NCBI GenBank assembly: GCA_010093995.1
Contig: ML992506.1
Span: forward strand, 913,196 to 977,195
Origin: Elsinoe ampelina
Taxonomy: Eukaryota
Length of the DNA: 64,000 nucleotides
Direction of reading: 5' to 3'
The notes below the pieces were generated by a model. It was not told the DNA's origin, did no database searches, and was given only the letters and a program-made list of their open reading frames with translations. Positions 1 through 64,000 of the stretch are shown here, piece after piece. Every line of letters starts with the position of its first letter. Positions within the stretch are counted from its first letter, which is position 1. Both the position numbers and the translations under genes were made by a program.

Positions 1-1157
1 ACGATGAGGTCCTGCAGTCCATGAGCCACTACAGGTATGGTCGATAGCTTATAATCTATGTCGGCCAATCTCTGACCATCTACAGCGAGTCCCATGTCGG
101 CATGCCCTTTGTCAAATGCTTTGGCGAGACTCTCACTATGCTCCGGACACTCTTCCAAACCTCGGATCCAGCATCACAGCCGATCGTCGTCTCCGGCTCT
201 GGCACACTAGGGTGGGACATGGTAGCATCCAACCTCGCAGAGCCAGGCGACGACGTCCTTGTCCTACACACCGGCTACTTCGCCGACTCCTTCGCCGACT
301 GCTTCGAGGCATACGGCGTCAAGGCCACACAACTCAAAGCTCCCATCGGCGACCGTCCACAACTCGACGAGATCGAAAAGGCCCTGAAAGAGAAGAAATA
401 CAAGCTCCTCACCGTCACCCACACCGACACCTCCACCGGCGTCCTTTCCGAGATCGAGCCCCTCTCCAAGCTCCTCCAACGCGTCTCCCCCGACACTCTT
501 CTCATCGTCGACGGCGTCTGCTCCGTCGGCTGTGAAGAAATCCGCTTCGACGACTGGAAAATCGACTGCGTCATCACAGCCAGCCAAAAAGCCATCGGCT
601 GCCCGGCAGGCCTCAGCATCTCCATGGTATCCGGCCGCGCCATCTCGTCCTTCAAAGCCCGAAAGCAGCCCCCCAACAGCTACTTTGCGTCGTGGAAGAA
701 CTGGATCCCCATCATGCAAAACTACGAAGCCAAAAAACCCAGCTACTTCGCCACCCCATCCCCACAACTCATCCACGCCCTCCACACCACCCTCAAGCAA
801 ATCACCGCCCGGCCCATGGACGAGCGCTTCAAGGTCCACCGCGACGCGAGCCTGCGCGTGAAGAAAGCCGTCGCGGACCTGGGGCTGAAGCAGTTGGCGA
901 GCAAGCCAGAGAACCAAGCCAACGGTATGACGGCGATCTACCTGCCCGAAGGCGTGACCCCGCCCGAGATTCTCCCGAAGCTGATGGAGCGAGGAGTGAT
1001 TTTTGCAGGTGGTCTGCACAAGGAGATTGCGGCCAAGTATATCCGGTTCGGGCATATGGGGGTGAGCGTCACGGATCCGAAGAGGGGGGATATTGAGGGC
1101 GCGATAAAGGCGCTGGGGGAGAGTGTGGTGGAGGTGAGGAAGGCGAAAGGGGAGTAG
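1..1157 (+). CDS. AGX1: Alanine--glyoxylate aminotransferase (class V PLP aminotransferase), 5'-partial; intron 35-85
   Basis: Motifs GSGTLGWD, THTDTSTGV, IVDGVCS and PLP-lysine ASQKAIG, plus YFATP and IRFGHMG. GTATGG..CTGAC..TACAG intron joins DEVLQSMSHYS to ESHVGMPF. Confidence 0.92.
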
Positions 1158-1749
1158 GATAGACCCAGGGAGGGGACGGGGAGGGTTGTATATATGTCAA
1201 GGGAATGTAAAAGCTCTTTGTTGATCACTCTCTTGTTGTCCCACGGGGAGGAAGGAACAGGATGTGGTTCAGAATCTACGAGGCAGTCAAGCGGCGTTCG
1301 TGTGGTGCAAGTGGCAACGATGCCCGAGACAAGGTAGAAGTTGCGCTGCGCCGACTGGCACTACCACTGCACCCAGCCTGCATGGCTCATGGCAGACTCG
1401 TTGCTTCGAAGAGGCATCGACGGAGCACATCACCGAACTTCTTGCACGTATGACTGTAATCATTTTCATTACCATCCGTCCCCTGGTAGAGTCTTGGACC
1501 CCTCCTGGCCTCTTGCCATGCTCACTCCCCCACCCACTCACCCATCTCCCCTCCGTCCATCTCCTCCCGACCTATACCAACTCCGATCTGTACATACATT
1601 ACATACCAAACCCGTATATGTGCATCCCTGCGTTTCCATCCCTGGTGTGCATCCCTGCCTATGCCGCCCTATATCCCTATATATGCTGTGACGAGCCGAG
1701 GTGATCGTTGCTGCGTTGCTGTGTAGAAGAAGTTGTAAGAAAGGTTTTG

Positions 1750-1797
1750 AAGTCCTAAAGTCCTCAAGTCCTCAAGTCCTCAAGTCCTCAAGTCCTG
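1750..1797. repeat. Tandem repeat (AAGTCCTC)x6, first and last copies imperfect
   Basis: aagtccta aagtcctc x4 aagtcctg, read directly. Confidence 0.9.
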
Positions 1798-1971
1798 AAA
1801 AGGTCCGGGAGAAAGGCCGGAAACAAAGTTCCAGAAGAAAGAAGAGGTATAATACAGGTCCCGCCTGTCCGTCGCCACCGCTTGGAAACGAATCCTTTAT
1901 GTGCAATCCACCATCCCATCCACCTCCCTCACCCGCATCACTCCATCACGGAATGATGACTGCAGTTCAGA

Positions 1972-4202
1972 TCACCGCCCGATATCCCACTTCGGCTTCA
2001 AACTACTCGCCAAATCCGTCTGCGTCCCCACCTCGCCCGTCGGTAACCTACTCATCCGGTACGCGCCCTGTCTGATCGCATTGCGCTGCACGGCCGAGAG
2101 TCCGGAGCGGTTGGAGCGGATGCTCCCCGCGTCGCTTGCGGAGTCGGCGCGGTCGCGGAAGCGAGGTGGTGGTGCGAAATCGAGGGCTGTGAAGGTGCCG
2201 GATTTGCGGAGTGCGTGGCTGGGACGGTGTTAGATCAGGGGACAGGAGAAGGGACGGGGAAGGGGAAAAGGTAAGGCTTACGGGGATGGCATCACGGCGA
2301 GGTCGTCGAAGCTGTGGCCTAGGGGTGTGTGGGCGCGGAAGGCAGGGGAGTAAGGGCGGGGAGTACCGAGGGGGCTGTCAGGGGCGCGGCCGAGACCGTG
2401 GTCGCGGAAGGTGGAGGGAGGGGCGAATTCGAGGATCGAGGTGTCGTCGCGGAGGAGATGGGGGGTCGGGAGTGACTGGAGCACTTTCGGTGGTGGTAGC
2501 TTCTTCTTGGGCTGCATCATTGGTCGGCGGCCGGCAGATTGGGTGGACATGACGCTGCGGTGACCGCGCATGAAGTGGCCTGGTGCTCGTGGAGGAGGCG
2601 TCATGGCACGGCGGTTGATGGGCTCGGCGAAGGGTTGGTGGGGTGGTTGCTGGTTGGGATTGGTGTAGAATGCACCAGTATCGGGATCGTAGACTGCGCC
2701 GTCCTCGAGGAAGTCGCCATAGTAGTCCTCCTCTCCACCGTAGCCGTAGGGATCGTGAGCTACTGGCATGGGAGGATAATGGCCGACGGGATTGGGTTTC
2801 GAGTCGTCAAAATATTCGCGGTAGAATGAACGAATGCGGTTGGCACGCTGTTCGGGATCGTCGGTGGGATCATCAGGGGGAAGCGGCCTCATGCCCATGA
2901 CTGATACGCGACGCATGTCGTTGCCGGGAAGTGCAAGATGGTTCTCATGAGGATCCGAGTTGTGCTTGGGGACTGGTGGTGGGGGAATGTCAAAGTCGTG
3001 TTGCTCGTGTCTTTCTTGTTGCACCGGCTCAACGGGTGGTGCAGGTAGCGGGTTTGGAGATCGTGGCGGGCTGTATGGATTGTGAGCGGGAGATGGAACC
3101 GTGATTCTCAAAGCGTCCGGTCCAGGGTAGATGTTATCGTTTTCTTGAGAAATGAAAGGTCGTTTCTCCTCGTATTCGGGTACTGGTGATGGCTGGTTGT
3201 ATCTGGCAGGCTGAGGGAAAGCAGGGATGCCAGTCTTCTCAGATAACATATCTTGAGGAGCCTGCGCCGGAATGTTGGAAAGATCTGGTGGTGACTCTGA
3301 GCCATACTTGGGGTCATCGGCGGGATACCAGCGATCTGACTTGCCATTGACAAGACTTTGCTTTCTCGGAGGTCGTACGACTGGCTTCTCATCATAGTTG
3401 TTGAATTTCTCCGAGTACATGTCAGGAGTGCTGTTGTAGGAGTCGTGAGGCATACGGGCAGCATTCTGCAAGAGGCTAGCCTTGTGGGTGACAGAGCCAG
3501 ACCGGTCGCTGTAGTTGCCAGTCGTGTTGGTTGTGTAGATGGAGCCATTCTCATTTCGGAGTCTGCTGGGCGACCTGAAAGAAGCATGATCGGAGACGAA
3601 CGTGACTGGGCGGTATGGATCGTTGGGATCATTCATGCCTCGCGACATGGAATGAAGTGAGTCCCGAGAGCCATGAACACCCGCTGGCAGGAGATACGGA
3701 TTGTGCATATCCAGGTCCATAGACATGCCGCGGTTGCGACGCATGCTCGAAGGTCCAGTGTTGATTGTCATCTCTGGCTTGCCTTTCTTGCCCTTCTTGG
3801 TCGTGCCACTCACGACATCGAGTCCAAAGTCGAGAGACTTGTGCTTGTCATGTAGGTCTTCTTGCCTTTGTTTTCGCTTAATCCGTCTGTGGAGGAAGAA
3901 CAGAACTACTATTGCAACGAGGATAGGAATACTAGATCCTGTCAGTAGAGCCCAAAGCAGTCCATGTGTGGATCTTACGCAGCAGCCAGGGCGATTGTCA
4001 GCTTTCCAGTACCTCCAGAGTCTGTGGGTAGTGGACATGGCGATTTCCTGTCCTCACCACATGTGTCTTGAGGATTCGCGGCGCGCCTGACTATCGTTGG
4101 CGGCTTGTTGATTGTCTGTGTTCCCAGTATGGTCGAATCGACTTTAACATCTCTGTGAAGATGTGCGTGGTGAAGCACGCTATGCGCTGCTCGTGACTTC
4201 AT
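1972..4202 (-). CDS. Uncharacterised single-pass membrane protein with long Pro-rich cytoplasmic tail; introns 3932-3978 and 2219-2281
   Basis: ATG 4202 (MKSRAAH). Canonical introns join TIALAAA to IPILVAIVVLFFLHRR (TM plus basic stop-transfer) and AVMPSP to HALRKSGTFTALDFAPPPRF...KPKWDIGR*. Main exon is the 586-aa ORF. Confidence 0.8.
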
Positions 4203-4980
4203 TTTTTGTGCCTTCTTCTTCTCTCCTAGTCTTTGAAATGTATGCAAAATGCTGGTGAGTCGCTAGCCTCGCTGCGCCGTCCTGTCTTGGGCCTGATCGC
4301 TCTTCAGGTGGGTGTGCCGTCGTGAAAGGAGTGTGTGTTTGTGTATGTCGGTATTAAGGAGTGAACTGCCGCCGCCGCGGACTGAGAAGTGCAAATGGAC
4401 AAGGAAAGACTGTGGTCAGCACATGATCGAAAAGGTGATCCAGAAAAAAGAAAGACAAGACAGAGACAAGACTCTTTGGGTGTCTGAACGAGATGCGATG
4501 CTTGGACAGGACTTGGGACAAGCGATGCGGCAGAGCGGTGGTGGAATTGCGCTGAGGAGATCTGCAAAAGACCACAACTGGACCCACAAGCCTAGCACCA
4601 AAACATCAAAAACCCCAGACCGGGCTTTGAGTTGTGGCCAATCACAGGGCTGTGCCTGAACCAAGCGCATGGAAATTCTTCCTTTCCCCTGACTGTTGGA
4701 GGCTCAAGCGGGCTCAAGCTGGAATCAAGAAGAGCTTGGCCGCGCTTCTTTTGTCTCTGTCTCTGTCTCGTGCCCACCACAGTGTCCTGCATTCCTGGTC
4801 GTATTGTCTCTAACCATCCACAATACCATGTAGATCCTGTCAACTCGCATCATTACAACCACGACGGGCATCGATAACAACTTCCCATCAGCGTCTACCG
4901 TCGAGGCCGCAGGGCGTAATTTCGCTTTTAATCTAAGAGACGGCGCACGGGGCAGAAACGAAGCCATGGGCGGTAGTGCA

Positions 4981-5010
4981 GCCATAGCCCGCCATAGCCC
5001 GCCATAGCTC
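4981..5010. repeat. Tandem repeat (GCCATAGCCC)x3
   Basis: gccatagccc gccatagccc gccatagctc. Confidence 0.85.
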
Positions 5011-5343
5011 GTCCACGGCCTTGTCCTGCTTATCACCCAGAAGTCAGAACACTAGGAAACAAGGTCCAAGCAAGCAACTATTTTTTCCTTGACAAGCCAT
5101 TCTTGACAGCTCACGGCCAGATCGTTGGCAAGACTTGGGTCATGTATGGTAGACGGGAGTCAATTCGACTGGTTACATGTCCCGACGATCGCGATACTCG
5201 CGGCATGGCGGCACTGCACTATCGACAGCCTACAAGAAGACACGCAGTAGTCGAGGACAATGCGCTCTCAACGGTTTGCAAGTGCTGCCGTCTTCCATCA
5301 TGTCGGTAATGAACTACCGCAAGGCTGAAGAAGGCCGCCGTCA

Positions 5344-6099
5344 TTATCGCTTGGACCTCATTTCTTCATCTCTCTGCGCGACAAACTCTGCCAGACTCTT
5401 GAACACATACGTCGGCTTCAATCCCAACTGGTCGATCGCCTCTTGCCCCTGGTCGTATCTGTCGATCCACGCACTCGCAATGCCCATGTCTCGAGCAGGA
5501 ACGTGATCACTCGCAGTGCCTTGAGCTACCAGCAAGATCTCGTCCTTGCCAATCCCAGAGTGCTGCTTCGCTTGGTCCAACATTGTCTGATTGACGCGCT
5601 GGTCCGGCTTGAAAGCCTTACTTTGGTCGCTGCCGATCAGTGCTGCAAAAGGTATCCCCTTGAGCGGGCCTTCTGTTGCTATCCTTTGCAGGGTGGTGGT
5701 ATCCATGTTGCTGACCAGATACAAGTCGCTGTTGGCGGAAAGCTTCTTCAGTGAAGCGAACGTATCTGGCCATAGCGGCCAGTCGGCCAGCGACCTTGCG
5801 AAGGCCAGGCTCTCTTCAGGCGAAGGTGTATACTGGCCCTTTGTCAAGTTGTCTGTAACCTCAGAGTATGCTTTTGCCATGATCGACTCGTAGCTCGCAC
5901 CAGCAGGCCCAGACTTCATCAGGCGCGTCAACGCTTCGTTGAAAGTGTTCTGAACATCGTCTGGCCCGGAGGACGACGAGAGGTATGTATGAAGCGGCTT
6001 GCAGGCGTCCCAGATGCCGATCCTCTCGTCCAGTAGAGTGCCCATAACATCGAAGCCGAAGGCTTTGAAAGAGGTCAACGATTTCTTGGAGTCGGCCAT
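5344..6099 (-). CDS. HAD-superfamily hydrolase (haloacid dehalogenase type II-like), intronless, 251 aa
   Basis: Motif I FDVMGTL, motif II VSN, motif III FKPD, motif IV region VAQG..DHVPA..G...WIDR. Confidence 0.85.
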   Translation of the reverse strand: MADSKKSLTSFKAFGFDVMGTLLDERIGIWDACKPLHTYLSSSSGPDDVQNTFNEALTRLMKSGPAGASYESIMAKAYSEVTDNLTKGQYTPSPEESLAFARSLADWPLWPDTFASLKKLSANSDLYLVSNMDTTTLQRIATEGPLKGIPFAALIGSDQSKAFKPDQRVNQTMLDQAKQHSGIGKDEILLVAQGTASDHVPARDMGIASAWIDRYDQGQEAIDQLGLKPTYVFKSLAEFVAQRDEEMRSKR

Positions 6100-6860
6100 G
6101 ATTTAGAACAACTAAAACCAGTGATTGAGAGCGCCAGAAGCATTGTGAAAGGTGATGGAATGTCTTCACCTACATATCTGATCTTGACAAGCGGCTCGCG
6201 CCCTTCAAGAACGGAATCGAGCAAGGCCTCTTCAGCGTCAAGCGGGGTTGCAACACCACAGATGTCGACCAGGCCACTCAGGTCTATGAAGGCCAATCAC
6301 CATTACACGAAATCTAAAGACCTCACTGTCACTTTGGGACTCTTCAATAGCATACGAATACTTGATCGCTCACGGATCCCTTCTTCGGATTCCTCGACAC
6401 CGACGACATCTTCTTCCATGCCGTGAGAAACCTCTCCATTCGTTCCCGTGAACCCGCTTCGCCCTCTCTGTCTATACAAGCCCCGCCTCTGCTCGGTGTG
6501 CTGATACCTCGTCCCTAGCGCATCAATGTGCGGGGGTTGAAAAGCGATCACGAATATCATGATACGACTAGTGTTCGTACCATTTCAGACAACCTCACTA
6601 TGGCCGTCAAAAGGCATGATATCTTCTGGGCATGCCTTCACTTGATATAGCTTCTGTGCTGTCATTTTCGTTGCGGCAGAGCCACTGTGTATCGTAGCAA
6701 AATGTCCGGACACTTGCGATCGCACTTGATCGCTAGGAATGACAGTGATCTGACCACGCCCAGTGATAATGCTTTGTCATGACTGGGAGTGTTGTATTAA
6801 TGTGATGCTACTGGACGGTGTCCTGTCGAGCGGATGGCAAGAACTCGTTATCGTTGGAGA
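6075..6860 (-). pseudogene. Possible decayed coding relic of unknown identity
   Basis: ORFs 6303-6560 and 6075-6296 share one frame, separated by TAA-TGG-TGA. The frame continues upstream with sparse stops. No recognisable homology. Confidence 0.25.
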
Positions 6861-8713
6861 TCAACCTGACTCCATGCTTACAATAGAAGCACAAACCTCG
6901 TTAGCCTATGATGATGGAATCATTTGGAACGTAAGGTATGTGGCTTTGATCAGAAAATCAGGTGCTTATAGCATGTAGCGGTCTGACCTCCTGGGATGAG
7001 CTATATTGTCCAATGTCAACGTAGGTGCTGGTGACCAGTTGCACATCGCTCAACGCTTCGTTAAATCACGATCGATGAAGTCGAAGTGCAAGCCGTATTC
7101 ACACATTACAAGACATGATGAAAGTGCTAGTGAGTATTTTGCTATTCGGAAGCCTAGACCGTCCGAAGCTATTCCTGAGGGAGAGGTTGATTGGCTTCAT
7201 CCATAACCAAGCTGGACAAGTGTTATGGGAGCTCGGAGGAGAGGTGCAGTATGCGACAGCGTCAACAGAAGCGACACAGATTATTTCCAGAGCTTTCGAA
7301 AACCCCTCTAGATTAACCAGGAGTTCATGTACTTATTTTTTAGCAAGTTAGAGCAAATCGTCGAGATGCAATCCTGACCAAACCAAGCCTCCGCATACAG
7401 CTTCGCAGCGCGCAGAGCCGCAAAACATGTGACTTGAAGCCCTCACGCAGCAGTAGCAGCGATAGCAGAGTGTGTGAGACGAAGATTCTTTCCCACCTTC
7501 ATCTCAGAAGCAGGAAACAGTATTTCATCAAAAACAGCGGAGCGCGCTGTGTTTCCATCACCAATTCCATCGATGTAGGTCGGGTCGAGCACGTGGAGAT
7601 GGTCGAGACTGACTTCAGGACAGCGCCGCGAGCCGCCGCCCGGCCCAGAATGAGCACCGAATCGATTTTGGCTCTATTGAGCCTACTGGCAATGACTCTG
7701 GGAGCACCTATTGGTTGGTTGATCAAGAGGGGAGATTGAAAAGAGAAGAAATGGTGAGGTGGAATACAATTTTAGAGGTCGAAGAAGGGTTCTGAGATGG
7801 ATTTAGCAATGAGGGTACACTATTTTGAGCTAGAGGGATGACCGAAAAGGGAAAGCTCGTCAAGCCACAATGCGAAAGCAGCGATCTTTTACTTCATTAA
7901 GAATATGGTCAGCATCCACATCTTAAAGACCCGCCAATCACATCTCGCCACATCAATAATGTCGCTCATATGGCGTGTCTGCTCTGGTGCCTGAGGCACA
8001 AGGCTTGAGATGAGAGTGCTTCAATCTTTGCCTGAGGATTTGCCTGAGAGGCAGTCGCTATACACGACAAGGGAAAATCGGACCGTCTACACGCAATCGT
8101 GAATGAAGACAATCACCGCAGGCACTTGTCTGAAAACATCAGAACGGTCTGATCCTCTGCCTTCAGTCATTGTCAACCTGCAAGTATCAAAGCGAACAGA
8201 GCCGTCACGCTCCTAACCATGAAAAAGAGGGCCATCGCAACTCGATATCCAAGACTGCGGCTGTCAGCCCCGCCAGCTGGAATGTCGTGAAACGAGACTT
8301 CGTCCAACTTCGCCAGCATGCTTGATCAAGCGGCACTGCTTCGTGGGCCATCATGTATGTTCCATTGTTCATGAGTAGCGACCGAGGTTTGCGGATCATG
8401 AGCTGCAAAGCATGATCGAGCCCAAGTCCAAAATGCGAAGGCAAACGAGGAGTCAAACGATTTGATGATCGTGAGAATCTACGTAAAGCAGCACTCTTGC
8501 AAGTGGATCTGCTGGACTAGAAGGGTATCAAACCTACCACCCACCGCGCGTCCGTCCCATACCCGTAAGCGTCCTTTTACCATAGGTATCCATGCACCGT
8601 AACCCAACAGCATCTATGCTGCTTTACCCCCCCAACCCTCTCCAAACGCCCAGTAAACAACCCACTTATATACAATGCAACCACCCCATCAAACCCCTCT
8701 CCCCTCCACAAAA

Positions 8714-11216
8714 TCAATCATCAGCCGCCCCCCTCCCCATCTCCATCCTGAGCCCGACAGAAACACTCTGCTTCCTCCTCCTCATCATCCCCCTAGTCCC
8801 ACTAAGATCAAAATCAACCACACTCTTACTCCTCCGCCTCAACGACTTGACCGGCTGTTGCTCCTGCTTGATCGCCCCATGAAACAACCTCTTATACTTC
8901 AGTTCCGGACTACTCGGCCTCCCACCCTGCGTCCCCTCCAGCATCCCCTGGATCGGCGTATCGGGCTTGATCATTGGCGTGAAGGCAAAGGCACGGGCGT
9001 GCGCGCTCGGCGTCGCGGGCTGGGACGCCCAGGGGAAGAGCACGGCCGAGGGCCAGAGGGTAGCGGGCGGTGAAGGAGGGGAGCGTTCTTCGGAATCAGA
9101 GCTGCTTTCGTCGTCAGAGAGGTGCCAGCGGTCGTTGATCTCGTCGGATGAGTCCGTGGCGTCGCTGTCGGAGAAGGAGTGGAGGTCTTCGTAGCCGGGG
9201 AGTTTTTGGCTGTCTTTGGTCGCGGAGAGGCTGCCTTTCGAGGGGCCGATGGAGAAGTGGATGTCGCGGGGGGCGCGGGGAGGGGCGCGAAGGCTGAGGC
9301 GAGGGAGATCGAGGCTGGTGCGGAGGGTGCGGTAGTGTGGGCGGCGGTTGTTTTGGCGGTATTTTTGGGCGGACATGGTGAGGGGGTAGCCGAGTGTCAT
9401 TAGGGTGTGCTGGTCTAGCTGCTCGGGACCGAAAGCCACGCAGGTCATGAGTTGGTGGACGGCGTCGTCGATGGCAAGCTCGATGGCGCAGTGATTGCGG
9501 ATTTCCGACAACTTTGGCCATGTTGCCTTTTCACCACTGAGAGTGGCCGCAACCATGAACGCAGTGTCAGGGTTGCTGAGAACATAGGGAAATTCGGCGT
9601 AGGAGATCTTAGGGAAGATGGTAATGTCACCAGCGTAGCGTTGCCCGACGACTGATCGGATCTTTGAAAGCACATTCGGCAAGACTCCAAATTCTTGGAG
9701 TACTTGAAGTCTGTGCATCGCTTCATCTCTGGCGACAGTCGTCAGGGTTTGCGTCCAGGTAGATCGCGTCGTGTGACTGGTCTCCTCTCGTCTCGCCTCT
9801 TTGGCCATGTCCTTCTCGTCCTTTTCCAAGAATGGTACAACGTGAGGGTTCACTTGTGAAACGATAAAGTGGTTCACATTGAACATTTCCGACAAACGCT
9901 GCATCGGAATATCATTCTCCACCGACCCATCAATCCACTGCTGTCGAGACTGATTCCATGGGACCTCTTCGCCGGTTCTAGGGTCTTTGGCCAGAAGCTG
10001 TCCAGGGGAGAAGACAAAGGGAACAGAGCAGGATGCCGCCACCGCAGACCAGATCAGGACGTTTGGCGCTGTAACGTAGTTGAGAAGCCTAGGGAGTTCA
10101 TAAAGGCTGGCGGTTGATACGCAAATATTGAGAATGCGTCTAGTCTTGTTGTATGCTTCTTGAAATGTCATGTCCCCAAGTAGTTCCTTCATCACGGAAA
10201 CCAGATTGCCGATGTCGAACAGACTGCCTTTGGTCAGGAAGCGGAATGCTTTGCCTACAAGGCTCGTTTCCTGTCCAGCCTTTTCGAAGACCTGCAAGTT
10301 TCCGTAGCAGAATTCTTTGAGGACGTTTGGAATCTCATCATCGGTCTTTGTGCACATGACCGATGACACAATACTGCCAGCTGAGGCTCCAGATATGATG
10401 CGAGGAAGGAGGTTGGCTTCGAAGAGACATTTGATGACACCAATGTGGTTCATACCAAAGGTGCCACCTCCGGACAGAAGTAAAGCACTTCGTCCAAATG
10501 CTTGACGGGCCAGTAACAACTCCTGAAGTACGATCGAAGGTTCTAGTGGTCCAGTACCATTCTTTGTGATATCCGTAAGCGCGTCCACAGTATCCAGTAC
10601 AGACTCGATGTATCGTTCAATCAAAGCCTTTGTCCCAACCCGAGAATGCTTGTATAGACGTAGACTCCCCATATTACCGAGGTTCCGTGTAAGACCTGTC
10701 CTTACCAGCATCATGATCTTCTTTTGATCGCGACTGATTCGAATGTCATCCATCTCGTTGAGTCGCGCCTTTACTAGATCAACATCGTATTCGGAGCATT
10801 CTTCCTCCAACTTCCACCCATCATGACCTTCCAGCGCATCCAGTTCTGTCGCGGCTGAAAGCCATTCTGAGTAGCCTTGTGCCTTTACAATGTCAGCGGA
10901 AGTCTTGGTAACGTACAAAGACAGGCCATACCTGGTCCAGCTTGACCCTCAAGACTTGTATCCGGTATCCTATATTCTCCGGTCTTTCGTTTGTAGGGTT
11001 TGGCGGCGTCTCCGGATCGGCATGTATCGCGGCATCCTCTACTGGGTCTCTAGACGTTCGAAGAAGGCGACGCAGGGGACTGAAGAGTCCAGCAGGCGCC
11101 TGACTGACAGTAGTCGCAGTCGCGTCGGTAGTCACGGAATCACTCCTGGAGTGCCCTGTTGTTATGCCTCGACCCAGTGTGCCGGGCAGGGCAAAGACAT
11201 CATGGAGCATATCCAT
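8714..11216 (-). CDS. TGL4: Patatin-domain triacylglycerol lipase (TGL4/TGL5-like); intron 10883-10931
   Basis: Oxyanion GGGTFG, nucleophile GASAG, catalytic DGS, plus HFIVSQVNPH and an N-terminal DUF3336-like region. Exon 1 (MDMLHDV...KLDQ) is spliced via GTATGG..CTGAC..AAG. Confidence 0.88.
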
Positions 11217-12506
11217 CCTGTAATGAAGCCATGAGCGGACCGGAAGAGTGGAGGAGGGGCAGTGTATTGGTGATTCGCAAAAGAGTGTCAATGCCCGGAC
11301 GTGGATCGGAGTCGTTCGAACAAAGGGCCGTTATCGCAGACTAGGGATCGGACGTGGGGTGGGAATAATATTTTGGTCGTGGTCAGCGTGGGATCAGGGA
11401 GGAGAATGAGTGCTGGAACCGTCGTTGTATGCAGGTGGTATGCAGGTTGTGAGCATGTGCGGTGTGGGAAGATGCACGGGGTAAGTTAGGGCGGTGGAGG
11501 CTTCGAAGTGCAACGGCCAGAAATTGGCATCATATGATGGGTCAGAGCGTAACCACTTTTCCCGCAGAGTTAGCCTTCCAGCCTCTCTCAAGAATGAGCC
11601 CCAAACCGTTTTGATCCACGTTTATCGAAGATTACTATGCGATCCTGGCAATTTGGGCCGGGTTTACAGGACCGACAGCAAGACTTGGGCTTCTTCACAT
11701 GACAAAACAGACGTCACTTTTGCAAAAATCCGGACGGGAAATCTAGTGCGTGTGATGGTGGGGGTGGAGCCTTGACGAAAACTAGACAAAGACGGTGCGC
11801 GTGAATCAGGGATCGTCAGCAAGGATGCCTGCGAGGTACCAGCACGGGTTCCTGAGCCTTTGTGGCCGTCTCCCAATCTCGTAGATCCCCCTGCAGTCCA
11901 ACGTCGGATGACCTGTGGTTGCATAATAATGTGTGGACACGTGAAGTACACGACACCATCCCAGAGCAAAAGGAGTTGTTGCTACAATTTTCACATGTCA
12001 GTCTCGGTCGGGCCCCCATTCTGGATCGCTCGATGATTATTCTGAATTGCGGAGTCGGTGTGAAAGTCACGCGAACACTTGCGCTCCACTCCCGTCTCCA
12101 ACGTCGGGGAACGGGGGGAAATTGGCGGCTAATGCACGGCATGTGAAGGTCACACTCTGCCTAAAGACGTCGGTCCAGCCTCCGACTCGACCTTGCACAA
12201 ATATACTTTGTTGTGGAAAGCGGGCTAGACCGAGGTACTGGTGAGTTCTGTATTTGCTGCATGCCATTTGTGCAACCTCTATATCTCATTTTCATTTGGC
12301 GAATAGTTCATGTAACATGTATGCATGCCTGCTGTATCACAGATGCATCGTTAGCAAGGATGGTCACGCTAGTGGGAAGCATACTTTTCATTCGCTCAAG
12401 TGCTATGTCAATATGATCTGTCTGACGATATTATGACAGATCCCGAGAGGGGTAGAATAAACGTTGTGGTTTGCTGCATCTGCTTATCGCCAGTACGGTT
12501 TATACC

Positions 12507-14251
12507 TCAGCGTATGGTCGAAGCATCGATGCCTGGAGTGCCAATCCCAGCGATTGACGAATCTATAGTCGTCTCATCTTGCTTTGCTGGACTCTCAGTC
12601 GGAGCCGGAGTCGACTCCGTTGATGCATTTGGGGCATTAGCTTTCCCTGCAGTAGCTGCACTCACTTCTGATGTTGCTGACGTGTTCGCTGTCTTTGTGT
12701 GACCATTGGGAACAACTGGAGTCTTGACAGCGGGTGGCCCGTCCTTTGCTTTATCAGACTTTGGCCCAGCTTTGTGCTTTGCGTCCGTCACAGCTCGAGG
12801 CTTGAGAGTTGTTGTCACGGGCTTTGAAGGCGCAGGCTTGGTCTCTGTCTTCTCGTGTGCTCTACTCGCAGAACTAGCAGTAGGTCGTGTCATTCTTGCG
12901 AGGAAGCCTTCATCTGCAACGACAGGCTTTGTATTGCTTGCTCGTGGCGCTGGCCGGGTCACTGTCGAGTTCGATCGCCCAAGACCACTCTTTGCGCTAT
13001 GCGTAGATGACTTGAGATCTCCCAGAGACGATCGCACAGATGACGTGCCGGAGACTTTACCAACCGGACCGGCTTTTGAAGCAGGCTTGCTATTTTCTGA
13101 CTTGGCAGCTGAAGCAGCCGTTGGTGCTGTGAGATGCGATGGCAGCTTTACTGGTCGTGTCGGAGATCGAGGCTTGGTCCGGATAGGTAGCCTGCCCCTG
13201 TCAGTCGGGTTTCTACACTTCATGCATCATGCACTTTGCAAACTTACGATTTGTCAGTGGAAGCATGTTTGTTAGAGTCTGATGCTGTCGGCTTGTTCTT
13301 TGCCGCAGAGGATGCAGTCTGGGCAGTGAGCGAGCTTCGGCCACCTCGAGAGACAGGCTTCGCTGATGATGAAGACTTCTCAGACGCCTTTGAATCTGAA
13401 GTCGTGGGTCGTGCTGGGCTTCGTGGCACTTCTGGCTTCGTCAGAGCAGGCGAAGCAGGCCCCTTGCTCTGTCTAAAGTTCAAAGAGGGCTTGGGCTTTG
13501 GTGTAAGCGTCTTGGATGGGGTATCCTGCTTGTTCTGCTTCGTGGCTGGACTAGCTGCAGCTCCTGCCGTACCAGACACATTGGCTCTTGAGGGCTTCTT
13601 GACCACGCTCTTCGGCGTGGATTGAACATCGGCACTTGTAGCAGTATTCGTCGGCTCAGCGGGTTTCAATGGTCCTGGCTCTTCTTCCCCACCGGTAGTC
13701 TGCTTGTCAGGGTTCCCCGCCGGGATGTCTTTTGTGGGCAAGGTTGATGCCATAGTTGGACCATTCACTGCTGGAGCTGACGGCTTCTGCTCTGTCTTCT
13801 CCGTATGATCTGACAGGTTCTTATTCGGACTGGTCAAGACATCCTCCGATTTCTGCTTCTCTACAGCTGGTGCGGGCTGGGTGATCGGATCGGTAGCTTG
13901 AGCTGGTGGAGCCTGGGTGATTGTTCCGTCTGCTCCTTGGGTCTTGTCCGATTGTTGTACTGCTGCTCCAGTGGTGTCGCTGCTACTGGTGTTGTGTCCA
14001 TTCTCTTGCTTGTCTCCTCCGTGTTCTGAGCCATCGACAACACTGCCTTCTCCTCCTACACTGCCACTAGCCAGGTCGCCAGGTCGATCGACCGACACGA
14101 AGCTTGCTCTTATTTTTGACACTTTGCGATCGCCATCTCCTCCTGCAGAAGATCGTCCACCTGGTGAAGAGCTGCGCTGCGCGTTGGCCTCTTGATTTTC
14201 AAACATTGCGCGTAGATTTTGTACGCCGCTATTTGGTCGATCCGTGGACAT
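12507..14251 (-). CDS. Uncharacterised disordered Ser/Thr/Pro/Lys-rich protein; intron 13192-13247
   Basis: ATG 14251 (MSTDRPNSGVQNLRAMFE). GTAAGT..CTGAC..GCAG intron joins the 375-aa and 238-aa ORFs in frame. Confidence 0.8.
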
Positions 14252-15196
14252 GACTGCAGCGGAACATTGGTCAGCAATGTGTGTGATGAACGTGGAGGAC
14301 GACTGCAGCATCTGAGGGCCTGAAAGCTGTATACAGAAACCATGGGTTGGTCCGGCAATTGTGAAACACAATTTCGTTCTGCGAGTCTAGCTCCATCCTT
14401 GAGGGCTGCTGTTTCAATTGACTTACATTGCAATATTGGAAAGATGTTATCGCCGTCGCTCCGAGTTCTGACTTCCGCGATACATTCGAGGTTGTACGGT
14501 CGAAATTTAATTGCTCGAGATGCGAGCTCGGCCAAATCAGACGACGTTGGAGAGCTCCCGTCCATCCTCGACCTTGCCAAGCAATCCACGAACCCCTGCA
14601 AGCGACGTCACATTTTGAGCTACCCTGCTGCATGGATCCCGTCTGTTCCTGAGCCACATCAACCACGCTTGTTGCTTCATTCATTCCATCTCTCATCGAC
14701 GTGTCCGTTCGTTCCTTGACCATTGAAGACCGCCCGGTTGCGAGGATGTAGACGGGCACATAGCCTTCATGCGGTCGACACCATGAAATCGCGCCGCAGT
14801 CGGAGGACCAGTCAGGCCACCATATTGGCAGTCGACTATGACCACGACATCTTCCACGCGTCTGAACCTCTTCAGAGCACATGTGTCAACTTCTAGCACA
14901 TCCAAGCTGAACCTGAAGCCGTTTTCCAGCAGTCTTTCGCAGGCCCGGATTCTTCACCAAAAGCGGACGAACCGAACTCCACCGACTACCTAATCGGGCT
15001 ATCAATCCTCCTCCCAAGCACAACTTTCACGAAAATTGTTCATACTGACCACAACGGTCTGTTCCCTTTCTTACGAATGTCGCGATGAAATAGGATCGAA
15101 TTCCTGGTAGGTATCACGCAATTTTCAGGTGACAGACACATTTCGTCTCTTTCCTTTATCACCTAGTTTCTGACCAGCACCTGCTCGTCTTGCAAC

Positions 15197-16333
15197 ATGC
15201 GCCGTAGCACCTCTCTCTTCTCTTGCTTGCCGTGCTGTACCACGCCTGGGTCTGCAGCTAAGCGAACACGAGCATCTGCGTCCACAGCACAGCACGAGAA
15301 TGTTGTAATACGGCTGGAAGCGCACCAGCAACAACGCACCGCGGTCAATGATCTTGATTCATTCCTTGTCGTCCTCGACATGACGGTCAATGCAACGAAT
15401 ACGCTTTTCGAAAGTCTCGAGGTAGAGATTCAACGCATCATCACGTCGAAGAAGGCAACGAGGAAGCAATGCAAAGACTGTGTCGCGGACGTACAAACCA
15501 TCAGGAAATGCAATGTCATTCCAGGTCCACAGTCCTTCTCGGTTGGGACACACAAGTCATCTGCGACACTGGACATACCTTCAGGAAGCCCAGCAACACT
15601 CACAAGTAAGCATCACTCAATCGAATATCAGATCATCGCGACAGCCCTACTTAAGGACGGCTTAACCATCTCGACCATCGAACCAATCACCTTCACTCCA
15701 ACCACTGCCCAGGCTCCCAAGACATTGACCCGCAGAACCGCCTACACCGAATTCGACATCGACATCACCCTCCCGCAATCCATCCACACAGGCAACACCT
15801 TCCCATGCTCCGTCGTTCTCAACACCCACACGAAAGAAGCGCCCAATCGCCACAGACGATGGTCAATCCGCCGCCTAGACTGGCGCATCGAAGAGCACGA
15901 GACCAGCACCTCATCCTCTTGTGCCCAACACAAAAGTGACACCAAGCCATCGATCTCGACCTCCACACGCACCCTCTCCTCGGGCGAAGCTGAGCTCTCT
16001 CGGAGACCCGATACCGAGCTGGCAGACAACACGACGGAGAAATTCTTGGCAAGTCTTTCCACTCGCAATAATCCTTCACCGGACGCTCATCTCCCTGACC
16101 GATTCCGGGTCTCGCACACCATTGCGCTGGAGCTGTTGGTCGCAGAGGTACCGACAGGACCAGATGGGTTGTCCCGCACTGGCTCGTCGGGCGTGGTGAG
16201 GATCCTGAAGCCAAAATTTGATGTCGTGGTGGCGCCGAGTGTTCCGGCGGAGTTGGTGGGTGGTGCTGAAAGGGGGCAGACGCCGCCGAGGTATAATCAT
16301 GACGGGGAGGCGCCGCCTGCGTATGATGGATGA
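15197..16333 (+). CDS. Alpha-arrestin of the Ldb19/Art1 type (divergent) with C-terminal PY motifs
   Basis: KK...CKDC segment, W..RRLDWRIEEH...C..H and HTIALELLVAE..G.VRIL..KF blocks typical of Ldb19. PPRY and PPAY lie at the C-terminus. Confidence 0.78.
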   Translation: MRRSTSLFSCLPCCTTPGSAAKRTRASASTAQHENVVIRLEAHQQQRTAVNDLDSFLVVLDMTVNATNTLFESLEVEIQRIITSKKATRKQCKDCVADVQTIRKCNVIPGPQSFSVGTHKSSATLDIPSGSPATLTSKHHSIEYQIIATALLKDGLTISTIEPITFTPTTAQAPKTLTRRTAYTEFDIDITLPQSIHTGNTFPCSVVLNTHTKEAPNRHRRWSIRRLDWRIEEHETSTSSSCAQHKSDTKPSISTSTRTLSSGEAELSRRPDTELADNTTEKFLASLSTRNNPSPDAHLPDRFRVSHTIALELLVAEVPTGPDGLSRTGSSGVVRILKPKFDVVVAPSVPAELVGGAERGQTPPRYNHDGEAPPAYDG

Positions 16334-16494
16334 GTGGAGGCGTGAGTGGGCTGATGGTGCGAGGGGATTTTATATTTGGGTTTTGGGCTGGCGTTTCTCG
16401 TTCGCGCGGAGGTCGGGTCTGACGTTACAAGGATGGGATATACCCTTGGACTTTGCGATCGTTGATACATTAATTCTCAATACATTTCCAACTC

Positions 16495-18715
16495 CTAGCC
16501 AAACAAGGTCATCAACCCACTGCTGTTCATCACAGAGATCCAATGCGTCTCTGGCTTCCCGTCGTCATATTCGTCCCATATCGTCTTGACTAGCTTCAGT
16601 GCCACCGAGATAGGCTGGGGTGGTAGGACGCCTTGTAGCATGTTCAGCCGTTCGGTGACGAAGCGCCGTCCCTCGGCGACGTCGAGCATGTGCTGTGATA
16701 AAGTTATATCGTTTGTGTCGAGTTCTTCCGAGTTCTCGAGAGTATCGGCGAAGTCGGGGTTGAGGATTTCAGGTTGATTATCTGTTTGAGGTACCATGGA
16801 GGATGGTAACGGGAATGCGTCATCGAAGGAGAAGAGGCATGGAAATGGTTGCGTCGATGATGCGCTGTCTGCTTCGAAACGAAGGCCAATGGCAGCTGAT
16901 ATATACAAGAGGAGTTGGCAGGATCTGGATCGAGATTCAGTTGATATGCGCTTTAGTACTGATAGTTGGTGTAGAGCAAGGCGGGAGAGCAGCAGATGTC
17001 GTGACTGAGCTTCGAAAGTGCCTGAGGACTTTGATGATGTATCGATTGAGTCATGAGCAAGAGCATGCTGACAATTCAGATCTGTGAATGTTTCGTAGAG
17101 ATGAAGTAGGGCAGCCAGCCGAGTTGCTTCTGCTACATCAAATAGGTGCTCCACAGGAGTATAGACGTCGCCCGTCTCCGCAATGTGGCTACCATCAAAG
17201 TTGCGACGAGCTCGTGACGAGGTGAAGTCAATGTTCAATAGCTTCTGCTCGAGACCATGAGCAAGCTCAATGTCGTACATTGCAGCCCTCAAGCTGCTGA
17301 CAGTAGGCATATCGTGCTTTTTGTGTCTCGCAACATGCCGATGACAAAGTCGTACAGCAAGACTGAAGTGCTCCACAATGTCGGTAGATGCACCTGTCCA
17401 AGGATGTAATATCAGCTGTTGGGGACCTGCCAGGCTTACTGAAGCTTGCGACGAGCTACTAGATGCCGCTGTCGAATTTGATGGGTGCGACCGGTCTTTC
17501 GCATGTGTTTCTCCAATGTCATCGATCCCTTCGCCTACCAGATCGTGCAGCATGTTCCACCATATAAGCGCTTGACGAAAGTAAAAAGCGTCGGCTCGAC
17601 TCTTGTCATCCATACTGGCAATGTCATCCTCGAACTGGCGAAGGATATCCCTAGCTAGAGAGATGTACCACTTGCTTAGCTTCAACGGGTCCCTCCAGTG
17701 GTATGACGTTCCCATGGCAAACAAGGCAAACAACAGCCCGGAAGGTAGTGATCTCGACGACGCATTGACCGTGGACAAAGATGCCATGTCTTTTGATATG
17801 GCGTCCCAAGCTCTCTTCGTCAAGCCGGGCAACTTCCGCTTCAAGGCTGGCAAGCTGTCCGCAAGGTACGATGCGGACATCGCTTGTAACGTATAGAAAG
17901 CAGATTCAGAATGAGCCCACACGTTCGAGGCGAGCATACGGTTGTGATTGGTCGCGGAATCGAAGACGGACCACATCGGGCAAATCGATGCGAACCAGTA
18001 ATTTACGAGAAAGGACGGGAGATCCAGTATTGTCTTTGGAATGGATGGCCTGGTATCATGCCAAGGTACCAGGTGGTGTGTCTGATCGTGTGGTACGTCG
18101 TCTGGCAAAGACGAAGGAAGGGATATGAAATCAGAAAAAGCAGGAGAGCCCTCCTCGATCTGATCAGCATTGACACCATCCTGCGTGTTGAATCCTTGTG
18201 TGCTGATTATGTGTATGGGGCCTTCAGTAAGTGCATCCGACGATCGCCAGGACCCGTCACATGATTGTGTTCTTGTACGTTCAGACGGGGATGTGTCGTG
18301 ATCGGTCGTGGTTGATGCCCATCGTAGCTCCTGCGATTTCGAGCTACGCCTTGATGGGCCATGATGCCGAGCAGGTGTGCTCTCGGTAGCTGATGGCGAT
18401 ATCGTTATCGAAGGGTCTGCCGTTGACCAGAAAGATGTGGGCAAGTTGGCGCTATCAAAGTCTGCGTACTTGGCTGAAGATTTGAACTCGACCTTGTATC
18501 CGGGGCATACCACACCCCTGCGCGAGCATTGATCGCACGCAGGCTTCGTTTCATCGCACTTGAGCTGCTCAATTCAGTACATGCCGGGGATCGTGCAATG
18601 GTCATCATACCCGTTTGCTTTTGCATCTTTGACATCCACCACGCGACTTGGTCTGCTTCGCCACCCTACTTTGCGTACTCGCTTGTGGGTGTCCGCCGCT
18701 TGTCTTCGGTGGCAT
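16495..18715 (-). CDS. Zn(II)2Cys6 transcription factor with fungal-specific TF domain; intron 18565-18610
   Basis: Splicing restores KSRGG-CQRCKSKR|LKCDETKPACDQCSRRGVVCPGY. ETGD..TP..H and HPWTG motifs lie in the C-terminal domain. Confidence 0.9.
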
Positions 18716-19622
18716 GCCCGTATGATTCAGCGCGCTGATCGAAGAGTATTCGGAAGGCTATCTGGATTATGCATTGTGAATAATACCAGTGAAACGGTTC
18801 GTGATGTTCTGGACGAAAGTGGCACTGAATCTTCTGGCGTCTTCCGGGGCCCCTCAGCACATTGATCAGACGACTTTGCAATTACGTATGATCGGAAGTA
18901 TACTGAACGTCGATCAGAGAAGCTCATATGGTTACGGCGTTATTGCACCGCCGTTGCGGTCGATGAGGTTGAGCAGATGCAGACACTGCCCTCCAGCCAC
19001 AAATCTCAGCCACAATTATGTGGCGCGCTCCGCCCTAAAGGATTCGCGTATTCCACGAGAGCCCTGATCTTCCATTTCTACTTGGTGACGCGGCCAGAAC
19101 CTTCCCATGTCACCAGGACGGGAGAGTATTCTTCCTTGACCATAGCATTGTCACGTTCTTTTCATTTCAGACCGGGAAATCATCTTCCATCCAGCACCAA
19201 CTATCTGCGTCAATCGGAAATCTTCCTCGGCTCCACCTCCAATACCCCCCTTCTCAGGAATACCACCAGGCTTGATACCTCTTCGAATGTATCGCCTGCC
19301 AGCACTAACACAAGGGCCGACGATCTTCCGATCGATGAGCATGTTTCTTTAGCGTGCATCAGCTTGCGAGTGTCTACCTCGCTTCGTCCAAATGTCGGGT
19401 CATTGCTTTCGGATCCGACGTCGGTTCACCAAAATAATGTCAAGAGCCGTATTAGTGATCTGACAGAGGGGTGGACCTACGTAAGCGTGTAGCGCGTCAC
19501 GGTCATCTTGCATCAGATTAGATTTTCTCGCAAACGGATGTTAGGCACAGTAGTAGGCTAAAGGTGAATAGGGTTGTGTATGTGGCTGTAGCAGTGAAGG
19601 TAGGTCCACGAAGTGCCTCGTG

Positions 19623-19630
19623 TATAAAAG
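19623..19630 (+). promoter_or_regulatory. TATA box of tannase gene
   Basis: TATAAAAG about 60 nt upstream of ATG 19686. Confidence 0.6.
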
Positions 19631-19685
19631 CACTCATGTCCAGTATCCCGGGTCTCATGTCGCATCCCCATCTCAGGAGAGAATC

Positions 19686-21419
19686 ATGCAGAAAACACTT
19701 TCACTGATCATCGGCCTTTGTGCTGCCTCCAATGCTGCGACTCTGGCAGATCTTTGCACTACATCCCACGTCAAGAGTTCAGTCCCAGCTGATGGCGATA
19801 TTACTGGCATCACCATAGACACCTCTTCGATCTCTGCTGCTCCGGTCTACAACACCAGCGTTGCAGGACAGGAGTTCTACCCTGATGCGATCTTCGAATA
19901 CTGCAACATATCCTTCGCTTACAGCCACAACGGCAGGGATGACCAGGTTCTGCTTCAGTACTGGCTTCCAAGCCCCGCAAACTTCCAGAATCGCTATCTT
20001 GCAACTGGAGGTGGAGGGCTCGCCATCTCATCCGGAACACAGTCACTGCCAGGAGGTATCATCTATGGTGCCGCTGCTGGTACCACAGACGGCGGATTCG
20101 GCGGCTTCAATGCGAATTTCGGACAAGTGTTTCTTCTCGCCAACGGCACTATTAACTACGAAGCACTATACATGTTCGGCTACCGAGCTATCGGTGAGGC
20201 CACTCAGATAGGCCTTGCCTTGACCAAGAACTTTTACGACACCTCGGACAAAGTCTACGCTTACTACCAAGGATGTTCCGAAGGCGGAAGGGAAGGTTGG
20301 TCACAAGTTCAGAAGTACGGCAACCTCTACGATGGTGTCATCGCCGGCGCTCCAGCATTCCGCTATGGCCAACAACAAGTCAATCACCTTACCTCGAACG
20401 TCATCGAGAAGACAATCGGCTACTACCCACCACCATGTGAGTTTGAAGCCATCCTCAACGCCACCATCGCCTTTTGCGACCCTCTCGACGGCCTCACCGA
20501 CGGCGTAGTCTCCCGCACCGATCTCTGCCTCCTCCACTTCAACATCAACTCCACCATCGGCGTGCCCTACACCTGCGCCGCCAGCTCAGGAGGCGGCAGC
20601 TCCTTCGGCCCCGGCGGTGGCATCGCCCTACCCGCCCAAAACGGCACCGTCACCCCCCAAGCCGCCGCCGTCGTCAGCGCCATCATCGCCGGCCTCCACG
20701 ACACCTCAGGCAAACAGGCCTACATCTCCTACCAGCCCTCCTCCGGCTTCTCCGACGCCCAAACAAGCTACAACACCAACACCTCCACCTGGGGTCTCTC
20801 CATCTCCTCCCTCGGCGGCGAATGGATCACCCGCTTCCTCCAGCTCACGAGCGCCAGCACCCTCCCCTCCCTCGACGGCGTCACCTACGACACCCTCCGC
20901 GACTGGATGCAGCTCGGATGGCAGCGCTACGAAGACGTACTGCAGACGACTTGGCCCGACCTGAGCGAGTTCCGCGACAACGGCGGGAAGGTCCTCACGT
21001 TCCACGGCGAAAGCGATGACTCGATCCCCGCGGGCAGCTCGGTGCACTACCACGAGAGCGTGAGGGGTATCATGTACCCTGAGCTCGACTTCAATGCTTC
21101 CACCGAAGCGTTGGGGGAGTGGTATAGATTATTCCTCGTGCCGGGAGCGGCGCACTGTGCGCCGAACACGAAGCAGGTGAATGGCCCGTTTCCGCAGACG
21201 AATTTGGCCGTGTTGATTGATTGGGTGGAGAAGGGGGTTGTGCCGGCGACGTTGAATGCGACGGTGTTGCAGGGAAGTAGGAAGGGGGAGAATGCGCAGA
21301 TTTGTGCGTGGCCTTTGAGGCCGTTGTGGGAGGGTGGGGAGATGGGGTGTGTTTATGATCAGGGGAGTGTTGATACTTGGAAGTATAAGTTTGATGCTTA
21401 TAAGTTGCCACTGTATTGA
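19686..21419 (+). CDS. Secreted tannase / feruloyl esterase (tannase family)
   Basis: Signal peptide MQKTLSLIIGLCAASNA. CS-D-HC catalytic set: GCSEGGREG, HGESDDSIP, PGAAHC. Confidence 0.93.
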   Translation: MQKTLSLIIGLCAASNAATLADLCTTSHVKSSVPADGDITGITIDTSSISAAPVYNTSVAGQEFYPDAIFEYCNISFAYSHNGRDDQVLLQYWLPSPANFQNRYLATGGGGLAISSGTQSLPGGIIYGAAAGTTDGGFGGFNANFGQVFLLANGTINYEALYMFGYRAIGEATQIGLALTKNFYDTSDKVYAYYQGCSEGGREGWSQVQKYGNLYDGVIAGAPAFRYGQQQVNHLTSNVIEKTIGYYPPPCEFEAILNATIAFCDPLDGLTDGVVSRTDLCLLHFNINSTIGVPYTCAASSGGGSSFGPGGGIALPAQNGTVTPQAAAVVSAIIAGLHDTSGKQAYISYQPSSGFSDAQTSYNTNTSTWGLSISSLGGEWITRFLQLTSASTLPSLDGVTYDTLRDWMQLGWQRYEDVLQTTWPDLSEFRDNGGKVLTFHGESDDSIPAGSSVHYHESVRGIMYPELDFNASTEALGEWYRLFLVPGAAHCAPNTKQVNGPFPQTNLAVLIDWVEKGVVPATLNATVLQGSRKGENAQICAWPLRPLWEGGEMGCVYDQGSVDTWKYKFDAYKLPLY

Positions 21420-21843
21420 GTTGGGGAGGAAGAGAGAAAGGGAGGAGGCAGATGGGGAGGTGTGATGGAAAGGGGTGTGATGAAAGAAGCGTTCGTCGTT
21501 GCTTGGTAGCAGGTCACGAATTAGTAGAGCTCGTCTTTTCAGTTCAACATGTGATGCCAAAGACGCGTGTAAAAAGATCTTCATGGTCCCCTTCGAACAG
21601 CAATGGCGGGCGTCCTTATTTTCACTGTCAAACGCTGGCGCTGCTCCGAGAAAGCATTTGTTGTGTCATGTGATGTATTCGATCAGCTACGTCCCACGTC
21701 TCCTGCCAGTCAACATCTACGCCACGAGTCTAACATAATCTCGGGTGATGTCGCCAGACTGGGGATAACCATTCATTCAGCTGCTCGCAAGTTTTGAATC
21801 TTTGAAACTCCTGTATTGGATGCACCTCCATACCCATAGACAT

Positions 21844-22524
21844 CTAGAACTTCGAGAAAACCTTGACCTTCTGCGAGCCAGTCCTTGGCTGGACACGGAG
21901 GACATTGAAGCGGACCTGGCAGGTTTGTTAGCTGGCTGAAGCGAATCCAATTGAGGATCCTGGCTTACGGTCTTGGAGAGAGGACGGCACTGGCCGACGG
22001 TGACCTGATCACCATCCTCGACACGGAAAGCGGGAGAGACGTGTGCGGCGAGATTCTTGTGGCGCTTCTCGTAACGGGAGTACTTTGGTACGAAGTGGAG
22101 GTATTCTCGGCGGAGGACGAGCGTGCGGTGCATCTTGGTCGATACAACAGTGCCGGTCAAGATACGACCACGGATGGAGACGAGACCAGTGAATGGGCAC
22201 TTCTTGTCTGCACAGAATTAGTCTACCGCTTGTTGTGTTGCCTCGCTCTTTTCTATGCTGCGATTCCAGGCTTGGGACATTGCTTGTCTGTCGTGACCGC
22301 CCATGCCAAACCCTCCCTTTTTTCCAACCCAGATATCACGTACCAATGTAGCTGCCCTCAATGGCGGTCTTTGGTGTCCTGAAGCCGAGACCGACATCCT
22401 TGTACCATCTCCTGCCACCCTTTCCGACCCTCTTGGTCTTTCCGCTCTGGCGCTTTGCGTTGGTGAAGATGTGAGGCTGCTTCTGGTAAGCGCGTTCGCT
22501 CTGGACTGCCAATTCGGTGGCCAT
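21844..22524 (-). CDS. RPS11: 40S ribosomal protein S11 (uS17); introns 22208-22343 and 21916-21968
   Basis: [16 protein letters not shown]...[12 protein letters not shown]...RYEKRHKN...[14 protein letters not shown]...FSKF*. Confidence 0.97.
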
Positions 22525-22854
22525 GTTGTCGACTCGGGTATTGAATCGGAATGAGGCGTGTGGTGTATGTGGTGTCGACGACCTTGAAATTCGTGAAGTC
22601 TGAGGTTCCGCAAAGTCGAAATTCGTCGCAGTGTGTGGGGTCCGTGCTTCAGCTCGGTGAGCTGGATTTTGCAGTCGGCAGGTTCTGTTCGGTTGACCAC
22701 AAATTCATCTGGGAGAGATCGGCTTGATCGGTCCGTTTCCCCGATTGTTTACGGCGGGACCTCGCTTTGTTTTGTGGCTCGCGTCATATTGAGCTGTCCT
22801 ATACTACCACCATCTTTTTTGCTGCGGACATTGTATAGCGCACCCATCCTTACA

Positions 22855-25800
22855 ATGGCAGACCTATTGAACAAGGAGAATGTGTCGCCTGTCCGGCGAT
22901 CACTTTCTCCATCCAAGAGATCCTCTCCCTCCAAGGTGTCAAGGAAAGGCCGGAGCAAGAGCATAGGACCAGAGGGCATATTGGAGCAGCAGAAGCCCAT
23001 CGCATCACCTAATAAGAACAGACGGAAGGTCAGTGATACAATGCGATTCGTGCTACAGGAGTAGATGCTAATTGCCGTAGTCCTCTTTTGCGCCTGCACC
23101 AAAATCAATCTTACCTTCGGAAGAAGATGTGGCCAGGAGACGGGAGGCAAGGAGAAAGTCCCTTGGTCGGTAAAGCCATCAAGTGCGCAGATTTGTGCGA
23201 CTGACTCTTGGTAGCGAACCGAAGAGTATCCTTTGCGCCAGAAGCAACCTTACACACCTGGGATGTCATTGAATATATGAGAGAAGCAACCACATCCTCG
23301 GCAAGCTCTGGCGACTCGAGGAGGGCAAGTCGAGAGAACGTGGATGAGCAGCTCTCTGACCCTTTCGATGTGCCAGCAACACCAGAAGCGACTTCACCCG
23401 CGCAGAGGAGGAAACGAAGGAGCTCAACAATACCTCCCCTGAACTTCAACGACCCTGATGAGGATTTCTCTTCCAGCCCCGCTAGTGGTAGTAGCCCTGT
23501 TGGCGATAGTGAGGAAGAGAGCGAAGACATGGAGAGTATTCTGGACCAGGAGGAAGAGGACGATAGCGATGCTATGAGCCTTGTGTCGAATGAGAACACC
23601 GTGGATATGACAATTCGATCTACAACCTCGTCAGGAACCAACGAGTCGAGCGCTCGCCTGACCGCGAATCTGGACGCAGCAACAGTCCGCGCTGGGACTC
23701 AGAACATCGATGAGATCATAAATGGGGGCAATCCTTATGAAGATGAAGATGAGTATGAGTATGAGGAAGAGCAAATCGAGCAAGAGAATGATGACATTCG
23801 GACCGCGATCCAGCAGCAAGGCATGCTCACTCCCATGGCCAAAAATTTGATCGCCTTCCAGGATCAGGAGAATGTCAATCCATTTTCTCCTGCTTTCCGA
23901 GCGCATGCAGGACGGCCTTCGACAATTGCAGAAGAGACCGAGATTGACGCGAGCATGGACATGACCCGTCCACTGGGAAGCATAATGGAATCAAAGCAAA
24001 TTGAGGCCTCCACCGAGGATGCGACAATGGACTTTACACAAGTGGCGGGTCAAATCTATCAACCCTCTCCGTTGAAGAGCGCGCTAAAGAGGAGACGGTC
24101 CACTGCGGATAGTGGATCGCCCATGGTCGCTGGAAGTGTGTCTCAAGAGAGCGAGATGGGCAGGGCAGCGAAACGTAGGAGGTCTTCCGCCGACCGCTCC
24201 TCTGCAGGGGACGGGACCATGGACTTTACTACAGCTTTTGGAGCAATTGCACAAAATCAGAGGAGAGACGAGACAATGGAATTTACAACAGCCATTGGCG
24301 AGATCCTACGGAGCCAGTCACCAATCAAAGTCAGCAGGAGACAAAGCGTTAGGAGACGACGGTCATCTGCCCAATCTGTCACGTCAAACGATCAGACGAT
24401 GGACTTTACCATGGCGGTCGGTGCCATTAAGCAAGCTCCGCTCTCACCACTCAGGGGTATCCCTCGAATGATCGAAGAAGAGGACGAATCCATGAGAAAT
24501 GACACCAATGAAGATATGTCCATGGAACTCACTACGGCACTTGGCAATGTCATGGATCAACAATCAGACATCATCTCGAGACCGACCACCCCTCACCATC
24601 TTTCATCGCCTCTCCAAGATGACCCTCCGACAACACCGAAGGACCAGGGCAGATTTAAGGAGGCTAGTGACCTGTCCGCGAAGAAGAGTCTTACCCCAGC
24701 TTTCATGCAGGAGGCTGGCGTATCGCCCCTCCCCAACTCTGTTCAAATCAGGAAGAGTCCTGCATCAGCTCACAAGATGACACCAGTCGGAAGAGCTTCT
24801 GCCTCACCGTTTCTTACCACGAAGAGAGCGTCAATGTCGCCAACAAGAACACCACTCAGCCTACCAAATCCAGTCAACGCCACCATCAGGACACCAAGCG
24901 TTTCACCGCAGAGAAGCCTTTATCCAGACTTGGGAGAGGCAAAGAGCATTCTGACCCCGACGCCATCTCCTGGCAAGAAGGCTGGTAGTACCCACGCTAC
25001 ACCCAGTATGCCGGCTACTCCGGTACAGAAATCGAGCCCGATCAGAGCACTATCATCTCCTTTCAAGCCAGAATTGATAGTCAAGCCAGAACAACCCGTC
25101 AATCCCGCGCAACCATCTCCAAAGCGAAGTCAGAGTAATATGCTAGAGACAATACGGACCATGTCTACACCTAGAAAGGAAAGCAACGGGAATGTGTCAC
25201 CACTCAAGCGTCTTAAGGAGATGACTCCCAGAAAGACACCTCTCGCCAAAGCCCGCACTCCTCGATCTGCTACCACGAGGGTACAGTTCTCAGCACCGTC
25301 TCCGGATGCAACAAGTCAGCTCAATTCGGAGCTCCTACATTCGCTGACTGCTTCCCGACCTACTGAGAAGGTCACCCTGTCCAACTTCCTCTCGACAGCC
25401 GGCATCAAATTCATGGACCTCACAGCCAGTAAGCGTCGATACACTGCAGCTCCTACTCCCTCCAAGCGAGCAGCTTTCAGCTCCATTCCCGATGAAGAGC
25501 AGGACTCCCCTACCGCGTTCGTGGATGCTGTGGTTGCAGGAGCCTGCACTGTTCCCGAGCTCGACTTATATGTCCATGCCTGTCGTGAGCTTAAGCGGTA
25601 CATGTCTGAGGGACGTAATGTCCTCAAGCAGCTTGAAAAGGAGATTGAGACGGATGCCCCTCCATTCATGGCTGCTTATCTTCAAGCAAAAGGTGAACAG
25701 AAGTCCAAGATGGACATGGCGTTGGGCGAAATGAAGGCCAAAGCTAGGATGGGCAGCAAAGAGATCTGGTACGCATGGCGGCAAGAGCTGTTGTCCGGTC

Positions 25801-26914
25801 TAGAGAATGGTCTCAGGGAGATCGAGCGCGGTCTTATCAACGATGAAGTAGAGCTAGACAAGCAAGAAGAGGCTTTGCGAGTGCTCGAGGAAGCAGTCGA
25901 GATGAAGCACGAGCTAGCGGCCGAAGTCGATGCACTCGAAGAAGTCGTTGCTCGCGAAAACCTCGACGACAAGGAGGAACTCTCCCAAGCACGCCGAGAA
26001 CTGCGACGGATCACGACCACCGTGTCTGAGCAAAAGACTCTGTTAGCACAAGTCCAGTCCGAGCTCGAAGAACAGGAACGCCTCGCCGAGCTCTACATCG
26101 ACAGCAAGACCGAAGCCCTCGCCGCCATCGAAGAAGCCAACCGCATCAAAGAAGCCAGCCGCGGCATCTCCATCGACGAAGTCGCATCCTACCACTGTAA
26201 GCTTTTTCCCTCCCCTTCCTCCTTCCATGCCAACTGACAACCCCAGCCTCGGTCCTCGCCCTCGAATCCTCCACCAAATGGCGCATCACGACCGCCACCC
26301 CCACCTCGCTCACCCTGACCTTCGCCTCGGACCTCGAACTCTTCTTCGCCCCCTCCTCCTTCCTCTCCTCCTCCCCTCACTCCCAAGCAACCAACGCGCC
26401 CATTTCCCTCTCCTACATCGCCCTCACACCACTCACGACAGAGAAGCGCTTCATCCTCCAACTCCTCCGTGCTCAGCTGCAGATGCTCGACCAGTCCTCC
26501 ACCCCGGTGCGGGCGCTCCTGTCCTTTGTCGCGAGGGGATGGGAGTTGGCTGTCTCACTGGCGGAAACGGTGAGGCGTCTGCGCCTCTCCCAGCCTGTGG
26601 AGGTGCAGATCTTGTCGGACGAGAGGATGCTCGTCGAAGCGTCGGTGTTGCTCGTGGGGGTGCAGACTAAGGTTCTGCTCGCGTTCGAGGTGGAGGCGAG
26701 GGTGCTTGGTGACGGGGAGAGTGAGGGGGAGGGCGAGGGGATGAGGCTGGTTGTGCAGAGGGAGTGTAGGGGAAGGGTGGTTTATGGCGAGATGTACAAG
26801 GAAGGGAAGATGGGGGAATTTTTGGGGCAGAGGGTGGGAGGGGCGCTGGAGGGGGCGGAGAAGGCGGTGGGGGAGTTGAGGGGGAGGTTGGAGAGGACGG
26901 GGAGGAAGGGGTAG
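22855..26914 (+). CDS. SPC105: Kinetochore protein Spc105/Spc7 (KNL1); introns 23029-23080, 23166-23214, 26197-26246
   Basis: KSIL and RRVSFA PP1-docking motifs. MELT-like repeats (MDMT, MDFT x3, MEFT, MELT). FL...GIKFMDL block and coiled-coil C-terminal region. Confidence 0.93.
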
Positions 26915-27449
26915 GGTTGCCGGCGGTGATAGTATGGATGGCAGGGAGTGGAAGGGGTTGGACGGGGAGCGAAGGGTTCACGATTTATGACCAGGTACCG
27001 ACGATGAGAGCGATGAATTGAGATGTATTCTTTTCCCAAGTCTTCGTCTGTATTGAGAGTGAAGACGCGTGTCACGTGGAACAAGGAGATGCAGGTGCCT
27101 GTTTGAATTGCGAGATACATTGCGCATCTATGGCTGGGTATCCTCTCGCGTGTTTCCGTCTTGCTGTCTTGCTGTCTTTCCGTCTTCCTCGACTTCTGTT
27201 TCTCTCATGCAGCTATGGCGACTCTATCGTCGAGGCGCGTCTCGTCCTCTTACATGCCATCATATGGCTGTCCTCATTCCCGTCCTGGTCCTCACAGGGT
27301 CGCTCTCGCCTGCTTCTGTCCTTCCCAATTCTTCACCCCCATTATCCCAACGCCATGACTCCATGCCGCTGTCCCCCTTGCCTGTATCGTCGGGCGGAAA
27401 AGAAAAGTCGTAAGTATAGTCGTGAAGTGAATCCCTTGTTCGATTGCAT

Positions 27450-28525
27450 TCAACCCTCCTGCAGCAACGCGACGTTCACGCCTCTCCTCCCCGCAAATGC
27501 GCTGGCACCGCGGCTCACGTCTGCTGTTCCGACGAAGCAGTTTGCCGGACGCTCACCGTCGAGCACGAATACTGCGGAAGTGCAGTTGTTGCTATTGGTG
27601 AAGATGTTGAGGCTGGCGCAGACTTGGATGCAGTCGTTGAAGGAGTAGACAAAGGCGGTGCTCAGTGTGCGGGCGCCGTTGGCGGAGAGGGGTGAGTCGA
27701 GGTCGCAGTGTTTCGTGTAGTTGAAGGTTGTGGAATCGGTGGTGGAGACGGGGCGGGTGGTGAAGAGGGTGTTGTTGCTTTGAGGGCAGTCGTTGAGGAC
27801 GGAGTAAGTGGGGATCGGGGCATTGAAGGTTGAGGTGATGGCTGTTGCCGTGGGTGTGGCGGAGGTGGTTTCGGGCATGAGAGTTTGGTTGGGGTGCGTG
27901 GTTGGAGAGCTTGTGCTGGGTTTGTTAGAAACGTCAGAGAAGAGGGGATGATGGAGGTCTTACGTGACTGGCATGGCTTGTGCTGCCTTTGGACGACCGA
28001 GGGCCCCTCCCACGGCGGCACCGATGATGATGAGAACCACGATGAAGCTGACGATGAAGAAAGTCCTCAATTTCATTCCGAAGATGATGACTGGCGGTTT
28101 CGAGGTGCCCACAGACTCGACGGAACGCCCCTTAAGCGTACTCGCAGTGTATTGTGAAGTGTTGACGACTGGGTACTTGTCCGAGTATGGGTGTATCGAG
28201 TCGTCATACTCGAGACCGGCAGCTGGAGCTACCTCTGGGGCATTGTGATATTGGTAGAGGTTGGACAGGCGTTGGGGAGTGTTGCCTTCCGAAGAGACTG
28301 GCGAAGAAACAATCGAGTGCTGTGAAGAGAATCGCATGTTAGCCACTGGACGTGGTAGTATCGGTAAAGAGTCGGTATGGTCGAGGTCCACGTCGTCCAG
28401 TCCCCGACGTATGGCGAAACGCGGCGGCATGGACGTGAAGCAGTACGGCGACGACAGTGTCGCACTCTAGGACGCACAAAACGCGAAGAAAGAGAAAGAA
28501 ATCTTACCTGAGCCGAATGCGACAT
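27450..28525 (-). CDS. Single-pass membrane protein with S/T linker and C-terminal Cys-rich (PAN/apple-like) domain; introns 28320-28507 and 27916-27963
   Basis: Exon MSHSAQ|HSIVSSP via GTAAGA..GCTAAC..CACAG. APEV motif, TM IIFG..TFFIVSFIVVLIIIGAAVGGALG, and a six-Cys domain containing SFNDCIQVCAS. Confidence 0.72.
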
Positions 28526-30523
28526 GATGTATAGCTCGGCGCTTTCGTATGGAGCGTCTAGCCGTGTGTTGTAGCTGAGGCAGTCTTTGGCCGGGGATTG
28601 GTTGGATTGCTGTTCTGACCAAAAATAAGCGGCGCTGCTTGGTGGACTATCGGGTCAGGCGCGCCTCGTGATGAAAATTGTCCAACGAGGGCATCAAGGT
28701 TGGGCGAGGATAGACGTTTTTTGCGAACGGCGAGAGGTGGTGAAGAGAGCAAGGTCAAGACGGATGAAACGGGTGTTTGTCAAAAGAACGAGCAGCTCTG
28801 TGCTTTCAACGGGCGCGCGGGGATGTAGAGTCTACGGACTGCGAGGAGGAAAATCAATATCGCTACACAAAGTCTAAAACCCATGCACGGCGACGAGAGG
28901 ACGAGAGGACAAGTCCTCACAAGAGCTGGACCTTGCGCTAGCCTCCTGTCCGTCAGACTCCGTCTCCGTCGCCTCCCGCCACGCCGCCTCAACCAATCAT
29001 TGCACTGCTTGATTCCTCCCCGGGCCGATGCTCAACGGGATCCCAAGCTCCTCCACATTTTGCCATGAATGCTTGGGGCCAATCTACAGCAGACGCTTTC
29101 TTGCTTCATCCATGCAGAGGAGACAAAGGTAACTAATCGGTTTGTCGTTGATGAGCCTCGGAAGTAGACCTCTCACAACCACCTGCAGCTGTCCATAACG
29201 GCATTGTCACTGTGCATCCACCGCAATCCAATCGCTTACGACCCACAGCCACAGCGGACAAGCGATAGGTGTCACGACCGTTTCCTCGGGACAGGCACAA
29301 TGCGTCGTGGCGTCCTGCACAAAAGGGCACCCCGAAATTGACACGACTCCTTCGTGCAAAGGCGCATCATGCGCCTCCTCTTTTTGCACACACACCAGCA
29401 AGCAGCAAGCAGCGGCAGATCGACCACTCGCAGAACCTGGACCGGATGATCTTTTTGGGTCTCTCCCTTTTCCTTTCGGGAAGATCCTCCACTCTTACCA
29501 CAAATTCATCCATGAACCTTCTTGAAAGCATCCCGATAAACAACAAAAACAACCTCTCGTACCAAACCCAGATCGTCCGCGTCAAGCAAAACTCTCCACC
29601 TCTTTTGCGAAAAAAACCTTGCCCTGTCCGGCCCTTACCCACCGATACGCCTGCCGGGAAAGCAAATCTACTCTACACGACAGGCCCATCCAAACGCCAC
29701 CGTGTCTCACCACCCGCCCGCGCCGGACTCCACTTTCAATCACTCCATACGTGCGAAATCCGACGAGTCGAGCATTCGTTCGCAAGCCCGAAAGCCCAGA
29801 CCCACGACCATATCGCCCATGATAAATGCCAAACCCCTGCCTTTTTAGCCTACTGTACAGTACACAAACCTGATCGCATCACAATGCCAATGCCGAGCAG
29901 CCCGATCGACCTGTGCCTCCCCTCTAGCGTCCACTCCCCATCTCGTCCATCAGCCAGCCACGACACCGCCTCTCTCGCAATTGCCAATCTCCTCCTGCAT
30001 GCCATTCCCGATCCTCCCATGTCTGCATCTTGCTTCTTTTTCCTCCTCCCGGTTCCTTTCTTGTCTGCCTGCTTTGGGATGTGACGCACGGTCGGTGCGT
30101 GACTGGGGTGTGCCCTCTGAGGACGGTCGGGGGTTGTGACTTTCCTTTTTGGGACGGGTGGGATAGGGGTTTGCATTTTGGTGGAGCTGAGAGCTTCCGG
30201 GATGCTGGGATGGGGGGGAGGCGAGGCTTGGTGCGCTTGGTTGCTGAGTCGGAGGTTGTGTTTGTTTGTTCGTGTGGCTTGGTGAGGTCAGTGTTGATGC
30301 GATGGGTTTTTTCAATGGTGGTGGTGGGATGTGGTTGTGGTTGTGGTGCGTCACAGGAGGATATGGGTGTGAGGTGAGCTTGGTCGTACCGGAATTGGTG
30401 AGGTTTGTTGATGCTCGACTCGATACAGCATGCATACCGTACAGAGACACTGTTCTGTCGAATGCGACTATGCAACGGCATTGCGTTGCTTGAGTGGAGT
30501 AATTGTACATGTTCTACATATTA

Positions 30524-32718
30524 CTACTTGCTACTCTTCTTGTCTTCATCCACTTGCAGGTAATACCTCTCCCATGTCTCCTTCCCCACTCTGCTTGGGG
30601 CTTTCACCAGTCCGTCAACACCTCCGCCCCCTTTAGGGAATGCCATCACGTCCCTTACACTCTCTTTGCCTAGCATGAGCATGACCAGTCTGTCCAAGCC
30701 AAGTGCCATACCAGCATGCGGCGGACATCCGGCCCTCAGCACCTCTAGCAAATGCTCAAAGTCCTGCATGCGGTCGTCCGACAGCTTCAGAATGTCCTTG
30801 AGCACCATTCGCTGCAACGCTGAGTGATGTATACGTCTACTTCCGCCGCCGAGCTCGACTCCATTCAGAACAAGATCGTAGTGCGCTGCTTTTGCTGCCA
30901 AAGGGTCTGTGAGAAGCAGCTCCGTGTCTTGAGCCGTCAAAGGAGCAGTGAACGGGTGATGCGTCGATGAAAGAGGAAATATCTGTACAGCGGCTGGATC
31001 AAAGTCATTGAGCTCCGCCTGTGAAGACGAAGGTGCAGGAGTCGTGTCGCTGCTTGGGACGGGACTCGCTTCTGCATCTGGCGTGAAGAGTGGGAAAGAT
31101 GTGACCCATAGAAAGTTCCATCCTTCAGGCTTCGAGATAAGACCTTGAGCAACAGCTGCTCGGTGGAGTGCCAGTCGAAGATTTCCTATCGAGGTCGATC
31201 CGCCTGAGAAAGGCACATTAGGCCTCGCCTGAACTACGATAAGGTCTCCCTCGTCAAGTTCAAGCTTTTCCTCAAGATACTCTGCAGCTTCAAACCCAAA
31301 TGGTTGCAGTCCGCCGAGAGGCTTGCGAGCGGAATAGATGAACACTCCAGGCTGACCATCCGGATTGCTGTTGAATGGTCTTGACTCGGGGCTGTCCATA
31401 AAAGATGATACAAATTTTGCCGTCTCCCTTGGATCGTCCGATATTGACATCTTGAAAATATCAACTGCTGGTTCTTTCAAGTCACTAATCTTCTGTATGA
31501 GATCAACAGGCAGCATGTAGTCTAGTCGCAGAATCTCGGAACCAAGTCGAGTGTCTGGCTTGTCAGAACCATATTTTGACATAGCTTCGTCGTATGTAAT
31601 GTGCTTGAAGGGATTCGCCCATAGATCTTCGCCCAGCAGATTGTTCCAGAGCGTTTTCACAAGATCCTCTATGACACTCATGACATCTTCCTGGTTGGCA
31701 AAAGCCATCTCCATGTCGATCTGTGTGAATTCAGGCTGTCGATCTGCTCTTAGATCTTCATCCCTGAAGCATTTTGCTATCTGCATGTATCGTGGGATAC
31801 CAGACGCCATGAGAATCTGCTTGTACTGCTGCGGACTTTGCGGAAGTGCATAAGCATATCCCGGCTCTCGTGTCGGCACAAGGAATTCATGCGCGCCTTC
31901 AGGAGTCGACTTGAATAACAGCGGCGTTTCGATATCGGTGAAGTGATGCTGTCGGCACAGGAAAGATCTTACTGTTTCGTAGACCTTACTCCGAAAGAAG
32001 ACGGCGTTTCGAGCTTCAATGCTTGTACGGAGTTGAAGGTGCCGCTGCTCGATAGGTATCGTGGTACCCTCTGCCACAATGATGTCTTTGGGGAAATCGT
32101 TCAACGGAGTCACATTTGACATGTTGAGCTCGAATCGTGTTACTCGTCTCGGTCCAGCAGATGGTCGATCGTTCGATACGGCCTTCACTTTACGAGTCTC
32201 TAGGATCCCACTGACCGAAACAGGGGCATAAGGACGGACCAGCTTCAATCTCTCACGTATGGATTCGAAGTCGGGAGATGCAGATTCGAGCTTCAGCTGG
32301 ACCGAGTGCGAGCCATCCACGCTGGTCAACTCGGCAAACGTAAGTCGTGCCGAAGCATTTCTCTGGGCTCCAACGTAGCCGTGAAGAGTAATGCTGTCCC
32401 GAGAAGCTTCAAAGTTCTCTTCTGCGAGATCGTTTATACGATGAGTTGAGCGAGGGAAGTGGACTAAAAGTGTCAGGACCATGACATGAAATATTTCGTT
32501 GGCTACCTACATGCAGCATTGAAATCGTTGACAATGGCTTCTTTGTGGCCAGTATCGACGTTACTATTTCTCCGTCCAGTGGTAGATGCAAACAGACGCC
32601 GGGCGGAACTGGCTGGTAGCAGGAGGTTGGAGAACCGTGTGTCACCGTGTCGAGCGATTGCTGCGGACCGTACGACCGACAGCCATCTTGCCGGTACGTT
32701 TGGTCTTCTGAGAAGCAT
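30524..32718 (-). CDS. MSD1: Mitochondrial aspartyl-tRNA synthetase; intron 32464-32510
   Basis: Arg-rich presequence in exon 1. Bacterial-type AspRS motifs STPEGA.EF, YALPQSPQQYKQ, FRDEDLRADRQPEFTQID, HHPFTAP and PPHAGMALGLDRL. Confidence 0.95.
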
Positions 32719-33720
32719 CAATTATTGATTTCTTTTGCGGGTGGAGCATTCACAAAGGCTGTCTTCTGTCTTCAACTTTCAATGAAGTACCAGCTTTGAC
32801 AGCGGAAATTGGCCGCGATTCAGCCGGCCTGCATAAATTTCTCTGCTTGCTAGCGATTCTTTCTTTTCCTTATGACCTTCCAAGTTCTAAACTTCGTACG
32901 TATATACTCTAGATTATCTTGAGGAGAATGACTGATCAGTTCTAGATGATGAGAAATTGGCGTGTAGTAGATGAGCAGACTTTGAACATGCTTGCGAGCT
33001 CTCCCTTCAGGGCTTAAGTGGCTCGCCTGCATGGTTGAAGCAGCATGATATCTGCGTTCGGCACATCCACCTTGTTACTTTACGGACGCGAGGACAACAT
33101 CTCTGACCAAGACTTGGAAGGCCAGGCACTGGATTAGCAGCAAGCCTACAGCTTCGCCGCGACGATGCTATCTATAGTATCACCATTTCGAATGAATCAT
33201 AACCATTCTCTTCTCATGGCCTCCTGTCTAGACATCGAACTATGCATGTGACATGATCAGACTGTCCGCGTCTATCGCCACACGGAGATGCAAAGACGCC
33301 ACTCGATGGCTGCTTTTCCTGCGAAGACGCGAAGAGAGATAGCCACTTCAACAGGTTGTGTTGTCTGATCCTTGACTTCATGACCGTAACAAGTTCGCGA
33401 CATGCTGTTGCCATCGTGCTACCAAGTGTCTGTGTAGATAATTCAAACGAGGAATGCAAGCTGTGGTTGAATCGTATAATGATGCCAAGCCAACCAATGA
33501 CGGAAGTTGCGAGCAGGGCATGCAGGTGATGCGCTTGGGTGCAACCCAGTGGAACCTGAACCTCGACCCCAGATGACTTCAACAAGACCACAACCCTACA
33601 TCAAAAGGCAGCGAATTTCTCAGATGGCCTCCGGCATTCCCTCTCTAGTCATTGAACGGGTGTGAAAGCGATCCCTCCTACCACCCGACCAAGACCGCAA
33701 TCTCCGAGCATATCATTACA

Positions 33721-35736
33721 ATGGCAAGCACATTTGAGAAGTCAGTCAAAGGCGCAACAAAGATCAAGGTCAGCAGCCATATCCGACAGCTTCACATGAC
33801 CATTACTGATCCATAAAACAGCTTGCGCCCCCAAAAGCGAAATATGTCGAGCATATCCTCCTCTCAACTTCATCTGGGGAAGCCGGTGTAGCTGAAGTCT
33901 TCCGGACGCTCCAAAATCGACTTAGAGATTCGACATGGACGATCGTATTCAAGGCACTCATTGTGGTCCACCTTATGGTCAAGGACGGGGCAAAAGATGT
34001 GACATTGGCATACCTGGCAGCAAATCCGAGGAACAGGCTGGCCCTCAACTCCTTCACTGATGGTACGCATTCCGTTAAACGCGGACCACCTTCAAGGGAG
34101 TGGTCACCTGGAACTTATAGCGAGAGTATGCGCATCTCTGGGGCAGGGGCGCATGAAAGAGAATCTCTCGTAATCACAGGCTGACTTGTTGATCGCAGTT
34201 CAGACACAAGGACAAAACATACGACGGTACTCGGAATACCTTCTAGCGAGGACGCTTGCATTTGCCGACACAAAAGTGGACTATTGCAAGATCGGGGCGC
34301 TCGAGCGCATGAAGAGCTTGTCGATCGATAAAGGACTGCTGCGCGAGACTGGCGCTATACAAGACCAGATCCGGGCACTCCTCAAATGTGATTTCTTCTC
34401 GAAAGAGTCGGAGAATGACATTGCCTTGATGGCGTTCCGGCTGATCACGCAAGACTTGCTCGACCTATACGCCGCCATGAACCAGGCTGTCATGAACGTG
34501 CTTAGTCGGTATTTTGAGCTGTCTCGGGTCGATGCTGAGCGCAGTATCACGCTGTACAAGACCTTCACAAAGCAGACAGATCAGGTCGTGCGCTATTTGA
34601 GTATCGCGCGGTCGTACGAGAATGTCACGAGGCTAGAGATACCCAAGATCAAGCATGCGCCAACAAGTCTTACAAAGTCGTTAGAGGAGTACCTGAACGA
34701 CAAGGACTTTGATACCAACCGGCGACAGTATCTTGCAGCCCAGCAAGGCAGAAAGGGGACCAAGTTCGAAGGCAAGTCCATCTTTGATGAGGCTGCCGAC
34801 TCTTCCAAGCCAGCTGCAGCATCTACGTCCTCAAACCCGACAGAGGGCTCTTCCGCATCACAATCAGCTCCCGTCTCACAGGCCAAAGGACCTGCGCCAG
34901 ATCTCATCGACTTTTTCGATTCAATAGAGCAGCAGCAACAGCCAATGGCGCAGCCGCCTCCTGAGCAGCTGCCGCAGCAGCAGCAACCAATGATGACTGG
35001 AATACCGACAGGACAGATGGCATATCCTCAAATGGGTAACGGGTTCGATCAGCAGCAGACAGGCACAAATCCGTTCGGCCAGTACATGCAGCAGCCCCCT
35101 CAGCCTATAAATCCACAGTTCACTGGTATGGGCTTTGGTGGTTACGGCCCTCAGCCGCCACAACAATTCGTCCAAGCCAACGGACAATATCAAGACATGT
35201 CGCAACAGCAGACAGGCATGTCGCAGATTAACCCGCAGCAAACCGCCCAATCCATACAATCCCCTCAGCAGCTCATGCCTCAATCTACGAACCCATTCCG
35301 ACAATCCATGGTGTACCCGCAGAATACCATGTCACCTACTTCACCTCAGCCGACAAATCCATATCAGCGCATGTCCATGGCGCCCTCGTCGCTCAATGGT
35401 ATACCTGAGCAACAACAAGCTCCACAGCAGATGCAACCACAACCGACAGGAGGATTCGGACAGCAAAACATGCAGCAATTCCAATCTCAAGCTCCAATCC
35501 AGCTTCAACGGACAGGCACAAATCCGTTTGCGAAGCAACCGCAACAGACCGGCCAGAGCCAGCCAAACACACCACAAGCTCTGTCTCCGATGGTCACTGG
35601 TAGTACGAACCCTTTTAGACAAAGCATGTTCGTCAACCAGCAGACGGGACGGGGGTGGCAGACAAACCAGCAGAATACTATGGGAGGATTGGAGCAGATA
35701 GAGACGGTGCCTGTGTTCCCTCGACCTGGGCAGTAG
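33721..35736 (+). CDS. ANTH-domain clathrin adaptor (AP180/Yap180-like); introns 33769-33821 and 34063-34198
   Basis: MASTFEKSVKGATKIK|LAPPKAKY...WTIVFKALIVVH ANTH signature, DLIDFF motif, four NPF motifs and a Gln-rich tail. Confidence 0.92.
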
Positions 35737-36131
35737 TCCTACTCAGGCTTCCGGATGGGAAAAGCAGGATGGAGATAGTGAAAGGGAGGATTGTCCGGCA
35801 GAAGGCCAGAGTAATGTGTGGACCTCTTTGCATAATACAAAGCGTGGCGCAAGCGAGGGATTGGCTTATACTTTCTTCGTTGTGGTATCTATATACGAGC
35901 AGTAGGCATGGAACTCGCTGCTCGCTGCCGTGAAGGACTTTTTCGATTTGCTTCGTGCTTCTCGTGTCATTCGTGATATACACCTTCCGTTCAATCCATC
36001 CGGTTTCCGACCTTTCAGCTTCCTGCATCGTGATCTGCTAATGGTCCCCTTCACCCTTCCTTCGCCCTGCCCCCCCGGTTGGTCCCCCTCCCCCCGTACA
36101 ATCGGCCCCCCTCCCTGAGCCCTCTCCTCCC

Positions 36132-36800
36132 TCACGAAATCTTCGCCTGACTAAAATCCATCTCCGGATGCTGCCCCATAAACTTCTTCAACATCTCCTG
36201 CTTCTTCTCCTCATCACTGCTCGGCTTCCCCATCTCCTTTTGCCTCTGATCATACATCATCTTCTCCACCATACCCCTCGTCTCGCCGTCCAGATCGCTC
36301 AGCTTGCTGTTTTCCGGGACGATCTTGCTCGTGTCGATGCTGTACGGCGCGTTGGTCACCACATGCGGCCACCAGTTCATCTTGTTGGTTTTGTCGAGGT
36401 GGATGGCGAGTTCTTTTTGGGTCGAGGATAACGGCGAGAGGGTCCAGGTGGATTCGTCCGGGAGGATGGGGTGGGGGAGGGGGCCCTGAGGGGGGGGGTT
36501 AGCATGGGGGTTTTTGGGCTGGGGGGACGGTGGGGTGGAGGGGAGGGGAGGGGAGGGAGGAGGGGGAGAGCGTACGTCTATTATGGCTTCTTGGCCTTTG
36601 ATGGCGACTTTGAGGTGCGTCTTTGTGATCTTGACGTCAAAGTCTTTGCCTTTGTATTTGGCGTCCACGGAAAGGATAATGTCGACGTCGCCGATTGTTT
36701 GGCTCCATTTGTAGGGTAGTTTGGCTTGTTCTTCTGCTTCGCGGACGCGGAGGTCGGCGTCGGCTTTTGCTTGTTCGGATGGGGTGGGAGAGGATGACAT
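36132..36800 (-). CDS. nudC: Nuclear movement protein NudC (CS/p23 domain); intron 36486-36575
   Basis: [47 protein letters not shown] and HPEMDFS. Confidence 0.95.
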
Positions 36801-37061
36801 GGTGTGTGTGAGGCTGAGAAGATAGTCTTGTGTAGAGTGTTTAGTGTAAATGTGGTGTAACGCTGAAAGCTGAGAACTGAGGAGGGGTAAAGATTTGATA
36901 GCGGGGCTGGAGCTGCGGGCGGTGTCTAGCTGCGGACGGGGAGGTTTCACATCAGCTTGGGTGGCACGTGCTTTGATCCAGTACACATGCAATGCAATTC
37001 ATAATCATGATCTCGTCTATGTGAAAAGAATATAATCAGGATCCGAGAGCCAGTCTCCACC

Positions 37062-37995
37062 TCAACGTCGACCCGCGACAACCTTTGCTGCCGGAGGAGC
37101 TACTCCTCCACATTCCTCGAAAGAGCCATACTCTGGGGAGTTGACCCATCCCATCAGAATGTTCGCCATGTCCGACACGTAACTGGGCGTCGACCCTCCG
37201 CTGACCTCATTGAGATTGATAGGATTCTTCCCATCCAGCTCGTTAAGACCAGAATTGTACAGCCTAGTGGCGATGCCCACAAGAGCACCAACGCTGTCAC
37301 CACCGAGCGTCTTTGCCTTTTGCAGAGCAGCCTGAAAGCCGTCCATATATCCGCCGCCACTGCTGTTCTTTCCCATAATGGCGTCTTTGACAACTTCCCT
37401 GAGAGAATCCGGCTTTGAACGATCCCATTTGGCTGATCCTTGTGGTCCTTGAAGGATACCGCAATTCGTGGTACCGGCATTCGTGCAACCTGGATTGACA
37501 CGGAAGGTAGACTCTTGTGCGGCCTTTGCAACAAAGACGCTGCTGGGAATCCCCTCCAACTCCGACACACCAAGTGATTTGGGATAGTCGGCTAAAGCAG
37601 ACTTGATGAGCTTCAGCCCGCTCTCAATGTCGTCGAATTCTGCTGCGTTCCCATCCCTGATCCTGCTCTCCCACAAATTCCATATCTCATCTGCAGAGAG
37701 CCACTTGGATGGGTCGGGGAACGACGACGGATGTCCCCCAGATTTGAAGAAGGTGCAGTCGTACTGCTTGGGTGTACCTGTGCTGCTAGTACTTCCACCA
37801 GAGGATGACTTTGCTGCTGTATCGTTGGGGACCGCTGGGGCGATCGGAAGTGCTGGACCCGCATCTTGAGGTATAGGTGTCGCATGTACGATTGCAGACA
37901 AGGCCACGATGGCTGCCGCAAGCTGTTACACGATTAGCAACGCTGTTCGTTCAAGCGCTACTCCGAATTGTGCTTACCTGTTGATGAGACTTCAT
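37062..37995 (-). CDS. Secreted lysozyme-like / transglycosylase-SLT fold protein; intron 37923-37977
   Basis: Spliced signal peptide MKSHQQ|LAAAIVALSAIVHA. AQES, GILQ, RLYNSG and YVSDMAN..MGW motifs match lysozyme-superfamily ES / GxxQ / YN motifs. Confidence 0.72.
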
Positions 37996-38675
37996 AGTGG
38001 AGAGTGGCGTGCGGACCCTTAAAGAAATCTATGTACCAGAGAAATGAAATGAGACCAGCTCAGCGTCGACAAGGTAGAGAATGTGTGGTGTCTATTCTGA
38101 AGAGCCGCAGGCTTCCTTTCACACAATGAATGACAATTTGGAGTCCGGGCAAGCCCAAAATAGGAGAGAATAGCACAGTAGCACCTGTGGTGGGTACGCC
38201 CTTCATCTCGAGGGAAGACTGCAAGGGCATACTATATACGTAGCGAAATGGATCCACTTACCTTGGGTGAACCATGGTGGTCAGACAGTGAAGCTGAGAG
38301 TCCGGACCACAAGATGTCCGTCCACTCATCTGCCACGCCTTGCGGCACGGAGCTGCAGGGGAGACAGGGGCATTGTCCGGCAGGCCTTGACAGATCCATC
38401 CCGAACCAATCTGGTATCCGACACAGACTCTAAGATCCAGATACGCTTGTATCTGAGAAGGAAGAGGTGACGTGCAACGTAGCCTTGACGGCAGAACGGC
38501 CACGAGGCAGAGACACCTGGATCCAGGATGAGGGATTGGAGTCTAACGGTGCGTCACGGTGGAACACATCAGCTGAAGTGCTCCACCGGAACCATACTGG
38601 TTTGGAGGAGTGATACAGCAGGCTAAGCAGTACAGAGGCAGAGAGCCTGCATCCTGATCGTCAGCCGTAGTGTGA

Positions 38676-40023
<1,348 letters not shown>

Positions 40024-40231
40024 ATACCCATGTATACAGATGAAGACTAGTTATTTGCTCGTGTCACATGCCTAAATGCGGCCCGAGCAACCGCGCAGAC
40101 CGACGTCATGCTTTACTTTTTTCCTACTCCGTCTTGAGCTCTCATCACGCCGTCAACCCAAACGGTCGGTCTCTCCTCGACCTTCTTCACGCCCTGCTCC
40201 GCGATACACTTCTGACCTATATATCGACAAC

Positions 40232-41428
40232 ATGGCCGACCAATACATACTCAAAGTCACAGCTGGGCCTACATATGATCCCTCCGTTCAGGTTCCCATT
40301 TCTCCCAACACTGAAACACCCCACCACATCTCCACCTCCCGGTTAGATGCAGATGTCACTGTCCGAGTTCAGAACTACCGTGGTCTCCCGCATAGCTCGC
40401 CAAAGACCTCACCATACTTCTCGCACCCGAACCACAAGCATGACCTCTACAGTCTCCAATTCTCCTTCACCCCCAAGGAAGACCTCAATGCCCACGACAT
40501 TGTCCTCGGCAACGACTTCGACCACCCGATCAGAGACAAGCTCCCTCCTGGATTCGATCAAGCATTCAAGATTGTGAAATGGTTCATCGACCCAGGCCTG
40601 GAAGGCGACGTCTACGCCGACGAACCCGGCCTCTTCGGCCCCCTCCTGAGCAGCATCAACACATTCCGGATAGGCGCGAAAGAGGGAGAAGCCCAGGACA
40701 CCACCGCTGACGAAGAAGACGACGATAAGGACGAAGATACCCCAGCCATCGTCAAAGAAGGCGCCGCTTCCTCGGCCACCACCCTGCGCGAAGAGTCAGG
40801 CATCCCCTCAGACCCTGCGGCACGAAAGAAGTACTTCCTCACCGAGTCGCACCTCAAGGACTTTACCTTCCAAAAGGGCAGGAAATACGAGTTCGACTTC
40901 TTCAATCCCTACCTCGACTTCAACGAGTTCGCCGTCAAACTGCCCGGCTTCTCAGTGATACCCGGCATCACGATCCCAGTCATCAGCTATTGGGACGGTC
41001 AACCACTCCGGTTAGTGCTGCCTCCCTTCTATCCGACCCTAGCTCCTCTTCTCCTTCTCATAACTTCCCTACCTTTCCCTCCCCTCTCCCACCTCCTTCT
41101 GCCGCCTGGCCTCCTTCTTCCCCATCCATTTCCCTACCTACCCCTCCGTTTTCATCATTCGTCCTTCAGTCACTTTCCCTACCCTTTCCCCTCGTGGTCA
41201 TCACCATGATCTTCTTTGAGCGTTCAAAAGACCAACTCCTGACTAACCAGCTCTCACGCGATCAGATACGTCCTCAAGGACCGCAAAACCAACGAGCCCC
41301 TGTTCGTTGTTATCTTCACTTTGATACCAAAGTCCGAAGCCGACGCGGCGCAAGGGGAGCTGGAGAAGGAGGTGAAAGAGAAGGGTGCGGGGCCAAAGGA
41401 TGGTGGGGAGGATGATGAGTTGGATTGA
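40232..41428 (+). CDS. DUF1769-like protein; intron 41011-41265 (alternative acceptor at 41250)
   Basis: YILKVTAG..YD, GNDFDHPIRD.LP, IDPGLEGDVYADEP, FDFFNPYLDF and YWDGQPLR|YVLK. Confidence 0.82.
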
Positions 41429-41880
41429 TCCCCCACTCCAGTGACTCACCCAACGGCGATTTGGCTGATTTTGGCTGGAGTTGGTAGGGTTTACACATGA
41501 CAAGAAGGCAGCAGCAAAGGCGCGATTGGAACGCAAGCATCATGGATGGGTGAAAAGGGGGAAGCACCAATCAACGACAGCATCTCTACTCAGGAATATA
41601 ACAAGCGGTGAGCGACTGCGGCTCGGCGCAGCGGTAGCGAGGCGTTCGGCAATACAGGTGGGAGGGATAAATATGTATCGAAGCACTTTTACGTTCATTC
41701 TCCGCTCGCTATGCTACCCTGTGCTATTTCCATCCTACAGAACAGTAGTTCGCAATGCCAAATATCCCTCATGGCCGCGTTTTGTGCTTGATATAAAAGC
41801 AATTCACATTGCCATCAGCGGTTTGCTGTTATCCCTGCCAAATGCCATGCCTGAACTTCGTGTTGATCATGGCGACGCAG

Positions 41881-44862
41881 CTAAGAAAGCATACCCTCCA
41901 TGTCGCTGCTGCCACCGATGCCGCTATCCCTGACTGCCCTCCTGGTCTTCTTGACCCTCTTCTTCTCCACGACCCTGACAGCGGGGCTAACACTGCTGTG
42001 GCCGATACCGTTGACAGCAGCTTCTTCCTCCTCGACCTCCATGACGTCTTCTAGCAACCTCTTGCCCTCCCTCTTCAGCTCCCCTTCCCCATCCTTCGCC
42101 AGCTTGGCCAATCTGTCCACCTCTGCGCTCAAAGTACCGATCTTGTGAGTGGCCTTTGCAACATACTCCTCAAACTTCTCCCTCAACTCCCTATTCTTCT
42201 CCCTAAGAGCGTCGTAGTTCTCCTCACGTGTCTCGGCTGAAGTCTCCAGTGTCTCGATGTAGCTGTTCTTCTCAGTGACGGTGGCGTTCCATGCCGTGTC
42301 CACTTCGCGAGCACGCTCTTGCAAGTCCTCAATCTCGGCTTGCTTCGTACCGATAATGTCCTTGAGAGAGGCGACTTGTGCTTCCTTCTCGGCAGTATAT
42401 GTGAGCATTGTGATTGCTTCATGCTCGACACGGCTCTCGAGGGAGGCCTTTTCACCTTGGAGCACAGAAATTGCAGAGTCTGCGACTTCGGCATCGTGTT
42501 TCAGGGCGTCAATGCTGGCGTCGCGGTCGGCGAGAGTGGCAAGCATCTGCTCCTGCTGGGTGGAAGCTTGATGGCGGACAGTGTTGAGATCCGTGCTTGT
42601 CTTGTTCAGAGTCGATGTGAGATCGCCAATGGTGGTCTCGAGTGTCTTGATCTGGCTGGACGTGGACTGTTGAAGAGCATTGTGCTCTGCAGTCTTGATA
42701 CCAAGTGCAGTCTGCAATTCCTCAACCTCTTCCTCAAGTTTGACACATCGATCTTCCATTTGCTGAAGAAGCGCTTCCTTTTCGTCGAATGTCTTGCGCA
42801 TATCGGCCTCGAGGTTGGCGAGCTTCGATTCTAGATCGTCGATGTATGACTGGCGCTCAGCGGCAACGTTTTCGGCGTCCTCACGGCGTGATGTTTCGGC
42901 GGAGAGGTCGGCTTCATACTGCTCAGTACGTTCGGCCATGGTAGTCTGGTATTCCTTGATGGTCTTGTGATCACGTTGCTGCACCTCGAAGAGCTTCTGG
43001 CGTAGTTCATTGGCTTCGACACCTTGCTTGTGAAGTTTGTCGTTGAGAGATTTGACCTTCACATGTGTGTCGTCGAGCTCGGCCTCGGCCGCTTCCCGCT
43101 GACGCTTCTCCGCTTCGTGAAGCTTCTGGAGATCCGCATAGTCGTCCTCGAGCTTAGCAAGGTCGGCCTCAGCTTTCTCAAGCTGCTTCTGAAGATCGAT
43201 AATGGTAGAAGCTTTCGTGGCTGCGTCATCTTCAGCGGATTCCTTGCCTGCCTGGACATCGACAATGTCCGCGCGGAGGCCCTCGATCTCAGCTTTGAGC
43301 TTGCTGATCATGGCAGCCTCCTTCTCCAAGCTCTTGGACAAGTCTGCAGCAGCCTTCTCGACACTGGTAGCGCGACCCTCGGCGGCGACACGGGCTTCCT
43401 TCTCAATACGGACCTCCTCTGTGAAGCGATGATGCTCAGTCTCGTGGTGATCCTTGAGCGCGGCAAGAGTAGCGGCGTGGTCATGCTCCATTCGCCTGAT
43501 GAGGTCGTGCAGATTTGCTTCTGTCTGTCGATAACCGTCTAGAGCGGTCTTGAGCTTTTCGCAGCTGTCGTCCAGGACACTATTCTCGCTCTCGAGGGTT
43601 TGAGCCTGACTGACCTTCTCCGTGAGCAGCTTGCTAACCTGCTTGAAGTTCTTCTCCACGTCGAGGAGCTTGGTCTCCAACTCCTTAATGTATCTATCAT
43701 CCTCTTCGTTCTGATTGTCGAACTCGCCATTTGCCTGCTCGAGCCTGTTGCGGATCAGGTTCGCCTCGGCTAGCTTGTCGATGAGAACATCAATCTGAGT
43801 GAGGAGCTCTTGCTCAAAGGACTTCTGCTCAGTGATGATAGTGTCCTTCTTGTTGTTGCTGTGAGCATAGGCCACGAGTTGGTCGGCAATGCGCATGAGA
43901 AGTGTCTGCTCCTGAACGTCGGCAGCAACGTCGAATGGCAGTATGTCTCGCAGGCGGTGACGAACATGGTCGAAAGATGCGCGGATGGAATCGATGACAG
44001 CTTGGGCGTTGGCATCGGGACTACCGAAACCCATGCTTGACAATTCGACAATGAGGATCTCGAGCGAGGACTTGGCCTCGGCGGCTTCACGTGCCAGACG
44101 CTTGATTGAAGCTTCGTAATTGGCGCGCTCTTGGTCTGACTTGATGGGGACGGAGTCGAAGTCGGTGAGACTGTCGGCACGCTCGCTGGAGGGGCTTTGT
44201 ACCTCGATATCAGGTGGCTGAGAAGGACCGTCGACATTACCATAGACCAAAATATCCGTCTCGTGTTGGCTCATCTCGATATCGTCGGATCCGTCCAGCT
44301 GGCTCATGGTCTGAGATTCGAGGCGTTGCTTCATCCTTTCCTGGACAAGCTTGTTGAGTGACACCATGCCAGCCTCGAAACGAGCAGGAGAGAGGTGTTG
44401 AAGGGCCAGAGAGGCAGGCATCGACTTTCTCGGCTTGGACTTTTTCTGGGACTGTGACTGGGATTGGGATAGTGCATCTTCTTGGCTGAAAGCGGGGAGG
44501 GTCGCACGGCGAGAGGTAGTGGTCTTTGTGGTGACCTGTGAGAGTTGTGAATTGTTGACTTGAGAGGTCTGAAAGGCATCGGCGGCAGGCTGGCTGCTGT
44601 CCTCGCGGATTGGTGAAAGTTCTGGGTGATCGACTTCTCCCTGACTATGAGCGACTTCCTTGACGACAACTTTTGTCTTCTTTCTCTTCTTGATGGCAGG
44701 CTGAGAGTCGAGTTGGGAAGAATCGTCGACGGCACCGCTCTCGGCGTGTGAAACGCTGCTGGCACGTCTCTTGCGGTTGTTTGATCGTGGGAGTTGCTGC
44801 TGAGAAGACTGTGAAGCTTCAGGCTCCACTGATTCGGCTCGCTCCTGAGCTCTGGTCTTCAT
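41881..44862 (-). CDS. Large coiled-coil protein (~993 aa) with SQ-rich basic N-terminus
   Basis: Intronless ORF from ATG 44862 (MKTRAQ). About 700 aa of E/K/L/Q heptad-like sequence, NLS-like KKRKK, and C-terminal KKRVKKTRR..RDSGIG. Confidence 0.88.
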   Translation of the reverse strand: MKTRAQERAESVEPEASQSSQQQLPRSNNRKRRASSVSHAESGAVDDSSQLDSQPAIKKRKKTKVVVKEVAHSQGEVDHPELSPIREDSSQPAADAFQTSQVNNSQLSQVTTKTTTSRRATLPAFSQEDALSQSQSQSQKKSKPRKSMPASLALQHLSPARFEAGMVSLNKLVQERMKQRLESQTMSQLDGSDDIEMSQHETDILVYGNVDGPSQPPDIEVQSPSSERADSLTDFDSVPIKSDQERANYEASIKRLAREAAEAKSSLEILIVELSSMGFGSPDANAQAVIDSIRASFDHVRHRLRDILPFDVAADVQEQTLLMRIADQLVAYAHSNNKKDTIITEQKSFEQELLTQIDVLIDKLAEANLIRNRLEQANGEFDNQNEEDDRYIKELETKLLDVEKNFKQVSKLLTEKVSQAQTLESENSVLDDSCEKLKTALDGYRQTEANLHDLIRRMEHDHAATLAALKDHHETEHHRFTEEVRIEKEARVAAEGRATSVEKAAADLSKSLEKEAAMISKLKAEIEGLRADIVDVQAGKESAEDDAATKASTIIDLQKQLEKAEADLAKLEDDYADLQKLHEAEKRQREAAEAELDDTHVKVKSLNDKLHKQGVEANELRQKLFEVQQRDHKTIKEYQTTMAERTEQYEADLSAETSRREDAENVAAERQSYIDDLESKLANLEADMRKTFDEKEALLQQMEDRCVKLEEEVEELQTALGIKTAEHNALQQSTSSQIKTLETTIGDLTSTLNKTSTDLNTVRHQASTQQEQMLATLADRDASIDALKHDAEVADSAISVLQGEKASLESRVEHEAITMLTYTAEKEAQVASLKDIIGTKQAEIEDLQERAREVDTAWNATVTEKNSYIETLETSAETREENYDALREKNRELREKFEEYVAKATHKIGTLSAEVDRLAKLAKDGEGELKREGKRLLEDVMEVEEEEAAVNGIGHSSVSPAVRVVEKKRVKKTRRAVRDSGIGGSSDMEGMLS

Positions 44863-46199
44863 GATTACGGTCGTGTGTGAATCGTGGTTTGGTGAAATTG
44901 TGATGTAGTTGGTGAAAAAGAAGGAGGAGAAGAAGTCGAAAAATGCACAATAAGAAATAGACAATTGCAGTGTTTTGTGATTGTGATGCGGTGGCAGGAG
45001 CTTTGAGCTTGAATTTTTGACGAGTGACGTCGAATGGTCGCACCAAACACGCGGGCAGAAACGCCGATCATGCTCGTCGCGATGTGCTTCGTGGCTTCTC
45101 GCGTCGGGAGTCTCCAGGCCAATTGCTGCAGGCTCCAGCAGTCGACCTCAAACGATCACATGTCAGAGCAGGGGGGGAACTGCCACGGTGAACGAAAGGT
45201 GATACGATACCTACGCAGCAATGGCTGTCATGGATGCTGACTCGTGCAGCTCATCGCCATCGTGATATGTCTTTCCAGCACTGTGACTGGCGGGAAACAA
45301 CCAGATGAAGCGTCTGTCTGATGATCTGTCACCGTCGCCGTGAACCAAATTGAGAGGCCTCCGTCTGACCAGCTGACGAATCAGAATCAGCTCGAATAGC
45401 ATGACACGCCTGGTAGTACCGGCACCCAAGGTCATCGTGGAAAAAGGGCGCACATGTGGCACGAATCCAGCAGAATGGTCAGGCAGGTCTCGCCTAGATT
45501 TATCTGCAGATGGAGCGACATGTGGCAGGCACGCGACAAGTCAACAGCGATAGAGTTGGACTAAACAGGTCTGTGGCTTTTTTGAGACCAGTTGTGACGC
45601 GCGGTCGTTGTGATCATACTGATCCAAGGCGCCGTAGATTGACAATGGCGTGAAGGGATCAAAGATGCCGCAGAAGATGCAGAGGAGACTCTGCAGGTAG
45701 AGGCCATCAGATCTCGGGTGATGTCATTAGTGCTCGACATCGGACGTTTCATCAGACACCTTACAGGAGGGTTCACTTCTCAATGAGCGGCAGGTGAATC
45801 ACCAACCTTTTTTCCATCAGATCTCTTCAACATCTACATCTTCAACTTCCACCCCCGTCCCGTTAATGCGGGAGATCTGGACGACTGCATATTTCCAAGA
45901 CAGCGGCGCAGTCTCAGTGCACATCGCACCCGCTATCGGGCCCCCAAAGTGGAAGGTAACCGGGCCTGCTTAGATCCGCGCCAATTGTTTTCAGGAAGCT
46001 CATACAACCACCTGCTACCATTAATTCTGCGCCGTAGGTGGATCGGACGGATAATTTCTTTAAGAGTCGCACAGTTTGCCACATGTTGGATACCTGGACT
46101 CAGCGGTGATACTGTCGCAAATTCAACGGCTATCCAAGGAGTGGAGGGGAAACTGCTTACCCGAGCATCATGGTCGTCAGAGCGATATCGGACGTGGTC

Positions 46200-47940
46200 A
46201 TGCAAGACGGCGATGATCAAGCTTCGACGTTGCTCGGCCTGCCGACAGAGTTGATGCTGCATTGCATCTCGTATCTTCCACCTCTCGACCTAGCAAGAGC
46301 TTCACGGACATGTCGCACCCTACAAAAATCAGCCGCCACCGACTCGCTATGGCAAAGACATGTCAACGCCAATCTACCAACGCCACTGTCATCCCCCGCA
46401 CCTCTGAGCAGTTTCAGGGAACTATACGTCGCTCATCATGCTTACTGGTTCCTCCCACGTCAGCAAATATGGATCTCAGACTCGGAGCCTTGTGGCCAGC
46501 TGGTAGTAGCACGCTATAATCCTACCAAGGCTAGCATCGAAGCACACGCCGTCGTCGCCGAAAGGGGTGAGCACACTGTTTCGGCATGGTCGGAAAACAA
46601 TCAGGTCTTGATCCATGGCTTTGACCCTAATGTTCAATTACATCTCGATCGGCCTATATTGAAGCTCACCACTGGTGGTCGTCGAGTGTCAATATCTCAA
46701 TCAAGTCCGAGAGGACCATTGAGTAGCTTCTGGTCCTCCGAATCATCTCCGAGGGAAACTCCACTACTATCGCAAGAGATACTCATGGACTGTGCACATA
46801 CAAATTCCCCAGCCGGTGTCAGGACTTCCTTTGTATTATCACGAGATCTTCCCGGTTATCTCATCAACGAGGGCTCTGCTGTATGGCCGCCTCTTTCGAT
46901 CCCTGCACCCTCTCGCGCTCGCAATCTCTCTGGCTCCGACTTCTCATCGATATCACATCGACCCTCCAAGCACAATGAGATATCACAGAACACGTTTCGG
47001 ATACGAAGATGGATGGAATACGCCAACCGAAGAAATAGCTCTAACCTCGCACAATTCCCTGGTCTAGATCGATTATCGGTCGCTCCTGGTTTGAGTTTCT
47101 TCGCCTCCTCCGCAAGCGGATACAATCTCGACCGTCGAGGAGAAAACGTGACTACCTTTGGCGCCATCGACCCTGCTGCATACACCCCTACACCACGTAA
47201 ACCCTGGCGCGGAATCTACTGCGGCGACTACTCAGGTCATGGCTGCGAATTCCTCCTCGTGCTCCAACCGGACGAAGGCACCGAAGATCCCCTCCCCGAA
47301 GGCCTCAACTGGCTCAACGAATGGCTCACCGGCGATCGCCCACGCACCATCGACAATCAAAATGATATCACCGCCCGTACCTACAATCGCATGAATGAAA
47401 TCCTGACCGACATGGCCGAACGCGACGGCTTCCGCCACCGCGCCAACGCCTTTGACGATGACGATGAAAGGGACGAGCCCAGTGACGATGACGACGACGA
47501 CTGGGAGGAACCCGAAGGCGTACGCGGCGAACTCCAACGCCAGACCAGCACGGCCGCCGACTCAGCGATGGAGACTGAAGACATCTACTCCGGCCGTCTT
47601 GTAGCCATCAAGTTGACCGGCGACCCCCACGTCCCGCGAGGACAAATCACCTTCATCGCCCCTGATCTCGGGGAGAAAGGACTCGTGCGCACGGCAGAGG
47701 AGGACATTTTCCGAGGAGCAAGGGTTGTGCGAAGCGCAGGACACGTCGCTAACCGCGGGTTTATCCATGGTTTGTCTTCCCGGGTGAGAGACTAGGGGAG
47801 TAAGCTAACGAGATGCAGACGAGTACATCCCTTCGCAGCTCATTCTGGTGTCGCACGATCGGTTGGCGCAGTATTGGCAGGGGTTTGGGCATATATCATT
47901 CTACAAGCGGGTGGATTTGGATGCTTTGATGCGGTCGTAG
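46200..47940 (+). CDS. F-box protein, FBXO31-like; intron 47770-47818
   Basis: F-box LLGLPTELMLHCISYLPP.DL...SRTCR. WRGIYCGDYSGHGCEF and KLTGDPHVPRG blocks. Last exon DEYIPSQLILVSHDRLAQYW..GHISFYKRVD. Confidence 0.88.
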
Positions 47941-48396
47941 GGTGAGCATAGCAGGGGGGATGGCATCGGGCGAATGCAGCGACAGTCTTTTCACACAGCG
48001 AGGCGCGAGATACGCATCCACGGCGTTGTCGGGTTGGGGTACGGACAGCCCGGGAAGGGAAGTGATTGGACACGTTTCGGTAGCATAGCCTGGTAATGGG
48101 AGGTGTTTGTCTGGGATCTAGTATTTACATTTCTCATCTCTGTTCTCCTGAGAGGTCCTTTCATCAGGCATGATGTTTCTGCATCCTTTACCCACCGCGG
48201 TGCCGTCCAACCCGCGCTGATCCCCTGCTCCACCCAGCCGTGCCGTCTTCCCGTCTGCAGTGGTGATCAAGGCTTAGCAAAGCTTGGGAGGGGAGATCAC
48301 CGCCCCGCTTCGGAGGCGGAGGGGAGACTAGAGGGTGATCTATTTGTCTAGCATGGTCGATCTTCTGGTCGCATTTCGAAATGTTCCATTGGCGAT

Positions 48397-50397
48397 TCAT
48401 GTGAAGAACGGCTTTCGTCTCTTGGTTTCTTCGTTGCCAAGCGCACCCTTGGTTGGACGACCTCTCTTCTTGCCTCCGCCGGAAGTGGTCGTGGGTGTCC
48501 GGGGTCGATCGGGCTTTTGTGTCTCGAGGACTTCTTTGATGGCCCCGCGGGAGAGGCAGGAGTCGATGTGCGCGTTGAAGGTACGCTCTTCTGCTGGCTG
48601 ACCCAGGCCGCAGACCGGACAGTTCCAGAGCTCCTTCTCCTCGTGAGGTGATTGTGCCGCAGGAGGTGCATCGAGGTCGATTTGGGAGAGGTTGGTCTTG
48701 TTGAGAGCTCGGCAATTGGCACGCTCTTCTTCTAATAGTGCTCGCCATGCGAAGCCGTTGTCGTGTTTGCGCTCCTGGAACGCTTTGAACTCTGTATCGT
48801 CATTCGATTTGCCGTTGCTCAGCGCAGCTTCATGCTCCTGACTGAGCTTTTCGATCGCTTGAAGCTCATCGTCTCGTTCCTGACGAGCTGCATCCTCAAA
48901 CTCCTCGTCCGGCCAGCGCTCCCATCCGTCAGCGTCGAGCTTCTTGGTGGTAGTGTTAACAGCCGAAGGAGTACTAGCGCGCTTGCCGAAGAAAGCAGCC
49001 GATGGTTTCTTCATGCTGACCAAATGCGTAAGTCGCAAGCCCATCAGTCGAAGCTTGAATTCTGGTATTTCGGACATGAGCTTGGTGAGCATCGGGAGCG
49101 AGAATTTGTACAGGTCGTCCGCCTGATGAACCGCTTTCGGGGGAGCCACTTGTCTCGTAAATACCTCGTACGTGTGCAGCTTGATCTTCAAGACGAGTGT
49201 TCGCCCCTTGAACTGCGTACGATCGCAGTCTTTCTCAAGTTCATCGGCGATCCACCTCAGCTTCTCTTTGAGCTCAGCTGGATCGCTCATGTCTTTGAAT
49301 GTGCTCTCAGTGCCTACCGACTTGCGCTCGTACTCCTCGGCAGGCTGCACGTTGGTCCGACCCAGACCGAGGTAGACACTCATGAGGAACTCAAACGCCT
49401 TCTCACCAAACAGCTTGGAGAGGTATTGCCTGTAGTCGTGAATATCGCCACATGTTTTCACCCCAATCGCGTCTAATTCCCGCTCAAAAACACGACCTAT
49501 GCCGTTGACCTTCCTGGTGGGCAGATCTCGCATGAACGCCATTATTGCAGACCGCTCCGAAGGAAGTCGAAATTGACCATTCGGTTTATTCTTGTTCGAA
49601 CAGATCTTGGCCAACTTGGTATTCGCGGCGATGCCAGCAGAAATTGTGATCTTGCAGCTTGCATGCACCTCTTCCCGCATCTGTCGCACAGCATCTTCGG
49701 GATCCATATTGTGATCGGCGCAGTATTGCGTGATGTTCATGTAGGCTTCATCGATACTCGCAGACTCAAATCGAGGGTCGTACTTGGCCAATACAGCTCG
49801 CACCTCTCGTGCCTTGGAGGTGTATTTCTCAAAGTTGAGCGGAATATGAATAAGTCCAGGACATAGCTTGTCAGCAACGAAGCCAGCCATACCACTTCGA
49901 CAGCCGAATTTGCGAGCATGGTAATTGCAGGTGGTCAGTACGCCCTTTCCGACGGCGAATGGAACGTCTTTGAGCTCTGGCCGATCCAGTTCCTCTACTG
50001 CAGCATAGAAGGCGTCACAGTCGATATGAACCACGGCTTGACTCAGATCACGAGTGAATTCAAGCTGTGCGATGTACTCGTCAGCCTTCCTGAGATCGTT
50101 CTTGAGGTCCAGCTTCTCAAGCTGCCTCTTTCTGGCCAGAATCCGGTCGATTTTGATAGTAAGATTCTGGTCCTTGATCTCCTCATTATTGAAGTACTTG
50201 CTTCCCTTCGAGGCGTTGTAGATAATTTCCGAGACCTTCTTCTGGTCGACGGCATCCTGTCCAGCTTTGGTGAGGGATGGACCGAGTAAGTGATATTTCA
50301 AGGTGTGGTGTTGGCTAGCCGCTGGCCGTCCATCGCCACCCTCATCACCGCCGTCCGTCGGGGCTTGCGCAACCTCGCTCTCCTCTGTCGTAGCCAT
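48397..50397 (-). CDS. POLK: DNA polymerase kappa (Y-family, DinB) with C-terminal UBZ zinc finger
   Basis: KAGQ...IIYNASKGSKYF N-clasp, HIDCDAFYAAVE, SIDEAY, NKPNGQF, CPVC...HIDSC zinc finger and FF motifs. Confidence 0.95.
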   Translation of the reverse strand: MATTEESEVAQAPTDGGDEGGDGRPAASQHHTLKYHLLGPSLTKAGQDAVDQKKVSEIIYNASKGSKYFNNEEIKDQNLTIKIDRILARKRQLEKLDLKNDLRKADEYIAQLEFTRDLSQAVVHIDCDAFYAAVEELDRPELKDVPFAVGKGVLTTCNYHARKFGCRSGMAGFVADKLCPGLIHIPLNFEKYTSKAREVRAVLAKYDPRFESASIDEAYMNITQYCADHNMDPEDAVRQMREEVHASCKITISAGIAANTKLAKICSNKNKPNGQFRLPSERSAIMAFMRDLPTRKVNGIGRVFERELDAIGVKTCGDIHDYRQYLSKLFGEKAFEFLMSVYLGLGRTNVQPAEEYERKSVGTESTFKDMSDPAELKEKLRWIADELEKDCDRTQFKGRTLVLKIKLHTYEVFTRQVAPPKAVHQADDLYKFSLPMLTKLMSEIPEFKLRLMGLRLTHLVSMKKPSAAFFGKRASTPSAVNTTTKKLDADGWERWPDEEFEDAARQERDDELQAIEKLSQEHEAALSNGKSNDDTEFKAFQERKHDNGFAWRALLEEERANCRALNKTNLSQIDLDAPPAAQSPHEEKELWNCPVCGLGQPAEERTFNAHIDSCLSRGAIKEVLETQKPDRPRTPTTTSGGGKKRGRPTKGALGNEETKRRKPFFT

Positions 50398-50866
50398 CCA
50401 TCTGGACCTTCGACTAGCGCGTGAAGCAAGGTTAAGCGGCGAGTAAGATGAAATGACGAAGCGCGTGACAGGTCTACGCGCCAAGACAAAGTCGCGTTCC
50501 GGGTGAAAGAGGAAAGGCGGCTCAAATGTAAGTGGAAATGCCCGCGGAAGCCCGCCAGAATCTCGTCCCTTGGTACGCCACGACGTTGGACAGGAAAGCT
50601 TTGACCTATCAAACAAACATGCATGGTTGCGTCAATATCTAGACCTCGAACTTTTGCGATAGAGGGGCATACCACTCAGACAACCGAACACTCCATCACG
50701 ACACGCGCGACTACTGGTTTTACAATTCAGCACTACAAGCCTCTTCTGCGGTCACCATGTACTGCGCTGCGACACCGCCTGTCCTGTCTCGGTGAAGGTG
50801 CAAGGCTCCTGGGCAACACATTAGTTTGAGCACTGTGAATACCAGTCAGGAATCTTCTGAAGGATC

Positions 50867-52915
50867 ATGTCTTCGGGTAAAGACAATGGCACAACCCAGA
50901 GACGACCTCTCCGGAACCAACCATCCTCCGGAAGGCTCACGGCCTCACCATTGACCCCTCGACTGGCCCCGAACGGTAACACAACCAAACGCGAACCCTC
51001 CCCTCGGAGACCTTTCGTAAAGGCGGCAAGCATACCAAGAAATCCATCCCCCGACAAAAGAGTCGAGACACCACTTCGGAGTGCCACCACCGACAATAGC
51101 ACCCCGAGATCATCCACAAGAGGCGTGCGATCTAGACCTGGAAGTGCACTTTCGACACCGGGGACGAGTACGCCTGGAAGCGTAAGAGCAAGGACCGTAG
51201 CACCATCACCCCGGCTTGCCGGACATGGGACACCAACAGAGAAGGACGGCCATACTCGAGGTCCGGCAAGAGTGCATGCACTTCATAGTCGGGAAGCAAC
51301 GACACTTTCACCACTCTCACAGGATCCGATTGTACCCATAAGCAACAGCATAGATGATGTGACAATCAAGAACCCGAGCTCCATGTTCTTCCACGCAGAC
51401 GAAGCACGGATACAAGATCACGCTGCGTCAGCCCAAGCACCCACGAAGAAGTCCACGGGTTTCTTCTATGCCAACGGACAGCGCGAAGACCAACCTCCAG
51501 CCAGGCTTCTACGCTCGGTATCTCCTGCAATGTCCATGTTTGCAGAGAAGCGACCATTAAGCACAATGGCTCCTCGAACAGGTACTTCGGAGCTCGGTCT
51601 TAGTTCAAGACCTCCGATAACTTCACCAACTCTCAGTGCAATATCATCGGCCCGATCTCCATTCGTGACGAGTCCCACTGCTTTGTCGCCTCCTCTGTTA
51701 TCCCCTCTTCCGAGCAAGACAGACTACTTGAACACCCCGAGCGCTACCATCAATCATAACAAGCTTAGGAGCGAGCGGACCTATTTTGAGCCTTCAACCC
51801 CTACAACAACAATGACAGATGGTCTTGGGGTGACAATGGACCCTGCTGCATTCTCCGCGATCAGTCAATCACCAAGAAGTCACGTCAAAAGCTCAAGTGT
51901 TTCAGTGGCACCTGCGGAGAGTCCAAGTTCAGCACGAAAGCGATCAGCCACATGGGCCGAGAACAAATTCGAGAGCAGTCCCCTGGCATTCAAGTTAGCT
52001 CCCAATCATACCAACAATATCCCTTCGATGACGTCTCCGGTATTACCACGTGCTGATACAGCATCTTCTTTAACCTCACCTATCATCTCAGATCCAATGC
52101 AAAGTCCGTCAAAGGAGCTATTTGATTACGCTGCAGATGCAAGGCGAGAGCGTAAAGTGCTGGATCTGGAAATCTCCAACTCGTCTCTGCTAGCGATCAA
52201 TAGGTCACTGGAGCGAGAGATCAAGAAGCATAAGGCTGAATTGAAACGCTATCGACGGTTGAGTCGTGCTGGGAGATTCTCTGTAGCTCCAGCAGGTCTC
52301 GAGGACGAGGACTTTGATGATGCCCTGCCACATGTCGATGGTGGATTGGTGGGTCGGCCATCCAGTCCTTTCCAAGAGGACGTTTCGGACATGGAGTTAT
52401 CGGAGGAGGAAGACACTTCAGAGGAGGAAGAGCTCACTTCATCTGATTTACGAATGACCAAGGAGGCAAAGCAACGAGCAAAGGACGAAGCACAGTTGAA
52501 GAACGATCTACGGAAACATAGGGATCTGCTACTTGACACGGCTCGGATGAACAGATCTTTACAGAGGTGTCTGACCTGGACTGAGGATCTCATAAAAGAT
52601 GGGAAGAAGGCACTTGTCCACCAGGTTCAATCATCCGAGGTCAAGCTGGGGGGTCGCGTGTTGGAAGCCGATGAAGAGGAAGAAGGGGACCTGCTGGAAG
52701 ATGATGGAGGCGTAGTCAATGAAGATGAGGCAGCCGAGGACGGTATCGAGAACGATTTGTCCGGTATCGAAGCATTCCTCGGTATGGGCCAGTGGCCAGG
52801 CGACCCATCAGGTCGAATGAGCATTGGCAGCGAAGGGACCAATAGGGACAGCGGGGTAGAAATGGACAAAACAGCAAGGCAGCAGTCGCCTCAAACGACG
52901 ACGAGGGTGTACTGA
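50867..52915 (+). CDS. Uncharacterised Ser/Pro/Arg-rich protein with C-terminal coiled-coil block
   Basis: 682-aa intronless ORF with RRERKVLDLEISNSSLLAINRSLERE and acidic tracts. Confidence 0.82.
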   Translation: MSSGKDNGTTQRRPLRNQPSSGRLTASPLTPRLAPNGNTTKREPSPRRPFVKAASIPRNPSPDKRVETPLRSATTDNSTPRSSTRGVRSRPGSALSTPGTSTPGSVRARTVAPSPRLAGHGTPTEKDGHTRGPARVHALHSREATTLSPLSQDPIVPISNSIDDVTIKNPSSMFFHADEARIQDHAASAQAPTKKSTGFFYANGQREDQPPARLLRSVSPAMSMFAEKRPLSTMAPRTGTSELGLSSRPPITSPTLSAISSARSPFVTSPTALSPPLLSPLPSKTDYLNTPSATINHNKLRSERTYFEPSTPTTTMTDGLGVTMDPAAFSAISQSPRSHVKSSSVSVAPAESPSSARKRSATWAENKFESSPLAFKLAPNHTNNIPSMTSPVLPRADTASSLTSPIISDPMQSPSKELFDYAADARRERKVLDLEISNSSLLAINRSLEREIKKHKAELKRYRRLSRAGRFSVAPAGLEDEDFDDALPHVDGGLVGRPSSPFQEDVSDMELSEEEDTSEEEELTSSDLRMTKEAKQRAKDEAQLKNDLRKHRDLLLDTARMNRSLQRCLTWTEDLIKDGKKALVHQVQSSEVKLGGRVLEADEEEEGDLLEDDGGVVNEDEAAEDGIENDLSGIEAFLGMGQWPGDPSGRMSIGSEGTNRDSGVEMDKTARQQSPQTTTRVY

Positions 52916-53449
52916 CACCATCGATTCAGCTGAGGATTCAATCATTCGAGCACAAAATAGGGATGGCGTTTGGGCATGGTCGGCATCTTTCCTTTGTCAG
53001 CAGATGATACCCCATCTCTCATATGTGTAATTTTGCCAATACACCACATGTTTGGAGAGGGCAAGGAGCTTTAGAGAGCACAGCAGTGTAGCCGAGCAGG
53101 AGAACCATCTCTTCTTCGAACTGTATTGAAAATGATCAAACGTAGTCCTTTCCGGACATCTGCTCTGAGCTTGGCAGCCAGGTGACCTGCTTGACTGGGT
53201 TGGATCATCGACGACGGTATCAGAAGGTATGCCATCGCTCATTCAAGACATGAGAGTACTGTTGACAGCCACGTGCAGGCAGTTCTTGTCATTGCCATGT
53301 GCTAGAACCACCAGTGCCGAAGAAGCTGACTATCAAAATCGCACCTCGCAACTGCCACCAATCATCGAGCCCATCGGCTATGCTCCTACTGCGTCTCGGT
53401 GAAGACCGAAGCCAACATTTCGATATCAAAAGCAGGTGCAACGTGCTCG

Positions 53450-53480
53450 CAAGGCCATGTCAAGCCATGTCAAGCCATGT
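53450..53480. repeat. Tandem repeat (CAAGCCATGT)x3, first copy imperfect
   Basis: caaggccatgt caagccatgt caagccatgt. Confidence 0.85.
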
Positions 53481-54509
53481 GACCGCTATGATTGCACTTG
53501 GCGAGAACCATGTCAAGGCTCCTTGGCAACACAAGTCAACGCCCCAACCCATTGAAGCACCGGGATCTGACGGTTGATCGCGCCACTTCAAGGCTGTTGC
53601 GAAGTATACGCTCTGGCGATCGAATGTAGGTGCGCCTCTTTCTATACGTTTGGTATCATGCTTTGGGAATCATGGGGGAGTCTAGACGAAAAGTATGAGA
53701 CATTGACAGTCAGCTACACTGGTTTCGACTGAGGGGGGTCAGCCAGGCCAGCGTACTGTGGAGCTAGCACATGCGAGACCGTATGGCTGCAGGAATTCGC
53801 GAGACTGTTGCCCTGCATGCTGAAGTACGGAAACATGTCGCAATGTGGCATCCAAGTCACGGCATTATCAGCAGGTCATTATCAGATGGACAGTGGTCGC
53901 GTTCGATACATGCTGGCGTTGTGGACTCACCTATGCCTTCGAGTTCATACTAACAAAGCCCGAAGATCTGGACCAGCAGACGTTATCACTCAGCTTCAAA
54001 CGATGGATAATTTGTTGCCAAGGGTAAATCTCAACGCTTCAACGGTTCTACTGTTGCCCAGACTGCTTGACAAAGCTTCTTCGACTACCAAGAGGACCTC
54101 ACAGGTTGTTGCCGACCTGGCAGGCATGCTTACCTGTTCGATCCCCACGACACACCATGCAAATGCCAACGGCTGTCAGCCTCCCTGTTCGGCATGTGCT
54201 AGACTCATTCGGAGTGGCGAACGACATCCAACAGCTGAGTCGTTCTTACCAACGAACGCTGCAGAACTATGTCTTGCACCACGTGCAATTGCTTCGCATG
54301 GCTGCCTTGAGATCAGCATTGTCGGAGTCTATAGATACGACATCCGCTCCACCTTACGCAAACTTCTCCGTCCAGCGGTCGAGCCTCTAACAACTTTTGG
54401 CGCTCAACGACTGTTGATGCGCAAACTACTTCGCATTCTTTAACTCTCGATCCATCCAGCTCTCCTCTACCCTCGAGTCCAAAAGCAGTATAAGGCTGAC
54501 CTCCCTCCC

Positions 54510-55719
54510 ATGTCCGACATGGCAGATCAAGCAGACATCATGGCGGACGCAAGCATCATGCTCGACGGCGGAGTTGTACTCCAGCTTGAGAATTTTATCA
54601 ACACGCTTCGTGACATGTCAGCTGCCCTCCTCGCCGTTTGTGTGGTGACGGCGGCGCTGCGCATGTTCGTGCGGATAAAGATCTTGGGCCACTTCGGCAT
54701 GGATGATGGGTTCATGCTTGGAGCATTGGTTCGTCCCTTGCACCTACCAACACAGACGTATTCTGATCATTACTCTTAGAGTCTATTCATCGTTCTCGTT
54801 TCACTGACCTACGTCGGTACGGGATATGAGTGGGATTTCTTCCACGGACACGCCGTTGCCGTGAGCAAAATAGTAATGGTAGAGGTGATCCTGGCTGCTA
54901 CAATCAAACGAGTTCTGACTGACACAGATTCAGGTTGCTCAATGGTTGAACGCCACATACATCGCTACTGCAGTTACCATCAAGATCTCACTGGCCATCT
55001 TCATGCTTCGCATTTTTGGCCCACACGACAAGTGGCAACGCTTCCTCACCTACAGTGTAACCGGTGTTTCCACTGTCTTGGGCATCATATTCTTCGCCAT
55101 GAACTTCACCTGCGTCGTAAGCTACGAGTCTCACGACAGCGAAGGTCGTTGCAACCTCATCACCGAGTTCAAGATCCTCTCCCTCGCTTGGTCCGTCTCG
55201 AACACCCTCGTCGATTTCACCTTCGCCTTCCTCTGCATGGCTCTCATCTGGGCAGCCAACCTCCGTAAAAGGGCAAAGGCAATCACCAGCGCTCTTCTCC
55301 TCTTCGGCTCCGTTGGTGCCGTGGCTTCCATCCTCCGTATCATCGCCGTCAATAAGTCCGGTCTGCAGGACGACAACCTGCAGCGCCTGGAGGTCCGCTT
55401 CTGGTCTAACATGGAAGCCGGCATCTGTATCTCTGCAGCTTGTCTCAGCTCGCTCCGACCGCTCCTCAAGTCTTGCATGGAGCGCACCAAGATCTCGGGC
55501 TACTACTACCGTCGTTACGGGCAGACGACCAAAGCAACTGGAGCTCGTGGTACCAACAACAGAGGCACGAACCACGGCACTATGCTTGGTAATCCGGACG
55601 AGATTACGACTGCGGTCCCAAAGGAGGGTGGCATCAACATGACTACGAGTATCGCTGTTGAGCACTCGGAGAAACAGCCACCTGCCTTTATCACCGAGGT
55701 CGGAGAGGACATGGTTTAG
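54510..55719 (+). CDS. PTH11-like (rhodopsin-domain) 7TM protein without CFEM; introns 54729-54779 and 54861(or 54879)-54933
   Basis: LRMFVR...FGMDDGFML, KISLAIFMLRIF, N.LVDF, ASILRI and WSNMEAGICISAACLSSLRPL. The start could be a slightly later ATG. Confidence 0.85.
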
Positions 55720-56482
55720 ATGTCACTGTGATTCATCTGCCCCTTCGATCCCTTACATTCCTTTCTTGTACTGTATCACTTCGATCTGGTCGATCCTGGT
55801 TGGTTGGTTTGTGAGGTTGTGATACCCAAGTACGAGGTGGTGGTTTGTGCACCGTGGACAGAGGTCTAGGAGAATTAGGAGAACCAGTATCACTCTGGAC
55901 CAGGCGACTTGCTTGAATAGAAGGCCCTATCCAGCTTATTGAATGTTGTCTAATTTCCTCAAACGTCAGCAATATGAGCTCTTGCGGTCGGCAAACCTGC
56001 CCGATCCCACGCGCAGGACAACCCAAATGTCCATCCGCCAGTATCGACATGTTTCGGCTTTCCCTATTGAGGCATCCGACAAGCCCCTCCCCCACGTCCC
56101 AGTCTCTGGAGAATGGACGCGGGGCAGCACACTCTCTGATGTCTTGAGGACTCACTACAACGCGTCACTTTGACTCGGAATAGCTTGTCGGCGTCTCTGC
56201 AAAAGAGGCATTCCGGTCTACACTGCAGCATTGACTTTGACCTCATCGCAGCTCAAGATACATCAATTCGTACTCCTCTCTGAGCGCTTTTCCTTCGCTG
56301 CAATTCATTGACCTACCTACTGGATAGTCTGCTTCTTCTGACACAGCGTGACGAGTCAATTGCTACACAAGCACCGTGTAGCAACAGCACAGCATAGCGT
56401 CACAATACATTTGAGATCTGCCATACAGCACATCAGCCTATTCATCCACACCCCTCCCGCAGCGACATCGCCTCTCACCACC

Positions 56483-57539
56483 ATGCGTCCCCTTACCCGC
56501 CTCCCTTCTCCCCTCCGCCCCTCCCTCCTCCCACGCCTCCTCCCCCTCCCCGCACAAACCCGCCACCTCTCCGACGTCCGCAACCCCCCCCTCGGCAACC
56601 CCCCCTCCACCAACCGCCAACCCCCCTCCCCTCCCGCCGAAGAAGCCCCCACGCTCCGCACCAACACCACCCCCGCCTCCTTCCTCGGCACCACCAAGCG
56701 CCTCCCCGAATTCAACCTCCACGACCGCGTCATCCTCGTGACCGGCGCCGCCCGCGGCCTCGGCCTAACCCAAGCCGAAGCCCTCCTCGAAGCGGGCGCC
56801 ACAGTCTACGCGCTCGACCGCCTCGCGGACCCCGCGCCGGAATTCGCCACCATCCAACGCCGCGCCGCGGACGAGTTGGGCACGACGCTGCACTACCGCC
56901 AGATCGACGTGCGGGACGTGCCGGACCTGAACCGCATCGTGAGGGAGATCAGCGATGCCGAAGGGCGCATGGATGGGTTGTTGGCCGCGGCGGGGATTCA
57001 GCAGGAGACGGCCGCGTTGGAGTATTCCCAGAAAGACGCCAATACCATGTTTGAGATTAATGTGGTCGGGGTGCTCATGACGGCGCAGGCGGTGGCGAAG
57101 GAGTGTATCCGCCATGGGAGGGGGGGGAGTATGTGTTTTATTGCGAGTATGAGTGGGAGTGTGGCGAATAAGGTATGTTGAAGGACTTCCTGCGTGGGAT
57201 AGCGGGGAGGAGCTAATGGGGTGGCAGGGGTTGATTTGTCCCGTGTATAATTCGAGTAAGGCTGCGGTCGTACAGTTGGGGAAGAATCTGGCGGCCGAGT
57301 GGGGCCCGTATGGGATTAGGGTGAACACGATCAGTCCGGGATATATTGTGACCAAGATGGTGGAGGCGTTGTTCGAGCAGTATCCGGAGCGAAAGGAGAC
57401 GTGGCCGACGCAGAATATGCTGGGCAGGCTGAGTGGGCCGAGGGAGTACAGGGGTGCGGCGGTCTACATGCTGAGTGATGCGAGTAGTTTCATGACGGGG
57501 ACGGATGTGAAGATTGACGGAGGTCATACAGCTTGGTAG
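56483..57539 (+). CDS. Short-chain dehydrogenase/reductase (D-arabinitol dehydrogenase / sorbose reductase-like) with mitochondrial-type presequence; intron 57173-57227
   Basis: TGAARGLG, IASMSG, YNSSK, IRVNTISPG and IDGGHTAW. R/L/P/S-rich N-terminus. Confidence 0.9.
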
Positions 57540-57715
57540 TTTGTATTCCTGAGGGTAATTTAGCGTGGAGCTTGGGTGTATAAAATGCCACATGGACATG
57601 AGCAAGTGTCTAGAGTGTTTGAGTGGTGATTAAGATATTCCCTCGGGGCTGTTCTCGTATATACATGTGTCTCATCAAGACATTGGTCCTGGCAGGACCT
57701 TCGTTGCAAAGCTTG

Positions 57716-59224
57716 TTACTCGCCTTCGTTCTTGGGCATGATCCGCACTTCGGTATTACCAGACAACCCGCCATCTTGCTCGAGTCTGAAGGTGCCACCT
57801 TCGAATTGTTGTGGACGCTTCTTAGGTTCCTTGCCTTCGACCACCCGCTCCCAGACAAGTGGTGTCCCTACAATGACGAACGGCAGAGCAACGATGATTG
57901 CGGTAATCCGTCGTGCAGCGCCTTTATACCGTGGAGGTAGCTTACCACCTTCCGCGACGTGCTGGGAGGCTGCGAGACCACGCTGATATCTAGCCTCAGG
58001 GGTCTCTTCACCGTCGTAGAACTCGAAGCCAGTGTCCTTGTTCATGATGGTTGTTCGTGCTGGTGGTGATCTTGACCCGCCCGGCTGTCCCGGCGGCAAG
58101 CGAGATGTTGCTGTCTGCATCGATGTCGCGCTCTCACCCACCCTGTCTTGGCTTGCCGATGAGGAGGGCGCCGCTGCTGCGGCAGATGTTGTGCTCGGCG
58201 CAACTCCCTCCACTGATGACTGTGGTTCCAATGCAAGCTCGACGTCAGGAGAAGACGGCGGAGCTACTGAGCTGCTCAACGGTGCAGGCATGGGCGAGTG
58301 GTTCTCATTTCCTGCGTGAAGTGAGGAGGAGGTTGAGGGAACCACAGCCTCCTCTGGTGGTGGCGGCGGGACCAGTACCGTATCCGGTGAGGCAGGTGGT
58401 GCTGCAGAGCTAGCGATAGGTAGAGTGTCCGCCTCCTCAGGACCTGCATTTCTAGCCGGTATCTCCTGTTCACTCTGGACTGGTGGGATCGCGGACCTGA
58501 GCGGATCCATCGAGTGAGAGGTCGTGTAGGATTTCTTGCTGGCGCCAGAGTCAAGTGCTGTTGCAACCACTGAAGATTCTGTAGGGTCTGCAGATGAGAC
58601 AGAGCCGACCTCTCCAGGAGTTGAACTCTCGGGCGTAATGGCGACCTCGTTGATGGAATCATCTGCAGTCCCCACATGAGGTGCTGTCTGTATCGTCGAT
58701 GCCGCAGCTACGCCAGTATTTGCCTTGACTGCCTCATCGTCCTCAATCTTTGCCTTTCTAGACACCCTTGTTGACTTGGTCTTGGTATCTGACTTGGGTG
58801 CTGCCTTTGCTCTTGTGGCTTTCGGCGGGATCTTTGGCTCTTTCGATTCTTTCGGTTCCTTCGGCTCTTTCGCTGCTTTGGCAGGTTTCGTAGAAGTAGA
58901 TGCGGCTCGTTTTGTCGTCTTCGCAGGTGCGGTCACAAGGATCGCATCACTCAGATCATCTTTAGCCTTCACAGCCTTCTCGGCGGCCTTCTTTGTCGAA
59001 GCTCGGAGTGTCTTCGGAGTTGAAGCAGTGCTCTTTGCTCGGGTTCTCTTCGCTGGAGTAGGACTTGACGGCGGTTCCAGAGCTGGGGTCGCACCCGAGT
59101 CCTTCTTGCTGACCCTTGCAGCATGTCTGATCTGGAAGTGTGGAAACGGTGGAGCAGTTCGTGATGCAAGAAGCTGAGGAGTAGCTCTCGAGCTTCGGCA
59201 GATTATTCGTGAGAGAGGAAGCAT
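57716..59224 (-). CDS. Putative mitochondrial membrane protein, low-complexity, with C-terminal TM
   Basis: Presequence-like MLPLSRIICRSSR..FQIRH, K/A-rich then P/S/A-rich regions, and YKGAARRITAIIVALPFVIVGTPLVWER. Confidence 0.75.
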   Translation of the reverse strand: MLPLSRIICRSSRATPQLLASRTAPPFPHFQIRHAARVSKKDSGATPALEPPSSPTPAKRTRAKSTASTPKTLRASTKKAAEKAVKAKDDLSDAILVTAPAKTTKRAASTSTKPAKAAKEPKEPKESKEPKIPPKATRAKAAPKSDTKTKSTRVSRKAKIEDDEAVKANTGVAAASTIQTAPHVGTADDSINEVAITPESSTPGEVGSVSSADPTESSVVATALDSGASKKSYTTSHSMDPLRSAIPPVQSEQEIPARNAGPEEADTLPIASSAAPPASPDTVLVPPPPPEEAVVPSTSSSLHAGNENHSPMPAPLSSSVAPPSSPDVELALEPQSSVEGVAPSTTSAAAAAPSSSASQDRVGESATSMQTATSRLPPGQPGGSRSPPARTTIMNKDTGFEFYDGEETPEARYQRGLAASQHVAEGGKLPPRYKGAARRITAIIVALPFVIVGTPLVWERVVEGKEPKKRPQQFEGGTFRLEQDGGLSGNTEVRIMPKNEGE

Positions 59225-59943
59225 GTTGATTGACAACGTCTGGAAGAGCTTGCAATGAGCACGTAAAATGTCCAGTCCTCTGTCGCAAAAATGGTCAATG
59301 CTATGCTCGCCCCATCACAACCCCAAACAATGCCCAAAAGAGTGAACGACCAAATTCAGGTCAGAAATTGTCGAATCAACGCGTGTCTCTGGTTGTTGAC
59401 ACGAAAATTGATTGCATCGCACCCAGCTGTGGGTCCTTTAAAAAAAATTAAGGTTGAGCATTGATGCAGTACCTTACTTCTCCGCAGGGCCCGGCGGGCA
59501 CATGGAAAGCGCATGGCATCACTGCCAATTGCTATCCCTTGCTTACTGCAGGCTTGTCACATGTCAGATCTCTTTGACAAGTAGATTGAGTTTCGAGGAG
59601 ATCTCGAGGCAATATCTCCATTCTTTTGCTCTGCATCATCCTGCTCAGAAGAAATACAGCTTCGCCATTTTCGGATAAATTCGACCAGCCAAGCCATGAG
59701 TTCCCGCGCGGAGGAGACGCCCACATGGAGGCCGTCATCCCCACACAGTCTGGCCTGAAGGCTGAAAGCCAGCTTCGTCTTCTCTCTTCTAACCGACCAG
59801 CTGTCGCATCTTCAAGTCTGATCTAAGAGCTGCAAGTACACGACATCCATTTGTCGCTCCTCACACCACTCAATGCGATGATGACCACTCGCTAGGCGGA
59901 CTGCCTTACACAATTCTGTCTGACCGTCGACCCAACCATCAAC

Positions 59944-62074
59944 ATGTTGTACGCATACCGCGCCGCATTCCACTCGCGCCAACAGCAACTGATCATGCTA
60001 TCCCAGTGTTCTACCGCCCCCACCTAGTTATACCACGGGTCGCATGTACCCTGGCATGCCCGGTGCTGGACTAGTCGAGACCAACAACACACTCAAGACA
60101 CCTGAAGGACCAGAGTACCAATTAGTCCTCGGCGAAGGTCTGGGATATGTTGCAGCTGTATGTCCAGTAAACTGACAGAGCAGGTACATACAAACTGCGC
60201 GACGAGCTCCACCTGGCGACTCCACCACCACATCCTTCAGACATTCCCGCGCCAAACAACAATCCACTTGCAACCACAGTCGATCTACCCAAGACGGGCA
60301 CGAAACTTTCGCTTGCCATCGTTGCCCCGAAAAGAAGACCTTCCCTTGCGCTCTACAGACTAGCGACGACCAACAGTGCTCGATCAGCTGTCCCACCAAG
60401 CATTTCAGAGGAAGGTTCGCAATCACACACCAGCGACGATGAATCGAAGCTCAAAAGCAACGGCACAGAACCATCTCTCATAAGCACTGCGACTCACGTC
60501 TTTGGTAGCGACAATCCAGCATTGGCTGTTGTGAACGGGGAAAAGGTCAAAGATGCGGCCAAAAAGAAGAAGCCAAAGAACAATATTGTCAAGAGTAATT
60601 CCTCATTCGTGTCGAGAGTCATACCACACGAAGGATTGCAGAAAAGGGTAACAGAGAGGAGTCCAGATGGTATCTTTGCATTTGCGAACATCAACAGAGC
60701 GGTGCAGTGGTTAGACTTGTCATCAGAGACAAAGGTTAGTCCCTGAAGCGAGGGTGAGCGTAATAGGTATTGACATGGACAGGTTGAAAATCTCACCAAA
60801 ATTCTGTTTACAAAAGCGAATGCTTTATGCCACGATGTGAATCAACATACGAAGAGCGCCACGAATTTGGATGTCATTTTTGGATACAACACATCAGACA
60901 TTATCTGGTATGAGCCCATGTCACAAAAATACACACGCCTCAACAAGAATGGCGCCATCAATGCATCAGCCATATCGAGCATCTATTGGCTACCGAACAG
61001 CGAGAACTTATTCATAGCAGCACATACCGATGGCTCTCTGGTAGTGTACGACAAGGAAAAGGAAGACGCACCATTCGTTTCAGAGGATACAGCAAATGGA
61101 ACCGAAAATGGGGTCGACAGGCATTCAATCTCTCTCATGGAGGTCAAGAAGTCTGTGCAGTCGCGGAATCAGAAGACCAACCCGGTGTCATATTGGCAAG
61201 TGGCACGGCAAAAAGTCAACAATATTGCCTTTTCCCCCGATGGAACTCATCTCGCAGTGGTATCAGAAGACGGCACTCTCAAGATTATTGACTTTTTGAA
61301 AGAAAAACTCGTCGATGTGTACCGGTCATACTATGGCGGTCTCATATCAGTAACCTGGTCTCCTGACGGACGATACATCTTAACAGGAGGACAGGACGAT
61401 CTTGTCAGCATCTGGTCCTTCACGGATGGGGTGCTTGTTGCGAGATGTCAGGGTCACACAAGCTGGGTCATGGATGTCAAATTCGACCCTTGGCGATGCG
61501 ATGAGCGGAACTATCGCTTTGGTAGCGTTGGTGAAGACTGCCGCCTCCTGCTGTGGGACTTTTCGGTGGGCATGTTGGGACGACCCAAAACGGTATGTAT
61601 CGCAAGTAATACGAGATGCAAGCATGCCTGACAATTTGCAAGATATCAATGCGACCACGAACCAGCGTTTCTACTGTACCCACGGGACGAAAGGAGAGCA
61701 CAGGAGCAAGCATCCAATCACCACGACCAACGATAGATACGCAAAACCTGGAACCTGCAGAGAGTAACGGTTTGGTGCACGATGTGGATCCAAGAGGCAG
61801 CACTGCAGTGTTACCACCAGTTATGGTGGGTCCCCTATTCCTCTTCCGAGTCATTAGACAAAAGATGCTGACCCATTGTTTCAACAGTCAAAGCAGGTGG
61901 ACGACCACCCGATGAGTTGGTTGGGGTTTGAAGAGGACTGTATTATCACAGTGTGTCACGACGGTAGGGTTTTTCTCAACGAGACTCCTTTTACTACGGA
62001 GAACTGACACAGTTTCCACAGGACATATCCGTACCTGGGACCGACCCAAGGAAGGCGCCCAAGATGAACTCTAA
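59944..62074 (+). CDS. creC: WD40 catabolite repression protein CreC; introns 59949-60006, 60138-60183, 60735-60782, 61593-61642, 61826-61887, 61964-62021
   Basis: [55 protein letters not shown] repeats ([26 protein letters not shown]) and GHIRTWDRP. Confidence 0.93.
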
Positions 62075-62923
62075 TTCCCATATGAATGTATATTGCGGCT
62101 CTGTAGATACAAACGGCCATGTATTCTTACCGCCACATCGGTCGTATCCTGAAAACCCTGACCCCTTGATGCAGATGGGAATTAGCTGGGAATGCGCTTC
62201 AGCCCTACACAGATAAGCGCCGCCTTGAAAGCGTCGGGCCGACACGGTGCTGATTCTGGCTCGCGCGAACCACAAACGCTTGAAGGCTGGTGATCGGCTT
62301 CTGACCCTCTTCTGAACTCTTCACCGCTCATGGTCTGGCTCTGGCGTCATGGCTGCTCTTGAGCATTTCCATGGTCGAGAGCATGCAGGATCGCGACATG
62401 TGAAGGACGGTTCGTCGATGTGGTACATTGAATCAAGCATGACCTGCATAATCGCAATCAAATAAACAAGCATCTGGAACGCTCTTCCAATAGATATACC
62501 GTATCGAAACATGTGAAACCGAGCGCTGTCCACCTCGTTATCCCAACCGGCAGAATTCCCGGTCTATTATCTTCAACCAAGATGGACTTGCTGACCTTAT
62601 CGCGTTTGAAGGCTCTGCCCTTGTCACAGGGACCACATGGCGCCATCCATGCCAGAAATCTGTGCATTCGGCAAAGACCGAGAGATTTTCGGTGCATTTG
62701 CATTGACGAAAGACTGATCCTTGCTGTACGGGTGGATCTTCAAAACGACGCAACCATTTGCCAAGGCTGCATCTGACTCTTTGTTCACTTTTGACCCTAC
62801 TCCTACTCAGCTCACCTTGAAGGATCACTCTTATTGTATCTTGAAGAATACAGCCTTGCATGGGCTCTCAGTACTTCCACTCATTCATGCTACCATTGTA
62901 ATATCTGCGACGAGCACATCGAA

Positions 62924-64000
62924 ATGCTGTCGCAACCAAACAGGCACAAGACGCAATTGGAAGTAATGTACGCCGACGTCACTACCCAAACACAAAAAAG
63001 TTGGTTCTTGCTAACATGCCACTACAGTCCCGAAACTCGTTTCGTGGTTTTTCATGGAGACGAGCATACAGCTCCTGTCGTCAAATTGCGAGGAATTGTC
63101 CGGCTCGATGCTGGAGAGTCCATGAGCATCAAGGGAGTGAGGGTACGACTCGAGGGGAAACGAAGAGTAGCGTAAGGATCATACCGGTGAAACTGCAGGA
63201 GGAGCGAGAGGCTGACCTGTGTCACAGATGGTTCTACTCAGGAGGTGTCTCCGCAGGCGAAGTCACTGACAAACAGACCTTCCACCACGACGTAAAGAAC
63301 CTCGGCACAACTGGCACACACAAGATCAAGGCAGGAGTCATAGAATGGCCCTTTGAGTTCACCCTGGATCCAAGCATGCCTGAGAGCGTCGAAGGCTACC
63401 CTAGCACATGGCTTGTCTACAACCTACACGCCGATGTGGAGCGACCGTCTTGGAATCAGAAGGACCTACACGCCAGCACACACATAAGGATTGTTAGGAC
63501 ATTAGGATCAGACCAGATGGAGACGACTAGGTCTCGGACCAACGCCGATATTTGGGCGAACAAGATCAGCTATTCTATCAGCATACCATCCGACGCTGTC
63601 GTGTTCGGCACATCCATCACGGCCGAGGTAGATCTTGCGCCGATCAGGAAAGGCATCACATTGGGCAAGGTGGAACTGCGACTGATGGAAAACGTGACGA
63701 AGCGGATATCGACAGGAGGACATGGCGACTTCCGCGGTGATCGGGTCAAGACCGACGAGATCGAGGTCGCTAAGGAAGAGATGGAGTTCCCAGAACACTC
63801 GCGGATACTATTTGACGACGAGTCGCCGGACAACCCCATGATGGAGGACGAGAGATACTCGTTCAAGGCGAAATTGCCCTTGCCAAAGTCGCTCAAGCAA
63901 TGTCGGCAGGACGTCGACAGCCATTCGATCAACATTACACACAAGTTCAAGTTGATGGTCAACATTCACAATCCGGAGGGTCACACATCGCAGGTCGGTC
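62924..64000 (+). CDS. Alpha-arrestin of the CreD/ApyA/Rod1 type, 3'-partial; introns 62968-63027, 63172-63227 and from 63994
   Basis: FVVFHGDEH, WPFEFTL...MPESVEG, HIRIVRTL, IWANKISYSISIP..AVVFGT and HKFKLMVNIHNPEGHTSQ. Confidence 0.88.

What the first reader, a model, noticed from the sequence alone, without database searches (positions are those of the whole stretch)
160..57540. Recurrent strand-symmetric C-rich to G-rich skew inversions, independent of gene orientation
Seen: on the + strand, several hundred bp of very C-rich sequence flip abruptly to very G-rich sequence. By eye the flips are at about 860, 2080, 8980, 16150, 21000, 26510, 27530, 30070, 36350, 41300, 47660 and 56900. The polarity is always C then G, a pattern that is its own reverse complement. 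It occurs in + genes (AGX1, arrestin, tannase, SPC105, SDR), in - genes (TGL4, nudC) and between genes. It rewrites third codon positions and introns alike (poly-C nudC intron, G-rich SDR intron), so protein-level selection does not explain it. Established: a C-to-G skew jump is the signature of bidirectional asymmetric processes such as replication initiation. Inference: these nodes are mutational footprints of fixed origins or break/resection hotspots, or mark R-loop/G4-linked termination zones. Most lie in the 3' part of genes.
Basis: partly seen in the sequence, partly recalled or inferred. Interest (0 to 1): 0.72.

Follow-up and report, generated by a model that had tools for sequence, protein, structure and literature searches.

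The report
Fungal gene-end C-to-G skew switch
The C-rich-then-G-rich flips are real, but they mark the last few hundred bases of individual genes in a fungus, a strand bias already described across fungi, and not replication origins or break hotspots.

Summary
The skew blocks are real. They are not free of gene orientation. Read along each coding strand, every module is a C-rich block followed by a G-rich block. This pattern is its own reverse complement. 14 of 17 flips lie -500..+150 nt from a stop codon, where 26% is expected. Spliced RNA contigs end at or near the far edge of G blocks. G-to-C jumps are nearly as common and as sharp (8 versus 11 at 0.6 or more) and sit just past stop codons. 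The switch holds at four-fold sites: G:C is 122:347 before the flip and 214:85 after it. Introns and 3' UTRs follow it too. This matches McLean & Tirosh 2011, who found fungal coding strands C-biased in the body and G-biased at the 3' end. The window is an Elsinoe-like Dothideomycete with a strong version. The cause is unknown. In this window the switch is stronger at convergent gene ends, but a cross-species check did not repeat that. Earlier scan notes report similar gene-anchored sawtooth skews in a CPR bacterium and a giant phage; I did not check them.

The parts
400..1343 (+). AGX1 (alanine-glyoxylate aminotransferase) 3' module. C block about 400-976, flip at 976, G block 976-1343. Stop codon ends at 1157.
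   Evidence: Pfam Aminotran_5. Jump 0.72. Four-fold G:C 17:27 before the flip and 20:3 after it. The G-to-C jump at 1343 lies 186 nt past the stop.
1343..3800 (-). Unnamed 591-aa ORF (2278-4053, minus strand). On its coding strand, C-rich body 2139-3800, flip at 2139 (139 nt past the stop), G-rich downstream stretch 1343-2139.
   Evidence: No convincing + strand ORF in 1160-2270, so the stretch is probably UTR or intergenic. No transcript data here.
8525..9600 (-). TGL4-like patatin lipase 3' module. On the coding strand, C block 9600-8948, flip at 8948 (234 nt before the stop at 8714), G block 8948-8525.
   Evidence: Pfam DUF3336 + Patatin. Jump 0.96. Four-fold G:C 14:32 then 20:3 in one ORF. 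No ORF of 131 aa or more within about 800 nt downstream.
15400..16400 (+). LDB19-type arrestin 3' module. C block to 16121, then G block. Stop codon ends at 16333.
   Evidence: Jump 0.66. Four-fold G:C 12:26 then 25:6.
16495..17100 (-). Fungal transcription factor gene 3' end. Weak or marginal flip at 16737, 242 nt before its stop at 16495. Only 162 nt separate its stop from the arrestin stop.
   Evidence: The jump of 0.51 is inside the shuffle extreme range.
20400..21513 (+). Tannase/feruloyl esterase 3' module. C block 20400-21104, flip at 21104 inside the conserved Tannase domain, G block 21104-21513. Stop codon ends at 21419. RNA contigs end at 21536-21542.
   Evidence: The Pfam Tannase match covers ORF residues 115-594. 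Unspliced RNA contigs cover 19576-21542. Four-fold G:C 11:34 then 31:3. GC3 skew of the last 67 codons is +1.0.
26080..27091 (+). SPC105/KNL1 kinetochore gene 3' module. C block 26080-26505 includes the last intron 26197-26246 (skew -0.63). Flip at 26505, G block 26505-27091. Stop codon ends at 26914.
   Evidence: Jump 1.06. Four-fold G:C 10:50 then 46:13.
27091..27957 (-). Unnamed 279-aa gene (spliced, minus strand). On the coding strand, C block 27957-27575 includes the last intron 27916-27963 (skew -0.57). Flip at 27575, G block 27575-27099. Contigs of all four runs end at 27098-27101.
   Evidence: CT..AC joints; contig ends in 4 runs from 3 studies.. Jump 0.85.
29400..30417 (+). Unnamed 212-aa gene. 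C block to 30075, flip 9 nt before the stop, and a G block that is entirely 3' UTR or downstream (30085-30420, skew +0.55).
30417..31100 (-). Aspartyl-tRNA synthetase-like gene 3' end. Moderate G block 30813-30451 on the coding strand, flip at 30813.
   Evidence: Pfam tRNA-synt_2. Contig ends at 30451 and 30515. Jump 0.51, marginal.
34900..35979 (+). ANTH-domain gene 3' module. C block to 35588, G block 35588-35979. Stop codon ends at 35736. Contigs end at 36066-36106.
   Evidence: Jump 0.56, marginal.
35979..36966 (-). nudC 3' module. On the coding strand, C block 36966-36315 includes the C-rich low-complexity repeat 36523-36565. Flip at 36315, G block 36315-35979. Stop at 36132.
   Evidence: Pfam CS domain. 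Jump 1.05. Four-fold G:C 12:38 then 10:1. Tandem repeat.
40064..41675 (+). Duc1-domain gene. The whole gene is C-rich (40064-41321). Flip 112 nt past the stop, then a weak G block 41321-41675.
   Evidence: Jump 0.89.
41675..42800 (-). Unnamed 1088-aa ORF 3' end. G block 42336-41675 on the coding strand, marginal flip at 42336.
   Evidence: Jump 0.53.
46600..48200 (+). F-box gene 3' end. Weak flip near 47660-47670.
   Evidence: jump 0.44, within the shuffle range..
56399..57653 (+). Short-chain dehydrogenase gene. C block 56399-56866 covers the 5' UTR and a Pro/Ser/Thr-rich N-terminal extension (GC up to 0.70). Flip at 56866. The G block 56866-57653 covers the rest of this short gene and its intron.
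   Evidence: The Pfam adh_short match starts at ORF residue 129. Translation. Jump 0.80. G-to-C jump at 57653.

Best explanation
The 'nodes' are the 3'-end part of a strand-composition pattern tied to transcription units, already described in fungi. Along the coding strand of a gene, C exceeds G from the 5' UTR through the body and is often strongest in the few hundred nt before the switch. G then exceeds C over the last roughly 350-500 nt, through the stop codon and into the 3' UTR, ending near the transcript 3' end. A C-block-then-G-block unit reads the same after reverse complementation, so + and - genes look alike on the + strand. Where two genes converge, two units abut and produce C-to-G, G-to-C, C-to-G. 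Shown here: the anchoring to stop codons and transcript ends, and the effect on four-fold sites, introns and UTRs. Inferred: the pattern is produced at the nucleotide level by a process coupled to the phase of RNA polymerase II transcription, with late elongation/termination differing from initiation/elongation. My preferred cause is a phase-specific asymmetry of mutation or repair between the template and non-template strands, which is the first hypothesis of McLean & Tirosh. The mechanism is not established by any data here.
For: (1) Stop-anchored metagene of 25 genes, each read on its own strand. Mean GC skew is -0.13 to -0.22 from -900 to -300 nt, with only 2-9 of 25 genes positive. It is +0.22 in the last 100 nt of the CDS (20 of 25 positive) and +0.12 in the first 100 nt after the stop. 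(2) 14 of 17 C-to-G jumps lie -500..+150 nt from a stop, against 26% expected (p = 2e-6). (3) Spliced RNA contigs (11 introns with GT..AG or CT..AC joints) end at 21536-21542, 27098-27101 (4 runs, 3 studies), 30451 and 36066-36106. The G-to-C jumps are at 21513, 27091, 30417 and 35979. The flips therefore lie about 360-480 nt upstream of contig ends. (4) Neutral sites. In 12 genes, four-fold G:C is 122:347 in the 100 codons before the flip and 214:85 from the flip to the stop. Tannase goes from 11:34 to 31:3 inside its Pfam domain. Two introns inside C blocks have skew -0.63 and -0.57, and 5 of 7 3' UTRs are G-skewed. (5) Amino-acid usage shifts as the codons predict: Thr/Pro/Ser/His fall to 0.42-0.53x and Gly/Val/Met/Lys/Glu/Arg rise to 1.8-3.2x. 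(6) Gene-oriented AT skew stays positive and does not flip at the node. (7) The start-anchored metagene shows C bias from about -100 nt (mean -0.17, 16 of 23 genes negative). (8) All of these features are reported by McLean & Tirosh 2011 for 64 fungal species, Dothideomycetes included. [quoted passage not shown]
Against: The paper describes averaged, gradual trends with the strongest C bias at the promoter. Here single genes show abrupt switches of amplitude up to 1.06. In long genes (TGL4, SPC105, TF) the C block sits just before the switch and the mid-gene is near zero. Not all genes show the pattern: RPS11, IsoDH, IMS polymerase, WD40 and the ORF ending at 12507 have jumps of 0.16-0.43. Node selection by maximal skew makes the four-fold Fisher test partly circular. 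Against a simple deamination origin: inside the blocks G and C trade places while A and T barely change, and GC content rises from 0.55 to 0.60. Transitions alone do not predict that. Part of the AGX1 flip is encoded by the conserved protein. In 30 orthologues, codon positions 1+2 go from -0.28 to +0.24 while mean GC3 skew goes only from -0.08 to -0.02. Transcript ends rest on contig ends, which the tool rates a weak hint, and exist for only about 5 genes. No genome is held, so genome-wide generality is untested.
Confidence: 0.85

Rival explanations
1. Selected 3'-end module. The G-rich terminal block, perhaps together with the C-rich block before it, is kept by selection because it slows or terminates RNA polymerase II through R-loops or G-quadruplexes on the non-template strand. 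This would insulate tightly packed, mostly convergent genes from each other.
For: In this window the switch is stronger at convergent 3' ends: median maximal jump 0.65 (n=18) against 0.29 at tandem ends (n=7), one-sided Mann-Whitney p = 0.0005. Stop-to-stop distances of convergent pairs are only 162-1121 nt (coordinates). The deepest run's contigs bridge two convergent pairs. There are 14 G4-type motifs against about 2 in shuffles, and 10 of them lie on the coding strand inside terminal G blocks. GC content rises in the blocks and G and C swap without A/T change, which is awkward for transition bias. In human genes, co-oriented terminal GC skew goes with R-loops and close neighbours (Ginno 2013; abstract and one Results section read).
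Against: Seven tandem genes is a small sample, and TGL4 has a strong switch (0.96) with no ORF within about 800 nt downstream. Across 29 AGX1 orthologue loci, crude neighbour orientation made no difference: 0.52 (n=7) against 0.47 (n=11), p = 0.46. The G block lies upstream of the transcript end and inside the mature mRNA. Downstream of the poly(A) site of a convergent gene the sense strand is C-rich. Human terminal skew instead starts at the termination site, decays downstream, and favours tandem pairs. G4 motif excess follows from composition. No R-loop data exist here.
Confidence: 0.25
2. Imprint of the convergent neighbour. Each gene's G block would really be the termination (read-through) zone of the gene on the other strand, carrying that gene's C bias past its poly(A) site.
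For: Strong switches are concentrated at convergent pairs. G blocks abut the neighbour's contig end, for example 27091 against 27099. Contigs of one run bridge convergent pairs.
Against: In 5 of 7 tandem genes the 600 nt past the stop show no C bias: HAD, the ORF ending at 12507, the ORF ending at 52915, rhodopsin and WD40. In the other 2 the C-rich DNA is the next gene's own body. For both partners of a pair, the other gene's read-through would have to outweigh the gene's own transcription, and that cannot hold for both at equal effect per polymerase (inference). TGL4 has a strong G block without a nearby convergent ORF.
Confidence: 0.08
3. The nodes are mutational footprints of fixed replication origins or of meiotic/mitotic break-and-resection hotspots.
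For: C-to-G polarity on the + strand is the polarity of origin-type skew jumps (established knowledge). GC content peaks at the nodes, as GC-biased gene conversion at hotspots could produce.
Against: There is about one node per gene (17 in 64 kb), and each skew reverts within 300-700 nt instead of persisting over a replicon. 14 of 17 nodes are tied to stop codons, and block edges lie 8-127 nt from RNA contig ends. Sharp G-to-C jumps are nearly as frequent, 8 against 11 at 0.6 or more. For resection, 5'-to-3' resection exposes the 3'-ended strand, so cytosine deamination would give G-rich then C-rich on the + strand, the opposite polarity. That last point is my inference from the known resection polarity and was not tested.
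Confidence: 0.03
4. RNA or DNA hairpin or palindrome. The C block and the G block would be complementary arms of a selected long stem.
For: Composition alone gives very stable folds, -136 to -156 kcal/mol for 400 nt.
Against: For 8 nodes the MFE is no lower than after shuffling each arm separately: z = -2.1 to +1.1, with 4 of 8 above zero. Only short low-complexity inverted matches of 16-26 nt were found.
Confidence: 0.02
5. Protein-level or translational codon selection alone. C-ending optimal codons would fill the body and a different amino-acid content would mark C-termini.
For: In AGX1 orthologues the flip at codon positions 1+2 is conserved, -0.28 to +0.24 in 30 loci. Filamentous fungi generally prefer C-ending codons; this is recalled and no call here tested it.
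Against: Introns and UTRs follow the local block. The four-fold G:C ratio reverses within single ORFs, including inside the conserved tannase domain.
Confidence: 0.04

Closest known systems
Opposite GC skews at the 5' and 3' ends of fungal genes (McLean & Tirosh 2011, BMC Genomics 12:638, PMC3315797). [quoted passage not shown]
   Same: The coding strand is C-biased from the 5' UTR through the body and G-biased around the stop codon and into the 3' UTR. The bias is present at four-fold sites and outside coding sequence. It shifts amino-acid usage. AT skew is uniform and positive. All were tested here. Their data set includes the Dothideomycetes Stagonospora and Pyrenophora.
   Different: They report species averages and gradual ramps, with the strongest C bias at promoters. 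Here single genes show abrupt switches (jump up to 1.06). A C block peaks just before the switch even in long genes. G-block edges lie near transcript ends. In this window there is an apparent excess at convergent gene pairs. Elsinoe was not in their species list. Strong jumps are about 2.7 times denser here than in 31 other fungal loci (1.41 against 0.52 per 10 kb).
Terminal GC skew and 3' R-loops of human genes (Ginno et al. 2013, Genome Res 23:1590, PMC3787257)
   Same: G exceeds C on the non-template strand, co-oriented with transcription, at gene 3' ends. It is linked to closely spaced genes and proposed to aid termination.
   Different: Human skew rises at the termination site and decays 1-2 kb downstream, and it favours tandem neighbours. 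Here the G block lies upstream of the transcript end, is preceded by a C block, and is stronger at convergent pairs. R-loops are not tested here.
Replication-origin skew jumps (bacterial oriC; 'upward jumps' at mammalian origins). Recalled; no paper was read for this.
   Same: C-to-G polarity on the reference strand.
   Different: The scale is hundreds of nt here, not tens to hundreds of kb. There is one node per gene, anchored to stop codons, and the skew reverts at once.
C-biased coding strand around transcription start sites in plants and fungi (Fujimori et al. 2005). I know it only as the prior work summarised in the abstract and background of PMC3315797; the paper itself was not read.
   Same: It explains the C block of the short dehydrogenase gene (56399-56866), which covers the 5' UTR and N-terminal codons, and the start-anchored C bias.
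   Different: It does not cover the 3' G block or the C blocks just before the switch in long genes.

Membership tests
Fungal gene-anchored GC-skew pattern (McLean & Tirosh 2011) | Coding strand C-biased at the 5' end and through most of the gene | tested here: met
   Start-anchored mean skew is -0.17 at -100..0 and -0.08 to -0.15 over the first 500 nt (23 genes). Stop-anchored skew is -0.13 to -0.22 from -900 to -300 (25 genes).
Fungal gene-anchored GC-skew pattern (McLean & Tirosh 2011) | Coding strand G-biased at the 3' end, strongest near the stop codon and extending into the 3' UTR | tested here: met
   Skew is +0.22 in the last 100 nt (20 of 25 genes positive) and +0.12 just after the stop. 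Five of 7 RNA-bounded 3' UTRs are G-skewed, up to +0.62.
Fungal gene-anchored GC-skew pattern (McLean & Tirosh 2011) | Present at four-fold degenerate sites and in non-coding parts, so not protein-driven | tested here: met
   Four-fold G:C is 122:347 before the flip and 214:85 after it. Introns in C blocks have skew -0.63 and -0.57.
Fungal gene-anchored GC-skew pattern (McLean & Tirosh 2011) | Amino-acid usage differs along the gene in line with codon skew | tested here: met
   Thr, Pro, Ser and His are depleted and Gly, Val, Met, Lys, Glu and Arg are enriched after the flip.
Fungal gene-anchored GC-skew pattern (McLean & Tirosh 2011) | AT skew roughly uniform and positive along genes | tested here: met
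   Gene-oriented AT skew is +0.07 to +0.20 through the body, shows no sign change at the node, and falls to about 0 after the stop.
Fungal gene-anchored GC-skew pattern (McLean & Tirosh 2011) | A genome-wide property of the species' genes | not testable with these tools
   No whole genome is held for this window. Only about 26 genes could be examined.
R-loop-linked terminal GC skew (Ginno et al. 2013) | Positive GC skew co-oriented with transcription at the gene 3' end | tested here: met
R-loop-linked terminal GC skew (Ginno et al. 2013) | Skew rises at the termination site and extends 1-2 kb downstream | tested here: not met
   G blocks lie upstream of contig ends and stop there. The skew is negative from +200 to +600 past the stop.
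R-loop-linked terminal GC skew (Ginno et al. 2013) | Enriched where the neighbouring gene is close | tested here: inconclusive
   Convergent against tandem in the window gives p = 0.0005. There was no effect across AGX1 orthologue loci, p = 0.46. In humans, tandem pairs dominate.
R-loop-linked terminal GC skew (Ginno et al. 2013) | RNA:DNA hybrids detected at the site | not testable with these tools
   This needs DRIP-seq or a similar assay.
Replication-origin skew jump | Skew of one sign persists from the origin over replicon-scale distance | tested here: not met
   Blocks are 300-700 nt long and revert with sharp G-to-C jumps.
Replication-origin skew jump | Position independent of gene ends | tested here: not met
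   14 of 17 nodes lie within -500..+150 of a stop codon.
Replication-origin skew jump | Origin activity (ORC/MCM binding, OK-seq switch) | not testable with these tools
   No such maps are available.

The most novel reading that the evidence does not exclude
In this compact genome the sharp C-block/G-block pair would be a selected, two-part 'end-of-gene' element, not a passive mutational trace. It would sit a roughly fixed 350-500 nt from the poly(A) site, be strongest where two genes run into each other, and stop or slow polymerases coming from either side. From either direction a polymerase meets C-rich and then G-rich non-template DNA. That would be a sequence-encoded bidirectional insulator written partly into coding sequence at synonymous sites.
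Probability: 0.15. Interest if true: 0.65.

Novelty: new member of a known kind. Interest (0 to 1): 0.3.

Why it matters
The pattern shows that in this fungus a nucleotide-level force tied to the transcription unit overrides codon preference and even changes the amino-acid make-up of protein C-termini. An example is four-fold sites going from G:C 11:34 to 31:3 within one conserved enzyme domain. The cause of the fungal 5'/3' skew has stayed open since 2011. I found little follow-up in print: of the 4 papers that hold the paper's title phrase, one is the paper itself and three others hold the phrase. A species with an unusually sharp, strong version and public RNA data is a good place to test mutation bias against selection for termination. 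Practically, such blocks mislead ORF callers. Many spurious long ORFs appear on both strands inside blocks. The blocks also mimic origin or hotspot signatures.

Tried and rejected
Whole-genome analysis was not possible because no genome is held. Earlier notes on this genome: none exist. The look-up of sequencing runs listed no holder on record as RNA. Runs X3-X5 and X7 were labelled 'RNA?' as a guess. Their contigs carry canonical splice joints, so I treated them as transcript-derived. Parts without cover, and contig depths, were not used to rank genes or to infer silence. Hairpin/palindrome idea: rejected. Tandem repeats do not make up the blocks; only 13 short arrays exist, 3 of them inside blocks. 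A shuffle within 2-kb segments was a poor null, because segment borders create jumps (mean maximum 0.48), and I replaced it with whole-window shuffles. A + strand gene in 1160-2270 that would make node 2139 a plain convergent junction: no convincing ORF and no Pfam hit. A gene downstream of TGL4 in 6100-8700: none evident. Cross-species test of neighbour orientation on AGX1 loci: no effect, but the ORF-based neighbour calls are crude and lineages differ in skew strength. Ranking G-block strength by the neighbour's expression was not attempted, because contig depth cannot rank genes. Literature: 4 searches found no paper on this pattern in Elsinoe and no R-loop maps for filamentous fungi among the listings I looked at. 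Subscription journals are not covered.

Full report
OBSERVATION. Sliding-window profiles show repeated stretches of 300-700 nt with GC skew of -0.4 to -0.6 followed directly by stretches of +0.4 to +0.65. GC content peaks at 0.60-0.70 at the junctions. With 300-nt flanks I find 17 C-to-G jumps of 0.5 or more and 11 of 0.6 or more. In 200 whole-window shuffles the largest jump averaged 0.40 and never exceeded 0.59. The twelfth (47660) reaches only 0.44. The claim that the polarity is always C then G does not hold. There are 15 G-to-C jumps of 0.5 or more and 8 of 0.6 or more, up to 0.89. With 400-nt flanks the counts are 9 against 2 at 0.7 or more.

WHAT ORGANISM AND GENES. The window is eukaryotic, with short spliced introns. 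Its AGX1 protein is 99% and 98% identical to proteins named from Elsinoe ampelina and E. batatas and 90% identical to E. australis. It is therefore an Elsinoe-type Dothideomycete. Contigs of four public runs laid on 17001-37000 carry GT..AG or CT..AC joints at 11 introns. They are therefore transcript-derived, and they give gene structures and approximate transcript ends.

THE PATTERN IS ANCHORED TO GENE ENDS. I read each of 25 genes on its own coding strand and aligned them at the stop codon. Mean skew is -0.13 to -0.22 between -900 and -300 nt, with only 2-9 of 25 genes positive. It turns to +0.22 in the last 100 nt of the CDS (20 of 25 positive) and stays positive just past the stop. That zone covers 26% of the window (p = 2e-6 and 5.5e-5). 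Seven of the 8 robust G-to-C jumps lie 94-189 nt past a stop codon, at the end of a 3' UTR or where two convergent genes meet. Contig ends are available for comparison with four of these jumps:
- tannase: contig ends 21536-21542, jump 21513
- the 279-aa minus-strand gene: contig ends 27098-27101 in four runs of three studies, jump 27091
- Asp-tRNA synthetase: contig end 30451, jump 30417
- ANTH gene: contig ends 36066-36106, jump 35979
The flip then lies about 360-480 nt upstream of the contig end. The tool rates contig ends only as a weak hint of transcript ends.

The unit is therefore a C block, then a G block, then the poly(A) site, on the coding strand. The reverse complement of that unit is again C block then G block. 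This is why + and - genes look the same on the + strand. It is also why convergent pairs give the triplets C-to-G, G-to-C, C-to-G seen at 976/1343/2139, 26505/27091/27575, 30075/30417/30813, 35588/35979/36315 and 41321/41675/42336.

NOT PROTEIN-DRIVEN. In 12 genes with the flip inside one ORF, four-fold sites carry G:C = 122:347 in the 100 codons before the flip and 214:85 from the flip to the stop (Fisher p = 6e-36). The nodes were picked by skew, so the test is partly circular. The cleanest case is tannase. The flip at 21104 lies inside the Pfam Tannase match, on an unspliced RNA contig, and four-fold G:C goes from 11:34 to 31:3. GC3 skew of the last 67 codons is +1.0. Third positions overall go from 49% C and 20% G to 19% C and 52% G. 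Introns lying in C blocks are C-rich on the coding strand (-0.63 and -0.57), and 5 of 7 3' UTRs are G-skewed. Amino-acid usage follows: Thr/Pro/Ser/His fall and Gly/Val/Met/Lys/Glu/Arg rise after the flip. Gene-oriented AT skew stays mildly positive and does not flip. A milder C bias starts about 100 nt before the start codon. The strongest C block (56399-56866) is the 5' UTR plus a Pro/Ser/Thr-rich N-terminal extension of a short dehydrogenase gene, and the rest of that gene is G-rich.

KNOWN PRECEDENT. McLean & Tirosh (2011, PMC3315797; Results, Discussion and Methods read) reported that in almost all of 64 fungal species the coding strand is C-biased at the 5' end and G-biased at the 3' end. 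[quoted passage not shown] They report the effect at four-fold sites, in promoters and in UTRs, together with shifted amino-acid usage and uniform positive AT skew. Every one of these features is met here (see the membership table). They proposed either mutation pressures specific to a transcription phase or C-avoidance related to CTP supply. Neither has been tested. Of the 4 papers that hold the paper's title phrase, one is the paper itself and three others hold the phrase. Human genes show a related terminal GC skew linked to R-loops and close neighbours. That skew starts at the termination site, decays downstream and favours tandem pairs (Ginno 2013; abstract and one section read).

WHAT IS PARTICULAR HERE. 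(a) Sharpness and amplitude. Strong jumps (0.7 or more) occur at 1.41 per 10 kb in the window against 0.52 per 10 kb in 31 other fungal loci totalling 174 kb, though a few of those loci match it. (b) In 30 collinear AGX1 orthologues the flip at codon positions 1+2 is conserved (-0.28 to +0.24), so part of that node is protein-encoded. The GC3 flip is lineage-specific: the window goes from -0.28 to +0.64 while the mean goes from -0.08 to -0.02, and about 8 loci are clearly positive. (c) In long genes the C block sits just before the switch while the mid-gene is near zero. (d) Within the window the switch is larger at convergent 3' ends (median 0.65, n=18) than at tandem ends (0.29, n=7; p = 0.0005). 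Against (d), TGL4 has a 0.96 jump with no ORF within about 800 nt downstream. A crude cross-species test on AGX1 loci also showed no effect of neighbour orientation (p = 0.46).

RIVALS.
- Origins or break hotspots: one node per gene, reversion within hundreds of nt and stop-codon anchoring argue against them. I also infer that deamination on resected 3' tails would give the opposite polarity.
- Neighbour read-through imprint: 5 of 7 tandem genes show no C bias past their stop. The model would also need each partner's read-through to outweigh the other's own transcription.
- Hairpins: the MFE of 8 nodes is no lower than arm-wise shuffles (z = -2.1 to +1.1), and only short low-complexity inverted matches exist.
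- Selected termination or insulation module: this is not excluded. G4-type motifs number 14 against about 2 expected, 10 of them on the coding strand of G blocks. GC content rises and G and C swap with little A/T change, which plain transition bias does not predict. On the other hand, the G block lies inside the mRNA, not downstream of the cleavage site.

VERDICT. It is the 3'-end part of a published, gene-anchored fungal strand bias, present here in a strong and sharp form. That it is tied to the transcription unit is shown. That it arises from a transcription-phase-specific mutation or repair asymmetry is my preferred inference, at about 45% against about 25% for selection on 3'-end function. 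Earlier notes of this scan describe similar gene-anchored sawtooth skews in a CPR bacterium and a giant phage and name the same paper as closest known. I did not check them.

Noticed in passing
window 6100-8500: A stretch of about 2.3 kb has lower GC (0.46-0.50), almost no skew, no ORF over 131 aa and no Pfam hit. It lies between the HAD-like gene and the TGL4 3' end. It may be gene-free or a non-coding transcript.
   Followed up: partly
window 19125-22207 and 29128-32463: In the deepest run (X3), single contigs bridge convergent gene pairs (tannase with the ribosomal protein gene; the 212-aa gene with Asp-tRNA synthetase). This suggests overlapping 3' ends or read-through. The other runs end between the genes.
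   Followed up: partly
window 27648 and 30330: Contigs of three runs (X4, X5, X7) leave the window sequence at these two places and run on for 255 unlike letters rich in G, T and A. Both places lie in skew blocks. The cause could be a strain difference, a repeat-driven assembly join or a second locus.
   Followed up: no
window 34061-34199: Run X7 joins 34125 to 34199 (GT..AG) where the other runs join 34061 to 34198. This is a possible alternative 5' splice site in the ANTH-domain gene.
   Followed up: no
window 20996 and 25850: There are only two single-base differences (C>A, A>G) between the window and runs X4, X5 and X7 over 20 kb. X7, although listed under another organism code, carries nearly identical sequence.
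   Followed up: no
window 36460-36566: A G-run/tandem repeat on the + strand (C-rich on the nudC coding strand) lies in frame inside the nudC ORF, where the CS-domain match has a gap of about 30 residues. Reads were cut there by the repeat filter.
   Followed up: partly
window 21657-23000 (minus strand): A small, three-exon ribosomal protein gene (163 aa; the uS17/RPS11 naming is from recall) shows almost no terminal skew switch, unlike its neighbours.
   Followed up: partly
window 48-1157 and proteins P0001-P0003: The Elsinoe AGX1 proteins are annotated at 443-444 aa, while most other orthologues listed are about 384-389 aa. This suggests an extension or a different start call in this genus.
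   Followed up: no
whole window: Skew blocks create many long spurious ORFs on both strands: 136 stop-to-stop ORFs of 120 aa or more in 64 kb, often 3-4 overlapping at a node. This could mislead gene callers.
   Followed up: no
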